From: a virus
Length of the DNA stretch: 64,000 bases
Direction: 5' to 3' (one strand)
Virus record (IMG/VR): IMGVR_UViG_3300048033_001096
Coordinates: 32,001-96,000 of that record
Shown piece by piece: positions 1 through 64,000 of this stretch. The notes beneath the pieces were generated by a model. That model saw only the letters and a program-made list of their open reading frames with translations. It did no database searches and was not told the origin of the DNA. Made by a program: the position numbers and the translations under genes. The number at the start of each line of letters is the position of its first letter. Positions within the stretch are counted from its first letter, which is position 1.

Positions 1-590
1 CTTGAATCATCGTACTTAGAATTAATCCTTTCGAATTCTTTTTTAACGTGTTCTGTTAATTTCCAACGAAACTCTATTTGTCTAATACTAGGCTTTTGTG
101 CCCAAAATATAATTGTATCTACAATATCTTCTAAAGGTGTGTTATAGTCACTAGTAAATGCTGTAGGATCGTCACTGTTAACTTCTGTGCCTTCTAAGAA
201 ACTTAAATCTAGATGTAATATAGGAATACCATTTGGATTGATGCTTTCTAAACGACATGCTTCTGCTAGTGCTTGTTTGTCGTGTACATAATCCGTAGGA
301 ATAAGTTCTGGATAGTGTCTACTCACACTTCCCATAACAACCATCATATCAACTTTGTCTTTGAGTGCATGAAATAGTTTTAGTTGCTGTTCGTCTCTAT
401 AAGCATTATTAATAAACAATTCTGCCCCAGTAGCTTCTTCAACAATTTTGTCAAAATCTTTTTCAATGTCATAGCTGTTGCTGCGACTCATACCTACAAT
501 TTCTCTACAACTAATTTCATTAAACTTATCGTAGATTGCTTTACCTATTCCATTAGTGTGTCCTGTTATAACTATTTTCTTTTCACTCAT
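1..590 (-). CDS. Short-chain dehydrogenase/reductase (SDR)-like protein, 3' end runs off the window
   Basis: Not in the ORF track; translated by hand from ATG at 590: MSEKKIVITGHTNGIGKAI...FINNAY...VMGSVS...YVHDK. Has TGxxxGxG, NNA, the catalytic Ser and YxxxK. No stop before position 1. Confidence 0.8.
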   Translation of the reverse strand, partial: MSEKKIVITGHTNGIGKAIYDKFNEISCREIVGMSRSNSYDIEKDFDKIVEEATGAELFINNAYRDEQQLKLFHALKDKVDMMVVMGSVSRHYPELIPTDYVHDKQALAEACRLESINPNGIPILHLDLSFLEGTEVNSDDPTAFTSDYNTPLEDIVDTIIFWAQKPSIRQIEFRWKLTEHVKKEFERINSKYDDS

Positions 591-1029
591 TGATATTATA
601 TCCTATAAATGTTATGTCTGGATTATCTAACCAAAACTGTATACTGTTTGCAACCATTTGGTAATTGCGATAACTGCTACTAGTCAACTGTAAATACAAC
701 ATAGGGTACTTGCTGTGTAATGCTAACTGCTGTACAGTTTTTTCTAGTTCCCACTTTTCTTTGCTGTACTTGGCCATTTCGGGATCAAAGTTTATTGCTG
801 CAATACTGCCCATTACAACCAACCTGCATTTATCTTTTAAACGTTCTACATACTCTATCTGATTAGCATGTGCATTTAGTATTACTACAGAGCCTTCTTC
901 AAATCCTGCTTCTATTATATCTTCAATGTCTGTAATTAAGTCTACGGGTCTACCTACAGTAACACATTTAAAATGATTTGCTAGGTATTCTCCTAGTCCT
1001 CGTGTAGCGCCTGTTATATAAAAATTCAT
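583..1029 (-). CDS. Minimal SDR-like Rossmann-fold protein (148 aa)
   Basis: ITGATRGLG, LNAH, VMGSIA and YSKEK (YxxxK); paralog of the adjacent SDR. Confidence 0.75.
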   Translation of the reverse strand: MNFYITGATRGLGEYLANHFKCVTVGRPVDLITDIEDIIEAGFEEGSVVILNAHANQIEYVERLKDKCRLVVMGSIAAINFDPEMAKYSKEKWELEKTVQQLALHSKYPMLYLQLTSSSYRNYQMVANSIQFWLDNPDITFIGYNINE

Positions 1030-2057
1030 TTTACTAATTTGTCTAAATTTTTAAAAAAATCTTCACCTAATTCTTTTTCAACAATATCTGCCATTTCGCT
1101 GTCCTCAAGTCTTTTTAACTTGCGGTACAACTGTACATTGGCACGTTGTATCTCCATAAACTTTTTAACATAAAATGGTTCGTCAAATGTTGGGTTCTTT
1201 TCTGGCATGAAATCCTCTCTATCAGTAAAACCTATACGCTCTCTTTCGCTAAAGAAACAACTTGCTATCCATTTTGTTCCTTTGGTAATTACTTTGCTTT
1301 CGTGTATGGTGCTCCAATTAGTAGCTTCATCATAACACTGTTTAAAATATAGTAAACTTCCTTTTTTAGGTTTTATGTCAACACCTAGCTTAGGAAAATA
1401 CGTTGTACCGCCTTCGTAGTCGTCGTTGAGATATAATATACCTGTACCTACTCTATCGTTTTTGCCATGACTGTAGTAATTAATTTTGTCTGGAAAATAA
1501 GGATAGTCGTGGTGCAAATCTAAATATCTGCCTACATCGTAATTGTATATGTCAATTGCTTCAATTAAAGAATACGGAAATCCGCAGTTATCTACTATTG
1601 CTTTTGCAATTACATTATAATGTACAGGATTCATTCCTAAACTAATTCCGCGCTGCTCTACATCTTCAGTTACTTGTGTATAACTTTCTTGACGGCTTTG
1701 CTTTCCACTATCTGGATTCATTCCATCTGCAATATGTTTTGCAATAATTGCATCACAAATGTCTTCTGATACTGCATTATCAAATACAACAATTAACGGC
1801 TCTTCGCAGTATACTCTGCCTTCATTCATGTTTAGTACAGGAGGCGCAATTGCTTCATCTTCTATTAAACTTATCTCTGTACAAAATTCTCTACCTTCAT
1901 AGAATGTTCTATTAAACGAAATACGCTGTCTTTCTTTTAGAGTCTTAGGTAGTGTTTGTACGTGATATTTTTCACATATAATTTGATCGCCTTTTTCAGT
2001 TTCTACAAATCCAAAACCTTTTGCGTCATTAAACCATTGTACTATTCCTGTTTCCAT
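1026..2057 (-). CDS. Cold-shock domain fused to a prolyl-4-hydroxylase-like Fe(II)/2OG dioxygenase
   Basis: N-terminal GIVQWFNDAKGFGFV (CSD RNP1). C-terminal HHDY...LYLNDDYEGGTTYFP...KPKKGSLLYF...HES...GTKW. Start moved to ATG 2057 (TAATG overlap with the upstream stop); the ORF track starts at 2072. Confidence 0.85.
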   Translation of the reverse strand: METGIVQWFNDAKGFGFVETEKGDQIICEKYHVQTLPKTLKERQRISFNRTFYEGREFCTEISLIEDEAIAPPVLNMNEGRVYCEEPLIVVFDNAVSEDICDAIIAKHIADGMNPDSGKQSRQESYTQVTEDVEQRGISLGMNPVHYNVIAKAIVDNCGFPYSLIEAIDIYNYDVGRYLDLHHDYPYFPDKINYYSHGKNDRVGTGILYLNDDYEGGTTYFPKLGVDIKPKKGSLLYFKQCYDEATNWSTIHESKVITKGTKWIASCFFSERERIGFTDREDFMPEKNPTFDEPFYVKKFMEIQRANVQLYRKLKRLEDSEMADIVEKELGEDFFKNLDKLVK

Positions 2058-2590
2058 TACCATGCATTCCAAATATACTTAGGTGCAGTTCCGCAGTTTG
2101 TTCCTGCATGCCACAACTTTCTGTTTTCCCATCTGAATGTTTCACCTTGCGCTCTATTATAAAGACACTTATCATCTACTATAAAAATGTGTCCCCATTG
2201 AGGCTTACCTATATGTGAATGATACCGAGGACACTCTGGCAAGTTTGCTTCATCGTCGTGTACGTCCCAGTGTATAGGAGCAAACCGTCCTGGCCAAACT
2301 CTACTGATCCATACATTATTACATTCTAATTTGTAATACTTATTCCACGCATCGACAATGCTTTGGTCAAACTGCTTGCCTGGAATAAACATATCCCATC
2401 CTGCGGTGCCACCTTCTTGTACAGTTTTGTATCCTGCTTCTTCCCACATATCTAATATAGGATCTAACCCCGGAACAGTGTCACCTCTTTTATGACTAGG
2501 ACCAACATACTCTGGCTCAGTGTTTTCTAAATCTCGAATAACACTATCCCAGTCAATAACATGACTACAACTTCCAATACTTCTTACCAT
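2057..2590 (-). CDS. Cupin/Fe(II)-2OG oxygenase-like protein
   Basis: PGRFAPIHWDVHD...WHAGTNCG (HxD...H). Start placed at ATG 2590 (TAATG overlap). Paralog of the next gene. Confidence 0.7.
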   Translation of the reverse strand: MVRSIGSCSHVIDWDSVIRDLENTEPEYVGPSHKRGDTVPGLDPILDMWEEAGYKTVQEGGTAGWDMFIPGKQFDQSIVDAWNKYYKLECNNVWISRVWPGRFAPIHWDVHDDEANLPECPRYHSHIGKPQWGHIFIVDDKCLYNRAQGETFRWENRKLWHAGTNCGTAPKYIWNAW

Positions 2591-3159
2591 TACCTCGGCC
2601 TTCCTAAAAAATGAAACAAGTACTGGTGATGTGTGCCGCAACTTGTACCTGCATGATAACTTCTGTAGTTGTCCCATTCGTAAACAGCGCCTTGTTCTAC
2701 ATTATGAAAACATTCGTCTTCAAGTATAAGCACACTGCCCCATCGAGGCTTGTCCATAAAACATACCCAACGCTTTAGTTCGCCTTGTGCTAACCATTCT
2801 TCTTCTTTGTCTTCTACGTCCCAATGATAAGGAACATTGCGTCCAGGTGCAACATCACTTACAAACACTCTAAGCGGATCTGCATTAACCAAGTCTGCAA
2901 ACTTGTTTTGTATTTTGATATCAAAGTGTTCGCCCGGATAGTAATCGTGCCAAATAATATCTTCTAATTTATACCCTGCTCGTTGCCATGTATCCATTAT
3001 GCTTCTGTAAGACTCTAACAACGTGCCTTCTGCTTCTGCTTCGCTACGATCAACAACACTTGTTACTGTGTTTTCGTCGCCGTCATTACATTGTTCGCAT
3101 AACTTGACTATTGGATCCCAGTCTATAATTCCATCTGTTGTACCGAAGTATTTAGGCAT
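2590..3159 (-). CDS. Cupin/Fe(II)-2OG oxygenase-like protein
   Basis: PGRNVPYHWDVED...YHAGTSCG (HxD...H); collinear similarity to 2057-2590. Confidence 0.7.
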   Translation of the reverse strand: MPKYFGTTDGIIDWDPIVKLCEQCNDGDENTVTSVVDRSEAEAEGTLLESYRSIMDTWQRAGYKLEDIIWHDYYPGEHFDIKIQNKFADLVNADPLRVFVSDVAPGRNVPYHWDVEDKEEEWLAQGELKRWVCFMDKPRWGSVLILEDECFHNVEQGAVYEWDNYRSYHAGTSCGTHHQYLFHFLGRPR

Positions 3160-3829
3160 TAAACAATTCCTTGTATATGTAACTCATATCTTGATCTCCC
3201 CATTTGACATGTGTGCCTAAACTACGCTTAAACATTTTTTCTAAATTTAAGACACTATCAACTGCTGCACCTGTTTCTTCTAACCTAAACTGAGCAGTTT
3301 CATGTATAATACCTTGCATGTATTTTTCTTCAATATACGGTTCGTCAATAGGCACACATCCGTACCAGTCAATTGCTCGCATATTTCCATCATCACTAAT
3401 GTAATGACAGTGTGGATACATAGTTAACTTATAAATGCCTTCATCGTATTGATCTAGCATGATATCTTTAATTTGTTTACGCCATTGTTGCTCAGGCCAT
3501 TCTTTCCCACTGTATATTATTTGATTGCAGCTAACATCGTACCACTTAATATAAATTTTTCTATTTTTGTAATCAACGTCTAATACTTCGGGCGCATAAG
3601 GTTTGTCTTTGAATATCTCTAAATATGTTAGTTCGTTAAAGAAAAACCATTCTGCTACTTCATCTGTATATAACGGACGATTGCTTGTTTCTCTATACTG
3701 ATATTCATTGGGCCAAGAATAATTCTTACAGAACGTTTTGCCGTCAGCACTTACTAATGGCTCATAAGTTTGTTGAGCCATACAAAGATGTCCTTCTTCG
3801 CTTAGTTTAAGATACGGAGTCCACTGCAA
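3152..3829 (-). CDS. Protein-kinase-like fold protein with a degenerate catalytic loop
   Basis: FCKNY...NELTYL...YAPEVLDVD...GIYKLTMYPHCHYISDDGNMRAIDWYG has the spacing of kinase subdomains II-VII, but the HxD/N residues are absent. Confidence 0.45.
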   Translation of the reverse strand: MQWTPYLKLSEEGHLCMAQQTYEPLVSADGKTFCKNYSWPNEYQYRETSNRPLYTDEVAEWFFFNELTYLEIFKDKPYAPEVLDVDYKNRKIYIKWYDVSCNQIIYSGKEWPEQQWRKQIKDIMLDQYDEGIYKLTMYPHCHYISDDGNMRAIDWYGCVPIDEPYIEEKYMQGIIHETAQFRLEETGAAVDSVLNLEKMFKRSLGTHVKWGDQDMSYIYKELFNA

Positions 3830-4463
3830 TTTTAAAGTCCTTAGTTAGTTTTAAACTAGATAGTTCTGTTACAGCTACTTTAAATTTAACTATTTCTGCG
3901 TCAAATGAAAAGTCTGCTAATTTATTATTTTTATTAGCATGGTTAAGCCACGGGCTAACAAAATTGTCAAATTTATATCTATAATCGTGCTGAGAAGAAG
4001 CAGGCTTAATTGTAACTTCTACTAACCCATCGTCTGTGGAATTAGTTAATAATTCTCTAACTACTAATTGCACTCTAGGAATGCTTCCGTAGTTTGAAGC
4101 TGCATGTATGCGTCCTGCATCCATGTAATACCAATATCCAGTTTTTTCTAACAAATGCATATCTAGATTATCTAAATCTAGTAGATAACTTTGTTCGCCT
4201 TGTAGGTTTAAATGCCAACGATTGTCAATGTCCGAATGTGACATATATGTAGTGCCGGGCTGCATTACTATTACTCGTGCTTCGCCGTGCTGCTTAGGAA
4301 GAGTTTTGAGTAATCTCTCCCAAACTGTTCCTTTGTATTCGGGCTTAATTTCCCACGGATCATAGAAGAAATTTCCAGTAGGTTGATTTAATGCTGTTTT
4401 AATATCATTAAAGTCTGCATCAATCTTTGGAATTTTAGCTTTATACTCAGTTCTCTCTAGCAT
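3807..4463 (-). CDS. Aspartyl/asparaginyl beta-hydroxylase-like oxygenase with an extra C-terminal domain
   Basis: ARVIVMQPG...SHSDIDNRWHLNL...MDAGRIHAASNYGSIPRVQLVV (HxD...H...R). Confidence 0.75.
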   Translation of the reverse strand: MLERTEYKAKIPKIDADFNDIKTALNQPTGNFFYDPWEIKPEYKGTVWERLLKTLPKQHGEARVIVMQPGTTYMSHSDIDNRWHLNLQGEQSYLLDLDNLDMHLLEKTGYWYYMDAGRIHAASNYGSIPRVQLVVRELLTNSTDDGLVEVTIKPASSQHDYRYKFDNFVSPWLNHANKNNKLADFSFDAEIVKFKVAVTELSSLKLTKDFKIAVDSVS

Positions 4464-4468
4464 AGAAA

Positions 4469-4485
4469 TATTTAACCAATAAGTA
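4469..4485. promoter_or_regulatory. Back-to-back late-promoter-like hexamers: TAAATA (minus, 4469-4474) and TAAGTA (plus, 4480-4485)
   Basis: 27-bp divergent gap; each hexamer sits 5 nt before an ATG, with no Shine-Dalgarno. Confidence 0.5.
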
Positions 4486-4490
4486 AGTGT

Positions 4491-5165
4491 ATGAAACTAT
4501 TCTTGAATTCGGAGTGGAAGCGTATAGGAATTAGTCTTAGCGGTGGGGCAGATAGTGCTTTACTAGCATATCTTATACTAAAAGAAACTAACGCAGATAT
4601 CTATTTTACTACACAAATACGTATGTGGAAGACTCGTCCTTGGCAGCGTTATATTGCACAAGATGTTGTCAAATGGTTTGAAGAACGTTTTCCAAATCGA
4701 ATAGAACATATAGAAGGATTTATTCCTCCTGAAATGGAAGAGCCGCATACTACTAATATTAAAGACGAATACGGAAAATTAAAATCAGGTAATCGTATTA
4801 TACTCAGAGCGCATAACGAATGGGTTATACACACTTATAATCTCGATGCATGGTATGCTGCCGTTACACAGAATCCAGAAGACGTACCTGGTGGTCCAGA
4901 AGAACGATACGAAGGCGTATTACCATTACATATGAAACATATGGGAGTTGACATCTGTCATCCTTTCGTGTATACTACTAAGGACTGGATTGTCAAAGAA
5001 TATAACAATGAAAATATTTTAGACTTGCTTAACATAACACGTAGTTGCGAAGGTGAGTTTGAAGGATTAGATTATACAACATATACACCAAGACAAATTG
5101 TTCCTACTTGCGGAAAATGTTTTTGGTGTAAAGAACGAGAGTGGGCTATTGAGCAAAACAAATAG
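4491..5165 (+). CDS. QueC-like PP-loop ATP pyrophosphatase
   Basis: ISLSGGADS PP-loop and a C-terminal TRSC...CGKCFWC Zn-binding motif. Confidence 0.75.
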   Translation: MKLFLNSEWKRIGISLSGGADSALLAYLILKETNADIYFTTQIRMWKTRPWQRYIAQDVVKWFEERFPNRIEHIEGFIPPEMEEPHTTNIKDEYGKLKSGNRIILRAHNEWVIHTYNLDAWYAAVTQNPEDVPGGPEERYEGVLPLHMKHMGVDICHPFVYTTKDWIVKEYNNENILDLLNITRSCEGEFEGLDYTTYTPRQIVPTCGKCFWCKEREWAIEQNK

Positions 5166-6420
5166 TTGTACATTTTGTATGCATCCTTTTACAGGACTTG
5201 CTACACGAGAAGACGGTGCTATCAAAGTATGCTGTCGCAGCCAACCTATTGGATTTATACAAAATGAAACCCTAGAAGAAGTTTGGAACGGTGATGCTAT
5301 GCGTGAAGTGCGTAGGCAAGTGCTAAACAACGAGCGCCCGGACGTATGTAAACCGTGCTTTGACTTAGAAGATCAGGGTGTACAGAGTTTACGACAGCGT
5401 CATACAGCAGGAGTAATACCAGAAGCTAGGATCAACTTATATCCAAATGCACTAGATGCATTAGACGACGATTACAGCATGCCGTTTGAGCTTCCTACGA
5501 TGGAAATCAAACTTAACAATTTGTGTAATTTAAAGTGTCGTATGTGCAACCCACTTGACAGTACAAGTTGGAAAGACTGGGATCAAGTAACTGAGTTTTA
5601 CAAAAAAGAAGATAACATTCTCATTCCTATTGTTGACAAACTTACTACTAAACCGGGTCAGTATATTGGTCCTTTTGACAATAGTGATAATTGGTGGGAA
5701 TCATTTGAAAAACTTTTGCCTCACTTTAGGCGTGTAGAGTTTGCAGGTGGGGAGCCACTGATGGACCCATATCATTATAAAATACTTGACAAACTTGCTG
5801 AGTACGGTGATAACATAGAACTAAAGTACGCTACAAACGGCACTACGCTAGGTATTAAAGGCGGACGTACTATACACGACTATTGGCCTAAGTTTAAAAG
5901 TATTGCTGTAAACGTAAGCATAGACGGCTTACACGACACATATGAATACATTAGAGGTAATGGTAAGTTTGAGGAAATAGAAGAAAATATTAAAGTGTTT
6001 AAGGCATTTCCTAACGTAACTAGAGTAGTTGGTGCGTTTACTGTACAAGCAAACAATATAATGCAGATTGATAGTGTTATTGATTACTTTATTAACAAAC
6101 TAGGCATTGTGTTTTATTCACACCGTGTTAATTATCCTATGGCACTAAGTGCGCAGGTGTTACCTCCTAAATTAAAAGAACGTGTAGTACGCAAACTAGA
6201 AATGATGAAGGCAGGTGTACTAGAATATACTGCTATAAAAGAAAACAAGTTGCTCGAAACTGTTACATTACAACAAATACAAGATAACATCAATTTTTTA
6301 GAAGCAAAATGTATGTACGACACACATTGGCAAGACTGTATTAACTTTAATCGTGCGTTAGACAAAACTCGCAATCAAGACTTTCTTGCTGTAAATCCAG
6401 AGTTTAAACCGTATGTATAA
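5149..6420 (+). CDS. Radical SAM enzyme with an N-terminal Twitch/SPASM-like Cys domain
   Basis: CNLKCRMC and FAGGEPL; N-terminal FCMHPF...DG...CC...CKPC. Likely start TTG 5149 (track: 5098). Confidence 0.9.
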   Translation: MSKTNSCTFCMHPFTGLATREDGAIKVCCRSQPIGFIQNETLEEVWNGDAMREVRRQVLNNERPDVCKPCFDLEDQGVQSLRQRHTAGVIPEARINLYPNALDALDDDYSMPFELPTMEIKLNNLCNLKCRMCNPLDSTSWKDWDQVTEFYKKEDNILIPIVDKLTTKPGQYIGPFDNSDNWWESFEKLLPHFRRVEFAGGEPLMDPYHYKILDKLAEYGDNIELKYATNGTTLGIKGGRTIHDYWPKFKSIAVNVSIDGLHDTYEYIRGNGKFEEIEENIKVFKAFPNVTRVVGAFTVQANNIMQIDSVIDYFINKLGIVFYSHRVNYPMALSAQVLPPKLKERVVRKLEMMKAGVLEYTAIKENKLLETVTLQQIQDNINFLEAKCMYDTHWQDCINFNRALDKTRNQDFLAVNPEFKPYV

Positions 6421-7315
6421 AGTTACATCAAAATGGCCGCATCAAGATTCAATTAAAGTTGAGTGGAATTTAGGAAAACGCTGCAATTTAGATTGTGCAT
6501 ATTGTCCTGCAGAAATACACGATAACTTTAGTCCACATACTAATATTAAAGTATTGTTAGACACTGTAGATGCACTAGCAGAATTAGATAAACCTATACG
6601 AGTAAGTTTTACTGGAGGGGAGCCATGTATACATCCAGACTTTGAAGAACTTATTAAACATGCACGTCAAAGATTAGATTGGATTAATGTAACTACTAAC
6701 GGACTACGTAAGGCAGAATGGTATGCAGAAGCCCCAGTAGATCACTATGTGTTTAGTTTACATTTTGATAACGAACACTGGGAACGTGCTATGGATAATA
6801 TAATGTTCTTTGCACAACACAATGAAAACTTAGATAGAATTCCTTTTCAAGTCAATGTAATGGCACATCACGAACATATGGATCGTGTTAAACTTGCTGT
6901 TGCACGGTTTCACGGACATAACATGCCTTACGTAATAAGACGCATACGATGGACACAAGCAGAGGATCGTGATTGGTTTGACGATATGCGTTACACAGGT
7001 AAAGACTTAGAATGGATTTTAAAAACTAATGCTACTGCATTACCTAACTGTGTAATAGACGAACACAAACTAAAGCATGCTAACGATATTATAAAAGAAA
7101 ATCTAAATAATTTTGAAGGATGGAATTGCGCTGCTGGTGTAGAAAGCCTAATGATTAATTGGGACGGAGAAGTACATCGTGCTACTTGTCGTGTAGGCGG
7201 AAGTTTAGGCAATATTTATGATGGTAGCTTTGAGGCTCCTAACGAATGGGTTACATGCACACGCAAATGGTGTACTTGTGCTGCGGATATTCCTCTTACA
7301 AAGATTGAATCTTAA
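6413..7315 (+). CDS. Radical SAM enzyme with a C-terminal SPASM/Twitch-like domain
   Basis: CNLDCAYC, FTGGEP, TTNG; C-terminal WNCAAG...DGEV...CR...CTRKWCTC. Confidence 0.9.
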   Translation: MYKVTSKWPHQDSIKVEWNLGKRCNLDCAYCPAEIHDNFSPHTNIKVLLDTVDALAELDKPIRVSFTGGEPCIHPDFEELIKHARQRLDWINVTTNGLRKAEWYAEAPVDHYVFSLHFDNEHWERAMDNIMFFAQHNENLDRIPFQVNVMAHHEHMDRVKLAVARFHGHNMPYVIRRIRWTQAEDRDWFDDMRYTGKDLEWILKTNATALPNCVIDEHKLKHANDIIKENLNNFEGWNCAAGVESLMINWDGEVHRATCRVGGSLGNIYDGSFEAPNEWVTCTRKWCTCAADIPLTKIES

Positions 7316-8261
7316 TTTTATCTAACAATTGTTCGGGCTGACAACCACAAAAATCTACATCACATATTTTTGGTTTAATTACAGGATTAAATTTTTCTGT
7401 AAACTTAGGATCATTTAGGTTATAGTTTTCAAACAATACTGTTCGACAGGCACCTGTTATACGACCGTCTTTATCAATGTAAACATTGTCAACGCCTACA
7501 TTACATAACCACCCTTTAAAATAATTTTGTTTATTTAACCCTATCCAATTTCTATTTACAGTTTTTTTCTTACCATTGTCAAGAACTACTTTAGGGTCTC
7601 GTTTTAAATTTTTGAGATGTTTTAATATCCAAATAGGATTAGGAAAACGTTTTACTGGTTTGCTAATAAATTTTAATTGCTCAGGTGTATAATGAATTGT
7701 ATTGTGCATTACTTCCATAGCATTAATAAACCATCTGCGCTTACTGTATTTTAATTGTTTAATTATACTAACACACTTATCCCAGGCAAACGGATCCATT
7801 AGTACCATTGCATTTACTACTGAGCCTTTATCATAAACTATATCAGCAACTTTTTTAAGATGATCTATATCTGCGTACTCGTGGTGTACACTAATCATTA
7901 CATCGTCAAAATATTTTGCATACTGATCCCACCAACGTAAAGTACGGCTTCCGTTTGTACTAATACTAACCCAAGAATTATAATTATGTTTAAGTTGTTC
8001 TACAAACTCTCCTAATGCAGGCCACAATGTCGGCTCTCCGCCAACTATATGAATTTCAAATCGTTCTTTACCATAAGACTTATAATGATTTAACAAATGA
8101 AAAAAGTTTTTTGTTGTGCTATTTAGATCACCTGTCCATCTGTAATCACCTTCGTTAGAACCTTTAAAGCAATACCAACATTTGTGGTTACAAGTGTTTC
8201 CAATCATAAATTCTATTCTTAATGTTTTTGGATCTTGTGAGTTTATTACTTGTGTAATCAT
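7296..8261 (-). CDS. Radical SAM enzyme with a C-terminal SPASM/Twitch-like domain
   Basis: CNHKCWYC, GGEPT, STNGS; C-terminal WLCNVG...C...CDVDFCGC. Start placed at ATG 8261 (ATGA overlap). Confidence 0.9.
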   Translation of the reverse strand: MITQVINSQDPKTLRIEFMIGNTCNHKCWYCFKGSNEGDYRWTGDLNSTTKNFFHLLNHYKSYGKERFEIHIVGGEPTLWPALGEFVEQLKHNYNSWVSISTNGSRTLRWWDQYAKYFDDVMISVHHEYADIDHLKKVADIVYDKGSVVNAMVLMDPFAWDKCVSIIKQLKYSKRRWFINAMEVMHNTIHYTPEQLKFISKPVKRFPNPIWILKHLKNLKRDPKVVLDNGKKKTVNRNWIGLNKQNYFKGWLCNVGVDNVYIDKDGRITGACRTVLFENYNLNDPKFTEKFNPVIKPKICDVDFCGCQPEQLLDKIKIQSL

Positions 8262-9661
8262 AATAGATGTGCCAATTCTGGAAAAAAGTTTGCTGCGCAT
8301 AAACCTCTAATAGAATCTAGTTTATTTACATACTCTTTAAAGCCGGATAACAAATGACTGTTATCTTTCGAATCCATATGATTTAATAAGCCTTCCCATT
8401 GTCGCCATCCCTTAGGGTTATGTATCCAAAATTCATCATCCTGTGTAAAATTATCCCATAACCAATTTTTAAGTTCTGAAAATCGAACGTGTACATCTTG
8501 TTTATCTTTTTCAGGCAACATAGTAATATTAAGAAATGTAGGAATATGCACAAGGTGTGCATTTACTAATCCGCCTCCCATTACGTTACCGTCAATTAAT
8601 CCTATGTTTACTTTTTTAAAGTTACTGTTAACTTTCCACTTGATAAACTCTGGTATAGTTTTTATATTGAATATTTGTACTGCTGTTGCAATACTAATGT
8701 GTATGTTGTCAGGAGTGTCATCTAACAATCTTAATGTGCGTTCGACATCACTAAACTTTGTAGGAAAGCGTATATACTCGTCACGCTCTGCAAAGCTGTC
8801 AATACTAATAGCAAACTTAACTTTTTTAAATTTACTCCATAACTCAATTAGTTCTTCGTCAACAAGTATACCGTTTGAATTATAACGTAGTAGTATATTT
8901 TGTTCGTATCCTTGACGTACAATCTCTTCTAAGAAAGTTTTATGCTCGCGAATCATTAGAGGTTCGCCGCCAGCAAAGTACACTTGTTTTAGGTTAGGAA
9001 TTTGTGCATACAATTCATCCCAAAATTCTTTACGCTCATGCCACTTGTTATTAAACTCTTTTTTATCCCAACGCATTTGTTTTTTAACATCGTCATCTTG
9101 TAATACTGGAATAAGTTTTTGCCAGTCTGATACCCATTTACTACTATCATGCGGACTACACATTACACATTTAATGTTACAGGTATGTCCTAATCGTAAA
9201 TCTAAATATCTTAACTGTTCGGGCAATGTACCGTCAGTACTTGTCTGAGTGATTAGCTCTTCTACATCAATACCTTCATCATTCATCCAAGTAGCAGTTT
9301 CCCAAATACGCTTACTAACAATGCCCTGGGCTTCTTCGTCAAAGCATCCTTTACAACTTGCAGGTATTTTCCCTGCAAGCATAGTAGTACGAACACTTTT
9401 CATATAGTCGTTATTGAATGCTTCGAGCGGAGTATTACGAGCAAAGTTTGCAGGACGCCCATCTTCCATTTTAACAAGTCCTACTTCGTGATCTTCGCCT
9501 GCACCACTAGCATTAGCTGTACAACAAAGTCTCATATCACCATTAGGACGAGTTGCTAAATGTATCCAGGGCAGTATACAAAAAGTACACGACGACTTAG
9601 TTTCTAAGTCACGCTGAAACTTACCAAGTCTTGTATCATCCTTTGCATACCAATATTTCAT
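8258..9661 (-). CDS. Radical SAM enzyme with an N-terminal Twitch-like domain
   Basis: FCILPW...NG...CC...CKGC; CNIKCVMC; FAGGEPL; YNSNG. Confidence 0.9.
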   Translation of the reverse strand: MKYWYAKDDTRLGKFQRDLETKSSCTFCILPWIHLATRPNGDMRLCCTANASGAGEDHEVGLVKMEDGRPANFARNTPLEAFNNDYMKSVRTTMLAGKIPASCKGCFDEEAQGIVSKRIWETATWMNDEGIDVEELITQTSTDGTLPEQLRYLDLRLGHTCNIKCVMCSPHDSSKWVSDWQKLIPVLQDDDVKKQMRWDKKEFNNKWHERKEFWDELYAQIPNLKQVYFAGGEPLMIREHKTFLEEIVRQGYEQNILLRYNSNGILVDEELIELWSKFKKVKFAISIDSFAERDEYIRFPTKFSDVERTLRLLDDTPDNIHISIATAVQIFNIKTIPEFIKWKVNSNFKKVNIGLIDGNVMGGGLVNAHLVHIPTFLNITMLPEKDKQDVHVRFSELKNWLWDNFTQDDEFWIHNPKGWRQWEGLLNHMDSKDNSHLLSGFKEYVNKLDSIRGLCAANFFPELAHLL

Positions 9662-10260
9662 TTCTTTTTACCAATTATCATATAGCGTTCATACTTTGGT
9701 GTATCTAATGTTCCTCTATACAAAGGCTTTATTTTACTCATACGTGTAAAGTCTGTTAAATCTATAGCACAACGAACATGCTCATCGTGTGTAAAATAGT
9801 TATTGCTCTGAAGTACAATTAATGCATCATCTGGCTGATTGTCTAGCCAGGTTACATACTGTTCTTGTGTAATATGTTCGCAACTGGTGTTTATAACTAC
9901 ATCAGCATTAGTAGTGTATTCGCACATGTCTGCTGTTACAGCACTAAACTTACCTTGCATCTCTTGACGCTTGTTTACTGTGTTTGCTATATCTTTGCAC
10001 ACAGGGTCTATATCCACGCTTGTAATGCTGTTTAACGGTAGGCGACTGTTAAAGAGTATACTTGCCAGCACTCCGTTCCAACCACCGTATATGACTATGC
10101 TATTCTGTTTTGTTTTGGATATTGTATTATATAACTCTGTTGCTAACCAAACTTTACTATTAACTTGACCTTTCCAAAAACTTTCAAGTGTGCGATAACG
10201 ATCATCGCTGTTGCGAACTGCATCCATCCAAAAAAGTACGTCTTGTATATCAACTTTCAT
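9658..10260 (-). CDS. Class I SAM-dependent methyltransferase-like protein
   Basis: IVIYGGWNG (motif I), SVDIDP (acidic motif II), TADM, DVVINTSCEH. Confidence 0.75.
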   Translation of the reverse strand: MKVDIQDVLFWMDAVRNSDDRYRTLESFWKGQVNSKVWLATELYNTISKTKQNSIVIYGGWNGVLASILFNSRLPLNSITSVDIDPVCKDIANTVNKRQEMQGKFSAVTADMCEYTTNADVVINTSCEHITQEQYVTWLDNQPDDALIVLQSNNYFTHDEHVRCAIDLTDFTRMSKIKPLYRGTLDTPKYERYMIIGKKK

Positions 10261-11240
10261 ATTTTTCTCTTTGGTATTTTTGAGTCAGCACTGCTTACAC
10301 AACTAGGTGTAATGCACTTAGATGGTGCTTTAAACAGCTCAAATCCGCCGTCTAACGTGCCTAAGGGGGCGTCGTGGCAACTGTAGCTGCGCTTAACTTC
10401 GTTCTCACGTATAACGCATCCTTGATAGCCTGCGTTACAAGTCCATCCTTCAAACTTGTTAAAACCAAACGCATTAAAACGCTCTGCTTGATCTAACTCG
10501 TACTCTATTCCTTTATCGTCATAGAGTGCGATTTGGGCAATTTGCTCACCTCTCCATTTTTGAGGGAAGCCTTGTCGCATTCTTGTGATCTGGTCTTTAG
10601 TGTATCCATGTACCACGTGGGAGGCGGTAGGATCGGACTGGGGCTTGAGAGTAACGTTAATACCTCTGGCGGCAAATCGTTCCAAACGCTCGTAAAGTGC
10701 TTCAAACATTTCTGGAACCATAACTTGATTGATTGTAACATGTGTTCCTCCATTCATTAGTTGCAAGCATTTGTCTCCAAACTCTTGCTCGTTTGCAAAC
10801 TCTGCATGATAACTTGCCGTTATACTTCTGCGTTGCAAAGTCTTAGTGCTGTCTAACCATTTGCGCCACCATTTACTACCTGGAGACAAGTTTGTGGTCA
10901 TATGTATACTTTGGTACTCGGGTGCTGTATCACTACAGTAATGATCTACGATCTCCCCAAAGTATTTATATGCAGTAGGCTCGCCGCCTGAGAAACTAAA
11001 GTGAAAATCGGTGAAGTTATTTGCACGAGCCTGTGCTTTGATACTATCCATGGCCTTTAAGTACGTTTCTAGATCTTGGTGGTCCGGGGTACTAGATCTA
11101 GCGTATGGCCAGCAATAAGAGCAGTTATAATTACAAAATCTAGCCAGGATCCACGAAACCGTGAAAAGATGGCTCTTTAGGAGGGTTTTCTGCCCAAAGT
11201 GGGTAATATTATCCCAGGGTATATTTGTTGTTGTCGTCAT
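10257..11240 (-). CDS. Radical SAM enzyme with a C-terminal SPASM/Twitch-like domain
   Basis: CNYNCSYC, FSGGEPT, MTTNLS; C-terminal WTCNAG...SC...CITPSC. Confidence 0.9.
   Translation of the reverse strand: MTTTTNIPWDNITHFGQKTLLKSHLFTVSWILARFCNYNCSYCWPYARSSTPDHQDLETYLKAMDSIKAQARANNFTDFHFSFSGGEPTAYKYFGEIVDHYCSDTAPEYQSIHMTTNLSPGSKWWRKWLDSTKTLQRRSITASYHAEFANEQEFGDKCLQLMNGGTHVTINQVMVPEMFEALYERLERFAARGINVTLKPQSDPTASHVVHGYTKDQITRMRQGFPQKWRGEQIAQIALYDDKGIEYELDQAERFNAFGFNKFEGWTCNAGYQGCVIRENEVKRSYSCHDAPLGTLDGGFELFKAPSKCITPSCVSSADSKIPKRKI
10505..10741 (-). CDS. Candidate nested (+1 frame) Pro-rich 78-aa peptide inside the radical SAM gene
   Basis: GGAGG (10751-10747) lies 5 nt before ATG 10741. The host frame shows a run of C-ending codons that yields LPPEVL...SPSPILPPP in this frame. 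Confidence 0.3.
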   Translation of the reverse strand: MLQSIKLWFQKCLKHFTSVWNDLPPEVLTLLSSPSPILPPPTWYMDTLKTRSQECDKASLKNGEVSKLPKSHSMTIKE

Positions 11241-12270
11241 AAATTAATTTACTACACTGTCTTGCACATGTCATGCATTTGTTTTTTCCTTGCCAAAAAT
11301 CTGGCAGTTTTTTAAATAAATTTTCATTACTATCTAATACACCGTCGTGACAGTTTGGAATACCTACAGTCTTTAATATACTTTTGGTATTATCTACACT
11401 TAAATTTCTTAGAAAATGTATAGGTAGTTTTTCTTCTAATGGGTGTTCTAAATAGTCGCCGCCTAACCAACAACACGGAAATATATTGCCATAAGGATCA
11501 ACATAAATGCCTTTATCAGTTACACATTTAGGATCTATAGTTGCTGCTTCAATTGCAGCGTTTCGTACTTCTTCATCTACTAGTGCGTTTAAACTTTTAT
11601 TAGGTGTACGTTTAAAACGTTCTGTTTGTGCAGGCTTAATAGTATATTCTACTTTGCCTTCATAGTCATGCACTTCATATTCTTTCATTTCGTAAAAGCG
11701 TGTAGTACTTACAAAATTAACACCCTTTACACCTAAACTTAACAAGTAATCTTCGAGTAAGTCTGCTTCTAATTCGTTATGTGCAAACACTAAACTATCA
11801 ACTCTTGCTGTACCGCCTGCATTAATAAATGCAGTCATGTTTTCAATTACTTTATCAAACTTTGTATTTTTACGATATAGTTCGTGCTTGCCTTTAAATC
11901 CATCTACTGCAAAGATTACTTCAATATTGTATTGTGCAAGTTTAGCCCACCATACAGGATTACGCATGCCGCCATTAGTGTGTATTGCTAACCTTACTGT
12001 AGGATTACATTCGCGCACATATGCATATATTTCTAAGCAATCGTTAGCAAATGCAGGATCACCATAATTACCACAACTATAAAAATTTTCTAACTGTTGT
12101 AAAAATTGTTTAGGAAACCATTCCTTAAATTGTACTAGCCCCATGTCTCCATTACGGATAAACGGACGAGTTGCTCCTCCGTGATAATTCCTAGCACACA
12201 TTGGACATTGTGCTTGACATTTATCTGTAAGTTCGATATGAACCGTTTTAATATCAGATACTAACTGCAT
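11209..12270 (-). CDS. Radical SAM enzyme with a C-terminal SPASM/Twitch domain
   Basis: CQAQCPMC, CGNYGDP, HTNG; C-terminal KC...YVDPYGNIFPCC...CMTCARQC. Confidence 0.9.
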   Translation of the reverse strand: MQLVSDIKTVHIELTDKCQAQCPMCARNYHGGATRPFIRNGDMGLVQFKEWFPKQFLQQLENFYSCGNYGDPAFANDCLEIYAYVRECNPTVRLAIHTNGGMRNPVWWAKLAQYNIEVIFAVDGFKGKHELYRKNTKFDKVIENMTAFINAGGTARVDSLVFAHNELEADLLEDYLLSLGVKGVNFVSTTRFYEMKEYEVHDYEGKVEYTIKPAQTERFKRTPNKSLNALVDEEVRNAAIEAATIDPKCVTDKGIYVDPYGNIFPCCWLGGDYLEHPLEEKLPIHFLRNLSVDNTKSILKTVGIPNCHDGVLDSNENLFKKLPDFWQGKNKCMTCARQCSKLIYDDNNKYTLG

Positions 12271-14188
12271 TAAACTGTTCCTTTAGCCAATCAAAATCAT
12301 TAATTAAATTTAACTGATTTGGGCTATTGCGATTATCATTACCCCAAGCACAGCCACTGCGAGCGCCGTGAATAGCGTATTTTCCAAACAGTGTATCTGA
12401 TCCCATTTTGCACCAGGTGCTAAGTCTTTCTTCTGTTTCATTATCTACTTGTCCTCGTATTGTTTTAGATGATAGTTTACAGCACTCTCTAAATGCGCTC
12501 TTCCATGTTGAAAAGGCATCTGTATCAAATGCTGTTATGTTGCTTACACTTTCCATAGCATTAAACTTAGAACTAATACTTGTTGTCATATCAGTTTTAG
12601 TTGTATCCATATTAAGTGTTTCATTTACAGGAAACAATTTAATACCGCCATAGCCATATTCTAAATTGTTAATAGGGTTACGACTTCGCCAAACAAAGAC
12701 TTGATCTCTTTGCCATTTAGGTACTTGATGTTCGAAGGTAAAATCCTCTAACACTTGTGCATCACCATCTACAACAAAAAACATATTTGTTGTACATATC
12801 TTTGCTGCTTCTATGTGTGCTTGATGTATTCCTTTTATACCATGTACACGTTTTGCTCTTGGAAAACGTTGTTTAAGCATAGTATAGTTATCATCTGCGT
12901 TAGGTTCGTTATAAGAAATGAATACAATATCATAAGGCTTAGGCGTACTAACAGTTATATCAATTTCTTTTTTATTTACAAAAAATCTATAATCAAATTC
13001 TCGTTGCGCAAGTGGTTTGTCTTTATGAATTAAGAACACTCCGTCGTGATATTTGTCGTTTTTAAATACATGAATATTATCACGCTCGTAGTAAGGTATG
13101 TGATATTTAAAATCCCACGATACATCTACATCATTAGGTATAACATAGAAAAAGTCTGTGTTAACTTTTTTTCTTAACTTACAAAACTCTTCGTATGTGT
13201 TTACTACGATATTATCGTATGCCAGCGAATCACTTGCTACAGTATTGTGTTCTTTTTTGTTTGTGATAAATTTATACTTAAATTCACGCTCGCTTATAGA
13301 TGCATGTTTACTACATAGAACAATACCATCATAATAGTCACCGTTTTTAAATACATGATTTATTTTTCTGTCGTACTCATTGTCGTGACTAAAATACATT
13401 TCAAATTTAAAATCTTCACGCACTTGTACATGCGGAGGTATCATCCAAAACAATTCTGTTTCAACACTGTTTAAAAAAGACAAATATTCTTCATAAGTAT
13501 TAACGACACAAATTTCGTATTGTCTAGGACCACTTACAACATCGTCCCATTGTTTTGCATTTACTAAGAACCTGTAGTCAATTTGTTTTTTGTTAAGTGG
13601 CTTGTTTTTCGAACATAAGAATACGCCATTGTATAATTTCCTTCCATCAACATCATGTACAAATGCATGATTTTCCTTTCTATCGTAACTATTGTGGTGA
13701 CTAAAATAAAAGTTGTTTATGTATGTTTGATCATATTTTAAATTGCGCGATACTGCCCAAAACATTTCTGTTGAGCTGTTTTCTAATGCATACTCATATT
13801 CTTCCCAAGTGTCAATATAAAATAAATCAAACGGCTTAGGAGTACTTGCTACTATGTCTACTTCTTTCTTGTTTATAAAGAATCTATGGCGAATCTCGCG
13901 TTCTGCTATTTCAGCACGTTTTGGTACAAGTATTATACCGTCATAAGTTTCACCATTTAAAAATGTGTGGATATAGTTCTGACTGTAATCGTCTACACGA
14001 TAATCAAATTTAAAATCATCTGCAATATTAATATCAGGCCAAACGATCCAAAACATTTTTGTAAACACAATCGACTGTGCATCTTTAATGCTGTTAGCAG
14101 ACTTTGCTCTTGGATATTCTTGTTTTAATTTATTCCAAGAATCTTTTGCATAGGCTGTACTGTCATTTATAAAAACGATGTCATACAT
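12254..14188 (-). CDS. GT-A (GT2-like) glycosyltransferase preceded by four degenerate tandem copies of the domain
   Basis: C-terminal YDIVFISYNEP...AH...FFVVDGD (DxD)...YGYGGIKL. Four upstream ~100-aa repeats. Likely start ATG 14188 (track: 14203). Confidence 0.7.
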   Translation of the reverse strand: MYDIVFINDSTAYAKDSWNKLKQEYPRAKSANSIKDAQSIVFTKMFWIVWPDINIADDFKFDYRVDDYSQNYIHTFLNGETYDGIILVPKRAEIAEREIRHRFFINKKEVDIVASTPKPFDLFYIDTWEEYEYALENSSTEMFWAVSRNLKYDQTYINNFYFSHHNSYDRKENHAFVHDVDGRKLYNGVFLCSKNKPLNKKQIDYRFLVNAKQWDDVVSGPRQYEICVVNTYEEYLSFLNSVETELFWMIPPHVQVREDFKFEMYFSHDNEYDRKINHVFKNGDYYDGIVLCSKHASISEREFKYKFITNKKEHNTVASDSLAYDNIVVNTYEEFCKLRKKVNTDFFYVIPNDVDVSWDFKYHIPYYERDNIHVFKNDKYHDGVFLIHKDKPLAQREFDYRFFVNKKEIDITVSTPKPYDIVFISYNEPNADDNYTMLKQRFPRAKRVHGIKGIHQAHIEAAKICTTNMFFVVDGDAQVLEDFTFEHQVPKWQRDQVFVWRSRNPINNLEYGYGGIKLFPVNETLNMDTTKTDMTTSISSKFNAMESVSNITAFDTDAFSTWKSAFRECCKLSSKTIRGQVDNETEERLSTWCKMGSDTLFGKYAIHGARSGCAWGNDNRNSPNQLNLINDFDWLKEQFNAVSI

Positions 14189-14194
14189 TATATT

Positions 14195-14223
14195 ATAGTA
14201 CACTCATTCATACATCATGTCAA
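14195..14223 (-). promoter_or_regulatory. Sigma70-type promoter internal to the cluster
   Basis: TTGACA (14223-14218) - 17 nt - TACTAT (14200-14195), just upstream of the repeat glycosyltransferase. Confidence 0.55.
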
Positions 14224-15517
14224 CAAAAAGTTGAATAAATTTACCGTCCATTTTCTTATTAAAGAATTTTTCTTTATTTTTCTTTAAAAAAGGTTTAATC
14301 TCATTTATTATATTATCAATTTCGTCTTTAGGAAGTTTTTCTATATGTTTTATATTTCTTACTATATATTCTACTCTTTTTACAGAATAATATATTGTAT
14401 CATATTTTTGATCAACTAATTCATTAAACGTAAAATAACCTTCATTGTTAAGATAAGCAACTGAGTCAACTGGTCCTATAATAGCAAACGGATGTCCAAT
14501 TGCAATATGTTGCCAGGTTCTTAAATCAGTACTTAAACTTGCAACTTCCGGTTTGTATTCTGTATTAAAATTAATATCGTGTTCGGCACAAATTATTGTA
14601 AACAAAGAATCAGTATAATGTTTAATATCATATTCTAAAATGTCTTCTGCTTGTTTTATTTTAGAATCATACTTTTCTATATGTTTGATTGTTCCTAATT
14701 TTTGATGTTTTTCAACTGTCGATTTTTTAGGATCAACATATGCTGTTGTTAATTCTTTTTTTAGTTTATATTTTTCTAAAATAAAATTAAAATATCCATT
14801 ATCGTAAGTTTGCTTGTTTATTAATTCTAACAATAAAGATATATCATGATCTCGCTTAGACGTTGATACATTAAAAATTTTAGTTGGATTCCAGTTATCT
14901 AAGTCAAGTTTCTCATCGTTTGATTTTTTTAAAAACTTGTCTGTATGAGAAATCCAATGTAAACTAGACTCGTTGTTACGGACTTTAAATATTAGCTGTC
15001 CGTAAACTTGCCACCAATCAAATCCATAAACATGTTTTGTGTCTAATAAATTTCTATACACATTGTTTAGTTCGCCTAACACAATATAGATATTATCTTT
15101 ATCTATTCCAGATTCTACTAGCTCGTTAATTCGTTCTTTTAATAATTTAATATAATACGAGCCGCCGGTAATTCTCGGCGCAAGAATTAATAATTTCATC
15201 TTACCTTTTTTAATTAACGATTTTGCTCTAGCTGACGGAACATTAGACAAGTTTCTATTCCAGCCATAATGAAAATGGTTTAATTCTATAGGATAAAATA
15301 AATTCTTTGCAAACTTGGCTTTTTTGGTATACAATTTAGCAGCAACTTTATGTGCTTTCATTACGAAATAAAATGTGTTAAATTTTGCAATAGGCGAATG
15401 TGTGCGATAATTTTTAACATACGGAATTTGTCGAGCATCATTAGTTAATGCAATTTCTTCAGCACCATTTGGAGCAGGCACTCCATCTATAATATTATCG
15501 TAGTATAAGTTTATCAT
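14204..15517 (-). CDS. Hypothetical protein with a possible degenerate glycosyltransferase-like (GT-B/GT10-like) C-terminus
   Basis: C-terminal YTDSLFTIICAE...HPFAIIG...YL...GYFTF...YD resembles TEK-motif phage GT-like proteins but lacks TEK. Likely start ATG 15517. Confidence 0.4.
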   Translation of the reverse strand: MINLYYDNIIDGVPAPNGAEEIALTNDARQIPYVKNYRTHSPIAKFNTFYFVMKAHKVAAKLYTKKAKFAKNLFYPIELNHFHYGWNRNLSNVPSARAKSLIKKGKMKLLILAPRITGGSYYIKLLKERINELVESGIDKDNIYIVLGELNNVYRNLLDTKHVYGFDWWQVYGQLIFKVRNNESSLHWISHTDKFLKKSNDEKLDLDNWNPTKIFNVSTSKRDHDISLLLELINKQTYDNGYFNFILEKYKLKKELTTAYVDPKKSTVEKHQKLGTIKHIEKYDSKIKQAEDILEYDIKHYTDSLFTIICAEHDINFNTEYKPEVASLSTDLRTWQHIAIGHPFAIIGPVDSVAYLNNEGYFTFNELVDQKYDTIYYSVKRVEYIVRNIKHIEKLPKDEIDNIINEIKPFLKKNKEKFFNKKMDGKFIQLFVDMMYE

Positions 15518-16673
15518 GCCAGTCTTTAAATATCTCTGCGTAACTTTGTTTGCGTATAACATCTAAGCGTTCGTTTTCTTTAAAAAATTGCTCAAATGCT
15601 AGTGGGTTTGGTTCTTGACTTAAAAAATTATTTATACTGTCATAGAACGGCATACCTGCAATCTTGTCTAGTACTGCACGTTTAGCATGATCGGGTGCAT
15701 TTGCTGCACTGTAATAGTTAGGATGGTGTACCATGTTATGCGAAACATATACACCTTTACTTCTAAAGAACTCCCAAAACTCTTTAATATAATAAATATT
15801 CATTATGCTTATTGTTTGCAAGACATAGCACTTATGTCCAAGACTATGTAGCCAGTCAAATGCTTTAATAGTATTATCCCATTTAGCAGGATGGCGTAAG
15901 TAAGTATTGCGATCTTCCAAACAATCAATACTTACCATAAATTCAACTTGTGCAAATTTGTTCCACAAATCTATGTACTTGTCATTTATAATTGTGCTGT
16001 TAGTACTATAAACTAATGTAATATTCTTAGCTAAGTCTTTATCAATAAGAAACTCTAAAAACTTCATATGTTTGTCTACAAGCAATGGTTCTCCGCCATT
16101 GATATAGACTTTACGTGTATTGTCACAATGTTCTGCTAAGTTAGCCCAAAAACGTTCGTCTAAAGGCCAGTCAAACATACTCTGCGGCATGTCAAATTTA
16201 CGCTCGTTTAGTTTTTCCCAATCACGTATCCATTTAGAACTGCTTTGTGGATTACATGAGCGACATGCTAGGTTGCATATATTACCTAAACGTAGCTCAA
16301 TAAATTCAAAGCTAACTTTGTCTAGTGTTCCGTCTGCTTGTGTAATACTGTGTGCATCATCTATGCTAAAGTCTAGTAAATTAGTGTCACGGGTGCGTTT
16401 GCTTTCGTTACCTAATTCTTCTAATTTATAACACTTAGCACAAGGCGCCGGTTTTTTACCGTCTAGCATGTCTTTGCGTACTTGTTTAAACAAGTCGCTA
16501 TTCATAATTTTATCAAAGTCGTACTCTGTGTTGTGTAGTGTGATAAACTCACGTGGCAAGTTTTGCGATTCACTTGCACGATTAGTCATATCGCTTTCGC
16601 AACAAAGTGTAACACTACCGTGTGGATGTGTTGCTAGGTGTGTCCACGGTAATGGGCAAAATGTTTTACTCAA
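15495..16673 (-). CDS. Radical SAM enzyme with an N-terminal Twitch-like domain
   Basis: FCPLPW...CC...CAKC; CNLACRSC; INGGEPL. Likely start TTG 16673. Confidence 0.9.
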   Translation of the reverse strand: MSKTFCPLPWTHLATHPHGSVTLCCESDMTNRASESQNLPREFITLHNTEYDFDKIMNSDLFKQVRKDMLDGKKPAPCAKCYKLEELGNESKRTRDTNLLDFSIDDAHSITQADGTLDKVSFEFIELRLGNICNLACRSCNPQSSSKWIRDWEKLNERKFDMPQSMFDWPLDERFWANLAEHCDNTRKVYINGGEPLLVDKHMKFLEFLIDKDLAKNITLVYSTNSTIINDKYIDLWNKFAQVEFMVSIDCLEDRNTYLRHPAKWDNTIKAFDWLHSLGHKCYVLQTISIMNIYYIKEFWEFFRSKGVYVSHNMVHHPNYYSAANAPDHAKRAVLDKIAGMPFYDSINNFLSQEPNPLAFEQFFKENERLDVIRKQSYAEIFKDWHDKLILR

Positions 16674-17979
16674 TGCTATCCCACCATTCCTTGCCTGCGT
16701 CACTTAGTGTGTCTCTAAATGTGACATCTTGTGTTCTAATACTTTCTAAGAACAATATGTTCTTCTTACCTCTGCGCCAGCCGTCTGCATAGTTAATGTA
16801 TTCTTCTTCAAATGTTTTGCGCTCTAGCATATTTTCAAGTGTTTCTTGATAGACACGAGTTTTATGTGTTACTCTAGGCTTGATATAGTCCAACAGTTTG
16901 TGTATTTGTTCATCTAATACATGTCTCGGCAAACACATAGGACTCATAAGTACACTAGGATCAAATGCAAAGGTAATTTTAAAGTAGCTCTTTACATCTA
17001 GCTCGGTAACTACGTCGAACATACGCTGTAAATCAAAAAGTCCTGGTGTTGTTAGTGTAACATCAAACACCATTGCGTCATTGCCGTACTTGTCAATAAG
17101 AAACATACCATCTTTAAAGTTTTGTAGCCACTCGTTCCATTTGAGTCCTGTTCTAATGTACTCGCCAACAGCACCTACACCGTCTATACTGGCACAAATA
17201 TTAACACGTTTAAAGTTGTCTAACATTTCATACAGTTTATAGTCTTTGTAGTGTGTCCTACTCAAGTTTGTATTGTAGCGTACAACTACATCTTGGCTTT
17301 TTCCTTCATTAACTAGCTGTTGCATAATGCGCCAATGTATGTCATACATAAGTGGCTCGCCGCCTACCCAGTATAACTCCTCTACAATGCCTTTATCAAC
17401 TGCTGTTTGTAGTTCTGTTTCAAGAACTTCCTTTTGAAATGTAGCAATCTTCTTTCGTGTATCAGGTTGCATCCATTTTTCACGATCAAGGTTGACTACA
17501 TTGTGTTTTATCTTTTCTGTTTCCCAACTAGAGCTTAGTTGCTCGCCACACATACGACATTTAAAGTTGCACAAGTTTGAAATACGATAGTCATAACTTA
17601 TAGGCTGCATAGTTGTATAACCATCAGAGTCGGTTTTTGCAATAATATCGTCGATTTTGTGTGGGAAAAGTGTGTTAGTAAAATAATTTTTGTATGTATG
17701 AAGATTTAGTACTTGATTATTGCAAACATCGCATTGACTAATCTTCTCTCCTGCAAGAATGCGTTTTCTAATGTCTTTCATGTATTCGCTATTCCAGTGT
17801 TCTTCTAGACTTACTGGTGCAAATTCTGCATTGTCGTTGTCGCCTGCGTCTATATATTGCTTTTGAAAACTTGCATCTTCACGACTTGCACAACACAATC
17901 TACGCTCGCCTTGCGGGCTAACGTATGTATGTGTCCAAGGTGCTGTACAAAAGTATGGTCCTAAGTTTTTATCAGTCAT
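16666..17979 (-). CDS. Radical SAM enzyme with an N-terminal Twitch-like domain
   Basis: FCTAPW...CC...CDVC; CNFKCRMC; WVGGEPL. Confidence 0.9.
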   Translation of the reverse strand: MTDKNLGPYFCTAPWTHTYVSPQGERRLCCASREDASFQKQYIDAGDNDNAEFAPVSLEEHWNSEYMKDIRKRILAGEKISQCDVCNNQVLNLHTYKNYFTNTLFPHKIDDIIAKTDSDGYTTMQPISYDYRISNLCNFKCRMCGEQLSSSWETEKIKHNVVNLDREKWMQPDTRKKIATFQKEVLETELQTAVDKGIVEELYWVGGEPLMYDIHWRIMQQLVNEGKSQDVVVRYNTNLSRTHYKDYKLYEMLDNFKRVNICASIDGVGAVGEYIRTGLKWNEWLQNFKDGMFLIDKYGNDAMVFDVTLTTPGLFDLQRMFDVVTELDVKSYFKITFAFDPSVLMSPMCLPRHVLDEQIHKLLDYIKPRVTHKTRVYQETLENMLERKTFEEEYINYADGWRRGKKNILFLESIRTQDVTFRDTLSDAGKEWWDSIE

Positions 17980-18973
17980 TTATATGTTGTAATACCAAAT
18001 CTTCATAATCTTTGTCAAATCGTCCATAAGAATAATAATAAGAGTCTTCGATACCATCTTCAATTAATGTAATTTTGTCTACATCATCAAATTTTCCTTG
18101 AATATGTTGTTTTACAAAATCATGGTCAATGTCAACAACAGATCCTAATTTTGCAAACCCAAGTCTTAAAGACTTATCATTAATATCTAATCCTTGATTA
18201 ATTATCCAGTTATTAAAATCATTTATAGTATCTTGCCCCATGTCTGGCGATAATCGTAATAAACAGTCTCCAGACAAAAGTTTTATAGGTTCTACATGCT
18301 CGTCATCTAATTCTTCGTCTTCTTCAACAAATGCTTCAAAGTGTGTTTTACCAATTTGAGGATATCCTAACAGTACATCTCCAAACTTAACATCTGTTCT
18401 AAATAACTCATCAAACACACTAGGTAATTTTTCTAAATTTTTAGGTGCTCGGTGCCAAGATACATTAACATGAATTCTTCCATCACCGGTTTGTTGTAAA
18501 ACTGTATGTAATTCATGTACTTCAAGATTTAAACGACAAATTGCAGCACGTACTTCTGGTGTTGCAATATACATATAATTTGATGTATTGTGTGCAGGGC
18601 CTGAAAGTATTGGAAAATAATTATGTATAGTATTCATTTTTTTATTATTAGGACCGTGTTTGAAATCTTCCAAACTTAATCTTTCAGAAATATCAGGATT
18701 TTTGCTTACAGAAAAATGTTTGTTACTGTTTTCAACAAAGTCGTATTTAGAGATAGTATCTAATGTACTATTAATCTTGTCTATCATTTCTTCTACAGTT
18801 AAAACACTTTCTCCCATAAAAAGATGTTCTTTTTTAAGAAAGGCTTTAGATTTTAGTTCGTATTTAAATCTATCAAGCCATAAATCAACAGCAGGATGTT
18901 GATCTAACTTAATGCTTACTTCCATAGGCTGAATGGACGAATCTCTGCTATTTCTAAATCTTAGTTTTATCAT
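17972..18973 (-). CDS. Hypothetical protein (333 aa) embedded among radical SAM genes
   Basis: Long ORF overlapping its downstream neighbour. His-containing helices (MNTIHNYF, LNLEVHELH) and FGDVLLGYPQIGKT; no family recognised with confidence. Confidence 0.7.
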   Translation of the reverse strand: MIKLRFRNSRDSSIQPMEVSIKLDQHPAVDLWLDRFKYELKSKAFLKKEHLFMGESVLTVEEMIDKINSTLDTISKYDFVENSNKHFSVSKNPDISERLSLEDFKHGPNNKKMNTIHNYFPILSGPAHNTSNYMYIATPEVRAAICRLNLEVHELHTVLQQTGDGRIHVNVSWHRAPKNLEKLPSVFDELFRTDVKFGDVLLGYPQIGKTHFEAFVEEDEELDDEHVEPIKLLSGDCLLRLSPDMGQDTINDFNNWIINQGLDINDKSLRLGFAKLGSVVDIDHDFVKQHIQGKFDDVDKITLIEDGIEDSYYYSYGRFDKDYEDLVLQHIND

Positions 18974-18986
18974 CTTTAACTTTCTA

Positions 18987-20435
18987 TTAGTCGTATGCTG
19001 CCAATGGTTGCTCTATATTTTTATTGTCCGGCTTTAGTATCCAACCTTCTTTTTCAGCAAGTTCCATAATACTTGCATCAGTATCTGGAATGCTTTCTAC
19101 CCAGTCTGTTAGTATTTTAGGAAATACATGAATACTTTTATTTCTACGAACATCGTACTGCTGGTAAAACGTTTTAAAATCACGCCAAAGTGTAGTAGGA
19201 TTACTTGTACGTCTATGCGGAGCATCTACAGTAACAAGATAATCTATTAGTCGTTCAATACTTGCCTTTTCAAATTCGTGCCAACCTTCTTTATGCTTAT
19301 TTTCTTCCCACCAGGTACTTAATTTATCATGACAATAATCTTTAATATGATTAGGTAATGCTAGTGGACTTTGGAAACTTGGAAAACGTAATAAGTTTAA
19401 ACTTACAGTTGGCGTTCTGCTTTGTGTAAGTTCTTTTAGTTTGTATACTTCATCTAAAAAGTCAGTAATACTAAACAAGCACAAACTGTTAATTGTCATC
19501 ATAATATGTACACCTTTAGTATTTGCTTCTGTTAATACACGCTTGATGTTAGTTAACCATTGCTCGTACACTAGTCCGTCACGAATGTATTCTGCTTGTG
19601 CGCCTACTGCTTCGCAACTTGTATATAATTCAAAGTGATTCATGCCTTGTGTTTTAGCAATCAACTTGTCAACAATATCTTTTTTGGCAATTAAGTTGCT
19701 GTTAATTGCAAAGCGCATATCACTATCTTGTTCGTTAAACCAATCAAATAGTTTCCAAGTGTTAGCACTCATTAAAGGTTCGCCACCAGTAATACGCAGT
19801 TCTTCTAAACTATCCGACAATCCATTATCCCACCATTTCCAAAATGCTTGAATGTAAGGATTGTCTTCGTCGTCTTTGTAGGGCTGTGTCCACGAACCGT
19901 CTTGACGGAATGCGCCGGCGCCGTCGCTTACAAGATTAGTGTATTCACCGTTCTTTTTAATGTCTTTGGCCCATGTAGTAGAAAAACTAGCATTACAATA
20001 CGAACATGCAAGATTACAAGTTCTATCAAATGCAATTTCAAATGTTTTTAGATTAACATTTTCGTGGTGATCCATATCATACGCACGTTGTAATTCTTCG
20101 TCTGAATAGATAATGCTCTTAAAAGTTCTATCACTAACAGCATCTTTTTTCATATCTTCCATTTTCCAACAATATTCGCACTCGGCTGGACGTTCGCCTG
20201 TTTGCATCATACGGCGCATTTCTTTTTTGTGCTTAGTATTGTGAATAGCGGTGTAGTCTTCTTCTACTTCAATTACTGGAATTTTATGTGCCGGCGGGTG
20301 ATGACAACTTGCTGTTGTGCCGCTGCCTAACCAAGTAGTTGCGTTAAACCATTTGGCTCCACAAAAACTTTTACTTTTACTATCTAGTACTCTATCTCTA
20401 TACTGTTGTAGTGTTTCGTCAGATTTTTTAGCCAT
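18987..20435 (-). CDS. Radical SAM enzyme with an N-terminal Cys/His domain
   Basis: SFCGAKW...SCHHP...CEYCW; CNLACSYC; ITGGEPL. Confidence 0.9.
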   Translation of the reverse strand: MAKKSDETLQQYRDRVLDSKSKSFCGAKWFNATTWLGSGTTASCHHPPAHKIPVIEVEEDYTAIHNTKHKKEMRRMMQTGERPAECEYCWKMEDMKKDAVSDRTFKSIIYSDEELQRAYDMDHHENVNLKTFEIAFDRTCNLACSYCNASFSTTWAKDIKKNGEYTNLVSDGAGAFRQDGSWTQPYKDDEDNPYIQAFWKWWDNGLSDSLEELRITGGEPLMSANTWKLFDWFNEQDSDMRFAINSNLIAKKDIVDKLIAKTQGMNHFELYTSCEAVGAQAEYIRDGLVYEQWLTNIKRVLTEANTKGVHIMMTINSLCLFSITDFLDEVYKLKELTQSRTPTVSLNLLRFPSFQSPLALPNHIKDYCHDKLSTWWEENKHKEGWHEFEKASIERLIDYLVTVDAPHRRTSNPTTLWRDFKTFYQQYDVRRNKSIHVFPKILTDWVESIPDTDASIMELAEKEGWILKPDNKNIEQPLAAYD

Positions 20436-21801
20436 TCCATTCCTCTAATAAGTGTGCATATTGCGGAAATATTTCTGCAAAATCTTTATTTCTTCTCTTA
20501 TCGTATGTATGTATGTATCGTACAAAGTCTTGTCTGTGTTCTATTGCTGGCTGCGATGTACGAAGGTAGTCACACAAACGTTTTATCTGATCCCATTCTT
20601 CAAGATATAGTCTAGCATACTTTTCTTTTGAATAATATTTTAACCATTGTTCGCACATCAGTTGAATAGTATTTGCTGTTTTTTCTCTATCTTCTATATC
20701 TAATAGTGTACATTGTAAATGCGGAGGCCAGTGCATAATATTAATACTTAAAGGAATTCTATTATGTTCAAAAGTTGTATTATATAATTTACGAAAATCC
20801 ATAACTAACATTATAAAATCAAGAAATGTTGATAAACTTAAAATATTAACAGTTGTCATAATTGCAACTGTGCTTTTAGTTTCTTTTAAAATACGCTCTG
20901 TATTTTCAATCCAACTGTAATAATTTAGTCCATCTCGTGCGTACTCAGCTTGTCTGCCTGTGCTTTCTAAACTTGTATACACATCTACTTTAACACCTAC
21001 TTCTGCAAGAGCATTAATTTTTTCAATTAACTTGTCAATTAATTTAGTTTCTACACATGCATTGGTATTGATTGCAACATCTAAGCCTTTGCGTGGATTT
21101 TCAATTAGATAGTCTAGCAACTTCCATGTATCTTTTGACATTGTAGGCTCACCGCCTGTAATGCGCAATACTTTTAAATGCGGAAGTGCATCAGGAAACC
21201 ATTTCCAAAATGCTTCTACATAAGGATTATGTTCTCTATTTAGATAAGGCATTTTGCCTGATTTTTCTAAGTAGTCTAAATGATGGGCGCCGTGCTTAGT
21301 TGGGTACGGTCCGTGCTGTTTTACATCTTCCATCCATTTGCTACTGATTTCGGGCGAACAGTACGCACATGCAAAATTGCAAGCATTACTAAACGAAACT
21401 TCTAAATAACTTGGATATACGTTTTCTGCAGGGTCACTAGATGCTATTTCTTCAAATCTATCCCATGCCCACGTATCTGATGTTTTATAATGTCTATCAC
21501 TAAAATATGTTTTATCTAAATCTTCAATCTTCCAACAGTAACCGCACTCGCTAGGACGTTCTCCGTTTAGCATCTTAGCACGTTGTTCTTTTTTAAACTT
21601 GCTGTTGTGTAGTGCTGCTGGATCTGCTTCAATTTCTTCTAGTGGAATCTTATGAGGTGCAGGATGGTGACAACTGTGGTTATAACCGTTCTGAAGCATA
21701 AGTGTAGTTTGTAGCCATTTAGCCGTACAGAAACTACAACTAACGTTGTTTATCTTTTCACGTTTCTCTTCTAGTATTTTTATACGTTCTTCGTTACTCA
21801 T
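20428..21801 (-). CDS. Radical SAM enzyme with an N-terminal Cys/His domain (paralog of 18987-20435)
   Basis: SFCTAKW...SCHHP...CGYCW; CNFACAYC; ITGGEPT. Confidence 0.9.
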   Translation of the reverse strand: MSNEERIKILEEKREKINNVSCSFCTAKWLQTTLMLQNGYNHSCHHPAPHKIPLEEIEADPAALHNSKFKKEQRAKMLNGERPSECGYCWKIEDLDKTYFSDRHYKTSDTWAWDRFEEIASSDPAENVYPSYLEVSFSNACNFACAYCSPEISSKWMEDVKQHGPYPTKHGAHHLDYLEKSGKMPYLNREHNPYVEAFWKWFPDALPHLKVLRITGGEPTMSKDTWKLLDYLIENPRKGLDVAINTNACVETKLIDKLIEKINALAEVGVKVDVYTSLESTGRQAEYARDGLNYYSWIENTERILKETKSTVAIMTTVNILSLSTFLDFIMLVMDFRKLYNTTFEHNRIPLSINIMHWPPHLQCTLLDIEDREKTANTIQLMCEQWLKYYSKEKYARLYLEEWDQIKRLCDYLRTSQPAIEHRQDFVRYIHTYDKRRNKDFAEIFPQYAHLLEEWNG

Positions 21802-22298
21802 TTTAAAAGATACTTAAAGTTTTGTGTTGTACTGTTAATAGCAATTTGTTTGGCTCCGTTTCTAATATGAAAGTGTGTTGCCATAGGAGTGAGCGGAGAG
21901 AGTGTAACTAGGTTCTTTACTTCTGGTTTTGTTTTTATATGTTCTGCAAGTTTGTGTATCAGCTCTTTTCCTGCACCACGTTTACGGCTCCAAATAGTAT
22001 ATGCTATTGCAGTGTCTGCATCATTTTTATAAAATGCATTTTGACTCATTAAGTCAAGTTCTTTTACACTAGTAGGAATATCGTTAGTGTATGCTACACA
22101 AACAACACCTTCTATGTCACCTTCATACTTGAGCCCGTAAATTTTACGTCCACAAGCTGTTCGCCATTCTACATCAAGTTCAGGACGTACAGGATCTTCT
22201 GTTACATCTATATCTTCTAACTCAACTAGTTCTGTACCTTTAACCCATCTAAAAAATCCGTCTAGTGTACCTTTATATTTTTCTACATTTTTATTCAT
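21798..22298 (-). CDS. GNAT-like acyltransferase
   Basis: YTIWSRKRGAGKELI (acetyl-CoA motif A-like, RxxGxG) and ATHFHIRNGA (motif B-like). Confidence 0.5.
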   Translation of the reverse strand: MNKNVEKYKGTLDGFFRWVKGTELVELEDIDVTEDPVRPELDVEWRTACGRKIYGLKYEGDIEGVVCVAYTNDIPTSVKELDLMSQNAFYKNDADTAIAYTIWSRKRGAGKELIHKLAEHIKTKPEVKNLVTLSPLTPMATHFHIRNGAKQIAINSTTQNFKYLLK

Positions 22299-23191
22299 TT
22301 AGCTCTCCGTAAAATTCTAGCACTGTTTTGATACACTTGTTTAAAGAACTTACTTTGCTCGTCGTCTAACGGTTTAGTAGAAATATCAACTCCTGTGCCT
22401 TTAAGTATTTCTAAACCTAAACGCTCTGCTTCTTCCTGTGGGTTTAAATTTTTTACATCACTTTCCCAAAAGTTGTTTAGCCATTCAAAGTCACGTACAT
22501 TAGCATAGTCCCAGTCTGTACAGTTTGTCATATAACAACCTTGTCGTGCGCCTAGTATGCTCCACATACCATTTTCTACATCTGCACCTATTTGACTCCA
22601 TATAAGCAGTCTGTCATAATTCTGCCACCATACTGTGCGTAAGTCATCTACTTTTGCGCCTTGATCCAAAGACATCTTAACGCCTTCCCTAAAGCCAGCC
22701 CGCCAAGCCTGCCAAGGTGTCGCATTAGTATAAGAAACACTGTAGTTTTCGTTAAACTGATAATATTTGTTGTCGAAGCAGAATTCAACTTTGCCACGTT
22801 CGTCTCCTTCTTCTGAGTTTTCGTGCGTTTTCATATTGTGTACAAATTTACGTGTCCACATTTTAAGTCCGCCGTTTCCGTACATTAATCCATTAACATG
22901 TACTTTGCCGCACCAACTAAACACATGGTCAGGAGTAACACCTAATTCTTCAATGTCCACTTCTTGGTTAAGAAACTCTTGGTCAATAATATTATCAGCA
23001 TCTACTGTAACAAAGTATTCTGTTTCAGACAAGTCAGCACAGGCTTTATGTGCAGCATCACTTCCGTGTACGCCGTGTACTCGTTTAGCCCATGGAATTT
23101 TGCTACACAAATCTGCATAGTTTTTTTCAGCATTAGGCTCATCGTAACTAAGGAATATTATATCTTGATCTACTATTTTAATTTTTGACAT
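22295..23191 (-). CDS. GT-A (GT2-like) glycosyltransferase
   Basis: DIIFLSYDEPNA...AH...FVTVDAD (DxD)...YGNGGLK...AWRAGFREG; paralog of the last domain of 12254-14188. Confidence 0.7.
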   Translation of the reverse strand: MSKIKIVDQDIIFLSYDEPNAEKNYADLCSKIPWAKRVHGVHGSDAAHKACADLSETEYFVTVDADNIIDQEFLNQEVDIEELGVTPDHVFSWCGKVHVNGLMYGNGGLKMWTRKFVHNMKTHENSEEGDERGKVEFCFDNKYYQFNENYSVSYTNATPWQAWRAGFREGVKMSLDQGAKVDDLRTVWWQNYDRLLIWSQIGADVENGMWSILGARQGCYMTNCTDWDYANVRDFEWLNNFWESDVKNLNPQEEAERLGLEILKGTGVDISTKPLDDEQSKFFKQVYQNSARILRRAK

Positions 23192-23748
23192 TAACTTTCC
23201 ACTATATGATTATAATTTTCAAAGGCTTTACCACAGTATACACTCACATCCTGTCTTTGAGCAACTTCTTTTTTTGTATGGTTAATAACTTTTCTATCAC
23301 CATTCATAATATCAGAAAAGTTTACTTCAAGTGTATCTAATAACACATTAGGATCATTTTCGTCTGTTACAAACAGTCTATGAATTTTATCTTTATAGTA
23401 AAGCGTACTTTTTAATATTTTTTTCAACCCGTCTGATGCACTTGCGGTCCAGGTGCCTTCGGTAATATTTTGCGTAATATAAAAAACTAAATTATGATCA
23501 ATTTTGCCTTTTACTAATTGATGTATACTTTTATCAACATCAAAATCTTCTAAACTTGAGTGTTTGAATTTTAGTTCAAACATAGAATCAGTTTCGCTTG
23601 GAACTACTATATAATCTTCAAAATTCTTTCGACATTCAGCAAAATCATACAATAACGATTTATCAATTTCCATATACGGAGAACTTTCATCTAAAACATT
23701 TCCAGCCTTCCATATAGTACCGTTTTCTCTAAAGTTAAGATAATACAT
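23191..23748 (-). CDS. Hypothetical protein (185 aa)
   Basis: Overlaps both neighbours in the operon; no motif recognised. Confidence 0.7.
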   Translation of the reverse strand: MYYLNFRENGTIWKAGNVLDESSPYMEIDKSLLYDFAECRKNFEDYIVVPSETDSMFELKFKHSSLEDFDVDKSIHQLVKGKIDHNLVFYITQNITEGTWTASASDGLKKILKSTLYYKDKIHRLFVTDENDPNVLLDTLEVNFSDIMNGDRKVINHTKKEVAQRQDVSVYCGKAFENYNHIVES

Positions 23749-24571
23749 AATCTAATTTCTCTATAATAGTATCTGTTAAGAACTCGTCTTCAACATAGTG
23801 CAATAATCCTGTTTGTAAAAAATTACCTAATAGTAAATTTCCATCATTTCTATAATATTTTCCAACTACAGATGTCCACTTTTCTGGTACATTTTTCCAA
23901 TTTTGTACATGAGGTTTCATGTGTGTAAATGTAATATAGCTGTTTGGACTTGTAATCTCTTTTTCATTTCCTAGTATTTTACAAGCAATAGCTGCACAAA
24001 CATCAACACTACACCATTTTTGATATCTTTCTTTAGCATATTTGCTGTAAAAAAGTTCCCAGTTATTCATTATAATTTCTAACAAGGTATAAAATTCTTT
24101 TGCAGTATCACCTTTTTTAAAATAATGCAATGCGCTGTATAAGTTAGGTAAATTATTAGCATCAAACGTTTTTCTATAAAATCTATTAGTTACAACTTCA
24201 TTTCTATAAGTTTTAACATTACTAGTAAAAAATAAATTGTATTTGTCTAATTCTTTCCACCAATGTGTTATATCACTTAAAATAAGCATATCTGCTTCAA
24301 GTACAATTGTTTGTTCGTATGGACTAGCATGATACACCTTCCATCTATTTTGTATCTTCCAATCTGATTGTAGAGCGCCGTCAGACCAAGGGATAGGAAT
24401 AATCTTATCAAATACTTTTTGCCATTCGTCTGGCACTATATCATTAGTAATTAAACTAATGCGCTGTCCAGTATTATACTTGTGCAAACTTAATGCTAAA
24501 GCATGAGCTTGTTTTATATAATCTGTCTTTCCGTTATTTTGAGCTAACAAACAAAACCCTTTACTCATCAT
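23735..24571 (-). CDS. GT-A (GT8-like) glycosyltransferase with an ExD variant motif
   Basis: GFCLLAQN...DY..QA..LA...SPYEQTIVLEADML...HMK. Confidence 0.65.
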   Translation of the reverse strand: MMSKGFCLLAQNNGKTDYIKQAHALALSLHKYNTGQRISLITNDIVPDEWQKVFDKIIPIPWSDGALQSDWKIQNRWKVYHASPYEQTIVLEADMLILSDITHWWKELDKYNLFFTSNVKTYRNEVVTNRFYRKTFDANNLPNLYSALHYFKKGDTAKEFYTLLEIIMNNWELFYSKYAKERYQKWCSVDVCAAIACKILGNEKEITSPNSYITFTHMKPHVQNWKNVPEKWTSVVGKYYRNDGNLLLGNFLQTGLLHYVEDEFLTDTIIEKLDYVLS

Positions 24572-25415
24572 TAAGTGCCTCGCTTATTGCCCTATCTAAA
24601 CTAAACTTATTCATAATATGTATATTAGCTTTATTAATTGTAGACAATACATAATGTCCTTTCCAATCTTTTTTATCTAACATAAAAACATATTTTTCAT
24701 CATTCATTTTAACTAATACATCATTATCGGTAGTAAACCACAATTTGCCTGGCATTGCTTTTGGCCAATTTGTTTTTTGATTACCGTTCATTAAATGAAT
24801 TGCAATACTAAAACTAAAATCGTTACGATATGTTTTACTTGGTATTTGATATACAAGACGATAATAAAGCCAATTTTCTTTAATATGTTCGATTAAATTA
24901 AAAAATAGTTCTGTACGTTTTGACTTTTTAAAATAAAATACAGTTGCCCAGTAAAAATCAACACTTCGGTCACTAATTTTATCAAATGTATCAGTTCGTT
25001 CTGGATTTAAATCTTGGATATCTCTAAAGATTAAAAAATCATCTTCAGTATCAAATGCATTATTTAATAAATTATTTCCTACAATAAAATCAGTGTCCAT
25101 TACAATAGTTTCATCATACGGAGTAATATTATAAACTGTACTCCTATCATGATTACGCCATTCTAATATTCTATCACTCATTGTACCGTCTCTATAAATT
25201 CGTTTTTGATTACATTCTTTCCACTCTAAAGAAACAATAGTATCAATATATTTTTTGTAATAAGGATAATTTTCTTTAAGGTATGCAGGATTATCTGTTG
25301 CTATTGTAACAGACAGTCCTAAATGTTTTTTGATTTTTTTTGCACAAAAAATAGCTTGTTTGACATAGTCCATTGTGTGATTATTTTGCGCAAATAAAAC
25401 TACACCCTTTGTCAT
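24561..25415 (-). CDS. GT-A (GT8-like) glycosyltransferase
   Basis: GVVLFAQN...DY..QA...TPYDETIVMDTDF (DxD)...RND...HIMNK. Confidence 0.65.
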   Translation of the reverse strand: MTKGVVLFAQNNHTMDYVKQAIFCAKKIKKHLGLSVTIATDNPAYLKENYPYYKKYIDTIVSLEWKECNQKRIYRDGTMSDRILEWRNHDRSTVYNITPYDETIVMDTDFIVGNNLLNNAFDTEDDFLIFRDIQDLNPERTDTFDKISDRSVDFYWATVFYFKKSKRTELFFNLIEHIKENWLYYRLVYQIPSKTYRNDFSFSIAIHLMNGNQKTNWPKAMPGKLWFTTDNDVLVKMNDEKYVFMLDKKDWKGHYVLSTINKANIHIMNKFSLDRAISEALNDE

Positions 25416-25759
25416 AAATTAATTAATCCTTCAACAGATCGATTACTTTTAATTTCGTTATAGCTATCTAAGTATTCATATGTTGTAGTAAAATAGATAT
25501 CAAGTATATCGTCTGTAAACTTTTGTAAATCTTCTACTTTAATCGGAGTTTCGTTGTCGTCTATTATAATTGCTTCAGTTTGTTTATTTTGTATTAAAGT
25601 GTGACAGAATGTAATAAGGTCTCTGTTAACTGTAAATTTTCCACCATTTAAATAATGTACACAATTTTCTAAAAATTGTTCGTGTATAATACGCTTTTGA
25701 TTATTCAACGTTGTCATGTAATTTGAAAAATCTAATGCATTTTGTAGCCGTTCGTCCAT
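25412..25759 (-). CDS. Hypothetical protein (115 aa), first gene of the enzyme operon
   Basis: GGAGG ribosome-binding site and a consensus promoter directly upstream. Confidence 0.8.
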   Translation of the reverse strand: MDERLQNALDFSNYMTTLNNQKRIIHEQFLENCVHYLNGGKFTVNRDLITFCHTLIQNKQTEAIIIDDNETPIKVEDLQKFTDDILDIYFTTTYEYLDSYNEIKSNRSVEGLINL

Positions 25760-25783
25760 AAGAAACCTCCAAGTATATGTATA

Positions 25784-25812
25784 ATTATATACTCAGTTTA
25801 TAATCTTGTCAA
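25784..25812 (-). promoter_or_regulatory. Consensus sigma70 promoter driving the enzyme cluster
   Basis: TTGACA (25812-25807) - 17 nt - TATAAT (25789-25784) in a 60-bp intergenic gap. Confidence 0.85.
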
Positions 25813-25819
25813 GAGCTGA

Positions 25820-26887
25820 TTAGTTTTCTTCGAAACCTGAGTTTTCACCGCCGTCTGGTAATGGAACTTCAACGAAGTCACCTGTAGGCTGTTTGGCATG
25901 GATTCCTGCAGATTGTGTTCCTCCAGAGACAAGAACACGTTCGTCAAAATTTGGTTGGCCTTCATTTACATCATTAAAGTCTATTCTAAACCGAACAACA
26001 TTATTGTTTACACGTTTAGCACGTACTCGATAATAGTTTTCAGAATAAACATCGGAACCATATTTTCTAAATATTTCTTTATAGCCAGTAGTTAACTGAA
26101 AATTACCAGTAGCCGGTTCTGTTGTACCGTCACCGTTAACATCAGTACTACCATCAGCGGCTGCGCCGCTTGTTGCTGTAGTAGAATTTTTACTAAAAAC
26201 AACAGTAACTTGGTTAAACATTGATTCCCAGTTTTGATCTTTAGAAGTATTAGACCCGCTTGTAAACGTGAGTCTTAAATCTCCTCCAGCATTAAAAAAG
26301 TGTCTTCTATGATCTGCACCTGTAGCAACTGTTCTACCTGCTGAATTAGTAGTAGCATAACCGCCTTCAAATGTACAGTCAAGCTCACACCAAATATTAT
26401 CATCTGGGTCGCCGTCGCCGCCCCAAGGAGTAGTTCGTGTACTAGATGTTAGTGTTCTCGGATCACTTATTGTAAATTCGTCAACTAGTCCTGCGTTAGT
26501 TTCTACAGTACTAATAGCAGCAAGCAAATCATTAAATCCTTTATTATTATTAGGATTATCAATAGTAAATGAGTCGCTTGGTTCGTCATATGTAACACTA
26601 GTTCCAGATGCATCGGCACCTATAATGTCACCAGTACTAAATGTCTGTCCGTATGCATTATTACCTGATTGGTGTTGACTACAAGTATTAATATCTGTTT
26701 TTAATGTTTGTAAATGATCGTGATTAATTTCTTCATCGTTTGCACTTACATCTTTATATGCTTCGTAACTTGGTACAATTTGTCCGTAACCGTTTTGTCC
26801 TGATCCGTCACCTAATAAAACTAATATTCTACCAAGTGCATCAGTATAATCAGTAGCTTGGACATTATTGCCTTTTGATACTGCCAT
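25820..26887 (-). CDS. Putative virion/tail structural protein
   Basis: G/D/N/T-rich; shares LG.G.GQ.GYGQ, ADHRR.FFNAGG and YSEN.Y with the next gene; lies in the tail module. Confidence 0.6.
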   Translation of the reverse strand: MAVSKGNNVQATDYTDALGRILVLLGDGSGQNGYGQIVPSYEAYKDVSANDEEINHDHLQTLKTDINTCSQHQSGNNAYGQTFSTGDIIGADASGTSVTYDEPSDSFTIDNPNNNKGFNDLLAAISTVETNAGLVDEFTISDPRTLTSSTRTTPWGGDGDPDDNIWCELDCTFEGGYATTNSAGRTVATGADHRRHFFNAGGDLRLTFTSGSNTSKDQNWESMFNQVTVVFSKNSTTATSGAAADGSTDVNGDGTTEPATGNFQLTTGYKEIFRKYGSDVYSENYYRVRAKRVNNNVVRFRIDFNDVNEGQPNFDERVLVSGGTQSAGIHAKQPTGDFVEVPLPDGGENSGFEEN

Positions 26888-26890
26888 TAA

Positions 26891-27811
26891 TTAGTCTCCT
26901 AATTCTAAACTAGATTGTGCAGAATAACTCGGGGCTGTAACGTCAACAAACGATCCCGAAGGACGTAAAACTGCAACATTACTTACCACCGTGCCTTGCA
27001 CTTCTTCATCTATATTAGGATCTCCTAAATCTTGATCTTGGAATTGTATTGTGAATTGAATTGCTTTAGTGCTTACTTCTTTTACAAATATAATATATCT
27101 ATTTTCTGAATACGACTCTTGCTGACCAGTTCTTTCAAATAGTCTAATTAATTGACCCGGTAAATTAAAATTACCAATTGGTCCATTACCGTCAGGAAAC
27201 AGTGTTCCTCCGATACCTGTTTTTGAAGTAGTATTAGATTTAAATTGAATTACGCCCATATTAGTAAGCATTTGTTTCCAATCATCGCCTTTAGCATTAG
27301 AATTAGTCTCAATTTGAGCACTTATAAAAATTTGTCCACCGGCATTAAAAAATGCACGTCTGTGATCAGCATTGTCGTATGTTAAAGTAAAACTATGCGT
27401 TAATTGACCATTCCACGGTGAAAACCTAGAATCAGCAGCAATTTGTTCAATTGTCGTCTGTGTTCCGTCAACTCCGCCTGGATTTTCTTCTAATCTTGTA
27501 ACTTCGGCAATATACTGATTAAATCCGTCATTGTCTCCAAGTTCTTCTTCGTTTGCTAAAATTTTACTACTAGCAGTAACAGGCGAAAGTACACTTGGAC
27601 TGCCCGACTGATGAATAGAAATTCTATTAATGTCATCAAGCAAATCATTCATATTACTAGCGTATACAATACTTTGAGGTGCTACAGGAGCACTTGTTAA
27701 TACTTGTCCATAACCCGATTGGCCATTACCGCCGCCAAGTATTCTTTCTACTCTATTTTGTAGAGTGTTATAGTTTGCCGCGGTAATTGATGTTTGTCTG
27801 TTAACTGCCAT
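26891..27811 (-). CDS. Putative virion/tail structural protein (paralog of 25820-26887)
   Basis: Same shared motifs; preceded by TATAAATA. Confidence 0.6.
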   Translation of the reverse strand: MAVNRQTSITAANYNTLQNRVERILGGGNGQSGYGQVLTSAPVAPQSIVYASNMNDLLDDINRISIHQSGSPSVLSPVTASSKILANEEELGDNDGFNQYIAEVTRLEENPGGVDGTQTTIEQIAADSRFSPWNGQLTHSFTLTYDNADHRRAFFNAGGQIFISAQIETNSNAKGDDWKQMLTNMGVIQFKSNTTSKTGIGGTLFPDGNGPIGNFNLPGQLIRLFERTGQQESYSENRYIIFVKEVSTKAIQFTIQFQDQDLGDPNIDEEVQGTVVSNVAVLRPSGSFVDVTAPSYSAQSSLELGD

Positions 27812-27837
27812 TTAAGTTATCCTATTATATGCTAGTA

Positions 27838-27845
27838 TATTTATA
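27838..27845 (-). promoter_or_regulatory. T4-type late promoter TATAAATA
   Basis: Exact T4 late consensus, overlapping the upstream stop codon and followed by an AGGA RBS. Confidence 0.7.
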
Positions 27846-29382
27846 CCTTGAGTACACACTCAACTAATTTTTCACTTTCGTCGTTATTAGTTTCTAATGC
27901 TATACCAACTAATCCTGTAGTTGATATTGTTGAGCATACTCCGTTTTCCCAAGCATAAACAGCTTCACCTTTTTTAACAGCGCCTTTTACCCTTACTGGC
28001 ACACGGCCTTTAAGACCAATTGCTTGTCCGTCACATCCTTTATTCATCAAATATGCAGGTGCTTCTGAAATTACACCTATACACATATGACTTGATTTTG
28101 CGGCTGTAGCTTCGGCTTCGCCGCCTACGCACATTGCAGTACCTACTGGATATTCTTGATCTGTAAGATAATTTTCTGCTAGGTCAGCATACCAGGCTTC
28201 TGTTGCAATACCTTGGAAACGTCTTGCATAAATGTCACCTAGTGAATCTCTAGTTGGTATAGTGTTTGCAGCAGTAGCTTCTGAAGGATATAACGCATCT
28301 CCGTTGACCATAGTGCCGTCAATTGGGCTTGGATCATATACAGCATTTGGTTTCATTATTGCTGTTGTTATTTGCCCTAGACCTTCGTAACTTAATGCAT
28401 ATATTGCAGGCCATCTATAATCTGTTGTACCTAATGATGTTGCAGCTATAGTCGGTTGTACATTACTTTCCGTTCCTGGAACAAATCCAGGAATAACAGC
28501 ATTAAACTGCATTCTAACTGGATTTAAGATATTGCCAAGATTATCTTTTGCACGGAAAATAATTTGGTTTCCGTTACCGTTTTCAATAACACTTTGATTG
28601 TCATTTTCAACTTTTAAAGTAAAGTCACCACTATCTCCAATTTGCAGTCCGCTTTCAGAAAACTGAGCAAGTCCAGTAAATACTGGGCTATTTGCTTGTA
28701 CATAATCATTTGCACTAATGCCGCCTAATTTTTCTGCATTAGTAGCAGTACCGACTAGTCTAAACGATCCAGTAGTTACACCACCCGAGCTGTTAACTGT
28801 ATTCTTAAGGGTTAACCCAGGACGTATTCTATCAAAACCACTAATATTACTATCTACGTCACTTGTGTCAATTGTAAAATCACTATTACTAAATGTCATT
28901 ACCGTTTCGTCATTAACAACCGCAGTAATAATATTTCTACTCTCGCCTATTGTGTCTCTAACCGAACGACTTACAATTTGTGTCTGACCCGACCCTGCAC
29001 TTTGGGGTCCAATAAGTACAAAATCGCCGCCATTGTATGTGTAAAGTTGTTCGTTAGCAGTGTCCCACCAAAAATCACCTTGCTTTAATCCTGTTGGAAC
29101 AAGATCGCTTACTTCTGCGCCACCTGTTGTGCGCCATTTTAAACCGTCGTAAAATTTAAGTTTACTATTACCACTATCAAACCAAATTTGCCCAGCTATT
29201 TTGCGTGGCGGTTCTACTTGCCCTGCAAAATTTTCTAGCAAAAATACAAAATTTTCGTTTTGTATTTCACCGTAACCAGCATAGTTTTTACCAACTAGTT
29301 TTAAATCGGTTGTTTGGTCAATAGTACCGTCTTCAATCTTCCAGCTTTTACTATTGCTGTATGTGTCTATTGTATATGCCAT
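27841..29382 (-). CDS. Tail fibre/baseplate protein with a C-terminal intramolecular chaperone (peptidase G2-like) domain
   Basis: Shared fibre N-terminus (GKNYAGYGE..NENF..LLENFA); C-terminal YADLAENY...IGVIS..PAYLMN...GLKGRVPVRVKG. Confidence 0.7.
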   Translation of the reverse strand: MAYTIDTYSNSKSWKIEDGTIDQTTDLKLVGKNYAGYGEIQNENFVFLLENFAGQVEPPRKIAGQIWFDSGNSKLKFYDGLKWRTTGGAEVSDLVPTGLKQGDFWWDTANEQLYTYNGGDFVLIGPQSAGSGQTQIVSRSVRDTIGESRNIITAVVNDETVMTFSNSDFTIDTSDVDSNISGFDRIRPGLTLKNTVNSSGGVTTGSFRLVGTATNAEKLGGISANDYVQANSPVFTGLAQFSESGLQIGDSGDFTLKVENDNQSVIENGNGNQIIFRAKDNLGNILNPVRMQFNAVIPGFVPGTESNVQPTIAATSLGTTDYRWPAIYALSYEGLGQITTAIMKPNAVYDPSPIDGTMVNGDALYPSEATAANTIPTRDSLGDIYARRFQGIATEAWYADLAENYLTDQEYPVGTAMCVGGEAEATAAKSSHMCIGVISEAPAYLMNKGCDGQAIGLKGRVPVRVKGAVKKGEAVYAWENGVCSTISTTGLVGIALETNNDESEKLVECVLKV

Positions 29383-29407
29383 TCGTTAAACCCCTAATGC
29401 GATATTG

Positions 29408-29413
29408 TATTTA
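29408..29413 (-). promoter_or_regulatory. Late promoter core TAAATA
   Basis: In a 40-bp gap, upstream of an AGGGG RBS. Confidence 0.55.
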
Positions 29414-29422
29414 TCTGTCTTG

Positions 29423-31390
29423 CTAAAGTACTGTGGTTCGCTGCCACGTCCATACTCCGCTATTTGCTTCAAATTCCATGATTGCTCTATCAGGAACAAA
29501 TCCTGCACTTGCCGATACTGGTAAAAAGTCAATATCTTGAAGTACTGATTCGTCGCTATTATTGTTATCTTTATCAACAGCAATATACGACTTTCTTACA
29601 GCACTAATCTGTGGACCGCTAGGATTATCTGGATCATCAACTAATTGGTCTACGTCAATTCCTGTAACTGTTGTTTGTGAATAACTTGTACAATATACTT
29701 TAGCAAGTGTACCGTTTTCTTTTTGGTTAGCAGGATAAAGCTGTTGTATTACATCTTTAACATTATTGTACGGACCGCCTGATCCAAAACTTATTTCTGG
29801 ATTTGCATAACCAGTAACATCTAATGATACTACTAATGGTTCTGCTTTAATTTCAGCATCAACATATTCTTTTGTAGTTACTGAGCTATCTGACGATTCT
29901 GGAGTACCGTCCCTTAAGAATATTCTGTTACTAATTGGTGTTAAAACACCTTCAATTCTATTATTATTAACTGTTATAACACCATTAGAATTAATATTTA
30001 ACGGGTTAGTTGTTGTTAATGTTGCACCATTTAAATTAAAATTATCAACATTTATATATTGTAATGTACCAACTCTTACCAAGCCTTCAGCATACAACAC
30101 ACTTTGGTCTATTGTATCTTCGGATATTTTATTAATCCCATTAATTTTATAAGATGGTGATAGTCCGTCTAAATCAAATGACTGATTAGATGTCCAACTG
30201 TTAGTATCATTAATCCACGAAATAGTTTTATTGCCGCCTGTAGACTTTAGTGTAATGCCGCCGCCATCTGTTAATATATTGTCGCCTGCTGCATCACCGT
30301 TTTCGTCGGTAGATAATTCAATATTTTTATCTCTTACTTGTAACGTTTGCGAATTTAAAAATGTACTAGTACCTTGTACTGTCATATCGCCTACAACTTC
30401 GAGATCACCGTTGATTCTAGAATCAATATTTACATCAAACCCAACTTGTGGATTATTAGTATAAATGCCAACACGTTTTACCGGAGTATTAACGTAAAAT
30501 ACATCATCAAATGTATTTGATCTTTTAGTTCGTATAACAAAATTCTTGTTTGTTTGTTGCGTTTCAAGTGTAGTAATATCTGATCGATTTCTATCAACTC
30601 TTAATGCTGAATAAACCGTATCACTAACTCCTACTGTTAGTCCTCTTTCGTCCTTAATTGCAAGAGATCCCAATGTACTGGTATCTCTGTCAGTTTTCAT
30701 AAAGTTTGCTTCTGTAAATTGCTCGTTTGCATCGTTAATTAACGATTGAGTACTTTGTGCAGTACCGTGCCAAGTAAATCCTGTATCAACTGGATTAAAT
30801 CCTCGTTTAATAAGTTGTCTTTTAGGAATGTTTGTGTCATCAGGATCGTCAGGATATCCAGTAATTTTTTCTAACGGTCTAAATTGGAATCTAGAATATA
30901 TACCAGTTAGTAGTCCCGAAATATACATAAACAATACAGTTTGGTCTTTTCCTGTGCTATCAATAACTGTCGAAGCTTCAATAGTAGTTTTACCTTGTTC
31001 GGCATTATATTGCGGACCAACTAGTACAACATCGGCGCCATCGTAAAAATACATTTTATTATTAAAACTATCAATCCAAATATCACCAGTTACTAAATTT
31101 GGTCGTGTTTGACTTACTATTGCTCCAGAAGCTGTTTTAAATGTTTCGCCTGTATATACTTTTAAACGCTCTTCAGCAGTATCATACCACAATTGTCCAA
31201 TTAATGGCGCACCTGGGGCACTTGTTTTAGCAAAGTTTTCAATTAGTTTAACAAAATTTTCGTTAACTGCTTCACCAAATCCTTTATAGTTTCGTCCAAT
31301 AAGTGTAAGGTCTGTAGAATTAGTATCTATCTGCCCATCTACTAAATCTACTAGTAACTCGCCGTTTGTTTTGTTAATTTTATAGCTCAT
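29423..31390 (-). CDS. Tail fibre/baseplate protein
   Basis: Shared N-terminus (GRNYKGFGE..NENF..LIENFA, GQLWYD); beta-rich fibre segments; VTTKEYVD fibre motif. Confidence 0.7.
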   Translation of the reverse strand: MSYKINKTNGELLVDLVDGQIDTNSTDLTLIGRNYKGFGEAVNENFVKLIENFAKTSAPGAPLIGQLWYDTAEERLKVYTGETFKTASGAIVSQTRPNLVTGDIWIDSFNNKMYFYDGADVVLVGPQYNAEQGKTTIEASTVIDSTGKDQTVLFMYISGLLTGIYSRFQFRPLEKITGYPDDPDDTNIPKRQLIKRGFNPVDTGFTWHGTAQSTQSLINDANEQFTEANFMKTDRDTSTLGSLAIKDERGLTVGVSDTVYSALRVDRNRSDITTLETQQTNKNFVIRTKRSNTFDDVFYVNTPVKRVGIYTNNPQVGFDVNIDSRINGDLEVVGDMTVQGTSTFLNSQTLQVRDKNIELSTDENGDAAGDNILTDGGGITLKSTGGNKTISWINDTNSWTSNQSFDLDGLSPSYKINGINKISEDTIDQSVLYAEGLVRVGTLQYINVDNFNLNGATLTTTNPLNINSNGVITVNNNRIEGVLTPISNRIFLRDGTPESSDSSVTTKEYVDAEIKAEPLVVSLDVTGYANPEISFGSGGPYNNVKDVIQQLYPANQKENGTLAKVYCTSYSQTTVTGIDVDQLVDDPDNPSGPQISAVRKSYIAVDKDNNNSDESVLQDIDFLPVSASAGFVPDRAIMEFEANSGVWTWQRTTVL

Positions 31391-33489
31391 TATTCTCTTC
31401 CACCATATATAATATAATTCAATGTTAGAGTTGGCGGCATTACATTGAATCCGTCTTGATTAAAGTTCTCATTTCTGTCTTCAATATTACCACTATTTCT
31501 AAGTCTTTGTGCTGTATTAGCTGCAGAAGGTCCTTGGACTTGTTCAACATCTGTATCTGTTGTAGGATCTTGTCTATCTTGATAAACATAATATTGGTTA
31601 TTATCACTATCTTGCAAATCGTGTTTGTGACTTGGTATTTGATTAATGTTAATATTTTTTTCTTCAGCACCGTCAATTGCACCAATAACATCTGCTGACT
31701 GTGATTGCACAGTATTTGCTGAAGTTCCGCCCATGTTATCAGCACCTAGAGGCATTCTACCTCTTAAATCAGGTAATGCAAAATAACCTGGAGTTACTTG
31801 TGATGCTGGTTTAAAATTAAATCCAACTGCTGTAAATAATTCTTCCCATATGTTTTGATCTACTTCTCTACCGTCACAAATTAGCCAACCTGCCGGAGCT
31901 GAGTCGCCGCCATATGGTAAAATAACTCCTGCAGGAGTTCTTGGTATTGATTTTAAAAAATTATCTTTAGTAGTATGTTTTAGACCAGGTGTTGCTCCCT
32001 GTTGATCATCAAATAGAATTAAGTCTGCGCCCGATACATCTGTTTCAAATTGCTTACTTGCAATAAAGCTGTTTGATATTTCAGTACGGAATTTCTTTTG
32101 TAATGGCTGTTCGCCTGCTGGTAGCTGATTTCCTTGTCCGTCTTCGCCGTTATTAAAACCAGGATCTTGGAATGCGCCATCAAATTCAACAGGTACTACT
32201 GTACTAACATCACCTTCCATAATAAATGTAGTACGTGATGTAAGTTTATCTGATTCTGTTGAGCGGCCGTCAATAGTTCCAGTTACCGTTCCAGTAACAT
32301 CACCAAAGAATCGTTGTCCGTATATGTTTCTGTACTTATTTAATGATGTACCGATGTCTCTAATTGCATTATCATCTGGCGTAACATTTTTAGTTGTTAA
32401 CAAATTAAGTAAAGTTGTTTCGCCGCCAATGTTTAAGTTTTGCTTAATAGCGGCGCCGCCTCTTACAATTAAAGCACCATTGTTAATTGTAGAACTTTGT
32501 GTGGTTCCGTTTACTAATAAGCTGTCACTTGCTTGTATTGTCCCGACAACATCTAACGCTTGTTCTGGTGCTTCAGTATTAACACCAACACGTAAATTTG
32601 AATCAACTCTAATAACTGTTTTTGTTTGATTTGCTGTTCTAACACGCATATCAATATTCGAACCGCCAACGTTATGTTGAATAATACCTGCTTGTCCTTC
32701 AACACCAATTGTCAATTCGCTATTAATACCATAATTAATACCTTGGTTATTTTGAATATTTAAAGGAAAATTGGTTGTACTAGTTGTGTCACCTCTTAAA
32801 AAGTCGCCAGCAGCAATGATTTCATTATTTACAATTAAATTTTCTGCCTTTTCAGCAGTACCAAAGAATTTAAAGTCACTTAATCCATCAGCATTTGTAT
32901 CTCTTGAAATAACATTAAACCCTGGGCTTATTTGCGGAAATCCTGCTATTGTTGCTTTTGGAATAAAGCTGTTGTCTGCTCCTGAAATGATGCCAACTAT
33001 TGTACCGTTAACTTCAATTTTAAGCACTGTATAAGATACATTGTCTTGACCAATAATTTGATCTGCTCTTGCGCCTGTTGCTAATCCTTCACTAAACTGT
33101 GGTCCTACTAGAATCCAGCCACCACCAGTAAATAGATATAACTGCTGATTGTCTGTATCAACCCATAAATCGCCAGTATTTGCAAATGCCGGTGTGTCAA
33201 TTGACTTAAAAATGCCACTTGATGGAACCCAGTTTGTACCATTATACATATAAAGCGTTTCTTCAGCCGGATCATTATTGTACCAAATTTGTCCTTCTGT
33301 TGGATTAACTGGTTCTGCTGAAGCTGCAAAGTTTTCTAACAGATGTAAAAAGTTTCCTGCAATAACCGCACCGTAAGCTGTAGTGTTTCTTCCAGGAAGA
33401 GGTAAGCTAGTTACATTATTAATAGTACCATCTTCAATTGTAATAGTACCTTCTTTTGATATATCAGTGTAATTAATCGTATATGCCAT
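31390..33489 (-). CDS. Short tail fibre-like protein with a phage tail collar domain
   Basis: Shared N-terminus; PAGVILPYGGDSAPAGWLICDG...FALPDLRGRMPLG collar domain; SHKH metal motif; ends with NVMPPTLTLNYII. Confidence 0.8.
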   Translation of the reverse strand: MAYTINYTDISKEGTITIEDGTINNVTSLPLPGRNTTAYGAVIAGNFLHLLENFAASAEPVNPTEGQIWYNNDPAEETLYMYNGTNWVPSSGIFKSIDTPAFANTGDLWVDTDNQQLYLFTGGGWILVGPQFSEGLATGARADQIIGQDNVSYTVLKIEVNGTIVGIISGADNSFIPKATIAGFPQISPGFNVISRDTNADGLSDFKFFGTAEKAENLIVNNEIIAAGDFLRGDTTSTTNFPLNIQNNQGINYGINSELTIGVEGQAGIIQHNVGGSNIDMRVRTANQTKTVIRVDSNLRVGVNTEAPEQALDVVGTIQASDSLLVNGTTQSSTINNGALIVRGGAAIKQNLNIGGETTLLNLLTTKNVTPDDNAIRDIGTSLNKYRNIYGQRFFGDVTGTVTGTIDGRSTESDKLTSRTTFIMEGDVSTVVPVEFDGAFQDPGFNNGEDGQGNQLPAGEQPLQKKFRTEISNSFIASKQFETDVSGADLILFDDQQGATPGLKHTTKDNFLKSIPRTPAGVILPYGGDSAPAGWLICDGREVDQNIWEELFTAVGFNFKPASQVTPGYFALPDLRGRMPLGADNMGGTSANTVQSQSADVIGAIDGAEEKNININQIPSHKHDLQDSDNNQYYVYQDRQDPTTDTDVEQVQGPSAANTAQRLRNSGNIEDRNENFNQDGFNVMPPTLTLNYIIYGGRE

Positions 33490-33493
33490 CTAA

Positions 33494-34108
33494 TTACCCC
33501 TCATTAAAACCGGTTAAACTTTGAATTCTTACTGTATAGTCAATTTGAATTAACCTATTCAGTGATTTTTGTACAGGATGAAAAATTACGTGTGTTAAAA
33601 GCCTACCGTCGCCATCGGGCGAGTATCCTTTTAATCCTAATTCATCAAATACATACAAATTGTTTGAATTAGATGCTGTGTCAAATGCATCTTGTCCGTT
33701 TGGCTCGCCGTAATCTAACAAACAAGTTACTAAAATGTCTGTATAATTAGTACCGCTTACGTGTCTTATTTCTGTTTTGTTTCTACTAGGATCAATATTA
33801 TTAACACTTCGATCATCTACAACTTTTGTAAATGTTTGATTATATAAACTAGCGTTAGTGCCTGTGCTGTTTGGTGTTAGATATGTAATAACACCAGTTG
33901 GATCGACTGATGTACCTCCATTACCAAAGCTCATTTCATTAATCCAACCTTGTCCTGCATTACTCAAACTTTCTGCAAGAGCAATACTCATGTTTTCATA
34001 ATGAATAGCGTTACGCTTATTTACAATCACTTCGCCAGATTCAGGATCATGAATCTTTATGTGTCCTTGTAACATTATTCCTTGTGTGTCTTTAAAATTA
34101 TCAGCCAT
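33494..34108 (-). CDS. Putative baseplate structural protein (204 aa)
   Basis: Lies between the giant wedge gene and the fibres; beta-rich (FDELGL...LTHVIFHPVQK...IDYTVRI). Confidence 0.6.
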   Translation of the reverse strand: MADNFKDTQGIMLQGHIKIHDPESGEVIVNKRNAIHYENMSIALAESLSNAGQGWINEMSFGNGGTSVDPTGVITYLTPNSTGTNASLYNQTFTKVVDDRSVNNIDPSRNKTEIRHVSGTNYTDILVTCLLDYGEPNGQDAFDTASNSNNLYVFDELGLKGYSPDGDGRLLTHVIFHPVQKSLNRLIQIDYTVRIQSLTGFNEG

Positions 34109-34126
34109 TTTCTGTTCCTGTCAATG

Positions 34127-34132
34127 TATTTA
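34127..34132 (-). promoter_or_regulatory. Late promoter core TAAATA
   Basis: Uses the TAA stop of the giant ORF and is followed by an AGGA RBS. Confidence 0.55.
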
Positions 34133-37100
34133 TCGCGGTAGATTAATTGTCTTTCCACGTAAGAAAGTTGCAACTTGTGTATTTGAATTTCCAAGTGGTT
34201 TAAACTGGTTTTCAGATTCACCGTCAAGTTCTCTCCAATCTGACCCTAGTTTTCTAACTATAGTTAGTGTAGTTTCTGGTTCAGGCGGTGATGTTAGACG
34301 AACATATGCACCTTCGTTTTTATTTACGGCAAATTCTGCTTCTAAATCAACGTCACCGTCTGGGCTATATTGACCTTTAGCTGCATCGTATACCTTTATT
34401 GGATTTTTACGAAGCCTTCTACCATTTGAAAATACTTCAATATTAAGTGCTTGCCAGTATTCGTTCGGTATACCGCCTTCATCAAATGGTGCTTTATACC
34501 AATCTCCTGTAACAGTAGGATTCTGTACAACATCAGTAAACGCTTCTGGATTATAATCTACTAATATTTGTACATACGGTAAGAACTTAGGCATTACTAA
34601 ATAGCTCTCTGATCTTAATGCCGGTACAATTTCTTTTGGATTATATAAAACTAAGTCGTATGCTCCAACCGGCATAGTTTCTGTATAGAATTTAATCTCA
34701 GTAGTAGTACTAGATATTTTTTCTAGTTCTCTTATTTTACCATTAGCGTCTTGCATTAGTGCTTTAATTTCAGGCCTAAATCCTGTTCCAACAACAGTAG
34801 CAACTTGATCGTATGTTCCTGGAACACGTACTGGGAATACCGTGTTATTATTAAAACTATATGTAATACTTTCAACACTCATATCAGGCGAAGAATTAGG
34901 ATATATTGTTGAAGTATCTGTATAAACACCACTCTTAACAGTAAATCGATCTTCCTCGTCTTTATAAGGAATTATACTATCGCTTCCTTGATTATAAAAA
35001 TATGTACCAGCCGGGTGTTCGTCTTTAATTCCGGTCCCCATTGTACCTCTACGAAGTTGTTTTAAAATATTACCTTCTCTTCGGAAAAATTCAATACGCT
35101 CACCATTAATAAAAATAACACCTGGATTTTTACTATCTGCTGTAACACTAGGCAATCTTTCAAATCCGTCTGCAACTTCAATAGTCCTATCGTACCAGCG
35201 CAACGGTGCTGCTAATTGATGTTCGTCTTCTGCTGACAATCGTAAATAAGTTGTTCTATTTAACATGTCTTTAAATTGACGCCATCCAAACCTATTTGAC
35301 ACCGGTGGTGCTGCAAAATGTATTATATCTACTACGTCATATTGTGTAAGACTTGTAATCAATTTAATAGTTTTTTGATTATCAAGTAATACATAGTCTG
35401 CTGTTGGAGTTAATAATTTATTATTAATAGCAACCCATACATAATTTATACCAATAGTCGGTGTTTGTAAATCGATCATGTTGTTTCTTAGTAATCTTGA
35501 TTCATAATAACCATCAGTGTTAGCTGTCATAGTAGTTTTTTCAACAACGTCATATTTTTGACGTTCGATCCCAAGTCCGTCGTGATTACTAAACTGATAT
35601 AACTTAATAATATCGCCAGGAGCAAAAGTTTCGTCAAAATAGACTACTGCTGGCAACGGTACAATTTCAACATTTATAGTTGTGTTAGTATCATAATCTC
35701 GTCCGCCATTAATTATTTCTACAGTTAATATTCTTCCTAGATCATCAACAGTTAATGAAAACTCTGCGCCTTCTCCTACATCGGAGTTTGCTGTAATACC
35801 CGATGTATCATTATATCCTCGTCCTGCCGATACAACTGTTACTTCTGTAATTACACCATCTTCGATTATTGGCAATAATGACGCTGCTATTTGTTTGCCG
35901 CTAGTATCAATAAAATTACTATCGTCGTCAAAATAACCAAATCTGTATTCACCGCTAGACATAATGAATACTTTTAGTTCGTCTCCAGTAGTAGCAACAC
36001 CTCTATTTAAGATAATAGTACTTCCCGGTTGTGCATCATCTGCAATATATTCATTAAATGAGCCTGCACCTTCATAAGTCCATTCTTGCAAGAATTCTAA
36101 TTCTCTGTCATTTAAGAAAACTTTAATTTCTTTACCTTCAGTACTTCCTACCGGAATTTGCCAAACTTTCATTTTGTATTCAAGTGTATTATCTTCAATA
36201 ATAAATTTTTCACTGTATCCAGCATTAAGTATACGTTCGTTATTTACAGTAGCTATTGTGTAATACGAAGACGGCTGTTGCGAAAACGGTGTTTTTGCAA
36301 GTTCGTAACTTAAAGAACTTCCGTCTGAAATAATTGTATCAATATCAACTTTACTAAATGTTTCAACCAACGAATCAAAAATTCCATATTGTACAATTCT
36401 ATTAACTGCTGGTATTTCTACAAATCTAATATGTGCAATTCCGTCAATATTATCAATTGTAAATGGTATTTCGGAACCATTTACAGTTACATATGCTGTT
36501 AACTCTTCAGTATACGGAATTGCAGTTTGATATAGCTGTGTATCTGTAGTTATAAACTCACCATAATCTAATAAGTTTGTGCCACCGAGGCCGATAACAG
36601 TAATAGCAACATTGTCTCCTTGCTGAGGAGTATCATAAATTGTAACATTATTATTTTTAAAATCAACTCTATATTCAGCTAAGTCTAAAATTTTATAGTT
36701 TACTTTGACTATTACACTTTCTCTTGAAAATGGTTTTTGCGAAATAGTAAATTGGTTAGTTGTCCCGTCTCCTCTAAACGAGTTAGTCTGTATAGTTCCA
36801 GTTCCGCTATTAGGACGCTCATAAACAGTAATATCTAATGTATCCATAAGCTGGCCTGGAACAATTTCTTCTGGACCTTTTGAAGTAGTAGGAGTTACAA
36901 ATCCATCACCGTCTATATTAATATCTTCAGCATTAATACCTGTTGCTGTAGTATATGCCAAATCACCGCCAGTTATAGCTGTATCAAATGCTGCTTCGCT
37001 AATTGCTCTACTACCGTCTGAAGTACTACGTCTAATAGTAATAACTAGTCCAGGAGGATTATTAAACGTTCCGTTGCCATCGCCCGGATCTAGTTCTTCA

Positions 37101-40100
37101 GCTACTTGTCTATAGCCTATTTCATTTTCAAATGTAAATGTATTTGTAACTCCGTCGCCGACAAGTGGTGACATAATTGCATAAGGATTTTCAACAGTTG
37201 ATGTACCATCCCAATCATCGTCATCGATCCTAACGTTGTTTATGTAAACGTTATATTTTACACCGTTAGCTAGCGGTTTTGCTAAATCAAAAGTAAGTGT
37301 TGATCCATCAGTTTCAAAGATTTCGTCATCAAATTTGTCGTCATACACATCCCAAGTATCAGTATACCATTCTCCAGTGTCCCAACCAGGAGGTGCACCA
37401 AATTCAAAACTCTTAACTTCAACGCCACCGTAGTCGATACCGTCCATTAACTGACTAATGTCTTTACCAATTTGACCATCTTCTGGATTATAAAAAAGAT
37501 TAATTCGATCTTGTGCATCTAACAAGTTGATTGATTTTTTGTAATTAACTTCAACTATTGCTTCATTTGCTGGCGGATCGATAAATTCAATTCTTCCGTA
37601 AAATTTATCGTATTCAGCAGTATTATCAATAATATTATCATATGAATAATTACTACCCAATACTAATTCTCCATTTACAGTAACTTCAACTGTTGTAGTT
37701 CGTAAATCCATTGGCCATTTTAATTGGAACTCAGTTTTTGCTCCAGTTGCTGTAAAAAATTCAGTTTCGTTTAGTTGAGTAATAAGGAATGTTCCTGTTA
37801 CTCTATCAAATTTAACTGTAGTGTGCATATTTCTAACTGGAGAGTCGCCCAATACTACCGAAACTGCTGCTTCTCGGCCGTCTTCTCCTAATGTACCATT
37901 AATAGTAATGTTAGGAGAAGTAATATAGCCGCTGCCAGAGTCAGTAACAACAACACTATTAAGTTTTCCATTAGTGCCTAACGATGCTACTGCTGTTGCA
38001 TTCCCGTCTATTATAATTTCAGGTGCTTCAGTGTAACCGTATCCCGGATCACTAATTTTAATATCAACAACTTTGTAAGATATATTATTAAGCCATTGTT
38101 TATTAATACCTGTTAATGAGCCAGTTCCAAACAATACTCCATTTACTACTTTAGCGTCAGTTGGGGTAATTTTTGAAGTTTCTGTACTATAAACTGGCGG
38201 TGAATCAAAATCTGTTATTTCACTTGATACAGATTCAACTTTTGTGTAATTAGATATATATTCTCTAATTGTAGTTTTATATGGTTTAACTTCGTTAATA
38301 TAATCTTCGTAGCTTTCAAGATTATCGTTTTTAAATGTTATACGCTGTTGTAGATTGCCAACATTGTGTTTTGCTTTAACAAAACTTGTTTTAAATGCCC
38401 AGTCAACATAACCTTGCTCAGCAAATACATAACGCAAGCATAAGAAGAATAATGCATTAAATTGTTCTGCTAAATCTGCTACAAAAATATTATTTCTAAG
38501 AGCATTAAAAATAATACGCAATTCTGTTATAGGCTGTTTATCAAAGAATTGTGTATCAAACGTTTGATTATCAAATCCTACTAAATTATCAACATAGCTG
38601 TAAAGTGCTGTACTTAATTTAATTGTTCCATTTTGCTTACCTACTGTTTTATAATTTATAGTATAATCGGTTGTTACTTGATTATCAATTTTTTCAAGTA
38701 ATAGCCAGCCTTCGCCACCAGTATTAAGTATTTTTACAATGTCTCCAAGTTGATCGTCTAAAGACTGTAGGCTATAACTAAAATCTACCACATGATCTAA
38801 CTGTGTAAACTCGTTATAACCAGTTTCGTACCAATCTACATAATCCCAATATTGCTGTACATCGTAAGACTGCGACGATACTCGTGACCAGTTAACGCCT
38901 TGTAATTGATATATTCCCCAATTATTATTAACTGTTTCGTCTGCATTAACTAGTACTGCAAAAGGTCTTACATTAATAACTGTATTATCGTTATAATTAT
39001 ATCCTGCATTCTTTACAATTACAGAATCTACTTGCCCTAAAACATTAATAGTTAATTCTAACTCTGCTTTTGCGCCTTGGCCTGTAATTACATAAGTTGG
39101 CACTACCTTATATCCTCTACCCGGATTAGTAATGTCAACTCGTACAATTTTACCGTCTTGTACAACTGGAGTTAAAATTGCAGGCTGCGCTCTAACTGTA
39201 CTCACAAATTGCAAATCAACATAATTGTCAATAACAGTATCATATAATCCTGTATTAATAGACGGTATTTGATCACTATCTAATAACGGTGTAATATCTT
39301 TTTCATCAACTATTAGATTTTCTATAAAGATAGAATTAATTCTAGAAATTACCTGTTTTAACACTTCTTGTCTATTAATAAACCATCCCTGTCTTGGTTT
39401 ATTTAAAATACCATAACGTTCGTTTGGAGACAAGTTAGGATCTGGTACAGGTCTATCGTTAATGTCGTATCCGATAAGACTATCAATTAATTTATTAACA
39501 ATAGCTTCGTTAGGAATACTTGTTGCTAATCCTTCAGTAACAATTTGATATTGATTATGAATATTAGCATATTTGTCACCGGTTGTATAATATTGGACAC
39601 TTAATACAATATCTTTATCTCTAATTAAATCTGCGCAGTTATATAATACCATTGATGACGAATCAGCAAAGTTAATAAATTTATATTTTTGTCCTGCTGG
39701 ATCTTCAATTAATTTAGAAACGTTATCTGCAGATATTGTTCTTCCGGAAATAAGTGGAACTGTTGTTTTTCCTTTAACCCAGTAATAGTAATAATTAATA
39801 AATCTTTTAGAAATATTATCATAAACTCGTCTTATACTATATGCATCTCTACCGTATTTTGTTTTTCCAGTAATGTTATTAGCATTTCCTCTTGGAGTGC
39901 CTGATGTCGAATCCCACTCTTCTGGGCTAAGTGTACTTTCTACCCATTCGTATACATCAATCGACGCTCCTGGATACAATGTATTAAAATTATTAGATTT
40001 ATAAATTAAATTTCCTTGATATACATTGTAGAATTTAGCTGTTGACAAATCCCACCATAGTCTACCAATTTGTTCGACACCCCAGCTTCGGTTTTCGTCA

Positions 40101-43100
40101 ATTAATATGTTACCTTCTGAATTACCAAAGCTAAACACTGCTGGGTCAATTGGAGTTTTGTATCTTAATTCTTCGTCAGCGTGTCCTGCTATTTTACCTT
40201 GTAATGGATCAATGTAATCTAAATTAATAATAACTTCATTTTTAGATTTGTCGTAGATCATTACTTTCTTAATTTTTGTTACATCAACCGGAGGTTCGTA
40301 CTCTCTATGCACTTCCCATATTCGTTGATTGTCAGTTCTTCTATAATCTAAAATTAGTCCTTGTCTGCTATTTTGATTTTTATATTCTGGAACCGATACA
40401 TACAAATGATTATTCTTAGCAAGAATGTTTCTTCCAAAATAATCTATTTCTGCAATATTATCTCTATTGACATATGTGTGATAGTCAAGCGTTTGTCCAA
40501 ATATTAAGGATTCGTCAATTCTTTCGTAAACGTAAACTACGCCATTTGTTGCAATTTCATTTTTAAATGTAGTAAATTCATTATCAAAACTTGTAATACT
40601 ATTATCAAACGTAGTAATATCATCACTCGAAGCGTTGACTGCACTTACATATAAAGTTTTACCGTCAAAATCTAAACTTGTTCCGTACCCTTCTCCTTGT
40701 TGTTGATTTGTACTTTCTAACGTCTGTGTTAATTCAAATACTCCATTTATTTGAGTATAAACATATACAAATCCTACGTCAATACCGGTAGTCGAATCGT
40801 CAGCACCAGGAGCGCCAATAGCAATCATTTTGCCATCTTGACTAATACTTAAAGATTTAGCAAACTCAATATTGTCATCTATTTTAAACGAAGGTGCTAC
40901 AATCTCTTGTGATTTTTGATAATTACCATTTATACTTCTATATACAATGACTTTAGTGCTGTTATCAGTATACGTTGCTGTTGTAATTAATATTTCACCG
41001 TTGTCGCTTACGTCAAACTTTCTTCCAAACTCAACTAAATTAGATGCATCAAGTTTTAAACTATAATCTCCGCCAGGAGTAAAGTTGGTTAGTTTCCAAT
41101 CTTCTTGAGGAACTTCAATAGTTCCATCGTTATCAACAAATCCGTTATAATTTAAAGGTATGCTTCTTTGAGCTTTATAATATTTTCCGTCTAGGTATTG
41201 TACAATCTCATCAACAATATATGTTGAATCTGTTGAAAACAGACCTTTATAATCAAAGTCTTCTGGAACAATGTTTGTATTATTAGGAATATATCCTAAA
41301 TAATCAATGCTACGAATTTGATCGTTTGTAATTAATTCCCATTCTGTTTCAACAAAAGCTGTACCATCGCCTGCAATGTTTGTCAAGGCTTTGTAAAAAT
41401 AACCTAAATAATACACATAGTCATCAATTAAATAAAGAGAATTTATATCAAATACACCCTTGTATCTTTTATCTTTTGCAAATTCCCAGTTATAATTAAT
41501 TCCTTCGTCGTCTACCCCGTTATTAATAAAATATATTCTACCAGGATTTTCAGTTGTACTATTTCCTTTTGCATGCACAAACACTTTATACAGATCATTG
41601 CGTTTTGCAATTTTAATTTGATTACCGACTTTTAAATTAGGCGTAATGTCGGGTACAATTAAAGTATCCACAACATCAAATGTAGACACATTTTGTCTTT
41701 GGTAAATTGTAAAGTATCCAAGATTGTCTGCATTTAGTGCAGGACCGTCTGGATTAACTGGTATTTTAAATACTTGTTTGTAGTCTAAATTAGTTGATCC
41801 AGGAATATTTGGTTCTCTTGGTAGTCCGAGAATTGGAAAGTCTCTGTAAATAAGATATTCTGCTCCAATAACTGTACTTTGCTGAGGAACTTCTTCTAAC
41901 TCTGCTGACAACTGCATTACACACAATTTACCAATATTTAAATCGGCATTACCTAATGCAACTGATCTTACGTCACCTAAGTCTTGATCAGCTGAATATA
42001 TAGGACTTGGATCTAAAGGATCTCCAATCATTTCTATATAGCGACCATCATTACCGATGCCCCATGAGCCTTGAACATCAGTTACATAAATCCTTGCACG
42101 ACTGTTATTAAATTTTTGGTAAAATGCAACCTTAGCTGTTGCACCCGGAGCCGGAGTCCTTTCTCGAACAAATTGACCAATTCTAGGTTCGAATGGCTGG
42201 CCTGTATCCGAGTCTGTATTATCTAAATCAAAATCAATATATCCGTCCCATAGTCCAAATAATGTATGTTTTTTGTTAGTGTCTTCGTATGTTAATCCTG
42301 TAACAGTAATGTCAATAAAGGAGTCATCGTTAGAAAAGTCCGGAAATCTAACTACTTCAAAACCAATTTCGTCCCCTACGTTAAGTTTATCTGTAAGGGT
42401 TTTTGGAGCTCTTGCTACAAACAAATCACTCGGTATAACTTCTAAATTTCCTGCAGGTCCCGGAGTACCTTGATATACTAATGTTCTAATATAACTATTA
42501 ATTGATGCATCGCCAATTGTTGTAACATCATTGTTTAAATCCCATATGTTACCGCCAGCTCCGCCTGGGTCAGCCTTGCCTGTTGGAATAATGTTATACG
42601 TTGCTAATGCTCTAGCTTCATCTACATTGTTTTCTGATAGCACAAGAGGGTTATCAGAATTTGGTAGATCAAAATACCAATATCCGCCCAATTCTTCGCT
42701 TACATCGATAATATCTGACGGTGCTACTTTAGTATATGCACCTACAAATTCACCCGATTCCTTAAATAAATTTTCTGAATTAGGCCAAATACCCGAAGTT
42801 CTTTCAATGTATATAGTTGCTCTATTATCATCAACATATACATAATTTACATATCCAAACACACCGGTTGCTTCAACTTGATCTCCAATATTTGGAATTG
42901 TTGAAATAGCATTAGTAAACAATACTACGTCTACTTTTTTCTGTATTATTAATCCACTTTCTAACCATTCTTCAGTTAAACCATAATCTTCGTAGCCGTT
43001 TGGCATGTCATCGGTTTGAAACGGTTTACGTGGAGTATAAGGATCAAATTGATTTGCTGTAGTAGTAGCATACCAATCAAGGAATACTTGATCACCTACG

Positions 43101-46100
43101 CCTGAGCCCGAATACTGATCAAGAGATGCTCTAATTAATACATGGTCTGTTGTACCTTCATCGAACGGAAAATTGCCTAATAGCATATTTTGGAAAAATG
43201 CTTCATTTTGAAAAATACTATTATTTTGTAACACTTCAATATTAGCACCAAAGCTACCAAATAACTGCTCAGCTTGTGCTCCTTGAATGTCTACTACAAC
43301 TTCCCAAAGTTGGCCTGCATAAAAAACAATATCTCCATTGTCATAATTTTCAGATTCTTGATAATTGCCTCTATATCTAGTTTTAATATTAGATGCAGCA
43401 GGTGCTCCGACTACCAAATACTTTCCATCTAAACTAAATGCTTGTCCTGTACCAAATTGATTTCCAGGTGTTGTGACGCCCGAAGTAGGAGGCTCAACAA
43501 TTTGAGCAAATTGATAATTCTGGTTGTTACCGCCTCTATTGTATACAAACAGTTTTCCATTACTTCCTGAAGCAGGCGAAGCTACTGATAACAGACTATT
43601 TCTTCCGTCAGCAATAATATTTTTACCAAACCCTAAATCTTCATTTGAGTCTTCTTCTGCTTCTAAAAGTTGCAATAGCGAATAGGCTTGAGTATTTTTT
43701 AATACTTTCCAATTTTCGTCATTATTTTGTATCCAAATTAATGAGTTATTAGTAACTCCGTCTTGTGCTAATTTGTTAGCTTCTTTATAATCAGAAACTT
43801 TTACACTAACAAACTTTGACAGTAGACCCGAACATTCATTAATAGTATCGAGTTGGTCGTTAGATCCAACAATTACTTTATTAAGTAACTTTTTAGTAAC
43901 CTTATAAAATCCTTGCAAAGGAATTAATATAGTATTAACTGTATTAAATTCAGTTGAATCATCATTTTCGTCGTCAGGTACTTGTAAATTATGTATTCCT
44001 ATGATATCTCCTTCTTTAATATCGTTAGGAGAATTAGATAAAGTAAATTCAACTTCATATGTGTATTCAGTATCTGTTACTTTTGTTGGTAAAGTAGTTA
44101 AACTTATTAAATTTGTATCAATACTTTGATATTGTAAAACGTCCCATTTATTGTATTCCGAACCAGTCCAAACATAATCTTTATTATTAATAAGAGAAAT
44201 GTCTAAATTTAATAAAGAATTATAATTTTCTACAATATTTGAAGTATCTTCAATATTAACAAATCCTGGAGACCGTGTAAATTGTTTATAATTGTTTAAT
44301 TTTGGAAACGGAGTATTAGTATAATTTTTTGATGCTTTGTAAACTTCGAAATCTTTTATTTTATAAACTAATCCAATATCCTCATCAGAATTTGTTAACT
44401 TAATAGGCTGAGGATTTAATTTAAAATTCTTTTCATCTAAGATAAATTCAACTTCTTCAAATCCTTCGCTAGCACCATATTGTCCTTGTTTAATTGCCCA
44501 CTCTTCGTAAAAATCTAAACTTTCTTGTCCAGCAGCACTTAATACATCAAATAATTTAGTTAAACTGTTTTTTGATCCTTTTTCACGAATCATTCCTTGA
44601 TAAAATTTATATTGGCTTACTTCGTCATTTATAATATTTTCTAAATAAGTACGTTTTTGATATCCGATTAAATGTTGAGCAAGCTGCTGTTGTTCGACAT
44701 CAAAATTGTCAGTATCTAAATCATAGAAATCAGCAAATTGATTAGTCTTATATTCAAAATTTGGTATTAATTTGCTTTCAGGAACATTATCTAGTCTTTT
44801 CCATTGATTATTATTAAACACATTAGATCCAGGAATCTTTGAATCTGCACTATAATAAAATTCTTTATATTTTACAATATCACCGACGCTATAATCAGTC
44901 CACTGTTTCCATTCTTTAATGTTAACTTCGGAATATATAAATCCAGGAATATTTAAACTTCCATCCCAGTCTGACACTCGATATCCAATTGTCTTAACAC
45001 GTTCTTGACGATAACCTGTTGTAGGTTGATATATAACATCTCCAAATACAGAAGTATTATCTATTAATACAATATGTTCGGTTTGCACTACTGGCAGTTT
45101 AATAGAATACACTCCGTCAGCTGTAGTCGTAGGAACTAATTTAAATGTGTTGCTATCAATTCTATCAATACTAATATCTGTACCGTTTAACATTTTTCCA
45201 TCTGATTTTGCTAAGCCGTAATCAAAGAATGTGTTAAACACATTAGAAACTGTTGAATATTCAGATTCAAACCATACTTGCTCGGCAGCCGGACTTAAAG
45301 ATATTAAAGAGTCTTCACCCCATTCGTGCAAACTCCAAAACATAAATTCTCTAGCAGAGTTTTTCCAGTCTGCTATAATTTTTTGGGTGCCATCATAATG
45401 CTCAAACTTAAATCCTTGCTCTATTAACCAAGCTTCGTATCCTAGCAAAAAGTCAACTACATCTTGAACTGTTTCTAAAACAGATCCATATGGCAAGATA
45501 TTAACCGATTCTTTAATAAATTTTTGTTTAAAGACAGTTTCAATGCCTCCTTCAACAGGTAGTCTTGCTAATTTAATTAACGAAGTATCGTCAAAATTTT
45601 CTGTAGATGTAAACGTGCTCTTTGCTCGATAGTATGCACCAGAATTTTCGACAACTAAATCTTTAACGTAAGTTTTATTTGGTTCCCAAGTAGCAAAACT
45701 TTCTGAAATACCGCCGACATTTACAGTAATGTCTCTTGTTGAAGTAATTGGACTGTAATATTTAAATGACGGTAAATTACTATCATACCCTCTTATAACA
45801 AATCCAAACCCTTGTCTTTCAACTATTACTCCGCTATATGTAATTGCCTTAATTGGATAGCTAGTGTTTAAAAAGATTTTATAATTTTCTTCTGGTACAA
45901 AAACATTACCTTGATTTAACGGAGTTCTACTATCTAACACAAGTTTAAACTTATCTTTATCAGTGTAACCGCCTAATTTAAATGCAAGGTTATTCTTAAT
46001 TTGTTTTAGATTATTTTTGTAATTGTTAAACTCATCTGTTAAGTTATAAGACATATATCCTTGTATGTAGTTTATAATACCAGAAGTTAAACACACTTCA

Positions 46101-49100
46101 TTAGTTTCAACATTACTCGGAAATTTTAAATCCTGTAATCTAATATGTGTGTTAGTTTCAGTATATACTATATGCCCTAATATATCTCTAACTTGTCTTG
46201 ATCTATCATAACCAGTAGCAAGCAATGTTGTTGGATTATTAATCATCCAACTTGCTAATATTGCAAATGGATATTCAGAACTGTTAAGCCAAGCATCTTC
46301 AATTGGAGATCCGTCTCCAAATACAAAACTTTCATCGATATTTGATGTATCAAATTTTAAAGGTAAATTACAATCAGACGGTCCAAGTAACTTTCCTTGA
46401 TTATCAACCGGAATAAATTTTGACAACCCTGGGCGAGAATAGAGCTTGTTAATTTTAAATCCAGTATTTGGTTCTCGAATAATACCAGCTTCTAAGTCTT
46501 CCCACAACAACGAGTTATTTCGTGTGTATGGAGCAGGACCGTATTGTTCTTCCCACCAAGTCGGTTTAATACTAAATCCTAACATTTCCCAAGGAGTTAA
46601 ATGCGGAGTTACAGTATCAAAATAATATCTAAAGATGCCGCGCCACCAACCTGGCATTTTATCACCGTTTTTATCTTTAAGTGATTTATAGTTAAATGTA
46701 AAACTATTAGTTCTATCAAAATATTTGTTAACAGTATAATCTTCATCTACTAATGATAACCATTGAATAAAGTCAACAATCATCGGAGCATAAACTTCAT
46801 CTCTAGTAAATGCTGTATCTCTGTTTAATCCAGGACTATAAGAATCAATATTAAATAAATTAGGATCATAAGTTACTTTAATATTATTAAAGATTCGTTT
46901 TTCTAATTCTAAAATAAGATCGTCTCTAAAATCTCCATATGCTCTTACAATACTACCGTCATGTCCTTTAATAAGAGTAGTCGGAGTACTAAATGTGCTG
47001 TCAGTATATAAAGTAGGCTTATAAAGCGGATACAATCCTAATTTAGTTGGTGTTGGCGGAATATAAGATCCGTTTGTAGTTTCATATTCGTTAATTTCAA
47101 GAATGTCGCCAAAGTTTTTATCTTTAAGGATTTCAACAAATCCTTCTGCATTAAATATATAATCAGTATTATGGAGAAGTTGTACACCATTTAAATAAAT
47201 CGTAACAGCATTAGTACTAAGACTATCCATTGTAAACGGAGTGTTTAAAGCAAAGAATTTTGCATCTGCATCTTCAATTGTTATTTTATTTGTAACTGTT
47301 GCACCAAATGGTATCATGTCTGAGAAGTAAAATGGCATAATGTTTGTTTTACTTTTTACTATTTCAGCCATAATTGCATCTACGTGTTTTTTAGTTGAAC
47401 CTTGAAATCCTAAAGTTTCGGCTGTTTCTAAAAATATTCTTTTAAATTTACTATATTCTTTACGAGCATATCTAATAGAATTTACAGCATTTGATTGTTT
47501 ATCGAGTATACTATACATTGATAAATTCAACGGAGAACTATGCTTTATAAACTTTTTACCATAAGCACTTAAATTATGAATATCTCTTAAATTACTTGGT
47601 CCAGGAAACACTCCATCAAAATTTGTTAAATTTTCAGTAATAGACAAAACATGATCAGTAACTTCACCTAGTGTAAATGTTTCAATATCTTGATTTAGAG
47701 GATTTCTTTCTAAATTAGCAGCTATTTCGTAATGTCCATTGTTATTTTTAGCTTTAGATGAAAACGCTTTTATTATAATGTTTGCATTTTTAGGTAATGT
47801 ATTTAAAAACTTAACATTTTTAATTCTATCAGCAGTATTAACTAACTCATAATCAACATCTAGATACTGTAGCGTATTGTCAACAGTAATTAAGATTTTT
47901 AAATCTTCTAGTTCGGAACTTTTATCATAACAATTGATTGGATATAATGTTTTTGTATTGTCGTTGACATATTGTAGTATTACTGGTTGCTCACTTAATT
48001 TAATTGCTTTTGTAAATGCACCTAATACAGTGTATTCATTTCTGTTATTATATTTTCTTATATAACCTTGTTTAACAGAAACTTGCGAAATGTCATTTCC
48101 AATTTGATACTGGAAGGAATCTGAGTTGAAATTAAAATCAAAAACAATGTCGCCTACATTTTCAATACTCCTGTAAGATATCCCAAATCCTAATTCAGTG
48201 TCAGAACTTAAACTGTTTTCTTTATAACTAAATATTTTTGTTCCTCTAAACGTAGACGCAGGATATTTTTCTGTATTAGAAAAACTAATATCATCGACGT
48301 CAAACACATCAAAGATCGGTGGCTGATTAACTCCAATTTTTTCTTGTGCGAGTTTCCAAATTGTTCCGTCATAATACCAAATCTTGCCGCCTGTTTCGTT
48401 ACCTCTTTTTACAAGAACGCTTTCGCCTGCTATTGGATCTGAATCAGTAGTCTCTTCTAATGTTATTTGTCCATTCGTTCCACTGCCTTTAAAATTAATA
48501 AAGTTTACTTTAAATATTTTACCATTAACTAACGGATCAGTGTCTGCTGTAAATAAAATACGCATGCCTTCTGATAGTTGTATGCCGTCTACATTGTAAC
48601 CAAGACTACCTTCAATTTCGCTAAACGCATCTTTAGTAAAATTATCTAAAACATCAACCGTTCCTTTAGAACGAGTACCAAAGTTATAAATTTTTAATCC
48701 AGAACTAAATTCAATAATAGGTCGAGATGCTCTGGCAGACTGATCTAAATTAGTAGTATTTTTATTAATAGTATCAGATAATTCTAATACACTTTTATGA
48801 AACCATCTATTATATCTTGACCAAAAATTGCCGTCATTGCTTGATCTATTAATAGTAATATAATCTTTATCTTTTGGATAGCCTGTTGCTAGTGAGAACG
48901 GAAAGTTATCAAAACCTTCTTCAGTATCAAAAGGAATTTCTAAATCAATGCCAACTGGAAAAGATACTTCAACATCTAAACTAGACACTAATTTAATTTC
49001 ATGCCCAACGCCCTCAATATACCATTCGGAATTACTATATATTGCAGGAATTACATCGCCTTTAAAGTTAACTTTAAGTCCATTGGACAATGACCAGCCA

Positions 49101-49993
49101 TCTCGCGATGTGTATTCTTTTTTACCAATAATTTCACTTTCTACATCAATAACTGTTGCATCTTCTTGATTAGCAACTTTAATTAGCCCACCAATATTAA
49201 TATCAGTACTTGAAACATAAAATAATTCATCCGGAGCATCTGATCCTAACTCTAACTCAATAACTCCATCTTCTACTTCTTGTGCAGAAACTTCATCCTT
49301 CAATAAAAATTGATCATCTAATATTCTTTTAGTTCTAAAAGTTAAAGGTATTCCAGGCGTATCAATTTCAAATCGATATTTTACACCTCTGTACAATTTT
49401 AATATAGGATTATTAGTTAACCCGTCTGGCGTAAAAATATAAGAATAATCGCCTAATGCTTCAGTAAGTTTAACAGTATATGTACTTTTAATTTCTTTAC
49501 GCTCGCCCGGAATGGTTACTGATTGAGGACCGTTTGGTACCCAGTAATATTCACGGAAGTTAGTAAACTTGTCCCAGTCAATATGAGGATCCCAAGAATA
49601 AAATTCTTCCTTTGTATTTCTACCATGGTTTGTACTTGTTCCGCCTAGTATATTAATTTGGTTAATAAAATCTCTATAATCTGCATAATAATCAACATTG
49701 CCTACAGAGTCAGTAATTACACTAACAGGTTCAAATTGGTAGTCAGTTCTTTCTTTTGAAACATCCGCTAAGTAATTGTCAGAAACATTATAAGATTTTG
49801 CTGTTTTTCGTCCTACATATGCATTAACCTTTTCAGCTACTCCTGGTTGTAATATTTGATCTAATGTCGATTTTAAAAACTTTTGGTTTTTACTAGTTCT
49901 AAAATACTTAGGTAAATGCCTTGCACTTTCTCTTTTATTAGAATCGTTTTCACCTGATGGTAATGGATATTCGTTCTGATTTTCGTTAGCCAT
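34130..49993 (-). CDS. Giant (5287 aa) multidomain baseplate wedge/adhesin protein, gp7-like by position
   Basis: Uninterrupted 15.9-kb ORF directly after the gp6-like gene. Contains CBM5/12-like, FG-GAP-like and GxGY repeat modules. Confidence 0.7.
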   Translation of the reverse strand: MANENQNEYPLPSGENDSNKRESARHLPKYFRTSKNQKFLKSTLDQILQPGVAEKVNAYVGRKTAKSYNVSDNYLADVSKERTDYQFEPVSVITDSVGNVDYYADYRDFINQINILGGTSTNHGRNTKEEFYSWDPHIDWDKFTNFREYYWVPNGPQSVTIPGERKEIKSTYTVKLTEALGDYSYIFTPDGLTNNPILKLYRGVKYRFEIDTPGIPLTFRTKRILDDQFLLKDEVSAQEVEDGVIELELGSDAPDELFYVSSTDINIGGLIKVANQEDATVIDVESEIIGKKEYTSRDGWSLSNGLKVNFKGDVIPAIYSNSEWYIEGVGHEIKLVSSLDVEVSFPVGIDLEIPFDTEEGFDNFPFSLATGYPKDKDYITINRSSNDGNFWSRYNRWFHKSVLELSDTINKNTTNLDQSARASRPIIEFSSGLKIYNFGTRSKGTVDVLDNFTKDAFSEIEGSLGYNVDGIQLSEGMRILFTADTDPLVNGKIFKVNFINFKGSGTNGQITLEETTDSDPIAGESVLVKRGNETGGKIWYYDGTIWKLAQEKIGVNQPPIFDVFDVDDISFSNTEKYPASTFRGTKIFSYKENSLSSDTELGFGISYRSIENVGDIVFDFNFNSDSFQYQIGNDISQVSVKQGYIRKYNNRNEYTVLGAFTKAIKLSEQPVILQYVNDNTKTLYPINCYDKSSELEDLKILITVDNTLQYLDVDYELVNTADRIKNVKFLNTLPKNANIIIKAFSSKAKNNNGHYEIAANLERNPLNQDIETFTLGEVTDHVLSITENLTNFDGVFPGPSNLRDIHNLSAYGKKFIKHSSPLNLSMYSILDKQSNAVNSIRYARKEYSKFKRIFLETAETLGFQGSTKKHVDAIMAEIVKSKTNIMPFYFSDMIPFGATVTNKITIEDADAKFFALNTPFTMDSLSTNAVTIYLNGVQLLHNTDYIFNAEGFVEILKDKNFGDILEINEYETTNGSYIPPTPTKLGLYPLYKPTLYTDSTFSTPTTLIKGHDGSIVRAYGDFRDDLILELEKRIFNNIKVTYDPNLFNIDSYSPGLNRDTAFTRDEVYAPMIVDFIQWLSLVDEDYTVNKYFDRTNSFTFNYKSLKDKNGDKMPGWWRGIFRYYFDTVTPHLTPWEMLGFSIKPTWWEEQYGPAPYTRNNSLLWEDLEAGIIREPNTGFKINKLYSRPGLSKFIPVDNQGKLLGPSDCNLPLKFDTSNIDESFVFGDGSPIEDAWLNSSEYPFAILASWMINNPTTLLATGYDRSRQVRDILGHIVYTETNTHIRLQDLKFPSNVETNEVCLTSGIINYIQGYMSYNLTDEFNNYKNNLKQIKNNLAFKLGGYTDKDKFKLVLDSRTPLNQGNVFVPEENYKIFLNTSYPIKAITYSGVIVERQGFGFVIRGYDSNLPSFKYYSPITSTRDITVNVGGISESFATWEPNKTYVKDLVVENSGAYYRAKSTFTSTENFDDTSLIKLARLPVEGGIETVFKQKFIKESVNILPYGSVLETVQDVVDFLLGYEAWLIEQGFKFEHYDGTQKIIADWKNSAREFMFWSLHEWGEDSLISLSPAAEQVWFESEYSTVSNVFNTFFDYGLAKSDGKMLNGTDISIDRIDSNTFKLVPTTTADGVYSIKLPVVQTEHIVLIDNTSVFGDVIYQPTTGYRQERVKTIGYRVSDWDGSLNIPGFIYSEVNIKEWKQWTDYSVGDIVKYKEFYYSADSKIPGSNVFNNNQWKRLDNVPESKLIPNFEYKTNQFADFYDLDTDNFDVEQQQLAQHLIGYQKRTYLENIINDEVSQYKFYQGMIREKGSKNSLTKLFDVLSAAGQESLDFYEEWAIKQGQYGASEGFEEVEFILDEKNFKLNPQPIKLTNSDEDIGLVYKIKDFEVYKASKNYTNTPFPKLNNYKQFTRSPGFVNIEDTSNIVENYNSLLNLDISLINNKDYVWTGSEYNKWDVLQYQSIDTNLISLTTLPTKVTDTEYTYEVEFTLSNSPNDIKEGDIIGIHNLQVPDDENDDSTEFNTVNTILIPLQGFYKVTKKLLNKVIVGSNDQLDTINECSGLLSKFVSVKVSDYKEANKLAQDGVTNNSLIWIQNNDENWKVLKNTQAYSLLQLLEAEEDSNEDLGFGKNIIADGRNSLLSVASPASGSNGKLFVYNRGGNNQNYQFAQIVEPPTSGVTTPGNQFGTGQAFSLDGKYLVVGAPAASNIKTRYRGNYQESENYDNGDIVFYAGQLWEVVVDIQGAQAEQLFGSFGANIEVLQNNSIFQNEAFFQNMLLGNFPFDEGTTDHVLIRASLDQYSGSGVGDQVFLDWYATTTANQFDPYTPRKPFQTDDMPNGYEDYGLTEEWLESGLIIQKKVDVVLFTNAISTIPNIGDQVEATGVFGYVNYVYVDDNRATIYIERTSGIWPNSENLFKESGEFVGAYTKVAPSDIIDVSEELGGYWYFDLPNSDNPLVLSENNVDEARALATYNIIPTGKADPGGAGGNIWDLNNDVTTIGDASINSYIRTLVYQGTPGPAGNLEVIPSDLFVARAPKTLTDKLNVGDEIGFEVVRFPDFSNDDSFIDITVTGLTYEDTNKKHTLFGLWDGYIDFDLDNTDSDTGQPFEPRIGQFVRERTPAPGATAKVAFYQKFNNSRARIYVTDVQGSWGIGNDGRYIEMIGDPLDPSPIYSADQDLGDVRSVALGNADLNIGKLCVMQLSAELEEVPQQSTVIGAEYLIYRDFPILGLPREPNIPGSTNLDYKQVFKIPVNPDGPALNADNLGYFTIYQRQNVSTFDVVDTLIVPDITPNLKVGNQIKIAKRNDLYKVFVHAKGNSTTENPGRIYFINNGVDDEGINYNWEFAKDKRYKGVFDINSLYLIDDYVYYLGYFYKALTNIAGDGTAFVETEWELITNDQIRSIDYLGYIPNNTNIVPEDFDYKGLFSTDSTYIVDEIVQYLDGKYYKAQRSIPLNYNGFVDNDGTIEVPQEDWKLTNFTPGGDYSLKLDASNLVEFGRKFDVSDNGEILITTATYTDNSTKVIVYRSINGNYQKSQEIVAPSFKIDDNIEFAKSLSISQDGKMIAIGAPGADDSTTGIDVGFVYVYTQINGVFELTQTLESTNQQQGEGYGTSLDFDGKTLYVSAVNASSDDITTFDNSITSFDNEFTTFKNEIATNGVVYVYERIDESLIFGQTLDYHTYVNRDNIAEIDYFGRNILAKNNHLYVSVPEYKNQNSRQGLILDYRRTDNQRIWEVHREYEPPVDVTKIKKVMIYDKSKNEVIINLDYIDPLQGKIAGHADEELRYKTPIDPAVFSFGNSEGNILIDENRSWGVEQIGRLWWDLSTAKFYNVYQGNLIYKSNNFNTLYPGASIDVYEWVESTLSPEEWDSTSGTPRGNANNITGKTKYGRDAYSIRRVYDNISKRFINYYYYWVKGKTTVPLISGRTISADNVSKLIEDPAGQKYKFINFADSSSMVLYNCADLIRDKDIVLSVQYYTTGDKYANIHNQYQIVTEGLATSIPNEAIVNKLIDSLIGYDINDRPVPDPNLSPNERYGILNKPRQGWFINRQEVLKQVISRINSIFIENLIVDEKDITPLLDSDQIPSINTGLYDTVIDNYVDLQFVSTVRAQPAILTPVVQDGKIVRVDITNPGRGYKVVPTYVITGQGAKAELELTINVLGQVDSVIVKNAGYNYNDNTVINVRPFAVLVNADETVNNNWGIYQLQGVNWSRVSSQSYDVQQYWDYVDWYETGYNEFTQLDHVVDFSYSLQSLDDQLGDIVKILNTGGEGWLLLEKIDNQVTTDYTINYKTVGKQNGTIKLSTALYSYVDNLVGFDNQTFDTQFFDKQPITELRIIFNALRNNIFVADLAEQFNALFFLCLRYVFAEQGYVDWAFKTSFVKAKHNVGNLQQRITFKNDNLESYEDYINEVKPYKTTIREYISNYTKVESVSSEITDFDSPPVYSTETSKITPTDAKVVNGVLFGTGSLTGINKQWLNNISYKVVDIKISDPGYGYTEAPEIIIDGNATAVASLGTNGKLNSVVVTDSGSGYITSPNITINGTLGEDGREAAVSVVLGDSPVRNMHTTVKFDRVTGTFLITQLNETEFFTATGAKTEFQLKWPMDLRTTTVEVTVNGELVLGSNYSYDNIIDNTAEYDKFYGRIEFIDPPANEAIVEVNYKKSINLLDAQDRINLFYNPEDGQIGKDISQLMDGIDYGGVEVKSFEFGAPPGWDTGEWYTDTWDVYDDKFDDEIFETDGSTLTFDLAKPLANGVKYNVYINNVRIDDDDWDGTSTVENPYAIMSPLVGDGVTNTFTFENEIGYRQVAEELDPGDGNGTFNNPPGLVITIRRSTSDGSRAISEAAFDTAITGGDLAYTTATGINAEDINIDGDGFVTPTTSKGPEEIVPGQLMDTLDITVYERPNSGTGTIQTNSFRGDGTTNQFTISQKPFSRESVIVKVNYKILDLAEYRVDFKNNNVTIYDTPQQGDNVAITVIGLGGTNLLDYGEFITTDTQLYQTAIPYTEELTAYVTVNGSEIPFTIDNIDGIAHIRFVEIPAVNRIVQYGIFDSLVETFSKVDIDTIISDGSSLSYELAKTPFSQQPSSYYTIATVNNERILNAGYSEKFIIEDNTLEYKMKVWQIPVGSTEGKEIKVFLNDRELEFLQEWTYEGAGSFNEYIADDAQPGSTIILNRGVATTGDELKVFIMSSGEYRFGYFDDDSNFIDTSGKQIAASLLPIIEDGVITEVTVVSAGRGYNDTSGITANSDVGEGAEFSLTVDDLGRILTVEIINGGRDYDTNTTINVEIVPLPAVVYFDETFAPGDIIKLYQFSNHDGLGIERQKYDVVEKTTMTANTDGYYESRLLRNNMIDLQTPTIGINYVWVAINNKLLTPTADYVLLDNQKTIKLITSLTQYDVVDIIHFAAPPVSNRFGWRQFKDMLNRTTYLRLSAEDEHQLAAPLRWYDRTIEVADGFERLPSVTADSKNPGVIFINGERIEFFRREGNILKQLRRGTMGTGIKDEHPAGTYFYNQGSDSIIPYKDEEDRFTVKSGVYTDTSTIYPNSSPDMSVESITYSFNNNTVFPVRVPGTYDQVATVVGTGFRPEIKALMQDANGKIRELEKISSTTTEIKFYTETMPVGAYDLVLYNPKEIVPALRSESYLVMPKFLPYVQILVDYNPEAFTDVVQNPTVTGDWYKAPFDEGGIPNEYWQALNIEVFSNGRRLRKNPIKVYDAAKGQYSPDGDVDLEAEFAVNKNEGAYVRLTSPPEPETTLTIVRKLGSDWRELDGESENQFKPLGNSNTQVATFLRGKTINLPR

Positions 49994-52900
49994 TAGTAGG
50001 TTGTTCCTCTGTTAGTATTATTAATTACATTAGATGTTGAAGTAATCTTAGATGCAGTATCGTCATATGACGAACTTTGGATGCCTGCATTAACTGTTGT
50101 AACTTGGGTTAGTACTGCGCCGTCTGATTTTAGTCTAGATGCTGTTATAGCATCTATTATTTCAACATCTGCTACCGTTGCTCCGCTAATAAACACTTCG
50201 TCAGCTTCGGATTTGATTTCGTATAAGCTACCAAAACTTTGACTTTCTTGATTTGGTACAATAACAAATGTCGATAAATCTGGTGTCATTTGATACATAA
50301 CATAATTTGCAAGTTCTGAAAAGTAAAATGTTTCGCCAAATTCCCAGTTTTCTAGTGCAAAAAACTGGTTAATCGCAGTAACAATACGTGATTTAATATC
50401 ATTATCATTTAAGACTTTGTCTTTATTTTTAACAACTTTAAAAGTAGCTTGCAAATCTTCTTGTGCCTCATTTCCAAATAGTATCTTATACTTAACTGGA
50501 TGATATATAATTTCATCTGTAAGTGATTTTATTTGATTTAGATCGTTAGCATATGCTATAAACAAATCGTCGCTGCTCGGAGGCAAAGGTTTGTTAATTG
50601 TTTTCTCTTGTAGCCACAATCTGTAGTTATTATCATAATTTCTATCGAGTAAAAACATATCAATAATATTACTTGCACTAGGATCAATTCTAGCTTCAGC
50701 ACTTGCTGCATGATAATATCTAAATTTAAGATTACTTCGACCTTGACGTGCTTTATAATTGGCACTTATATTTAATTTTAAAGTAGATTGATCTAATACT
50801 TCAAAAATATCTAAATCAATATAATAAAAAACTTGTCCATCATTGTATTCACTAAACGGACGTAATTCTGATTTAGAATTTAATATTAAAACCTTGTCAG
50901 TAGAATTATCAACATAATTAAAGTCTTCTACTCCGTCAATTGATGTTATTTTTTCAAAAATAACATATTTTTGTTTAGTGTTAACATCTGGATTAACAAT
51001 TTCTTCAAACAAATCAGCATCGTCAACAATGCCGTCTTCGTCAGCATCATAAAAACTTACTTCTATTTTTTTACTATCAACATAACCTTCAGCATCTTTA
51101 TATGCATCAACAATTTCCCAATCAAAATCTTGGGTAAATGCTGATATACTATCAGGAGATGGATTAATACTTAAAATAGTAATAGCATCTTTAATAATTT
51201 TTCCAGTTTTACTATCATAAATTTTTTCTAAAGGATCATAATAAAACTTTATTTCTTTATCACTTTCAAACACATATCTCATCGAACGATATGTAATAGT
51301 AAAACGCTCGTTATCGTTTTCAAAAAGTAATAACCAACTTGCATCTAATTGTTGATTAGTAGTATCGCCTGTTTTACCAGTACTAAAATCTGTTCCAACT
51401 GATAAGTTATTTTCGGTTACTAGCCTCCATTCGCTACTAGTTTGATCAAAACGTAGTCCAAACGTCTTATATGCAAAAATTTGATCGATTACCTGTTGCT
51501 TAACACTCGCCACTAAATTATTAGAAACGGCCGGTTTAATTTCTTTTAATATTGCACCTGTAGGTATTTCGTCATTAAGATAAACTGACCCAGTTCCGTC
51601 TTCTCTGTCTTCAATTCCAGTACCGTTAACAGATAACACTTTAACCCATTTATAAGTTAAATCTCCAAGGTCGTTTGCAGGACCATTTACTATTTCTAAT
51701 TTACTATTAAAATGTTTTCCAGTCGGTGGAATAAATTTAATAAGTACGCCTGGTTTTATTAATGAAAGAATTGACGAAGTAAATGATCCAAGTTTAGACG
51801 GAATTCCGTCTACACTTTTAAAATATCCTGTAACTAAATTAGTTTCTGCTGTAATGGTTGCCCAATTGATTAACAAGTCTTCTGTTAATATTTTAGGAAA
51901 TTGATCAAAGTAAAAATTTCTTACTTTCTTGTCATTTAGTATTGGCAATAATGTATTTTCAATTGCACCTTCAATATCAGTTTTTGTGTTAAATGATATA
52001 TTTGCAAGTTTATTATTATATTCTTTATAAACAACTCCGTCATTACCGTACAACGTAGTTTGACTATATTTTCCAGTAGCGTCAATTAAATCAAAATATC
52101 TACTAATGCCACTAGATGTTCTGTTTACAGACTTTGCTTTTACAATGTTTTGACTTATGCCCAATGGTCCAATTTGATAATCTTCACCAGTAACCATTCG
52201 ACTTTGTGTATAATATGTACTTGGTGCATTAAATCTTACACTGTCAGTTGATTCAGACTCAGCACCGTTATCTACAGTATACTTTAAATTGTATGTAAAT
52301 GTAATTGCTTCATTTTTTCCTGATTTTGATGTATAAGGAAAAGTTAGTAAAATATTAGTAAAATCTTTTGGGACAACTTTAATTGAATTATTTGCACTTG
52401 TTCTATAATAAACCCTAAAAGACCCTTGCGGTAAGTTTCCAAAAATTCCGTCACTAAACATTAAACTTATTCTATCGTCGACCCTTGTTAAGACAGAATA
52501 TATGTTCTTTTTATCTTTATTTAAATTGTTGTAAATTATGTTGTTGCCTTGCATTGCTTGTACTTTTGACCATAACTCACTTTCAAATCCATTAGTATCA
52601 AGTTGATAAAGCCAAACATCAGTATCGTTGATATCAGGTGATTCAACAGTAATAGATTGATTCGAACTAGGATTAGATACAGTAAACACACCTTGCTCTA
52701 AATTGCCCTGTCTAAAGTGTGAAAAGAATCCAGTGTTAGGACTTGAAATTCCTTTACCGTCATCTTTATATATAAATGCAAATTTATTTCCTGGAAATGG
52801 TGCTTCTTCTTCAACTTCTGTATCTGTTACATCGGTTGACACGATCTCAAACGGAAAACTTGCTCCGTCAATAACTTTGTTAAATTTATATACAGGAATA

Positions 52901-53484
52901 TCATCGTTTAAACTATTAAGTCTGTATTGTTCTGTTGATACTCCTGATATTATTTCTTTTTTTGTTGGACGACCAAATGTGTTGTTTGACGGCATTGCAG
53001 AATTCATTACTTTTATAAACTGCTCATACCAGTCAGTGTTCGTTGAGTCGTTCCAAACAATTGTTTGTCCAGATAAATTGTTTCCGTTAGAATCAAAAAT
53101 TTCTTCTGTTGTCTTAATACCTTCAAGTTTTAATAATCCGTTAGTTGCTTGATTTCGTTTTGGATTGTATGACAACAGCCGCGCTAAACGTAGTACACTT
53201 TCTCTTCTATCAGCTAGTTCTAAATAGTTTTCTCTAGCATTTAAATCGACACGGAAAGCAATGTTTTGTCCTAAAAATGCAATAAGGTCAACTAGTGCCA
53301 AATACTCACTTGATTCAATGTAATCGTTAAAATCTTCAGGATAGTTATCTCTAAGATATTGTATCATTGTGCGGCGAAGATTATCAAAATCATAAGATTT
53401 AAAATCTGCATTACGGAATGACTGGTAAACTCGTTTCCAATCTTCGGCTAATAATAGTCTATTTTGTCTATCTGTAGATGACAT
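49993..53484 (-). CDS. Baseplate wedge subunit, T4 gp6-like
   Basis: DFDNLRRTMIQYL...FNDYIESS...ARENYLELA..RESVLRLARLLSYNP; GAESES...APSTYYTQSRMVTGEDY; follows gp25. Confidence 0.8.
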   Translation of the reverse strand: MSSTDRQNRLLLAEDWKRVYQSFRNADFKSYDFDNLRRTMIQYLRDNYPEDFNDYIESSEYLALVDLIAFLGQNIAFRVDLNARENYLELADRRESVLRLARLLSYNPKRNQATNGLLKLEGIKTTEEIFDSNGNNLSGQTIVWNDSTNTDWYEQFIKVMNSAMPSNNTFGRPTKKEIISGVSTEQYRLNSLNDDIPVYKFNKVIDGASFPFEIVSTDVTDTEVEEEAPFPGNKFAFIYKDDGKGISSPNTGFFSHFRQGNLEQGVFTVSNPSSNQSITVESPDINDTDVWLYQLDTNGFESELWSKVQAMQGNNIIYNNLNKDKKNIYSVLTRVDDRISLMFSDGIFGNLPQGSFRVYYRTSANNSIKVVPKDFTNILLTFPYTSKSGKNEAITFTYNLKYTVDNGAESESTDSVRFNAPSTYYTQSRMVTGEDYQIGPLGISQNIVKAKSVNRTSSGISRYFDLIDATGKYSQTTLYGNDGVVYKEYNNKLANISFNTKTDIEGAIENTLLPILNDKKVRNFYFDQFPKILTEDLLINWATITAETNLVTGYFKSVDGIPSKLGSFTSSILSLIKPGVLIKFIPPTGKHFNSKLEIVNGPANDLGDLTYKWVKVLSVNGTGIEDREDGTGSVYLNDEIPTGAILKEIKPAVSNNLVASVKQQVIDQIFAYKTFGLRFDQTSSEWRLVTENNLSVGTDFSTGKTGDTTNQQLDASWLLLFENDNERFTITYRSMRYVFESDKEIKFYYDPLEKIYDSKTGKIIKDAITILSINPSPDSISAFTQDFDWEIVDAYKDAEGYVDSKKIEVSFYDADEDGIVDDADLFEEIVNPDVNTKQKYVIFEKITSIDGVEDFNYVDNSTDKVLILNSKSELRPFSEYNDGQVFYYIDLDIFEVLDQSTLKLNISANYKARQGRSNLKFRYYHAASAEARIDPSASNIIDMFLLDRNYDNNYRLWLQEKTINKPLPPSSDDLFIAYANDLNQIKSLTDEIIYHPVKYKILFGNEAQEDLQATFKVVKNKDKVLNDNDIKSRIVTAINQFFALENWEFGETFYFSELANYVMYQMTPDLSTFVIVPNQESQSFGSLYEIKSEADEVFISGATVADVEIIDAITASRLKSDGAVLTQVTTVNAGIQSSSYDDTASKITSTSNVINNTNRGTTY

Positions 53485-53507
53485 TGCTGTTCCTTATCTT
53501 ATTGTAA

Positions 53508-53513
53508 TATTTA
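53508..53513 (-). promoter_or_regulatory. Late promoter core TAAATA
   Basis: In a 55-bp gap, upstream of the AAGGA RBS of the gp6-like gene. Confidence 0.55.
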
Positions 53514-53539
53514 GCAGTTTTAATAAACTACGTATATAA

Positions 53540-53995
53540 TTATTCAGTTAAAAATCCAGCATTTTCGTCGAATTGAAACTGTAGTTTTTCTGTTATAGCG
53601 TATGGCAAATATACAAGCTCGCACGATATTTGTAAGCCGTTTTCGTAGCTGTCAACGATAATTTGATTAACACTTACTCTAGGATCATAGTTAATAATAG
53701 AAGACACATCTTGTGTTACTAAATTTCTAACCTGTTCAGTTAATGGTTCAAAAAGTACATCCCATATAATAGTTCCAAATTCAGGATCACTAAGTTTTTC
53801 GCCTTTTCTAATATGAAAATGATTTACAATATTTTGTTTAATTAATGAAATATCATAAAGTGTACTGCTTTCCGAATCAGATTCTAATCCTACTGTACTA
53901 AACCCTTTGTAAGTTGGACTTTTTGTATATAGTTGATCTTGTTTTCCTGATTTAACATTAATTTGTTTATAAAGAGATTTTTCAGTTGTACTCAT
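53540..53995 (-). CDS. Baseplate wedge subunit, T4 gp25-like
   Basis: LIKQNIVNHFHIRKGEKLSDPEFGTIIWDVLFEP...IINYDPRV. Confidence 0.9.
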   Translation of the reverse strand: MSTTEKSLYKQINVKSGKQDQLYTKSPTYKGFSTVGLESDSESSTLYDISLIKQNIVNHFHIRKGEKLSDPEFGTIIWDVLFEPLTEQVRNLVTQDVSSIINYDPRVSVNQIIVDSYENGLQISCELVYLPYAITEKLQFQFDENAGFLTE

Positions 53996-54004
53996 AGTTT
54001 ACCC

Positions 54005-55759
54005 TCACTTCTTAAATGTATCTGGTATTGTTGGAAATTTAAATTCTGACTCTTCGGATTCTTGTCGCCTTGTTTCTTCAGATCTAGTTTCGTCTGGTAT
54101 ATACGTTAATGGGTCAAGATTTTCGTGGTCCTTCCAAGGCTCGTGTTGCGGGACTCTTTTTGGATAAAATGCTTCATCTGCATCTTCAAAATCATCTGGT
54201 TTTTCTGCGTCAGTAAATTTTAAACTTGCTCGTTTATATGAAGGAGTATTAGCTGTTACAGAGCCTTGAGTTATAGGTCTACTAGCTCTAATATTATTTC
54301 CTCCTAAACCTAAAGTACCCTGTGCGTATGTATTAATATTTCCGTTTGAATTAAATTCAATTCTTCCTGCACGAATGCCCGCTGCTTGGAAAATTCTAGC
54401 CATCCATTTATCTCCTACAAAACTAAAATTTTGGCCACTAAAGTTTGTATCAATTGTCGACTGCGAATTAAGTTCTTTCTGTTGTAAATCTAATTGAAAA
54501 TCTGTTCTTAAAGATGTATTTCCTGCTACTGAAAAAGTTAAATCATTATCTGTTTTTAGATTATCATTATTTTTTACAAATGTTTTTCGATCTTTATTTA
54601 CTGTTACTAACATATTTTCATCAACACTTATTTTATAATCTAGATCAATTTTCATTGTTGTATTTTCTAAAGAATGCATTTTTATATTTTTATCTGCAAT
54701 AATATTAATATCTTCTTTAGCCGAAAAATTAATATCACGTCCTGCATTAAAATTTAAATCATTATCGGTGTTTACGCTTATACTATCTTCTGCGTAGATG
54801 TCAATTTTTCCGTTAGCAGACATTTCAATCCAACTTTTTCCACTACCATGCGAAATATAAATTAAATCTTCTGAGTTATGTAATAAAATTTGGTGACCGT
54901 TTCGTGTTCTTAATCTAATTAACTCATTAGCAGGAATTTTTGTATTACCGCTCCGATCACCGCGTTCTAAATTAGCATATTCTAACGGGCCTGCTTCGTC
55001 GCCGCCTGCTGGTTTTTTTCTAAACAACGACATGTCACCGTCGTCCATTACAAATGAAGACCCGCCTAAACGATTAAAAGGAGCATTAATTGAAGTTCCT
55101 GGAGTTGGTCCGTATGAATGAGTTGGTCCATCTAAATCATGCGGCCCTGGCGTACTTATACCAAATACCATACTCGGTGCTTCTCTTCTAGCACTCGATG
55201 TGTTTGATCCTCTAATGTGATCTTCTAATAATCCAGCATCTCTAAGTTTATCTCGCCTGTCAAGATCGACTGGTTTTTCAATTTGTGTCACATCTTTACC
55301 GTCAACATTATCAGAACGTTTATTATACTCTCCAACTGCTATTGCTATTGACGGGTCAGCTGAGTTGTATGTTGTTGCTGCATTGCCTGGGGTCATAAAA
55401 TTCATTCCAACATCAGGAACACATCCTACCCAGTATGCATTACTAAAGTCACCTTCAGGCATTAATACAAGTACTTGTGTTCCTATATCAGGAGGAACTG
55501 CCCAAAATCCGTAACTTTTTTGAGTGCTTGCATAATCACTATTTCGACTAGATCCCGAATATGGTGTTTGACCATAAAAGGGACTTGCATATTTACAGTT
55601 TACTGTTTCGCCTGCAAAACTTCCGCTTGTTGACCTTCTTAATATTTCAACTTGCAGACCTCCCATAAAAGTAGTGTCTAAGTGACTTACTACTTTTCCG
55701 AGAAATACTCCAACAGTATTTCTTTGTTGATTTGGATTACTTCGTTGTTCTGTTGCCAT
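54005..55759 (-). CDS. Baseplate central spike, gp5/VgrG-like (OB fold plus beta-helix, no lysozyme domain)
   Basis: GKVVSHLD...SYGFWAVPPDIGTQVLV...YWVGC; RTRNGHQILLH; 8-residue beta-helix repeats. Confidence 0.8.
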   Translation of the reverse strand: MATEQRSNPNQQRNTVGVFLGKVVSHLDTTFMGGLQVEILRRSTSGSFAGETVNCKYASPFYGQTPYSGSSRNSDYASTQKSYGFWAVPPDIGTQVLVLMPEGDFSNAYWVGCVPDVGMNFMTPGNAATTYNSADPSIAIAVGEYNKRSDNVDGKDVTQIEKPVDLDRRDKLRDAGLLEDHIRGSNTSSARREAPSMVFGISTPGPHDLDGPTHSYGPTPGTSINAPFNRLGGSSFVMDDGDMSLFRKKPAGGDEAGPLEYANLERGDRSGNTKIPANELIRLRTRNGHQILLHNSEDLIYISHGSGKSWIEMSANGKIDIYAEDSISVNTDNDLNFNAGRDINFSAKEDINIIADKNIKMHSLENTTMKIDLDYKISVDENMLVTVNKDRKTFVKNNDNLKTDNDLTFSVAGNTSLRTDFQLDLQQKELNSQSTIDTNFSGQNFSFVGDKWMARIFQAAGIRAGRIEFNSNGNINTYAQGTLGLGGNNIRASRPITQGSVTANTPSYKRASLKFTDAEKPDDFEDADEAFYPKRVPQHEPWKDHENLDPLTYIPDETRSEETRRQESEESEFKFPTIPDTFKK

Positions 55760-58125
55760 TATGTTGTATCATCCGGTCCTTGTGTTCGATTGCCAATTCT
55801 ATTAAATTGGGATCCTTGTGTAAGTGTTGCGCCGCCGCCGCCAAGAAGTTTGTTAATAAGTGCGCCAGCAACACTTTCAATAGATATATCTTGATTTCTA
55901 TTTCTGGCAAGCTCTAATGTTTGAGTAAACTGGCCATTATCAAAATTATTTTCAACTTTTATAACTCTATATATTCCGCTAAACATTGCAATAGGCAAAA
56001 ATCCACCAAGGGGATATTCGACAAATCCGTCACTTTCGTTATAATCAATTGGTGTTTTAAAGTTTAATATAATATAAACTTCTCCGTCCATTGGATTCAT
56101 GCTGCCGTCGATTGTAACTGGTAATAAAGGAGAACTTGGAAGTCCTAAATAATTTCCAATTCCTACATCACATATAAAATACGGATCTCCGTGTATTTTT
56201 AATTTTGCTTGGATCATATCGTTTGACGAATTAATCATCATTTCGTTAAAATATCTAGCCGACCCAGTTAATGCATCATCAAAACCATTACCACCGTTTG
56301 CGCCTGTATTTCCTTGTGTTGATGTTCTAGCAGTGTCTTCAGTTCGTCCTCCGCTTGATGCAGAAGTGTTAACAGAAAGATTGTTACCAGTTGTTACAAC
56401 TGTATCAGTTTGTTTTTGTCCAAGACCTAATTGACTACCTAGTCTTTGTAAAATTTGTTTTTGAGATCTAGCAGCATTTACACCTGTAAAAAACATTTGA
56501 TCAAACTTTAAATCAAAATCGATAACATCTTTATTTTGTCCAGTGTAAATGTAGCTATATGCTTTTGGTGTTAATAACTGTTTAATAAATGTTTTTGTAA
56601 AAGATCCATTGTTTGGTGCAGAATAGTTAGATCCGTCTGATATCCATTTTCTAACCCTATATACAAAGATTTTTGGATCTCGACCAGTTATTAGTCCTCC
56701 AAACAAACTACCAGCATTATATGTCTGTGCTTCAATTCTAAACCATTCTATTCCGCCTGCCATATTTGCTCGCATACGTGCATAGTTTCTTCCATATTCC
56801 GAAGAAATTATAACCTCTTCAATCATTTGAGGGATTGTTGTTCCCGATTCAAATGTATAAACGTTTGCTTCAGGATCGTACGAAATAGATCCTCGTTTTA
56901 GCCTTCCAGGGTTGGCCGGATCTTCTGCAAAAGAAGGATATTGGTAAGGTGTATCGCCAGCGTTAAACGTGCTGCCTGGCTCAATTAACGGTGACCGTCC
57001 GATAGCATTCATGTCAGCAATAGCTTCGGCTTTTAATTTGTCACCTAATATAGATCCTAAACTAAAAATATTTGTGTTTTCTGCTAATCTTTCCATAACC
57101 CGAGGAGGTAGGGCACCTTGATCACCAACTAAACCTTGATACCAGTCTTGTATTCCTGTTCCTATTGAGCCTAGCGAACCATTAATTGCACTTGCTACAG
57201 AATTAATAGCGCCGCTAACTGCTCCGAGATTATTTGAATTTGGAAATTGAATTACATACTTGTTTGCAGCGCCACCAGTTTGTCCGGCACTGTCTTGATC
57301 ATCAGCAATTCCGTTAAGTTCTGCTGTTAAACTTTGAGCTCCTGTTTGTAAAACTTCTCCAACTGTGCGTCCTTTTATAGCAACATCAATAGGTATTTCG
57401 ACAGTGTTATTAGTAAGTGCTCTATCAGAATAAGGAGCTGCTTGTACGTGATATACTGCGCCGCCTTCAGAAACTTCCATTTCAACTTGTACTAGCTGTA
57501 TAGGAAAATGTCTTTGACTTAATAAAGACGATGACACATTTCCTTCGTCATCATATCCTATAAATGCAACACTTATTAAAAACGGTGCATCTTGATAATT
57601 TGGATGTCCTGTTACTAAAGAAGCACTTCGCAAGTTGTGAAAGAATTGGCCCATTGAATACGGCTCAATAACTTTAAATGTAATACTAGTAGCATTAGAG
57701 TGTCTTGATCTTGGATTAGGTGCAACTGTGTTTTCAATCATTACATCTTCAATAAAAAATTCTCGTTTTCCACCTAGATCATATAATGACGGAATTGTTG
57801 GTCCGCCTCGGCCACCGCTTCTGATAATTTTAACAAGTGGGCCAAGTATTCGATACGATAAAGGAAAGTTGTATTCTAAATTAGTTAAACACCCTAAGGT
57901 AAAAATAGGAGCATAGCTAGCAAATTTATCTAACTCATTCCTAAATGGAAATATATCTGCTCCGTATAATGCCGACGCTCCGGCCAAACTTGGGTTTTGT
58001 AAAAAGTTATATGCAGTAGCAACTGTGCTACGGTCTTTAACTGTAGACCTATTATTACTACCTACTTCGCCAACGCCAGGGTCTCCAAAAAATATATTAT
58101 TTGAATCATCAGGTACATATGGCAT
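55759..58125 (-). CDS. Baseplate hub protein, gp27-like by position
   Basis: Lies between the gp53-like and gp5-like genes; ITFKVIEPYS, LKIHGDPYF, SGIYRVIKVENNFDNGQFTQTLEL. Confidence 0.6.
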   Translation of the reverse strand: MPYVPDDSNNIFFGDPGVGEVGSNNRSTVKDRSTVATAYNFLQNPSLAGASALYGADIFPFRNELDKFASYAPIFTLGCLTNLEYNFPLSYRILGPLVKIIRSGGRGGPTIPSLYDLGGKREFFIEDVMIENTVAPNPRSRHSNATSITFKVIEPYSMGQFFHNLRSASLVTGHPNYQDAPFLISVAFIGYDDEGNVSSSLLSQRHFPIQLVQVEMEVSEGGAVYHVQAAPYSDRALTNNTVEIPIDVAIKGRTVGEVLQTGAQSLTAELNGIADDQDSAGQTGGAANKYVIQFPNSNNLGAVSGAINSVASAINGSLGSIGTGIQDWYQGLVGDQGALPPRVMERLAENTNIFSLGSILGDKLKAEAIADMNAIGRSPLIEPGSTFNAGDTPYQYPSFAEDPANPGRLKRGSISYDPEANVYTFESGTTIPQMIEEVIISSEYGRNYARMRANMAGGIEWFRIEAQTYNAGSLFGGLITGRDPKIFVYRVRKWISDGSNYSAPNNGSFTKTFIKQLLTPKAYSYIYTGQNKDVIDFDLKFDQMFFTGVNAARSQKQILQRLGSQLGLGQKQTDTVVTTGNNLSVNTSASSGGRTEDTARTSTQGNTGANGGNGFDDALTGSARYFNEMMINSSNDMIQAKLKIHGDPYFICDVGIGNYLGLPSSPLLPVTIDGSMNPMDGEVYIILNFKTPIDYNESDGFVEYPLGGFLPIAMFSGIYRVIKVENNFDNGQFTQTLELARNRNQDISIESVAGALINKLLGGGGATLTQGSQFNRIGNRTQGPDDTT

Positions 58126-58126
58126 T

Positions 58127-58441
58127 TTAAACTCCTAGCGTTCTTGATAACGCATCACCTTGAGGAAGATATATCTTGACACCTGCAACTAAATCATAAA
58201 CTGGATCTTTTAATACATCCATATTACGTTGTGCAAATACCCACCATAAATTTTTTGTTCCATATAAATCATGTGCTAACAAATCCGGTCTATATGTATA
58301 TTGTGTTTGTACTTCGTATAAAATATCGTCAGTACTTTCCGGAATAGGACGTATAGATAATACATCTAAATATAGATTATTAGTTACATTAGTATTAAAC
58401 CAAGGACTATTAGTTTCGTACCTTACATCAACCTTTCTCAT
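58127..58441 (-). CDS. Baseplate wedge gp53-like LysM-fold protein
   Basis: YRPDLLAHDLYGTKNLWWVFAQRN...G.KIYLP. Confidence 0.8.
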   Translation of the reverse strand: MRKVDVRYETNSPWFNTNVTNNLYLDVLSIRPIPESTDDILYEVQTQYTYRPDLLAHDLYGTKNLWWVFAQRNMDVLKDPVYDLVAGVKIYLPQGDALSRTLGV

Positions 58442-59202
58442 TAAATAAATCCTTTTTTACCAACGTATCCGCCGTTTATAAATTCGTCCATACTAAACTT
58501 AGTTATTGATTTTCTGCTGTATGTAGGCTGTACTTGAATATTAATTTGACTTCTTACTGGAACCCAAGTTCCGTTTTCACCAATATCTGTTTGTATATAA
58601 TCAACGTCACTTGGCAAATCAACTGTAAAGTATGTTACTGTTACAGGAATATCTTTAAAGACAAAGTCTCCGTAGCCATTTAATTTTACAACAGGGGGCG
58701 GTGATCCAGCATTAGAAGTTTTTCCGTATGCCATTTTAGTTATACTTCTTAAATAATGAGTTGCTGCAACCCAATATTCTGCTTCTTTTGCATTTTCAAC
58801 AAAAAATTCTCCAATAATACTTATAGCATTCACTTGGCTATTTTGATAAGACGGAAAAGGATAATTACTATGTGTAGGGTGTAGAGAATTATAATTAGCT
58901 GAATGTTCTAATGTAATTTGAGGAGTGTATGGAAACATAAATCCGTCAGTTTCGAGAAGCGGCTGTAATATCGAACTGTTTAAATAATTTGGAGGTAAGG
59001 AAAGTCTAACACGCCAATCTAAATCTGTTTGAGAGCCCCAGTCAGCTTGTACAAAGTTTAAATCAGTCGACGACACTGCTCCTAAAGGAAGATTTCCTCT
59101 ACGCCTTGCAGAAGGATCTGCTATTACATTTGAAACTTGTGCAGGAGTTGACCCAACATTTGGTTGACTTCCACTTAAATTTTCATTACTCGAATTAGCC
59201 AT
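58441..59202 (-). CDS. Tail-tube initiator/baseplate protein (gp48/gp54-like)
   Basis: FPYTPQI...ANY...HSNY...GSPPPVVKLNGYG..VFKDIPVTV; first gene of the baseplate operon. Confidence 0.6.
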   Translation of the reverse strand: MANSSNENLSGSQPNVGSTPAQVSNVIADPSARRRGNLPLGAVSSTDLNFVQADWGSQTDLDWRVRLSLPPNYLNSSILQPLLETDGFMFPYTPQITLEHSANYNSLHPTHSNYPFPSYQNSQVNAISIIGEFFVENAKEAEYWVAATHYLRSITKMAYGKTSNAGSPPPVVKLNGYGDFVFKDIPVTVTYFTVDLPSDVDYIQTDIGENGTWVPVRSQINIQVQPTYSRKSITKFSMDEFINGGYVGKKGFI

Positions 59203-59221
59203 ATTTGTTCTCCTATACTAT

Positions 59222-59227
59222 TATTTA
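59222..59227 (-). promoter_or_regulatory. Late promoter core TAAATA for the baseplate operon
   Basis: Upstream of an AGGAG RBS and ATG 59202. Confidence 0.6.
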
Positions 59228-59228
59228 G

Positions 59229-59257
59229 TTGACAAAATTAACCGAGTATATTATAAT
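59229..59257 (+). promoter_or_regulatory. Consensus sigma70 promoter for the gp55-like gene
   Basis: TTGACA (59229-59234) - 17 nt - TATAAT (59252-59257); GGAG RBS at 59271. Confidence 0.85.
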
Positions 59258-59279
59258 GTTACTAACAACTGGAGAAATT

Positions 59280-60113
59280 ATGCGAAAAGTAAACTATCTT
59301 AACAATAAAGATTTATTAAAACAAATACATATATCAAAGTCAAAATTTTGTAGCTACGTTGAATCAGATTATAACCAATATGATATTATATTACCAAGTG
59401 TAGATAAAATTCATGTAAGGACTATTGCTGAAGCAAAAAGAAATAAAGCTAAACGCCTCGGCGATGCTGACTATCAAGCAAGAAAACTCAAAGGCGAAAA
59501 GGTTAAACAAGCCGATTGTGAAATCGACTACAAGTCTATTACAAAAGAAGAACTTATCTTTCGTATTATGACATTTGATCATATTCCTGACGAACCAGGA
59601 CGTAAAAAAACTCCAAAGACTGTTGCAGATACAAAAGTTAAACTAAATTTTCCACCTTTTCAGCACTACAAGTTTAACGAAGAAGGCGAATTAGTATGTG
59701 TAGGTAAGAGTCACTGGACAGGTGGCATGGAAAACGGACATTTTAGTATGAAACATGCTAGAGCTACTAACGAATTAGCTCGCATGTGGATGAAACTAGT
59801 AGATCGCTATGCTACAAGAGGTAATGTTCGCGGTTATACCTATAATGACGAAATGAAAGGTCAAGCAATACTACAATTATCACAAATTGGCTTACAATTT
59901 GACGAATCAAAGTCAAATAACCCGTTTGCATACTACACTGCCGCTGTTACTAACAGTTTTGTTCGTGTTATTAATTTAGAAAAGCGTAATCAAAACATTA
60001 GAGACGATATTTTAGAAATGAATGACCTAAGTCCTAGTTATACTAGACAACATGCAGGCGAGTGGGAAGCTGCTGTCGAAAGAGAACGAAAAGCAACAGA
60101 GAAAAAATCTTGA
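59280..60113 (+). CDS. Late-transcription sigma factor, T4 gp55-like
   Basis: NYLNNKDLL; NVRGYTYNDEM...QFDESKSNNPFAYYT...NSFVRVINLEK; upstream of gp47/gp46 as in T4-like phages. Start set at ATG 59280 after the RBS. Confidence 0.8.
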   Translation: MRKVNYLNNKDLLKQIHISKSKFCSYVESDYNQYDIILPSVDKIHVRTIAEAKRNKAKRLGDADYQARKLKGEKVKQADCEIDYKSITKEELIFRIMTFDHIPDEPGRKKTPKTVADTKVKLNFPPFQHYKFNEEGELVCVGKSHWTGGMENGHFSMKHARATNELARMWMKLVDRYATRGNVRGYTYNDEMKGQAILQLSQIGLQFDESKSNNPFAYYTAAVTNSFVRVINLEKRNQNIRDDILEMNDLSPSYTRQHAGEWEAAVERERKATEKKS

Positions 60114-60138
60114 CAATACTGTGTTATGACTATACAAT
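60110..60138 (+). promoter_or_regulatory. Sigma70-type promoter for gp47/gp46
   Basis: TTGACA (60110-60115) - 17 nt - TACAAT (60133-60138). Confidence 0.75.
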
Positions 60139-60166
60139 AGTATTGTTAGAATAGAGGAACTATAAT

Positions 60167-64000: not shown

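Follow-up and report, generated by a model that had tools for sequence, protein, structure and literature searches.

What does a phage make with a dense array of radical SAM (rSAM) enzymes beside its tail-fibre genes? The window (the whole stretch of DNA analysed, 64,000 nucleotides) is filled between positions 3 and 25759 by 28 ORFs, 25 on the minus strand and 3 on the plus strand, whose stops and starts mostly overlap. An earlier sequence-only reading had described 28 tightly packed genes, including ten rSAMs with extra cysteines, that abut the tail genes and continue past the window edge. ORF and motif counts agree with this, and the cluster runs on to contig position 14298 (window -17702). 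The region analysed makes up most of a variable island of 43.4 kb, set in the tail-fibre module of an uncultured marine jumbo myophage. With the 17.7 kb that lie beyond the window, the island comes to 49 genes, among them 15 rSAMs, about 10 iron hydroxylases (Fe(II)/2OG cupins) and at least five sugar transferases. Every rSAM on the contig lies within the island, and fibre genes stand on both sides of it, at 25820-33489 and, upstream, as an Mtd_N fibre gene. The contig itself is a fragment (~46%) of a phage of the Atu_ph07/PA5oct/Rak2 group. The best explanation, with a probability of roughly 0.55, is that the island would be a mosaic of soluble cytoplasmic cassettes which make and edit an unusual glycan or glycoconjugate.

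The genes of the window part and its flank are given below; core denotes the ~12-14 genes kept in all five long relatives, at 40-90% identity.

3-590, minus: short SDR-like protein (200 aa), weak N-terminal adh_short match (E 0.008); gene start 12 nt before the window; 86% and 80% identity in relatives G001 and G003
583-1029, minus: 148-aa protein with an SDR-type TGxxxGxG nucleotide-binding motif at residue 6; no Pfam or PHROG match
1026-2072, minus: cold-shock domain (PF00313, E 1.6e-7) fused to a 2OG-Fe(II) oxygenase (PF13640, E 7e-10); the oxygenase half alone is common to relatives
2057-2677, minus: core HxD..H cupin-like oxygenase of a four-paralog family (invariant H136, D138, H190); 44-83% identity in 5/5 relatives
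2590-3159, minus: HxD..H cupin-like paralog of 2057-2677 (32% identity; alignment A3)
3152-3829, minus: small protein-kinase-fold protein (225 aa), paralog of a core gene at contig 30101
3807-4463, minus: core Asp/Asn beta-hydroxylase-like cupin (PF05118, E 2.8e-4, slightly below cut-off); HxD..H lines up with three paralogs
4491-5165, plus: core PP-loop ATP pyrophosphatase with QueC-like zinc ribbon (SGGADS; C-terminal CGKCFWC); 52-81% identity in all relatives
5098-6420, plus: core N-terminal-twitch rSAM (NF033640, 335 bits); 74-84% identity in relatives; clade with Bdellovibrionales genes (SH-aLRT 90)
6413-7315, plus: core short rSAM with C-terminal Cys cluster (family B; PF04055, E 3e-14; Cys 259, 282, 287, 289)
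7296-8300, minus: core family B rSAM (PF04055, E 1.4e-13), paralog of 6413-7315
8258-9661, minus: core N-terminal-twitch rSAM (380 bits against NF033640); a relative is encoded on 268 IMG/VR contigs; clade with Parcubacteria and Pseudobdellovibrionaceae genes (SH-aLRT 100, 45-47% identity)
9658-10260, minus: core 200-aa protein, no family match; 56-73% identity in all relatives
10257-11240, minus: core family B rSAM, 49-51% identical to Bdellovibrionales and Parcubacteria cluster genes
11209-12270, minus: rSAM (PF04055) with C-terminal SPASM/twitch-like Cys cluster; weak BlsE and tungsten-maturase matches; bacterial cluster genes 32-35% identical
12254-14203, minus: 649-aa protein with C-terminal GT-A domain, its C-terminus 33% identical to 22295-23191
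14204-15562, minus: 452-aa protein with a homolog inside a Haliscomenobacter multi-rSAM cluster
15495-16703, minus: N-terminal-twitch rSAM (346 bits); clade with Pseudobdellovibrio genes (SH-aLRT 96)
16666-17979, minus: N-terminal-twitch rSAM (318 bits against NF033640); one clade with Haliscomenobacter and Pseudobdellovibrio genes (SH-aLRT 100, 45-50% identity)
17972-18973, minus: 333-aa protein, not present in the five relatives; homolog adjoins the matching rSAM in Haliscomenobacter
18987-20435, minus: N-terminal-twitch rSAM (302 bits against NF033640); one clade with bacterial genes (SH-aLRT 100, 50-54% identity)
20428-21801, minus: N-terminal-twitch rSAM (322 bits), 38% identity to its neighbour
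21798-22298, minus: GNAT-fold-like protein (PF05292, malonyl-CoA decarboxylase C-terminal domain, E 3.5e-7, above cut-off)
22295-23191, minus: GT-A glycosyltransferase (AlphaFold model pLDDT 82.5; invariant D64, D66)
23191-23748, minus: 185-aa protein, no family match, conserved in G001 and L172
23735-24571, minus: GT8 (glycogenin-like) glycosyltransferase with a DTD motif (profile A8)
24561-25415, minus: GT8-like paralog, 26% identity to its neighbour (profile A8)
25412-25759, minus: 115-aa protein, last gene ahead of the fibre genes; syntenic with fibre and GT genes in G001, G004, G005 and L172
25820-33489, minus: five tail-fibre-like genes flanking the island (PHROG tail-fibre and tail-protein matches)
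34130-49993, minus: 5287-aa virion protein adjoining the baseplate wedge, N-terminus 28-31% identical to Atu_ph07 and PA5oct virion structural proteins

All ten window rSAMs have the CxxxCxxC motif together with additional Cys clusters, which form a four-Cys N-terminal twitch domain in six and lie at the C-terminus in the other four. For nine the score exceeds the Pfam Radical_SAM cut-off; 18987-20435, the tenth, stays under it, yet scores 302 bits against NCBIfam NF033640, a family with an N-terminal twitch domain and a cut-off of 170 bits. Across the island nine of the 15 rSAMs belong to NF033640, a very large family of which we know of no characterised member. No recent duplication accounts for the nine copies; six fall in well-supported clades (SH-aLRT 90-100) with bacterial genes, which belong to multi-rSAM clusters of Bdellovibrionales, Parcubacteria and Haliscomenobacter.

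Most of the other assignments in the sequence-only reading held. The four HxD..H oxygenases are there (1026-2072, 2057-2677, 2590-3159 with invariant H/D/H, and 3807-4463); the PF05118 family, to which the last is similar, includes protein hydroxylases, a point against the glycan reading. The kinase fold was recovered by comparing family profile A7 with protein kinases (TTK kinase domain, E 9e-5), and the GNAT-like protein by its PF05292 match. The proposed QueC-like ATPase has an SGGxDS PP-loop and a CxxCxxC tail, though its QueC match covers the C-terminal zinc ribbon only and is under the cut-off (19.5 bits against 22). Where four or five glycosyltransferase-like proteins had been claimed, four were confirmed in the window: two GT-A proteins, with a DxD conserved in alignment A6, and two GT8 paralogs, whose profile A8 matches glycogenin-1 (E 8e-6). 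The two SDRs are weakly backed, by a TGxxxGxG motif and one sub-threshold match, and no methyltransferase was found in the window, the sole one lying upstream at window -2851 to -1889. A further GT-A-like domain is encoded upstream at contig 22547 (Z 10-11 in structure comparison), and the GT-A fold occurs in at least five island proteins. Ugd-like dehydrogenase and NAD epimerase/dehydratase genes are located at the island's far end, and a carbamoyltransferase is encoded in the same genome. Family searches gave no match for most of the non-rSAM island genes. Only one island protein has two hydrophobic segments and none is a polytopic membrane protein, hence the pathway looks soluble.

The genes are real, intact and kept in relatives: of five long ones, one carries 15 rSAMs and the others 7-10, the closest is largely collinear with the island, and genes shared with a relative are under purifying selection (dN/dS 0.03-0.16). 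The multi-step pathway of the sequence-only reading is not one fixed route: the island is a mosaic of the core and swappable cassettes with their own bacterial counterparts, entire cassettes being common to phage and bacterial clusters. The Parcubacteria cluster includes GT1, GT28, an aminotransferase, an AsnB-like amidotransferase and a Kae1/carbamoyltransferase-like gene; that of Bdellovibrionales GT1_3/GT28; that of Haliscomenobacter a carbamoyltransferase and DegT; one in a MAG GT1, GT2, DegT and PMT_2; and one in Paenibacillus GT2 and ACP/KS genes. Two bacterial contexts differ, one with an rSAM pair and a small ORF, the other with an rSAM pair, ThiF and a methyltransferase. At 78 bacterial loci from single-seed searches few standard glycosyltransferases were seen near N-twitch rSAMs, and therefore the glycan link rests on the handful of loci inspected.

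Of the three products offered earlier, a glycan or glycoconjugate is favoured on three grounds: GT-A folds, sugar-nucleotide enzymes, and bacterial counterparts located among glycosyltransferase, aminotransferase and carbamoyltransferase genes. With roles read from folds and families, building blocks would come from the Ugd-like dehydrogenase, the epimerase/dehydratase and the short SDR-like proteins, and the GT-A-fold transferases would attach the sugars. The PP-loop enzyme, kinase-fold and GNAT-like proteins and cupins might amidate, phosphorylate, acylate and hydroxylate, while each of the 15 rSAMs would carry out a radical reaction of its own on sugar or aglycone, candidates being oxidation, epimerisation, deoxygenation, decarboxylation and C-C/C-methyl formation. 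For the acceptor, fibre proteins of the phage itself are slightly preferred, given the position, the apparent late-promoter boxes and the resemblance to GT-A enzymes that glycosylate proteins; remodelling of host LPS or of another glycolipid in the envelope comes close behind. The boxes are copies of TATAAATA, present 10 times on the contig against ~41 expected; seven lie upstream of a start on their own strand, at a distance of 70 nt or less, three of these within the island, and late use is possible by analogy with T4.

Direct maturation of the fibre proteins, with the hydroxylases and rSAMs acting on residues (beta-hydroxylation, epimerisation, cross-links) and GT-A enzymes then glycosylating the new hydroxyls in the manner of collagen LH3 and mimivirus L230, seems unlikely. 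The flanking fibre genes and the possible late-promoter boxes would suit it, as would the Asp/Asn beta-hydroxylase family PF05118. In Bdellovibrionales a hydroxylase-like domain is fused to a GT-A-like domain matching that at contig 22547, and in the phage the two are separate genes of a three-gene operon with an rSAM. In Foldseek, the GT-A models best match glycosyltransferases that act on proteins or peptides (A64R, SunS, ppGalNAc-T, GlyE, LH3), with 22295-23191 closest to PBCV-1 A64R (probability 1.00), SunS and ppGalNAc-T; however, the LH3 likeness is not specific, since VIA-align places LH3 level with generic GT-A and nucleotidyltransferase folds. Against such maturation, domain searches of the window proteins detected no RRE or PqqD domain, the ORF survey found no precursor- or leader-like ORF and no space in the island for one, and no contig protein has a collagen-like G-X-Y run. 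The rSAM auxiliary domain is moreover a four-Cys twitch rather than a full SPASM domain, and most of the closest solved rSAMs act on small molecules.

Remodelling of the host envelope during infection (LPS core, lipid A or another surface glycolipid), whether to block superinfection or to keep progeny from sticking to debris, is similarly doubtful. It has reportedly been proposed for the LPS gene clusters of marine T4-like phages. The enzyme set parallels the tailoring of LPS core and lipid A (GT8, LpxO-family cupins, Ugd with an ArnA-like epimerase/dehydratase, a small kinase fold resembling Kdo/WaaP kinases), the genome also has the carbamoyltransferase, and the soluble enzymes of core assembly fit the soluble-looking proteins here. 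Fatty-acid desaturase genes inside one relative's cassette hint at lipids or else at unrelated auxiliary genes; the Paenibacillus context is lipid-like. For marine myophages with rSAM cassettes, modification of the host O-chain has been favoured (PMC7029224). Yet nothing about the phage points to lysogeny, where such conversion is known to occur, the island proteins include no Wzx/Wzy/WecA-type or Gtr-type membrane proteins, and the possible late boxes and co-orientation with the fibre genes suit virion assembly over early exclusion.

That there is no pathway, the fibre-module region simply gathering unrelated auxiliary genes whose cassettes act independently on different host substrates, is improbable. 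The varying content of relatives (7 to 15 rSAMs, with genes gained and lost), the distinct bacterial counterparts, the desaturase insertion and the hypervariability described for the region (PMC7029224) would all allow it, but the core is kept in every relative, the gene overlaps are operon-like and the same families are found together again in bacteria. Hypermodification of DNA or nucleotides (e.g. a 7-deazaguanine-type or thymidine-type base) is very improbable and the earlier suggestion of it unsupported: the numerous rSAMs, the PP-loop protein, a cold-shock fusion that could bind nucleic acid and a QueD-like gene in relative G003 are outweighed by a QueC match limited to the zinc ribbon, QueE models at no more than 33 bits against cut-offs above 200, a fusion not conserved in relatives, no QueD in G000, G001, G002 or G004, and a contig that lacks both TGT/DpdA and QueD, although at ~46% of the genome such absence is no proof.

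Although no characterised phage pathway of this composition was known to the sequence-only reading, similar islands had been noted, with no function given: marine myophages have rSAM cassettes in their 'host recognition cluster' (PMC7029224), and 12 rSAM genes occur in a T4-like genome (PMC5332604). Among solved structures, the best relatives of the N-twitch rSAM profile are BlsE, then GDGT-MAS, SkfB, viperin-like enzymes and MoaA, and its N-terminal domain aligns to the twitch domain of BtrN. Radical steps of the kind proposed here are performed by characterised twitch enzymes such as BtrN, BlsE and those of the AprD4 type.

The sequence-only reading had described 28 tightly overlapping genes, ten of them for radical SAM enzymes (rSAMs), in a block running beyond the window edge. 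Both counts were reproduced, and the upstream end of the block was located at contig position 14298. In the window the ends of the 28 ORFs overlap or almost abut, and all ten of the genes with a CxxxCxxC motif encode rSAMs according to Pfam and NCBIfam. The whole block, referred to here as the island, spans 43.4 kb and contains 49 genes, 15 of them for rSAMs, with no rSAM gene elsewhere on the contig. An Mtd_N-type fibre gene borders it on one side and five fibre-like genes on the other.

Features of the island and its surroundings (window coordinates)
3-25759, 25 ORFs on the minus strand and three (4491-7315) on the plus strand: window part of the island
1026-2072, minus: fusion of a cold-shock domain and a 2OG oxygenase
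8258-9661, minus: rSAM
10257-11240, minus: member of a trio with 8258-9661 and 11209-12270
11209-12270, minus: rSAM with the richer C-terminal Cys set, the only one of its kind
12254-14203, minus: protein with a C-terminal GT-A domain
14204-21801, minus: block with counterparts in Haliscomenobacter
22295-23191, minus: GT-A protein
23735-25415, minus: GT8/glycogenin-like pair
25820-33489: five fibre-like genes
27841-33489, minus: three successive fibre-like proteins with a common N-terminal module (phrog_15511 / phrog_14394) and differing C-terminal parts
34130-49993, minus: giant virion protein, 5287 aa in one ORF, matching virion proteins of Atu_ph07 and PA5oct

The contig (169,231 bp; the window is bases 32001-96000) is viral in IMG/VR, with a CheckV completeness of about 46%. 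Its source is a marine jumbo myophage with a genome estimated at about 370 kb, because the baseplate wedge and the 5287-aa protein resemble those of the Atu_ph07/PA5oct/Rak2 group. The wedge is 34-37% identical to the wedges of Atu_ph07, SCTP-2 and the Rak2/GAP32 group, and for wedge and giant protein together the identity to Atu_ph07, SCTP-2, PA5oct and Rak2-type jumbo phages is 28-37%. In Atu_ph07, Phosso and PA5oct, structural virion proteins adjoining the baseplate wedge are 28-31% identical to the first 1500 residues of the giant protein. The 94 and 92 records that matched the wedge and the giant protein included neither Pelagibacter phages nor cyanophages. No DNA match to the island was found by Megablast in 50,697 phage records, and among plasmids only two partial rSAM matches were seen.

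Nine of the 15 rSAMs, six in the window and three upstream, belong to the NCBIfam family NF033640 ('twitch domain-containing radical SAM protein'), scoring 302-380 and 196-222 bits, respectively, against a curated whole-protein cut-off of 170 bits. In all nine of these N-twitch copies C161, C165 and C168 of the CxxxCxxC motif and G231-P234 (GGEP) are invariant, as are C28, C103 and C106 of the N-terminal twitch domain, and eight of the nine have another Cys close to position 47. Pfam places a SPASM match at residues 11-106, and profile positions 16-116 align with the twitch (auxiliary-cluster) domain of BtrN (E 2.5e-4). The auxiliary-cluster domain precedes the rSAM core. The best relative of solved structure is BlsE (E 1.2e-8), with GDGT-MAS, SkfB, viperin-like enzymes and MoaA also matching. 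The likeness to BtrN, BlsE and MoaA, which are twitch rSAMs from sugar and nucleoside pathways, is seen in the top profile match and in the domain alignment, though it is remote and the domain order in the island enzymes is permuted. The island copies share the twitch domain and both motifs with the rest of NF033640 but differ in that nine deeply diverged copies, with a mutual identity of 18-38%, are found in one phage island. The remaining rSAMs include three short family members with C-terminal Cys clusters, one enzyme resembling BlsE and tungsten maturases and, upstream, one with a B12-binding domain. We know of no characterised member of NF033640. When 1.84 billion representative proteins were searched with the family profile, 7,704 clusters (50% identity) scored E <= 1e-30. 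Metagenomic proteins of 800-1400 aa (P0123-P0148) were seen in which two or three N-twitch units are fused in tandem, and one such fusion adjoins GT1, GT2, DegT and PMT_2 genes.

Species-representative bacterial genomes were scanned with a five-sequence alignment, the nine-paralog alignment being too divergent for scanning. The family was found mostly in Bdellovibrionota and also in Parcubacteria, Haliscomenobacter, Paenibacillus and others, a list that is biased by the scan pattern, with 7-14 clustered N-twitch copies in single genomes. The trio 10257-11240, 8258-9661 and 11209-12270 recurs in Bdellovibrionales and Parcubacteria at 35-51% identity, and Haliscomenobacter has genes up to 50% identical to those of the block 14204-21801, partly in the same order. 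The nine phage copies are old, distinct subfamilies and not recent duplicates, because they take nine separate placements in a maximum-likelihood tree, six of them in clades with bacterial genes that have SH-aLRT support of 90-100.

Genes in the bacterial clusters
Parcubacteria: GT1, GT28, aminotransferase, AsnB-like amidotransferase, aldo-keto reductase, Kae1/carbamoyltransferase-like
Bdellovibrionales: GT1_3/GT28
Haliscomenobacter: carbamoyltransferase and DegT
MAG: GT1, GT2, DegT, PMT_2 and TPP-enzyme genes
Paenibacillus: ACP, two ketosynthases, AMP-ligase, GT2

Carbohydrate-type genes are absent from two of the inspected bacterial contexts. A single-seed, one-iteration phmmer search of 78 bacterial loci, a method that is weak for divergent glycosyltransferases, found almost no standard GT1, GT2 or DegT genes. 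In one Parcubacteria MAG with a 1.7-Mb genome (CAWFCE010000002.1, ~822-849 kb; loci L179, L117 and L180), a one-strand operon of about 35 kb holds at least 13 radical SAM genes intermixed with GT1, GT28, aminotransferase, AsnB-like and Kae1-like genes. Two Bdellovibrionales loci (L104:383-2584 and L105:5667-8093) encode proteins of 733-808 aa that fuse Asp/Asn-hydroxylase-like and GT-A-like domains; in the phage the two domains are encoded separately, at contig 20943 and 22547, on either side of an rSAM gene.

Glycosyltransferase folds also occur within the island itself. The protein 22295-23191 and the C-terminal part of 12254-14203 have a GT-A fold with a DxD motif, D64 and D66 being invariant in alignment A6. 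An AlphaFold model of the former (m346dc444cf17, pLDDT 82.5) gave PBCV-1 A64R, SunS, ppGalNAc-T, GlyE, TarP and RmlT as its top Foldseek matches, at a probability of 0.9-1.0 for A64R, SunS, TarP and others, and for two of the island's GT-A models the best structural match is A64R. The pair 23735-25415 has a DTD motif, and its profile (A8) matches glycogenin with an E of 8e-6. A further GT-A-like domain lies upstream at contig 22547 (model m9cae1f42e973, Z 10-11); a DxD motif is not evident in the alignment of its family. A likeness of this protein to LH3 was considered and rejected as non-specific, VIA-align tying LH3 with generic GT-A and nucleotidyltransferase folds, and no collagen-like G-X-Y runs that might serve as an LH3-type substrate were found. 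Nothing in the PDB sequences matched P0122, A6 or A9, whether by sequence or by profile.

The other island proteins include a small protein-kinase-fold family, a PP-loop ATPase whose zinc ribbon resembles that of QueC, a GNAT-like protein and two families of HxD..H cupins with four members each; an NAD epimerase/dehydratase and a Ugd-like dehydrogenase are encoded at the island's far end. The oxygenase of 1026-2072 is of the prolyl-hydroxylase type, and its relatives retain only this half of the fusion; cold-shock domains bind nucleic acids. A highly conserved 271-aa protein lay near viral Asp/Asn hydroxylase clusters in a language-model search, which we take as a lead only. For the non-rSAM genes PHROGs and NCBIfam searches returned nothing useful, many genes having no match. 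Two hydrophobic segments occur in only one island protein, and no Wzx-, Wzy- or WecA-like protein was found among them. No Fe-S_biosyn (A-type carrier) gene was found on the contig; on a more distant phage contig (L099:19821-20884) two A-type carriers and NifU adjoin a similar multi-rSAM island.

The island is a real, conserved and functional feature. Relatives of the 8258-9661 rSAM at 70-91% identity are found on 268 IMG/VR contigs, and the five long related contigs hold 15, 7, 10, 10 and 8 rSAM genes. A homologue at 79% identity is encoded on a contig of 354 kb. A core is common to all five relatives, consisting of the PP-loop gene, two N-twitch rSAMs, the three short rSAMs, the BlsE-like rSAM, a 200-aa protein, the 271-aa protein, a kinase-fold gene, two cupins and the GT-A domains. 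The other island genes vary in their presence, and the closest relative, G001, is largely collinear. In the comparison with G001, where dS is near saturation, dN/dS (Nei-Gojobori) is 0.03-0.16 across all 34 common island genes and 0.08-0.13 for the adjoining fibre genes. The sequence-only reading had named a lack of conservation in relatives and relaxed selection as findings that would count against it; the opposite is therefore seen on both points. In one related contig (L188:6270-7816) two fatty-acid desaturase-family genes are inserted among the rSAM genes of a homologous cassette.

The data fit an island made up of soluble cassettes for the assembly and editing of a glycan or glycoconjugate. 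In the chemistry that we infer the genes would work jointly, each rSAM would carry out a different radical step, and the acceptor may be sought in the virion or in the host. Were it the virion, the tail fibres would receive the glycan, and consistent with this the island lies between fibre genes in the same orientation, and the GT-A models resemble protein-glycosylating enzymes. The sequence TATAAATA points the same way. With 10 copies on the contig where about 41 would be expected, it is under-represented (examples are at window 27838, 15629, -2897 and -11684, negative numbers being upstream contig). Seven of the ten are no more than 70 nt upstream of a start on the same strand, three of those seven in the island; this is the placement that T4-type late promoters would have, a meaning borrowed from T4. 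A host LPS or glycolipid acceptor is suggested by an enzyme set like that of LPS core and lipid A tailoring, by the desaturases within the cassette of L188 and by a guess in the same direction in PMC7029224. That an rSAM-rich phage pathway decorates the tail fibres (or rewrites a host receptor glycolipid) with heavily edited sugars is a tentative reading, to which we give a probability of roughly 0.3.

Maturation of a RiPP-like peptide would also employ several rSAMs with auxiliary Fe-S clusters in one gene cluster, and the island proteins do show weak matches to many peptide-maturase models. This explanation is weakened because neither precursor peptides nor RRE domains were found and because the architecture is twitch and not SPASM. 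The island genes overlap or are separated by gaps of <65 nt, with no conserved small ORF, and no island protein has a Pfam or NCBIfam match to an RRE/PqqD-like domain, though divergent RREs can escape such models. A full SPASM domain has seven Cys and two auxiliary clusters, whereas the N-twitch copies keep four conserved auxiliary Cys. The island also differs from RiPP clusters in being without a protease or exporter and in having bacterial counterparts with carbohydrate genes. DNA modification of the 7-deazaguanine type would account for the PP-loop motif of the QueC-like protein, but is weakened because DpdA/TGT and QueD were not found on the 169-kb contig (~46% of the genome; among relatives QueD was found in G003 only) and because the scores of the QueC model, which matches the C-terminal zinc ribbon only, and of the best QueE model are 19.5 and 33 bits, the cut-offs being 22 and 260 bits.

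If the glycan-editing pathway is as proposed, the N-twitch family, whose ~7,700 clusters come from phages, Bdellovibrionota, CPR bacteria and Bacteroidota, would represent an unrecognised class of radical carbohydrate-editing enzymes for cell-surface recognition. The island may also be the means by which marine phages adjust the surface of their virions or the receptor of the host. About 12% of the estimated 370-kb genome is given to oxygen-sensitive Fe-S enzymes amid host-recognition genes, an arrangement also seen in at least 268 viral contigs of aquatic metagenomes. The island is of interest for the great size of its main enzyme family, which is unstudied, and for the existence of cultured phages that make it testable; the same cassettes beside sugar-handling genes in predatory and CPR bacteria are a testable lead to new radical carbohydrate chemistry. 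Smaller versions are found in the cultured Vibrio phages K566/K567, with five N-twitch-like rSAMs, and in Ralstonia phage RsoM2USA. Atu_ph07 (NC_042013.1 116908-123069) has rSAM genes gp165, gp168 and gp171, interleaved with hypothetical genes, directly downstream of its giant virion protein gp180, which is the same position as that of the island; these belong to rSAM families other than NF033640.

The virion glycosylation systems of PBCV-1 (A64R), mimivirus (fibril clusters) and mycobacteriophage likewise have GT-A genes adjoining structural genes. To our knowledge none of those systems includes radical SAM enzymes. A literature search on phage-encoded radical SAM found no paper. A known counterpart is the variable 'host recognition cluster' of pelagimyophages (Zaragoza-Solas et al, 2020, PMC7029224). 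With a mean size of 44.6 kb, this cluster adjoins the giant VrlC protein and carries fibres, glycosyltransferase/LPS genes and cassettes of radical SAM genes. A marine T4-like genome containing 12 rSAM genes has been mentioned (Nishimura et al, 2017, PMC5332604). The rSAM families and their bacterial counterparts are not analysed in either paper. The island shares with the marine clusters of pelagimyophages and cyanomyophages (PMC7029224) its large size, variability and position in the structural module by a giant baseplate protein and fibres, as well as the glycosyltransferase/LPS-type genes, Asp/Asn hydroxylases and radical SAM cassettes. We read it as a novel form of virus-encoded glycan machinery, rich in rSAMs and set in a host-recognition island. 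It differs from the known examples in its rSAM load, 15 exceeding that in the systems of either paper, and in its carrier, which is not one of the T4-like Tevenvirinae but a jumbo myophage with an Atu_ph07/PA5oct/Rak2-like baseplate.
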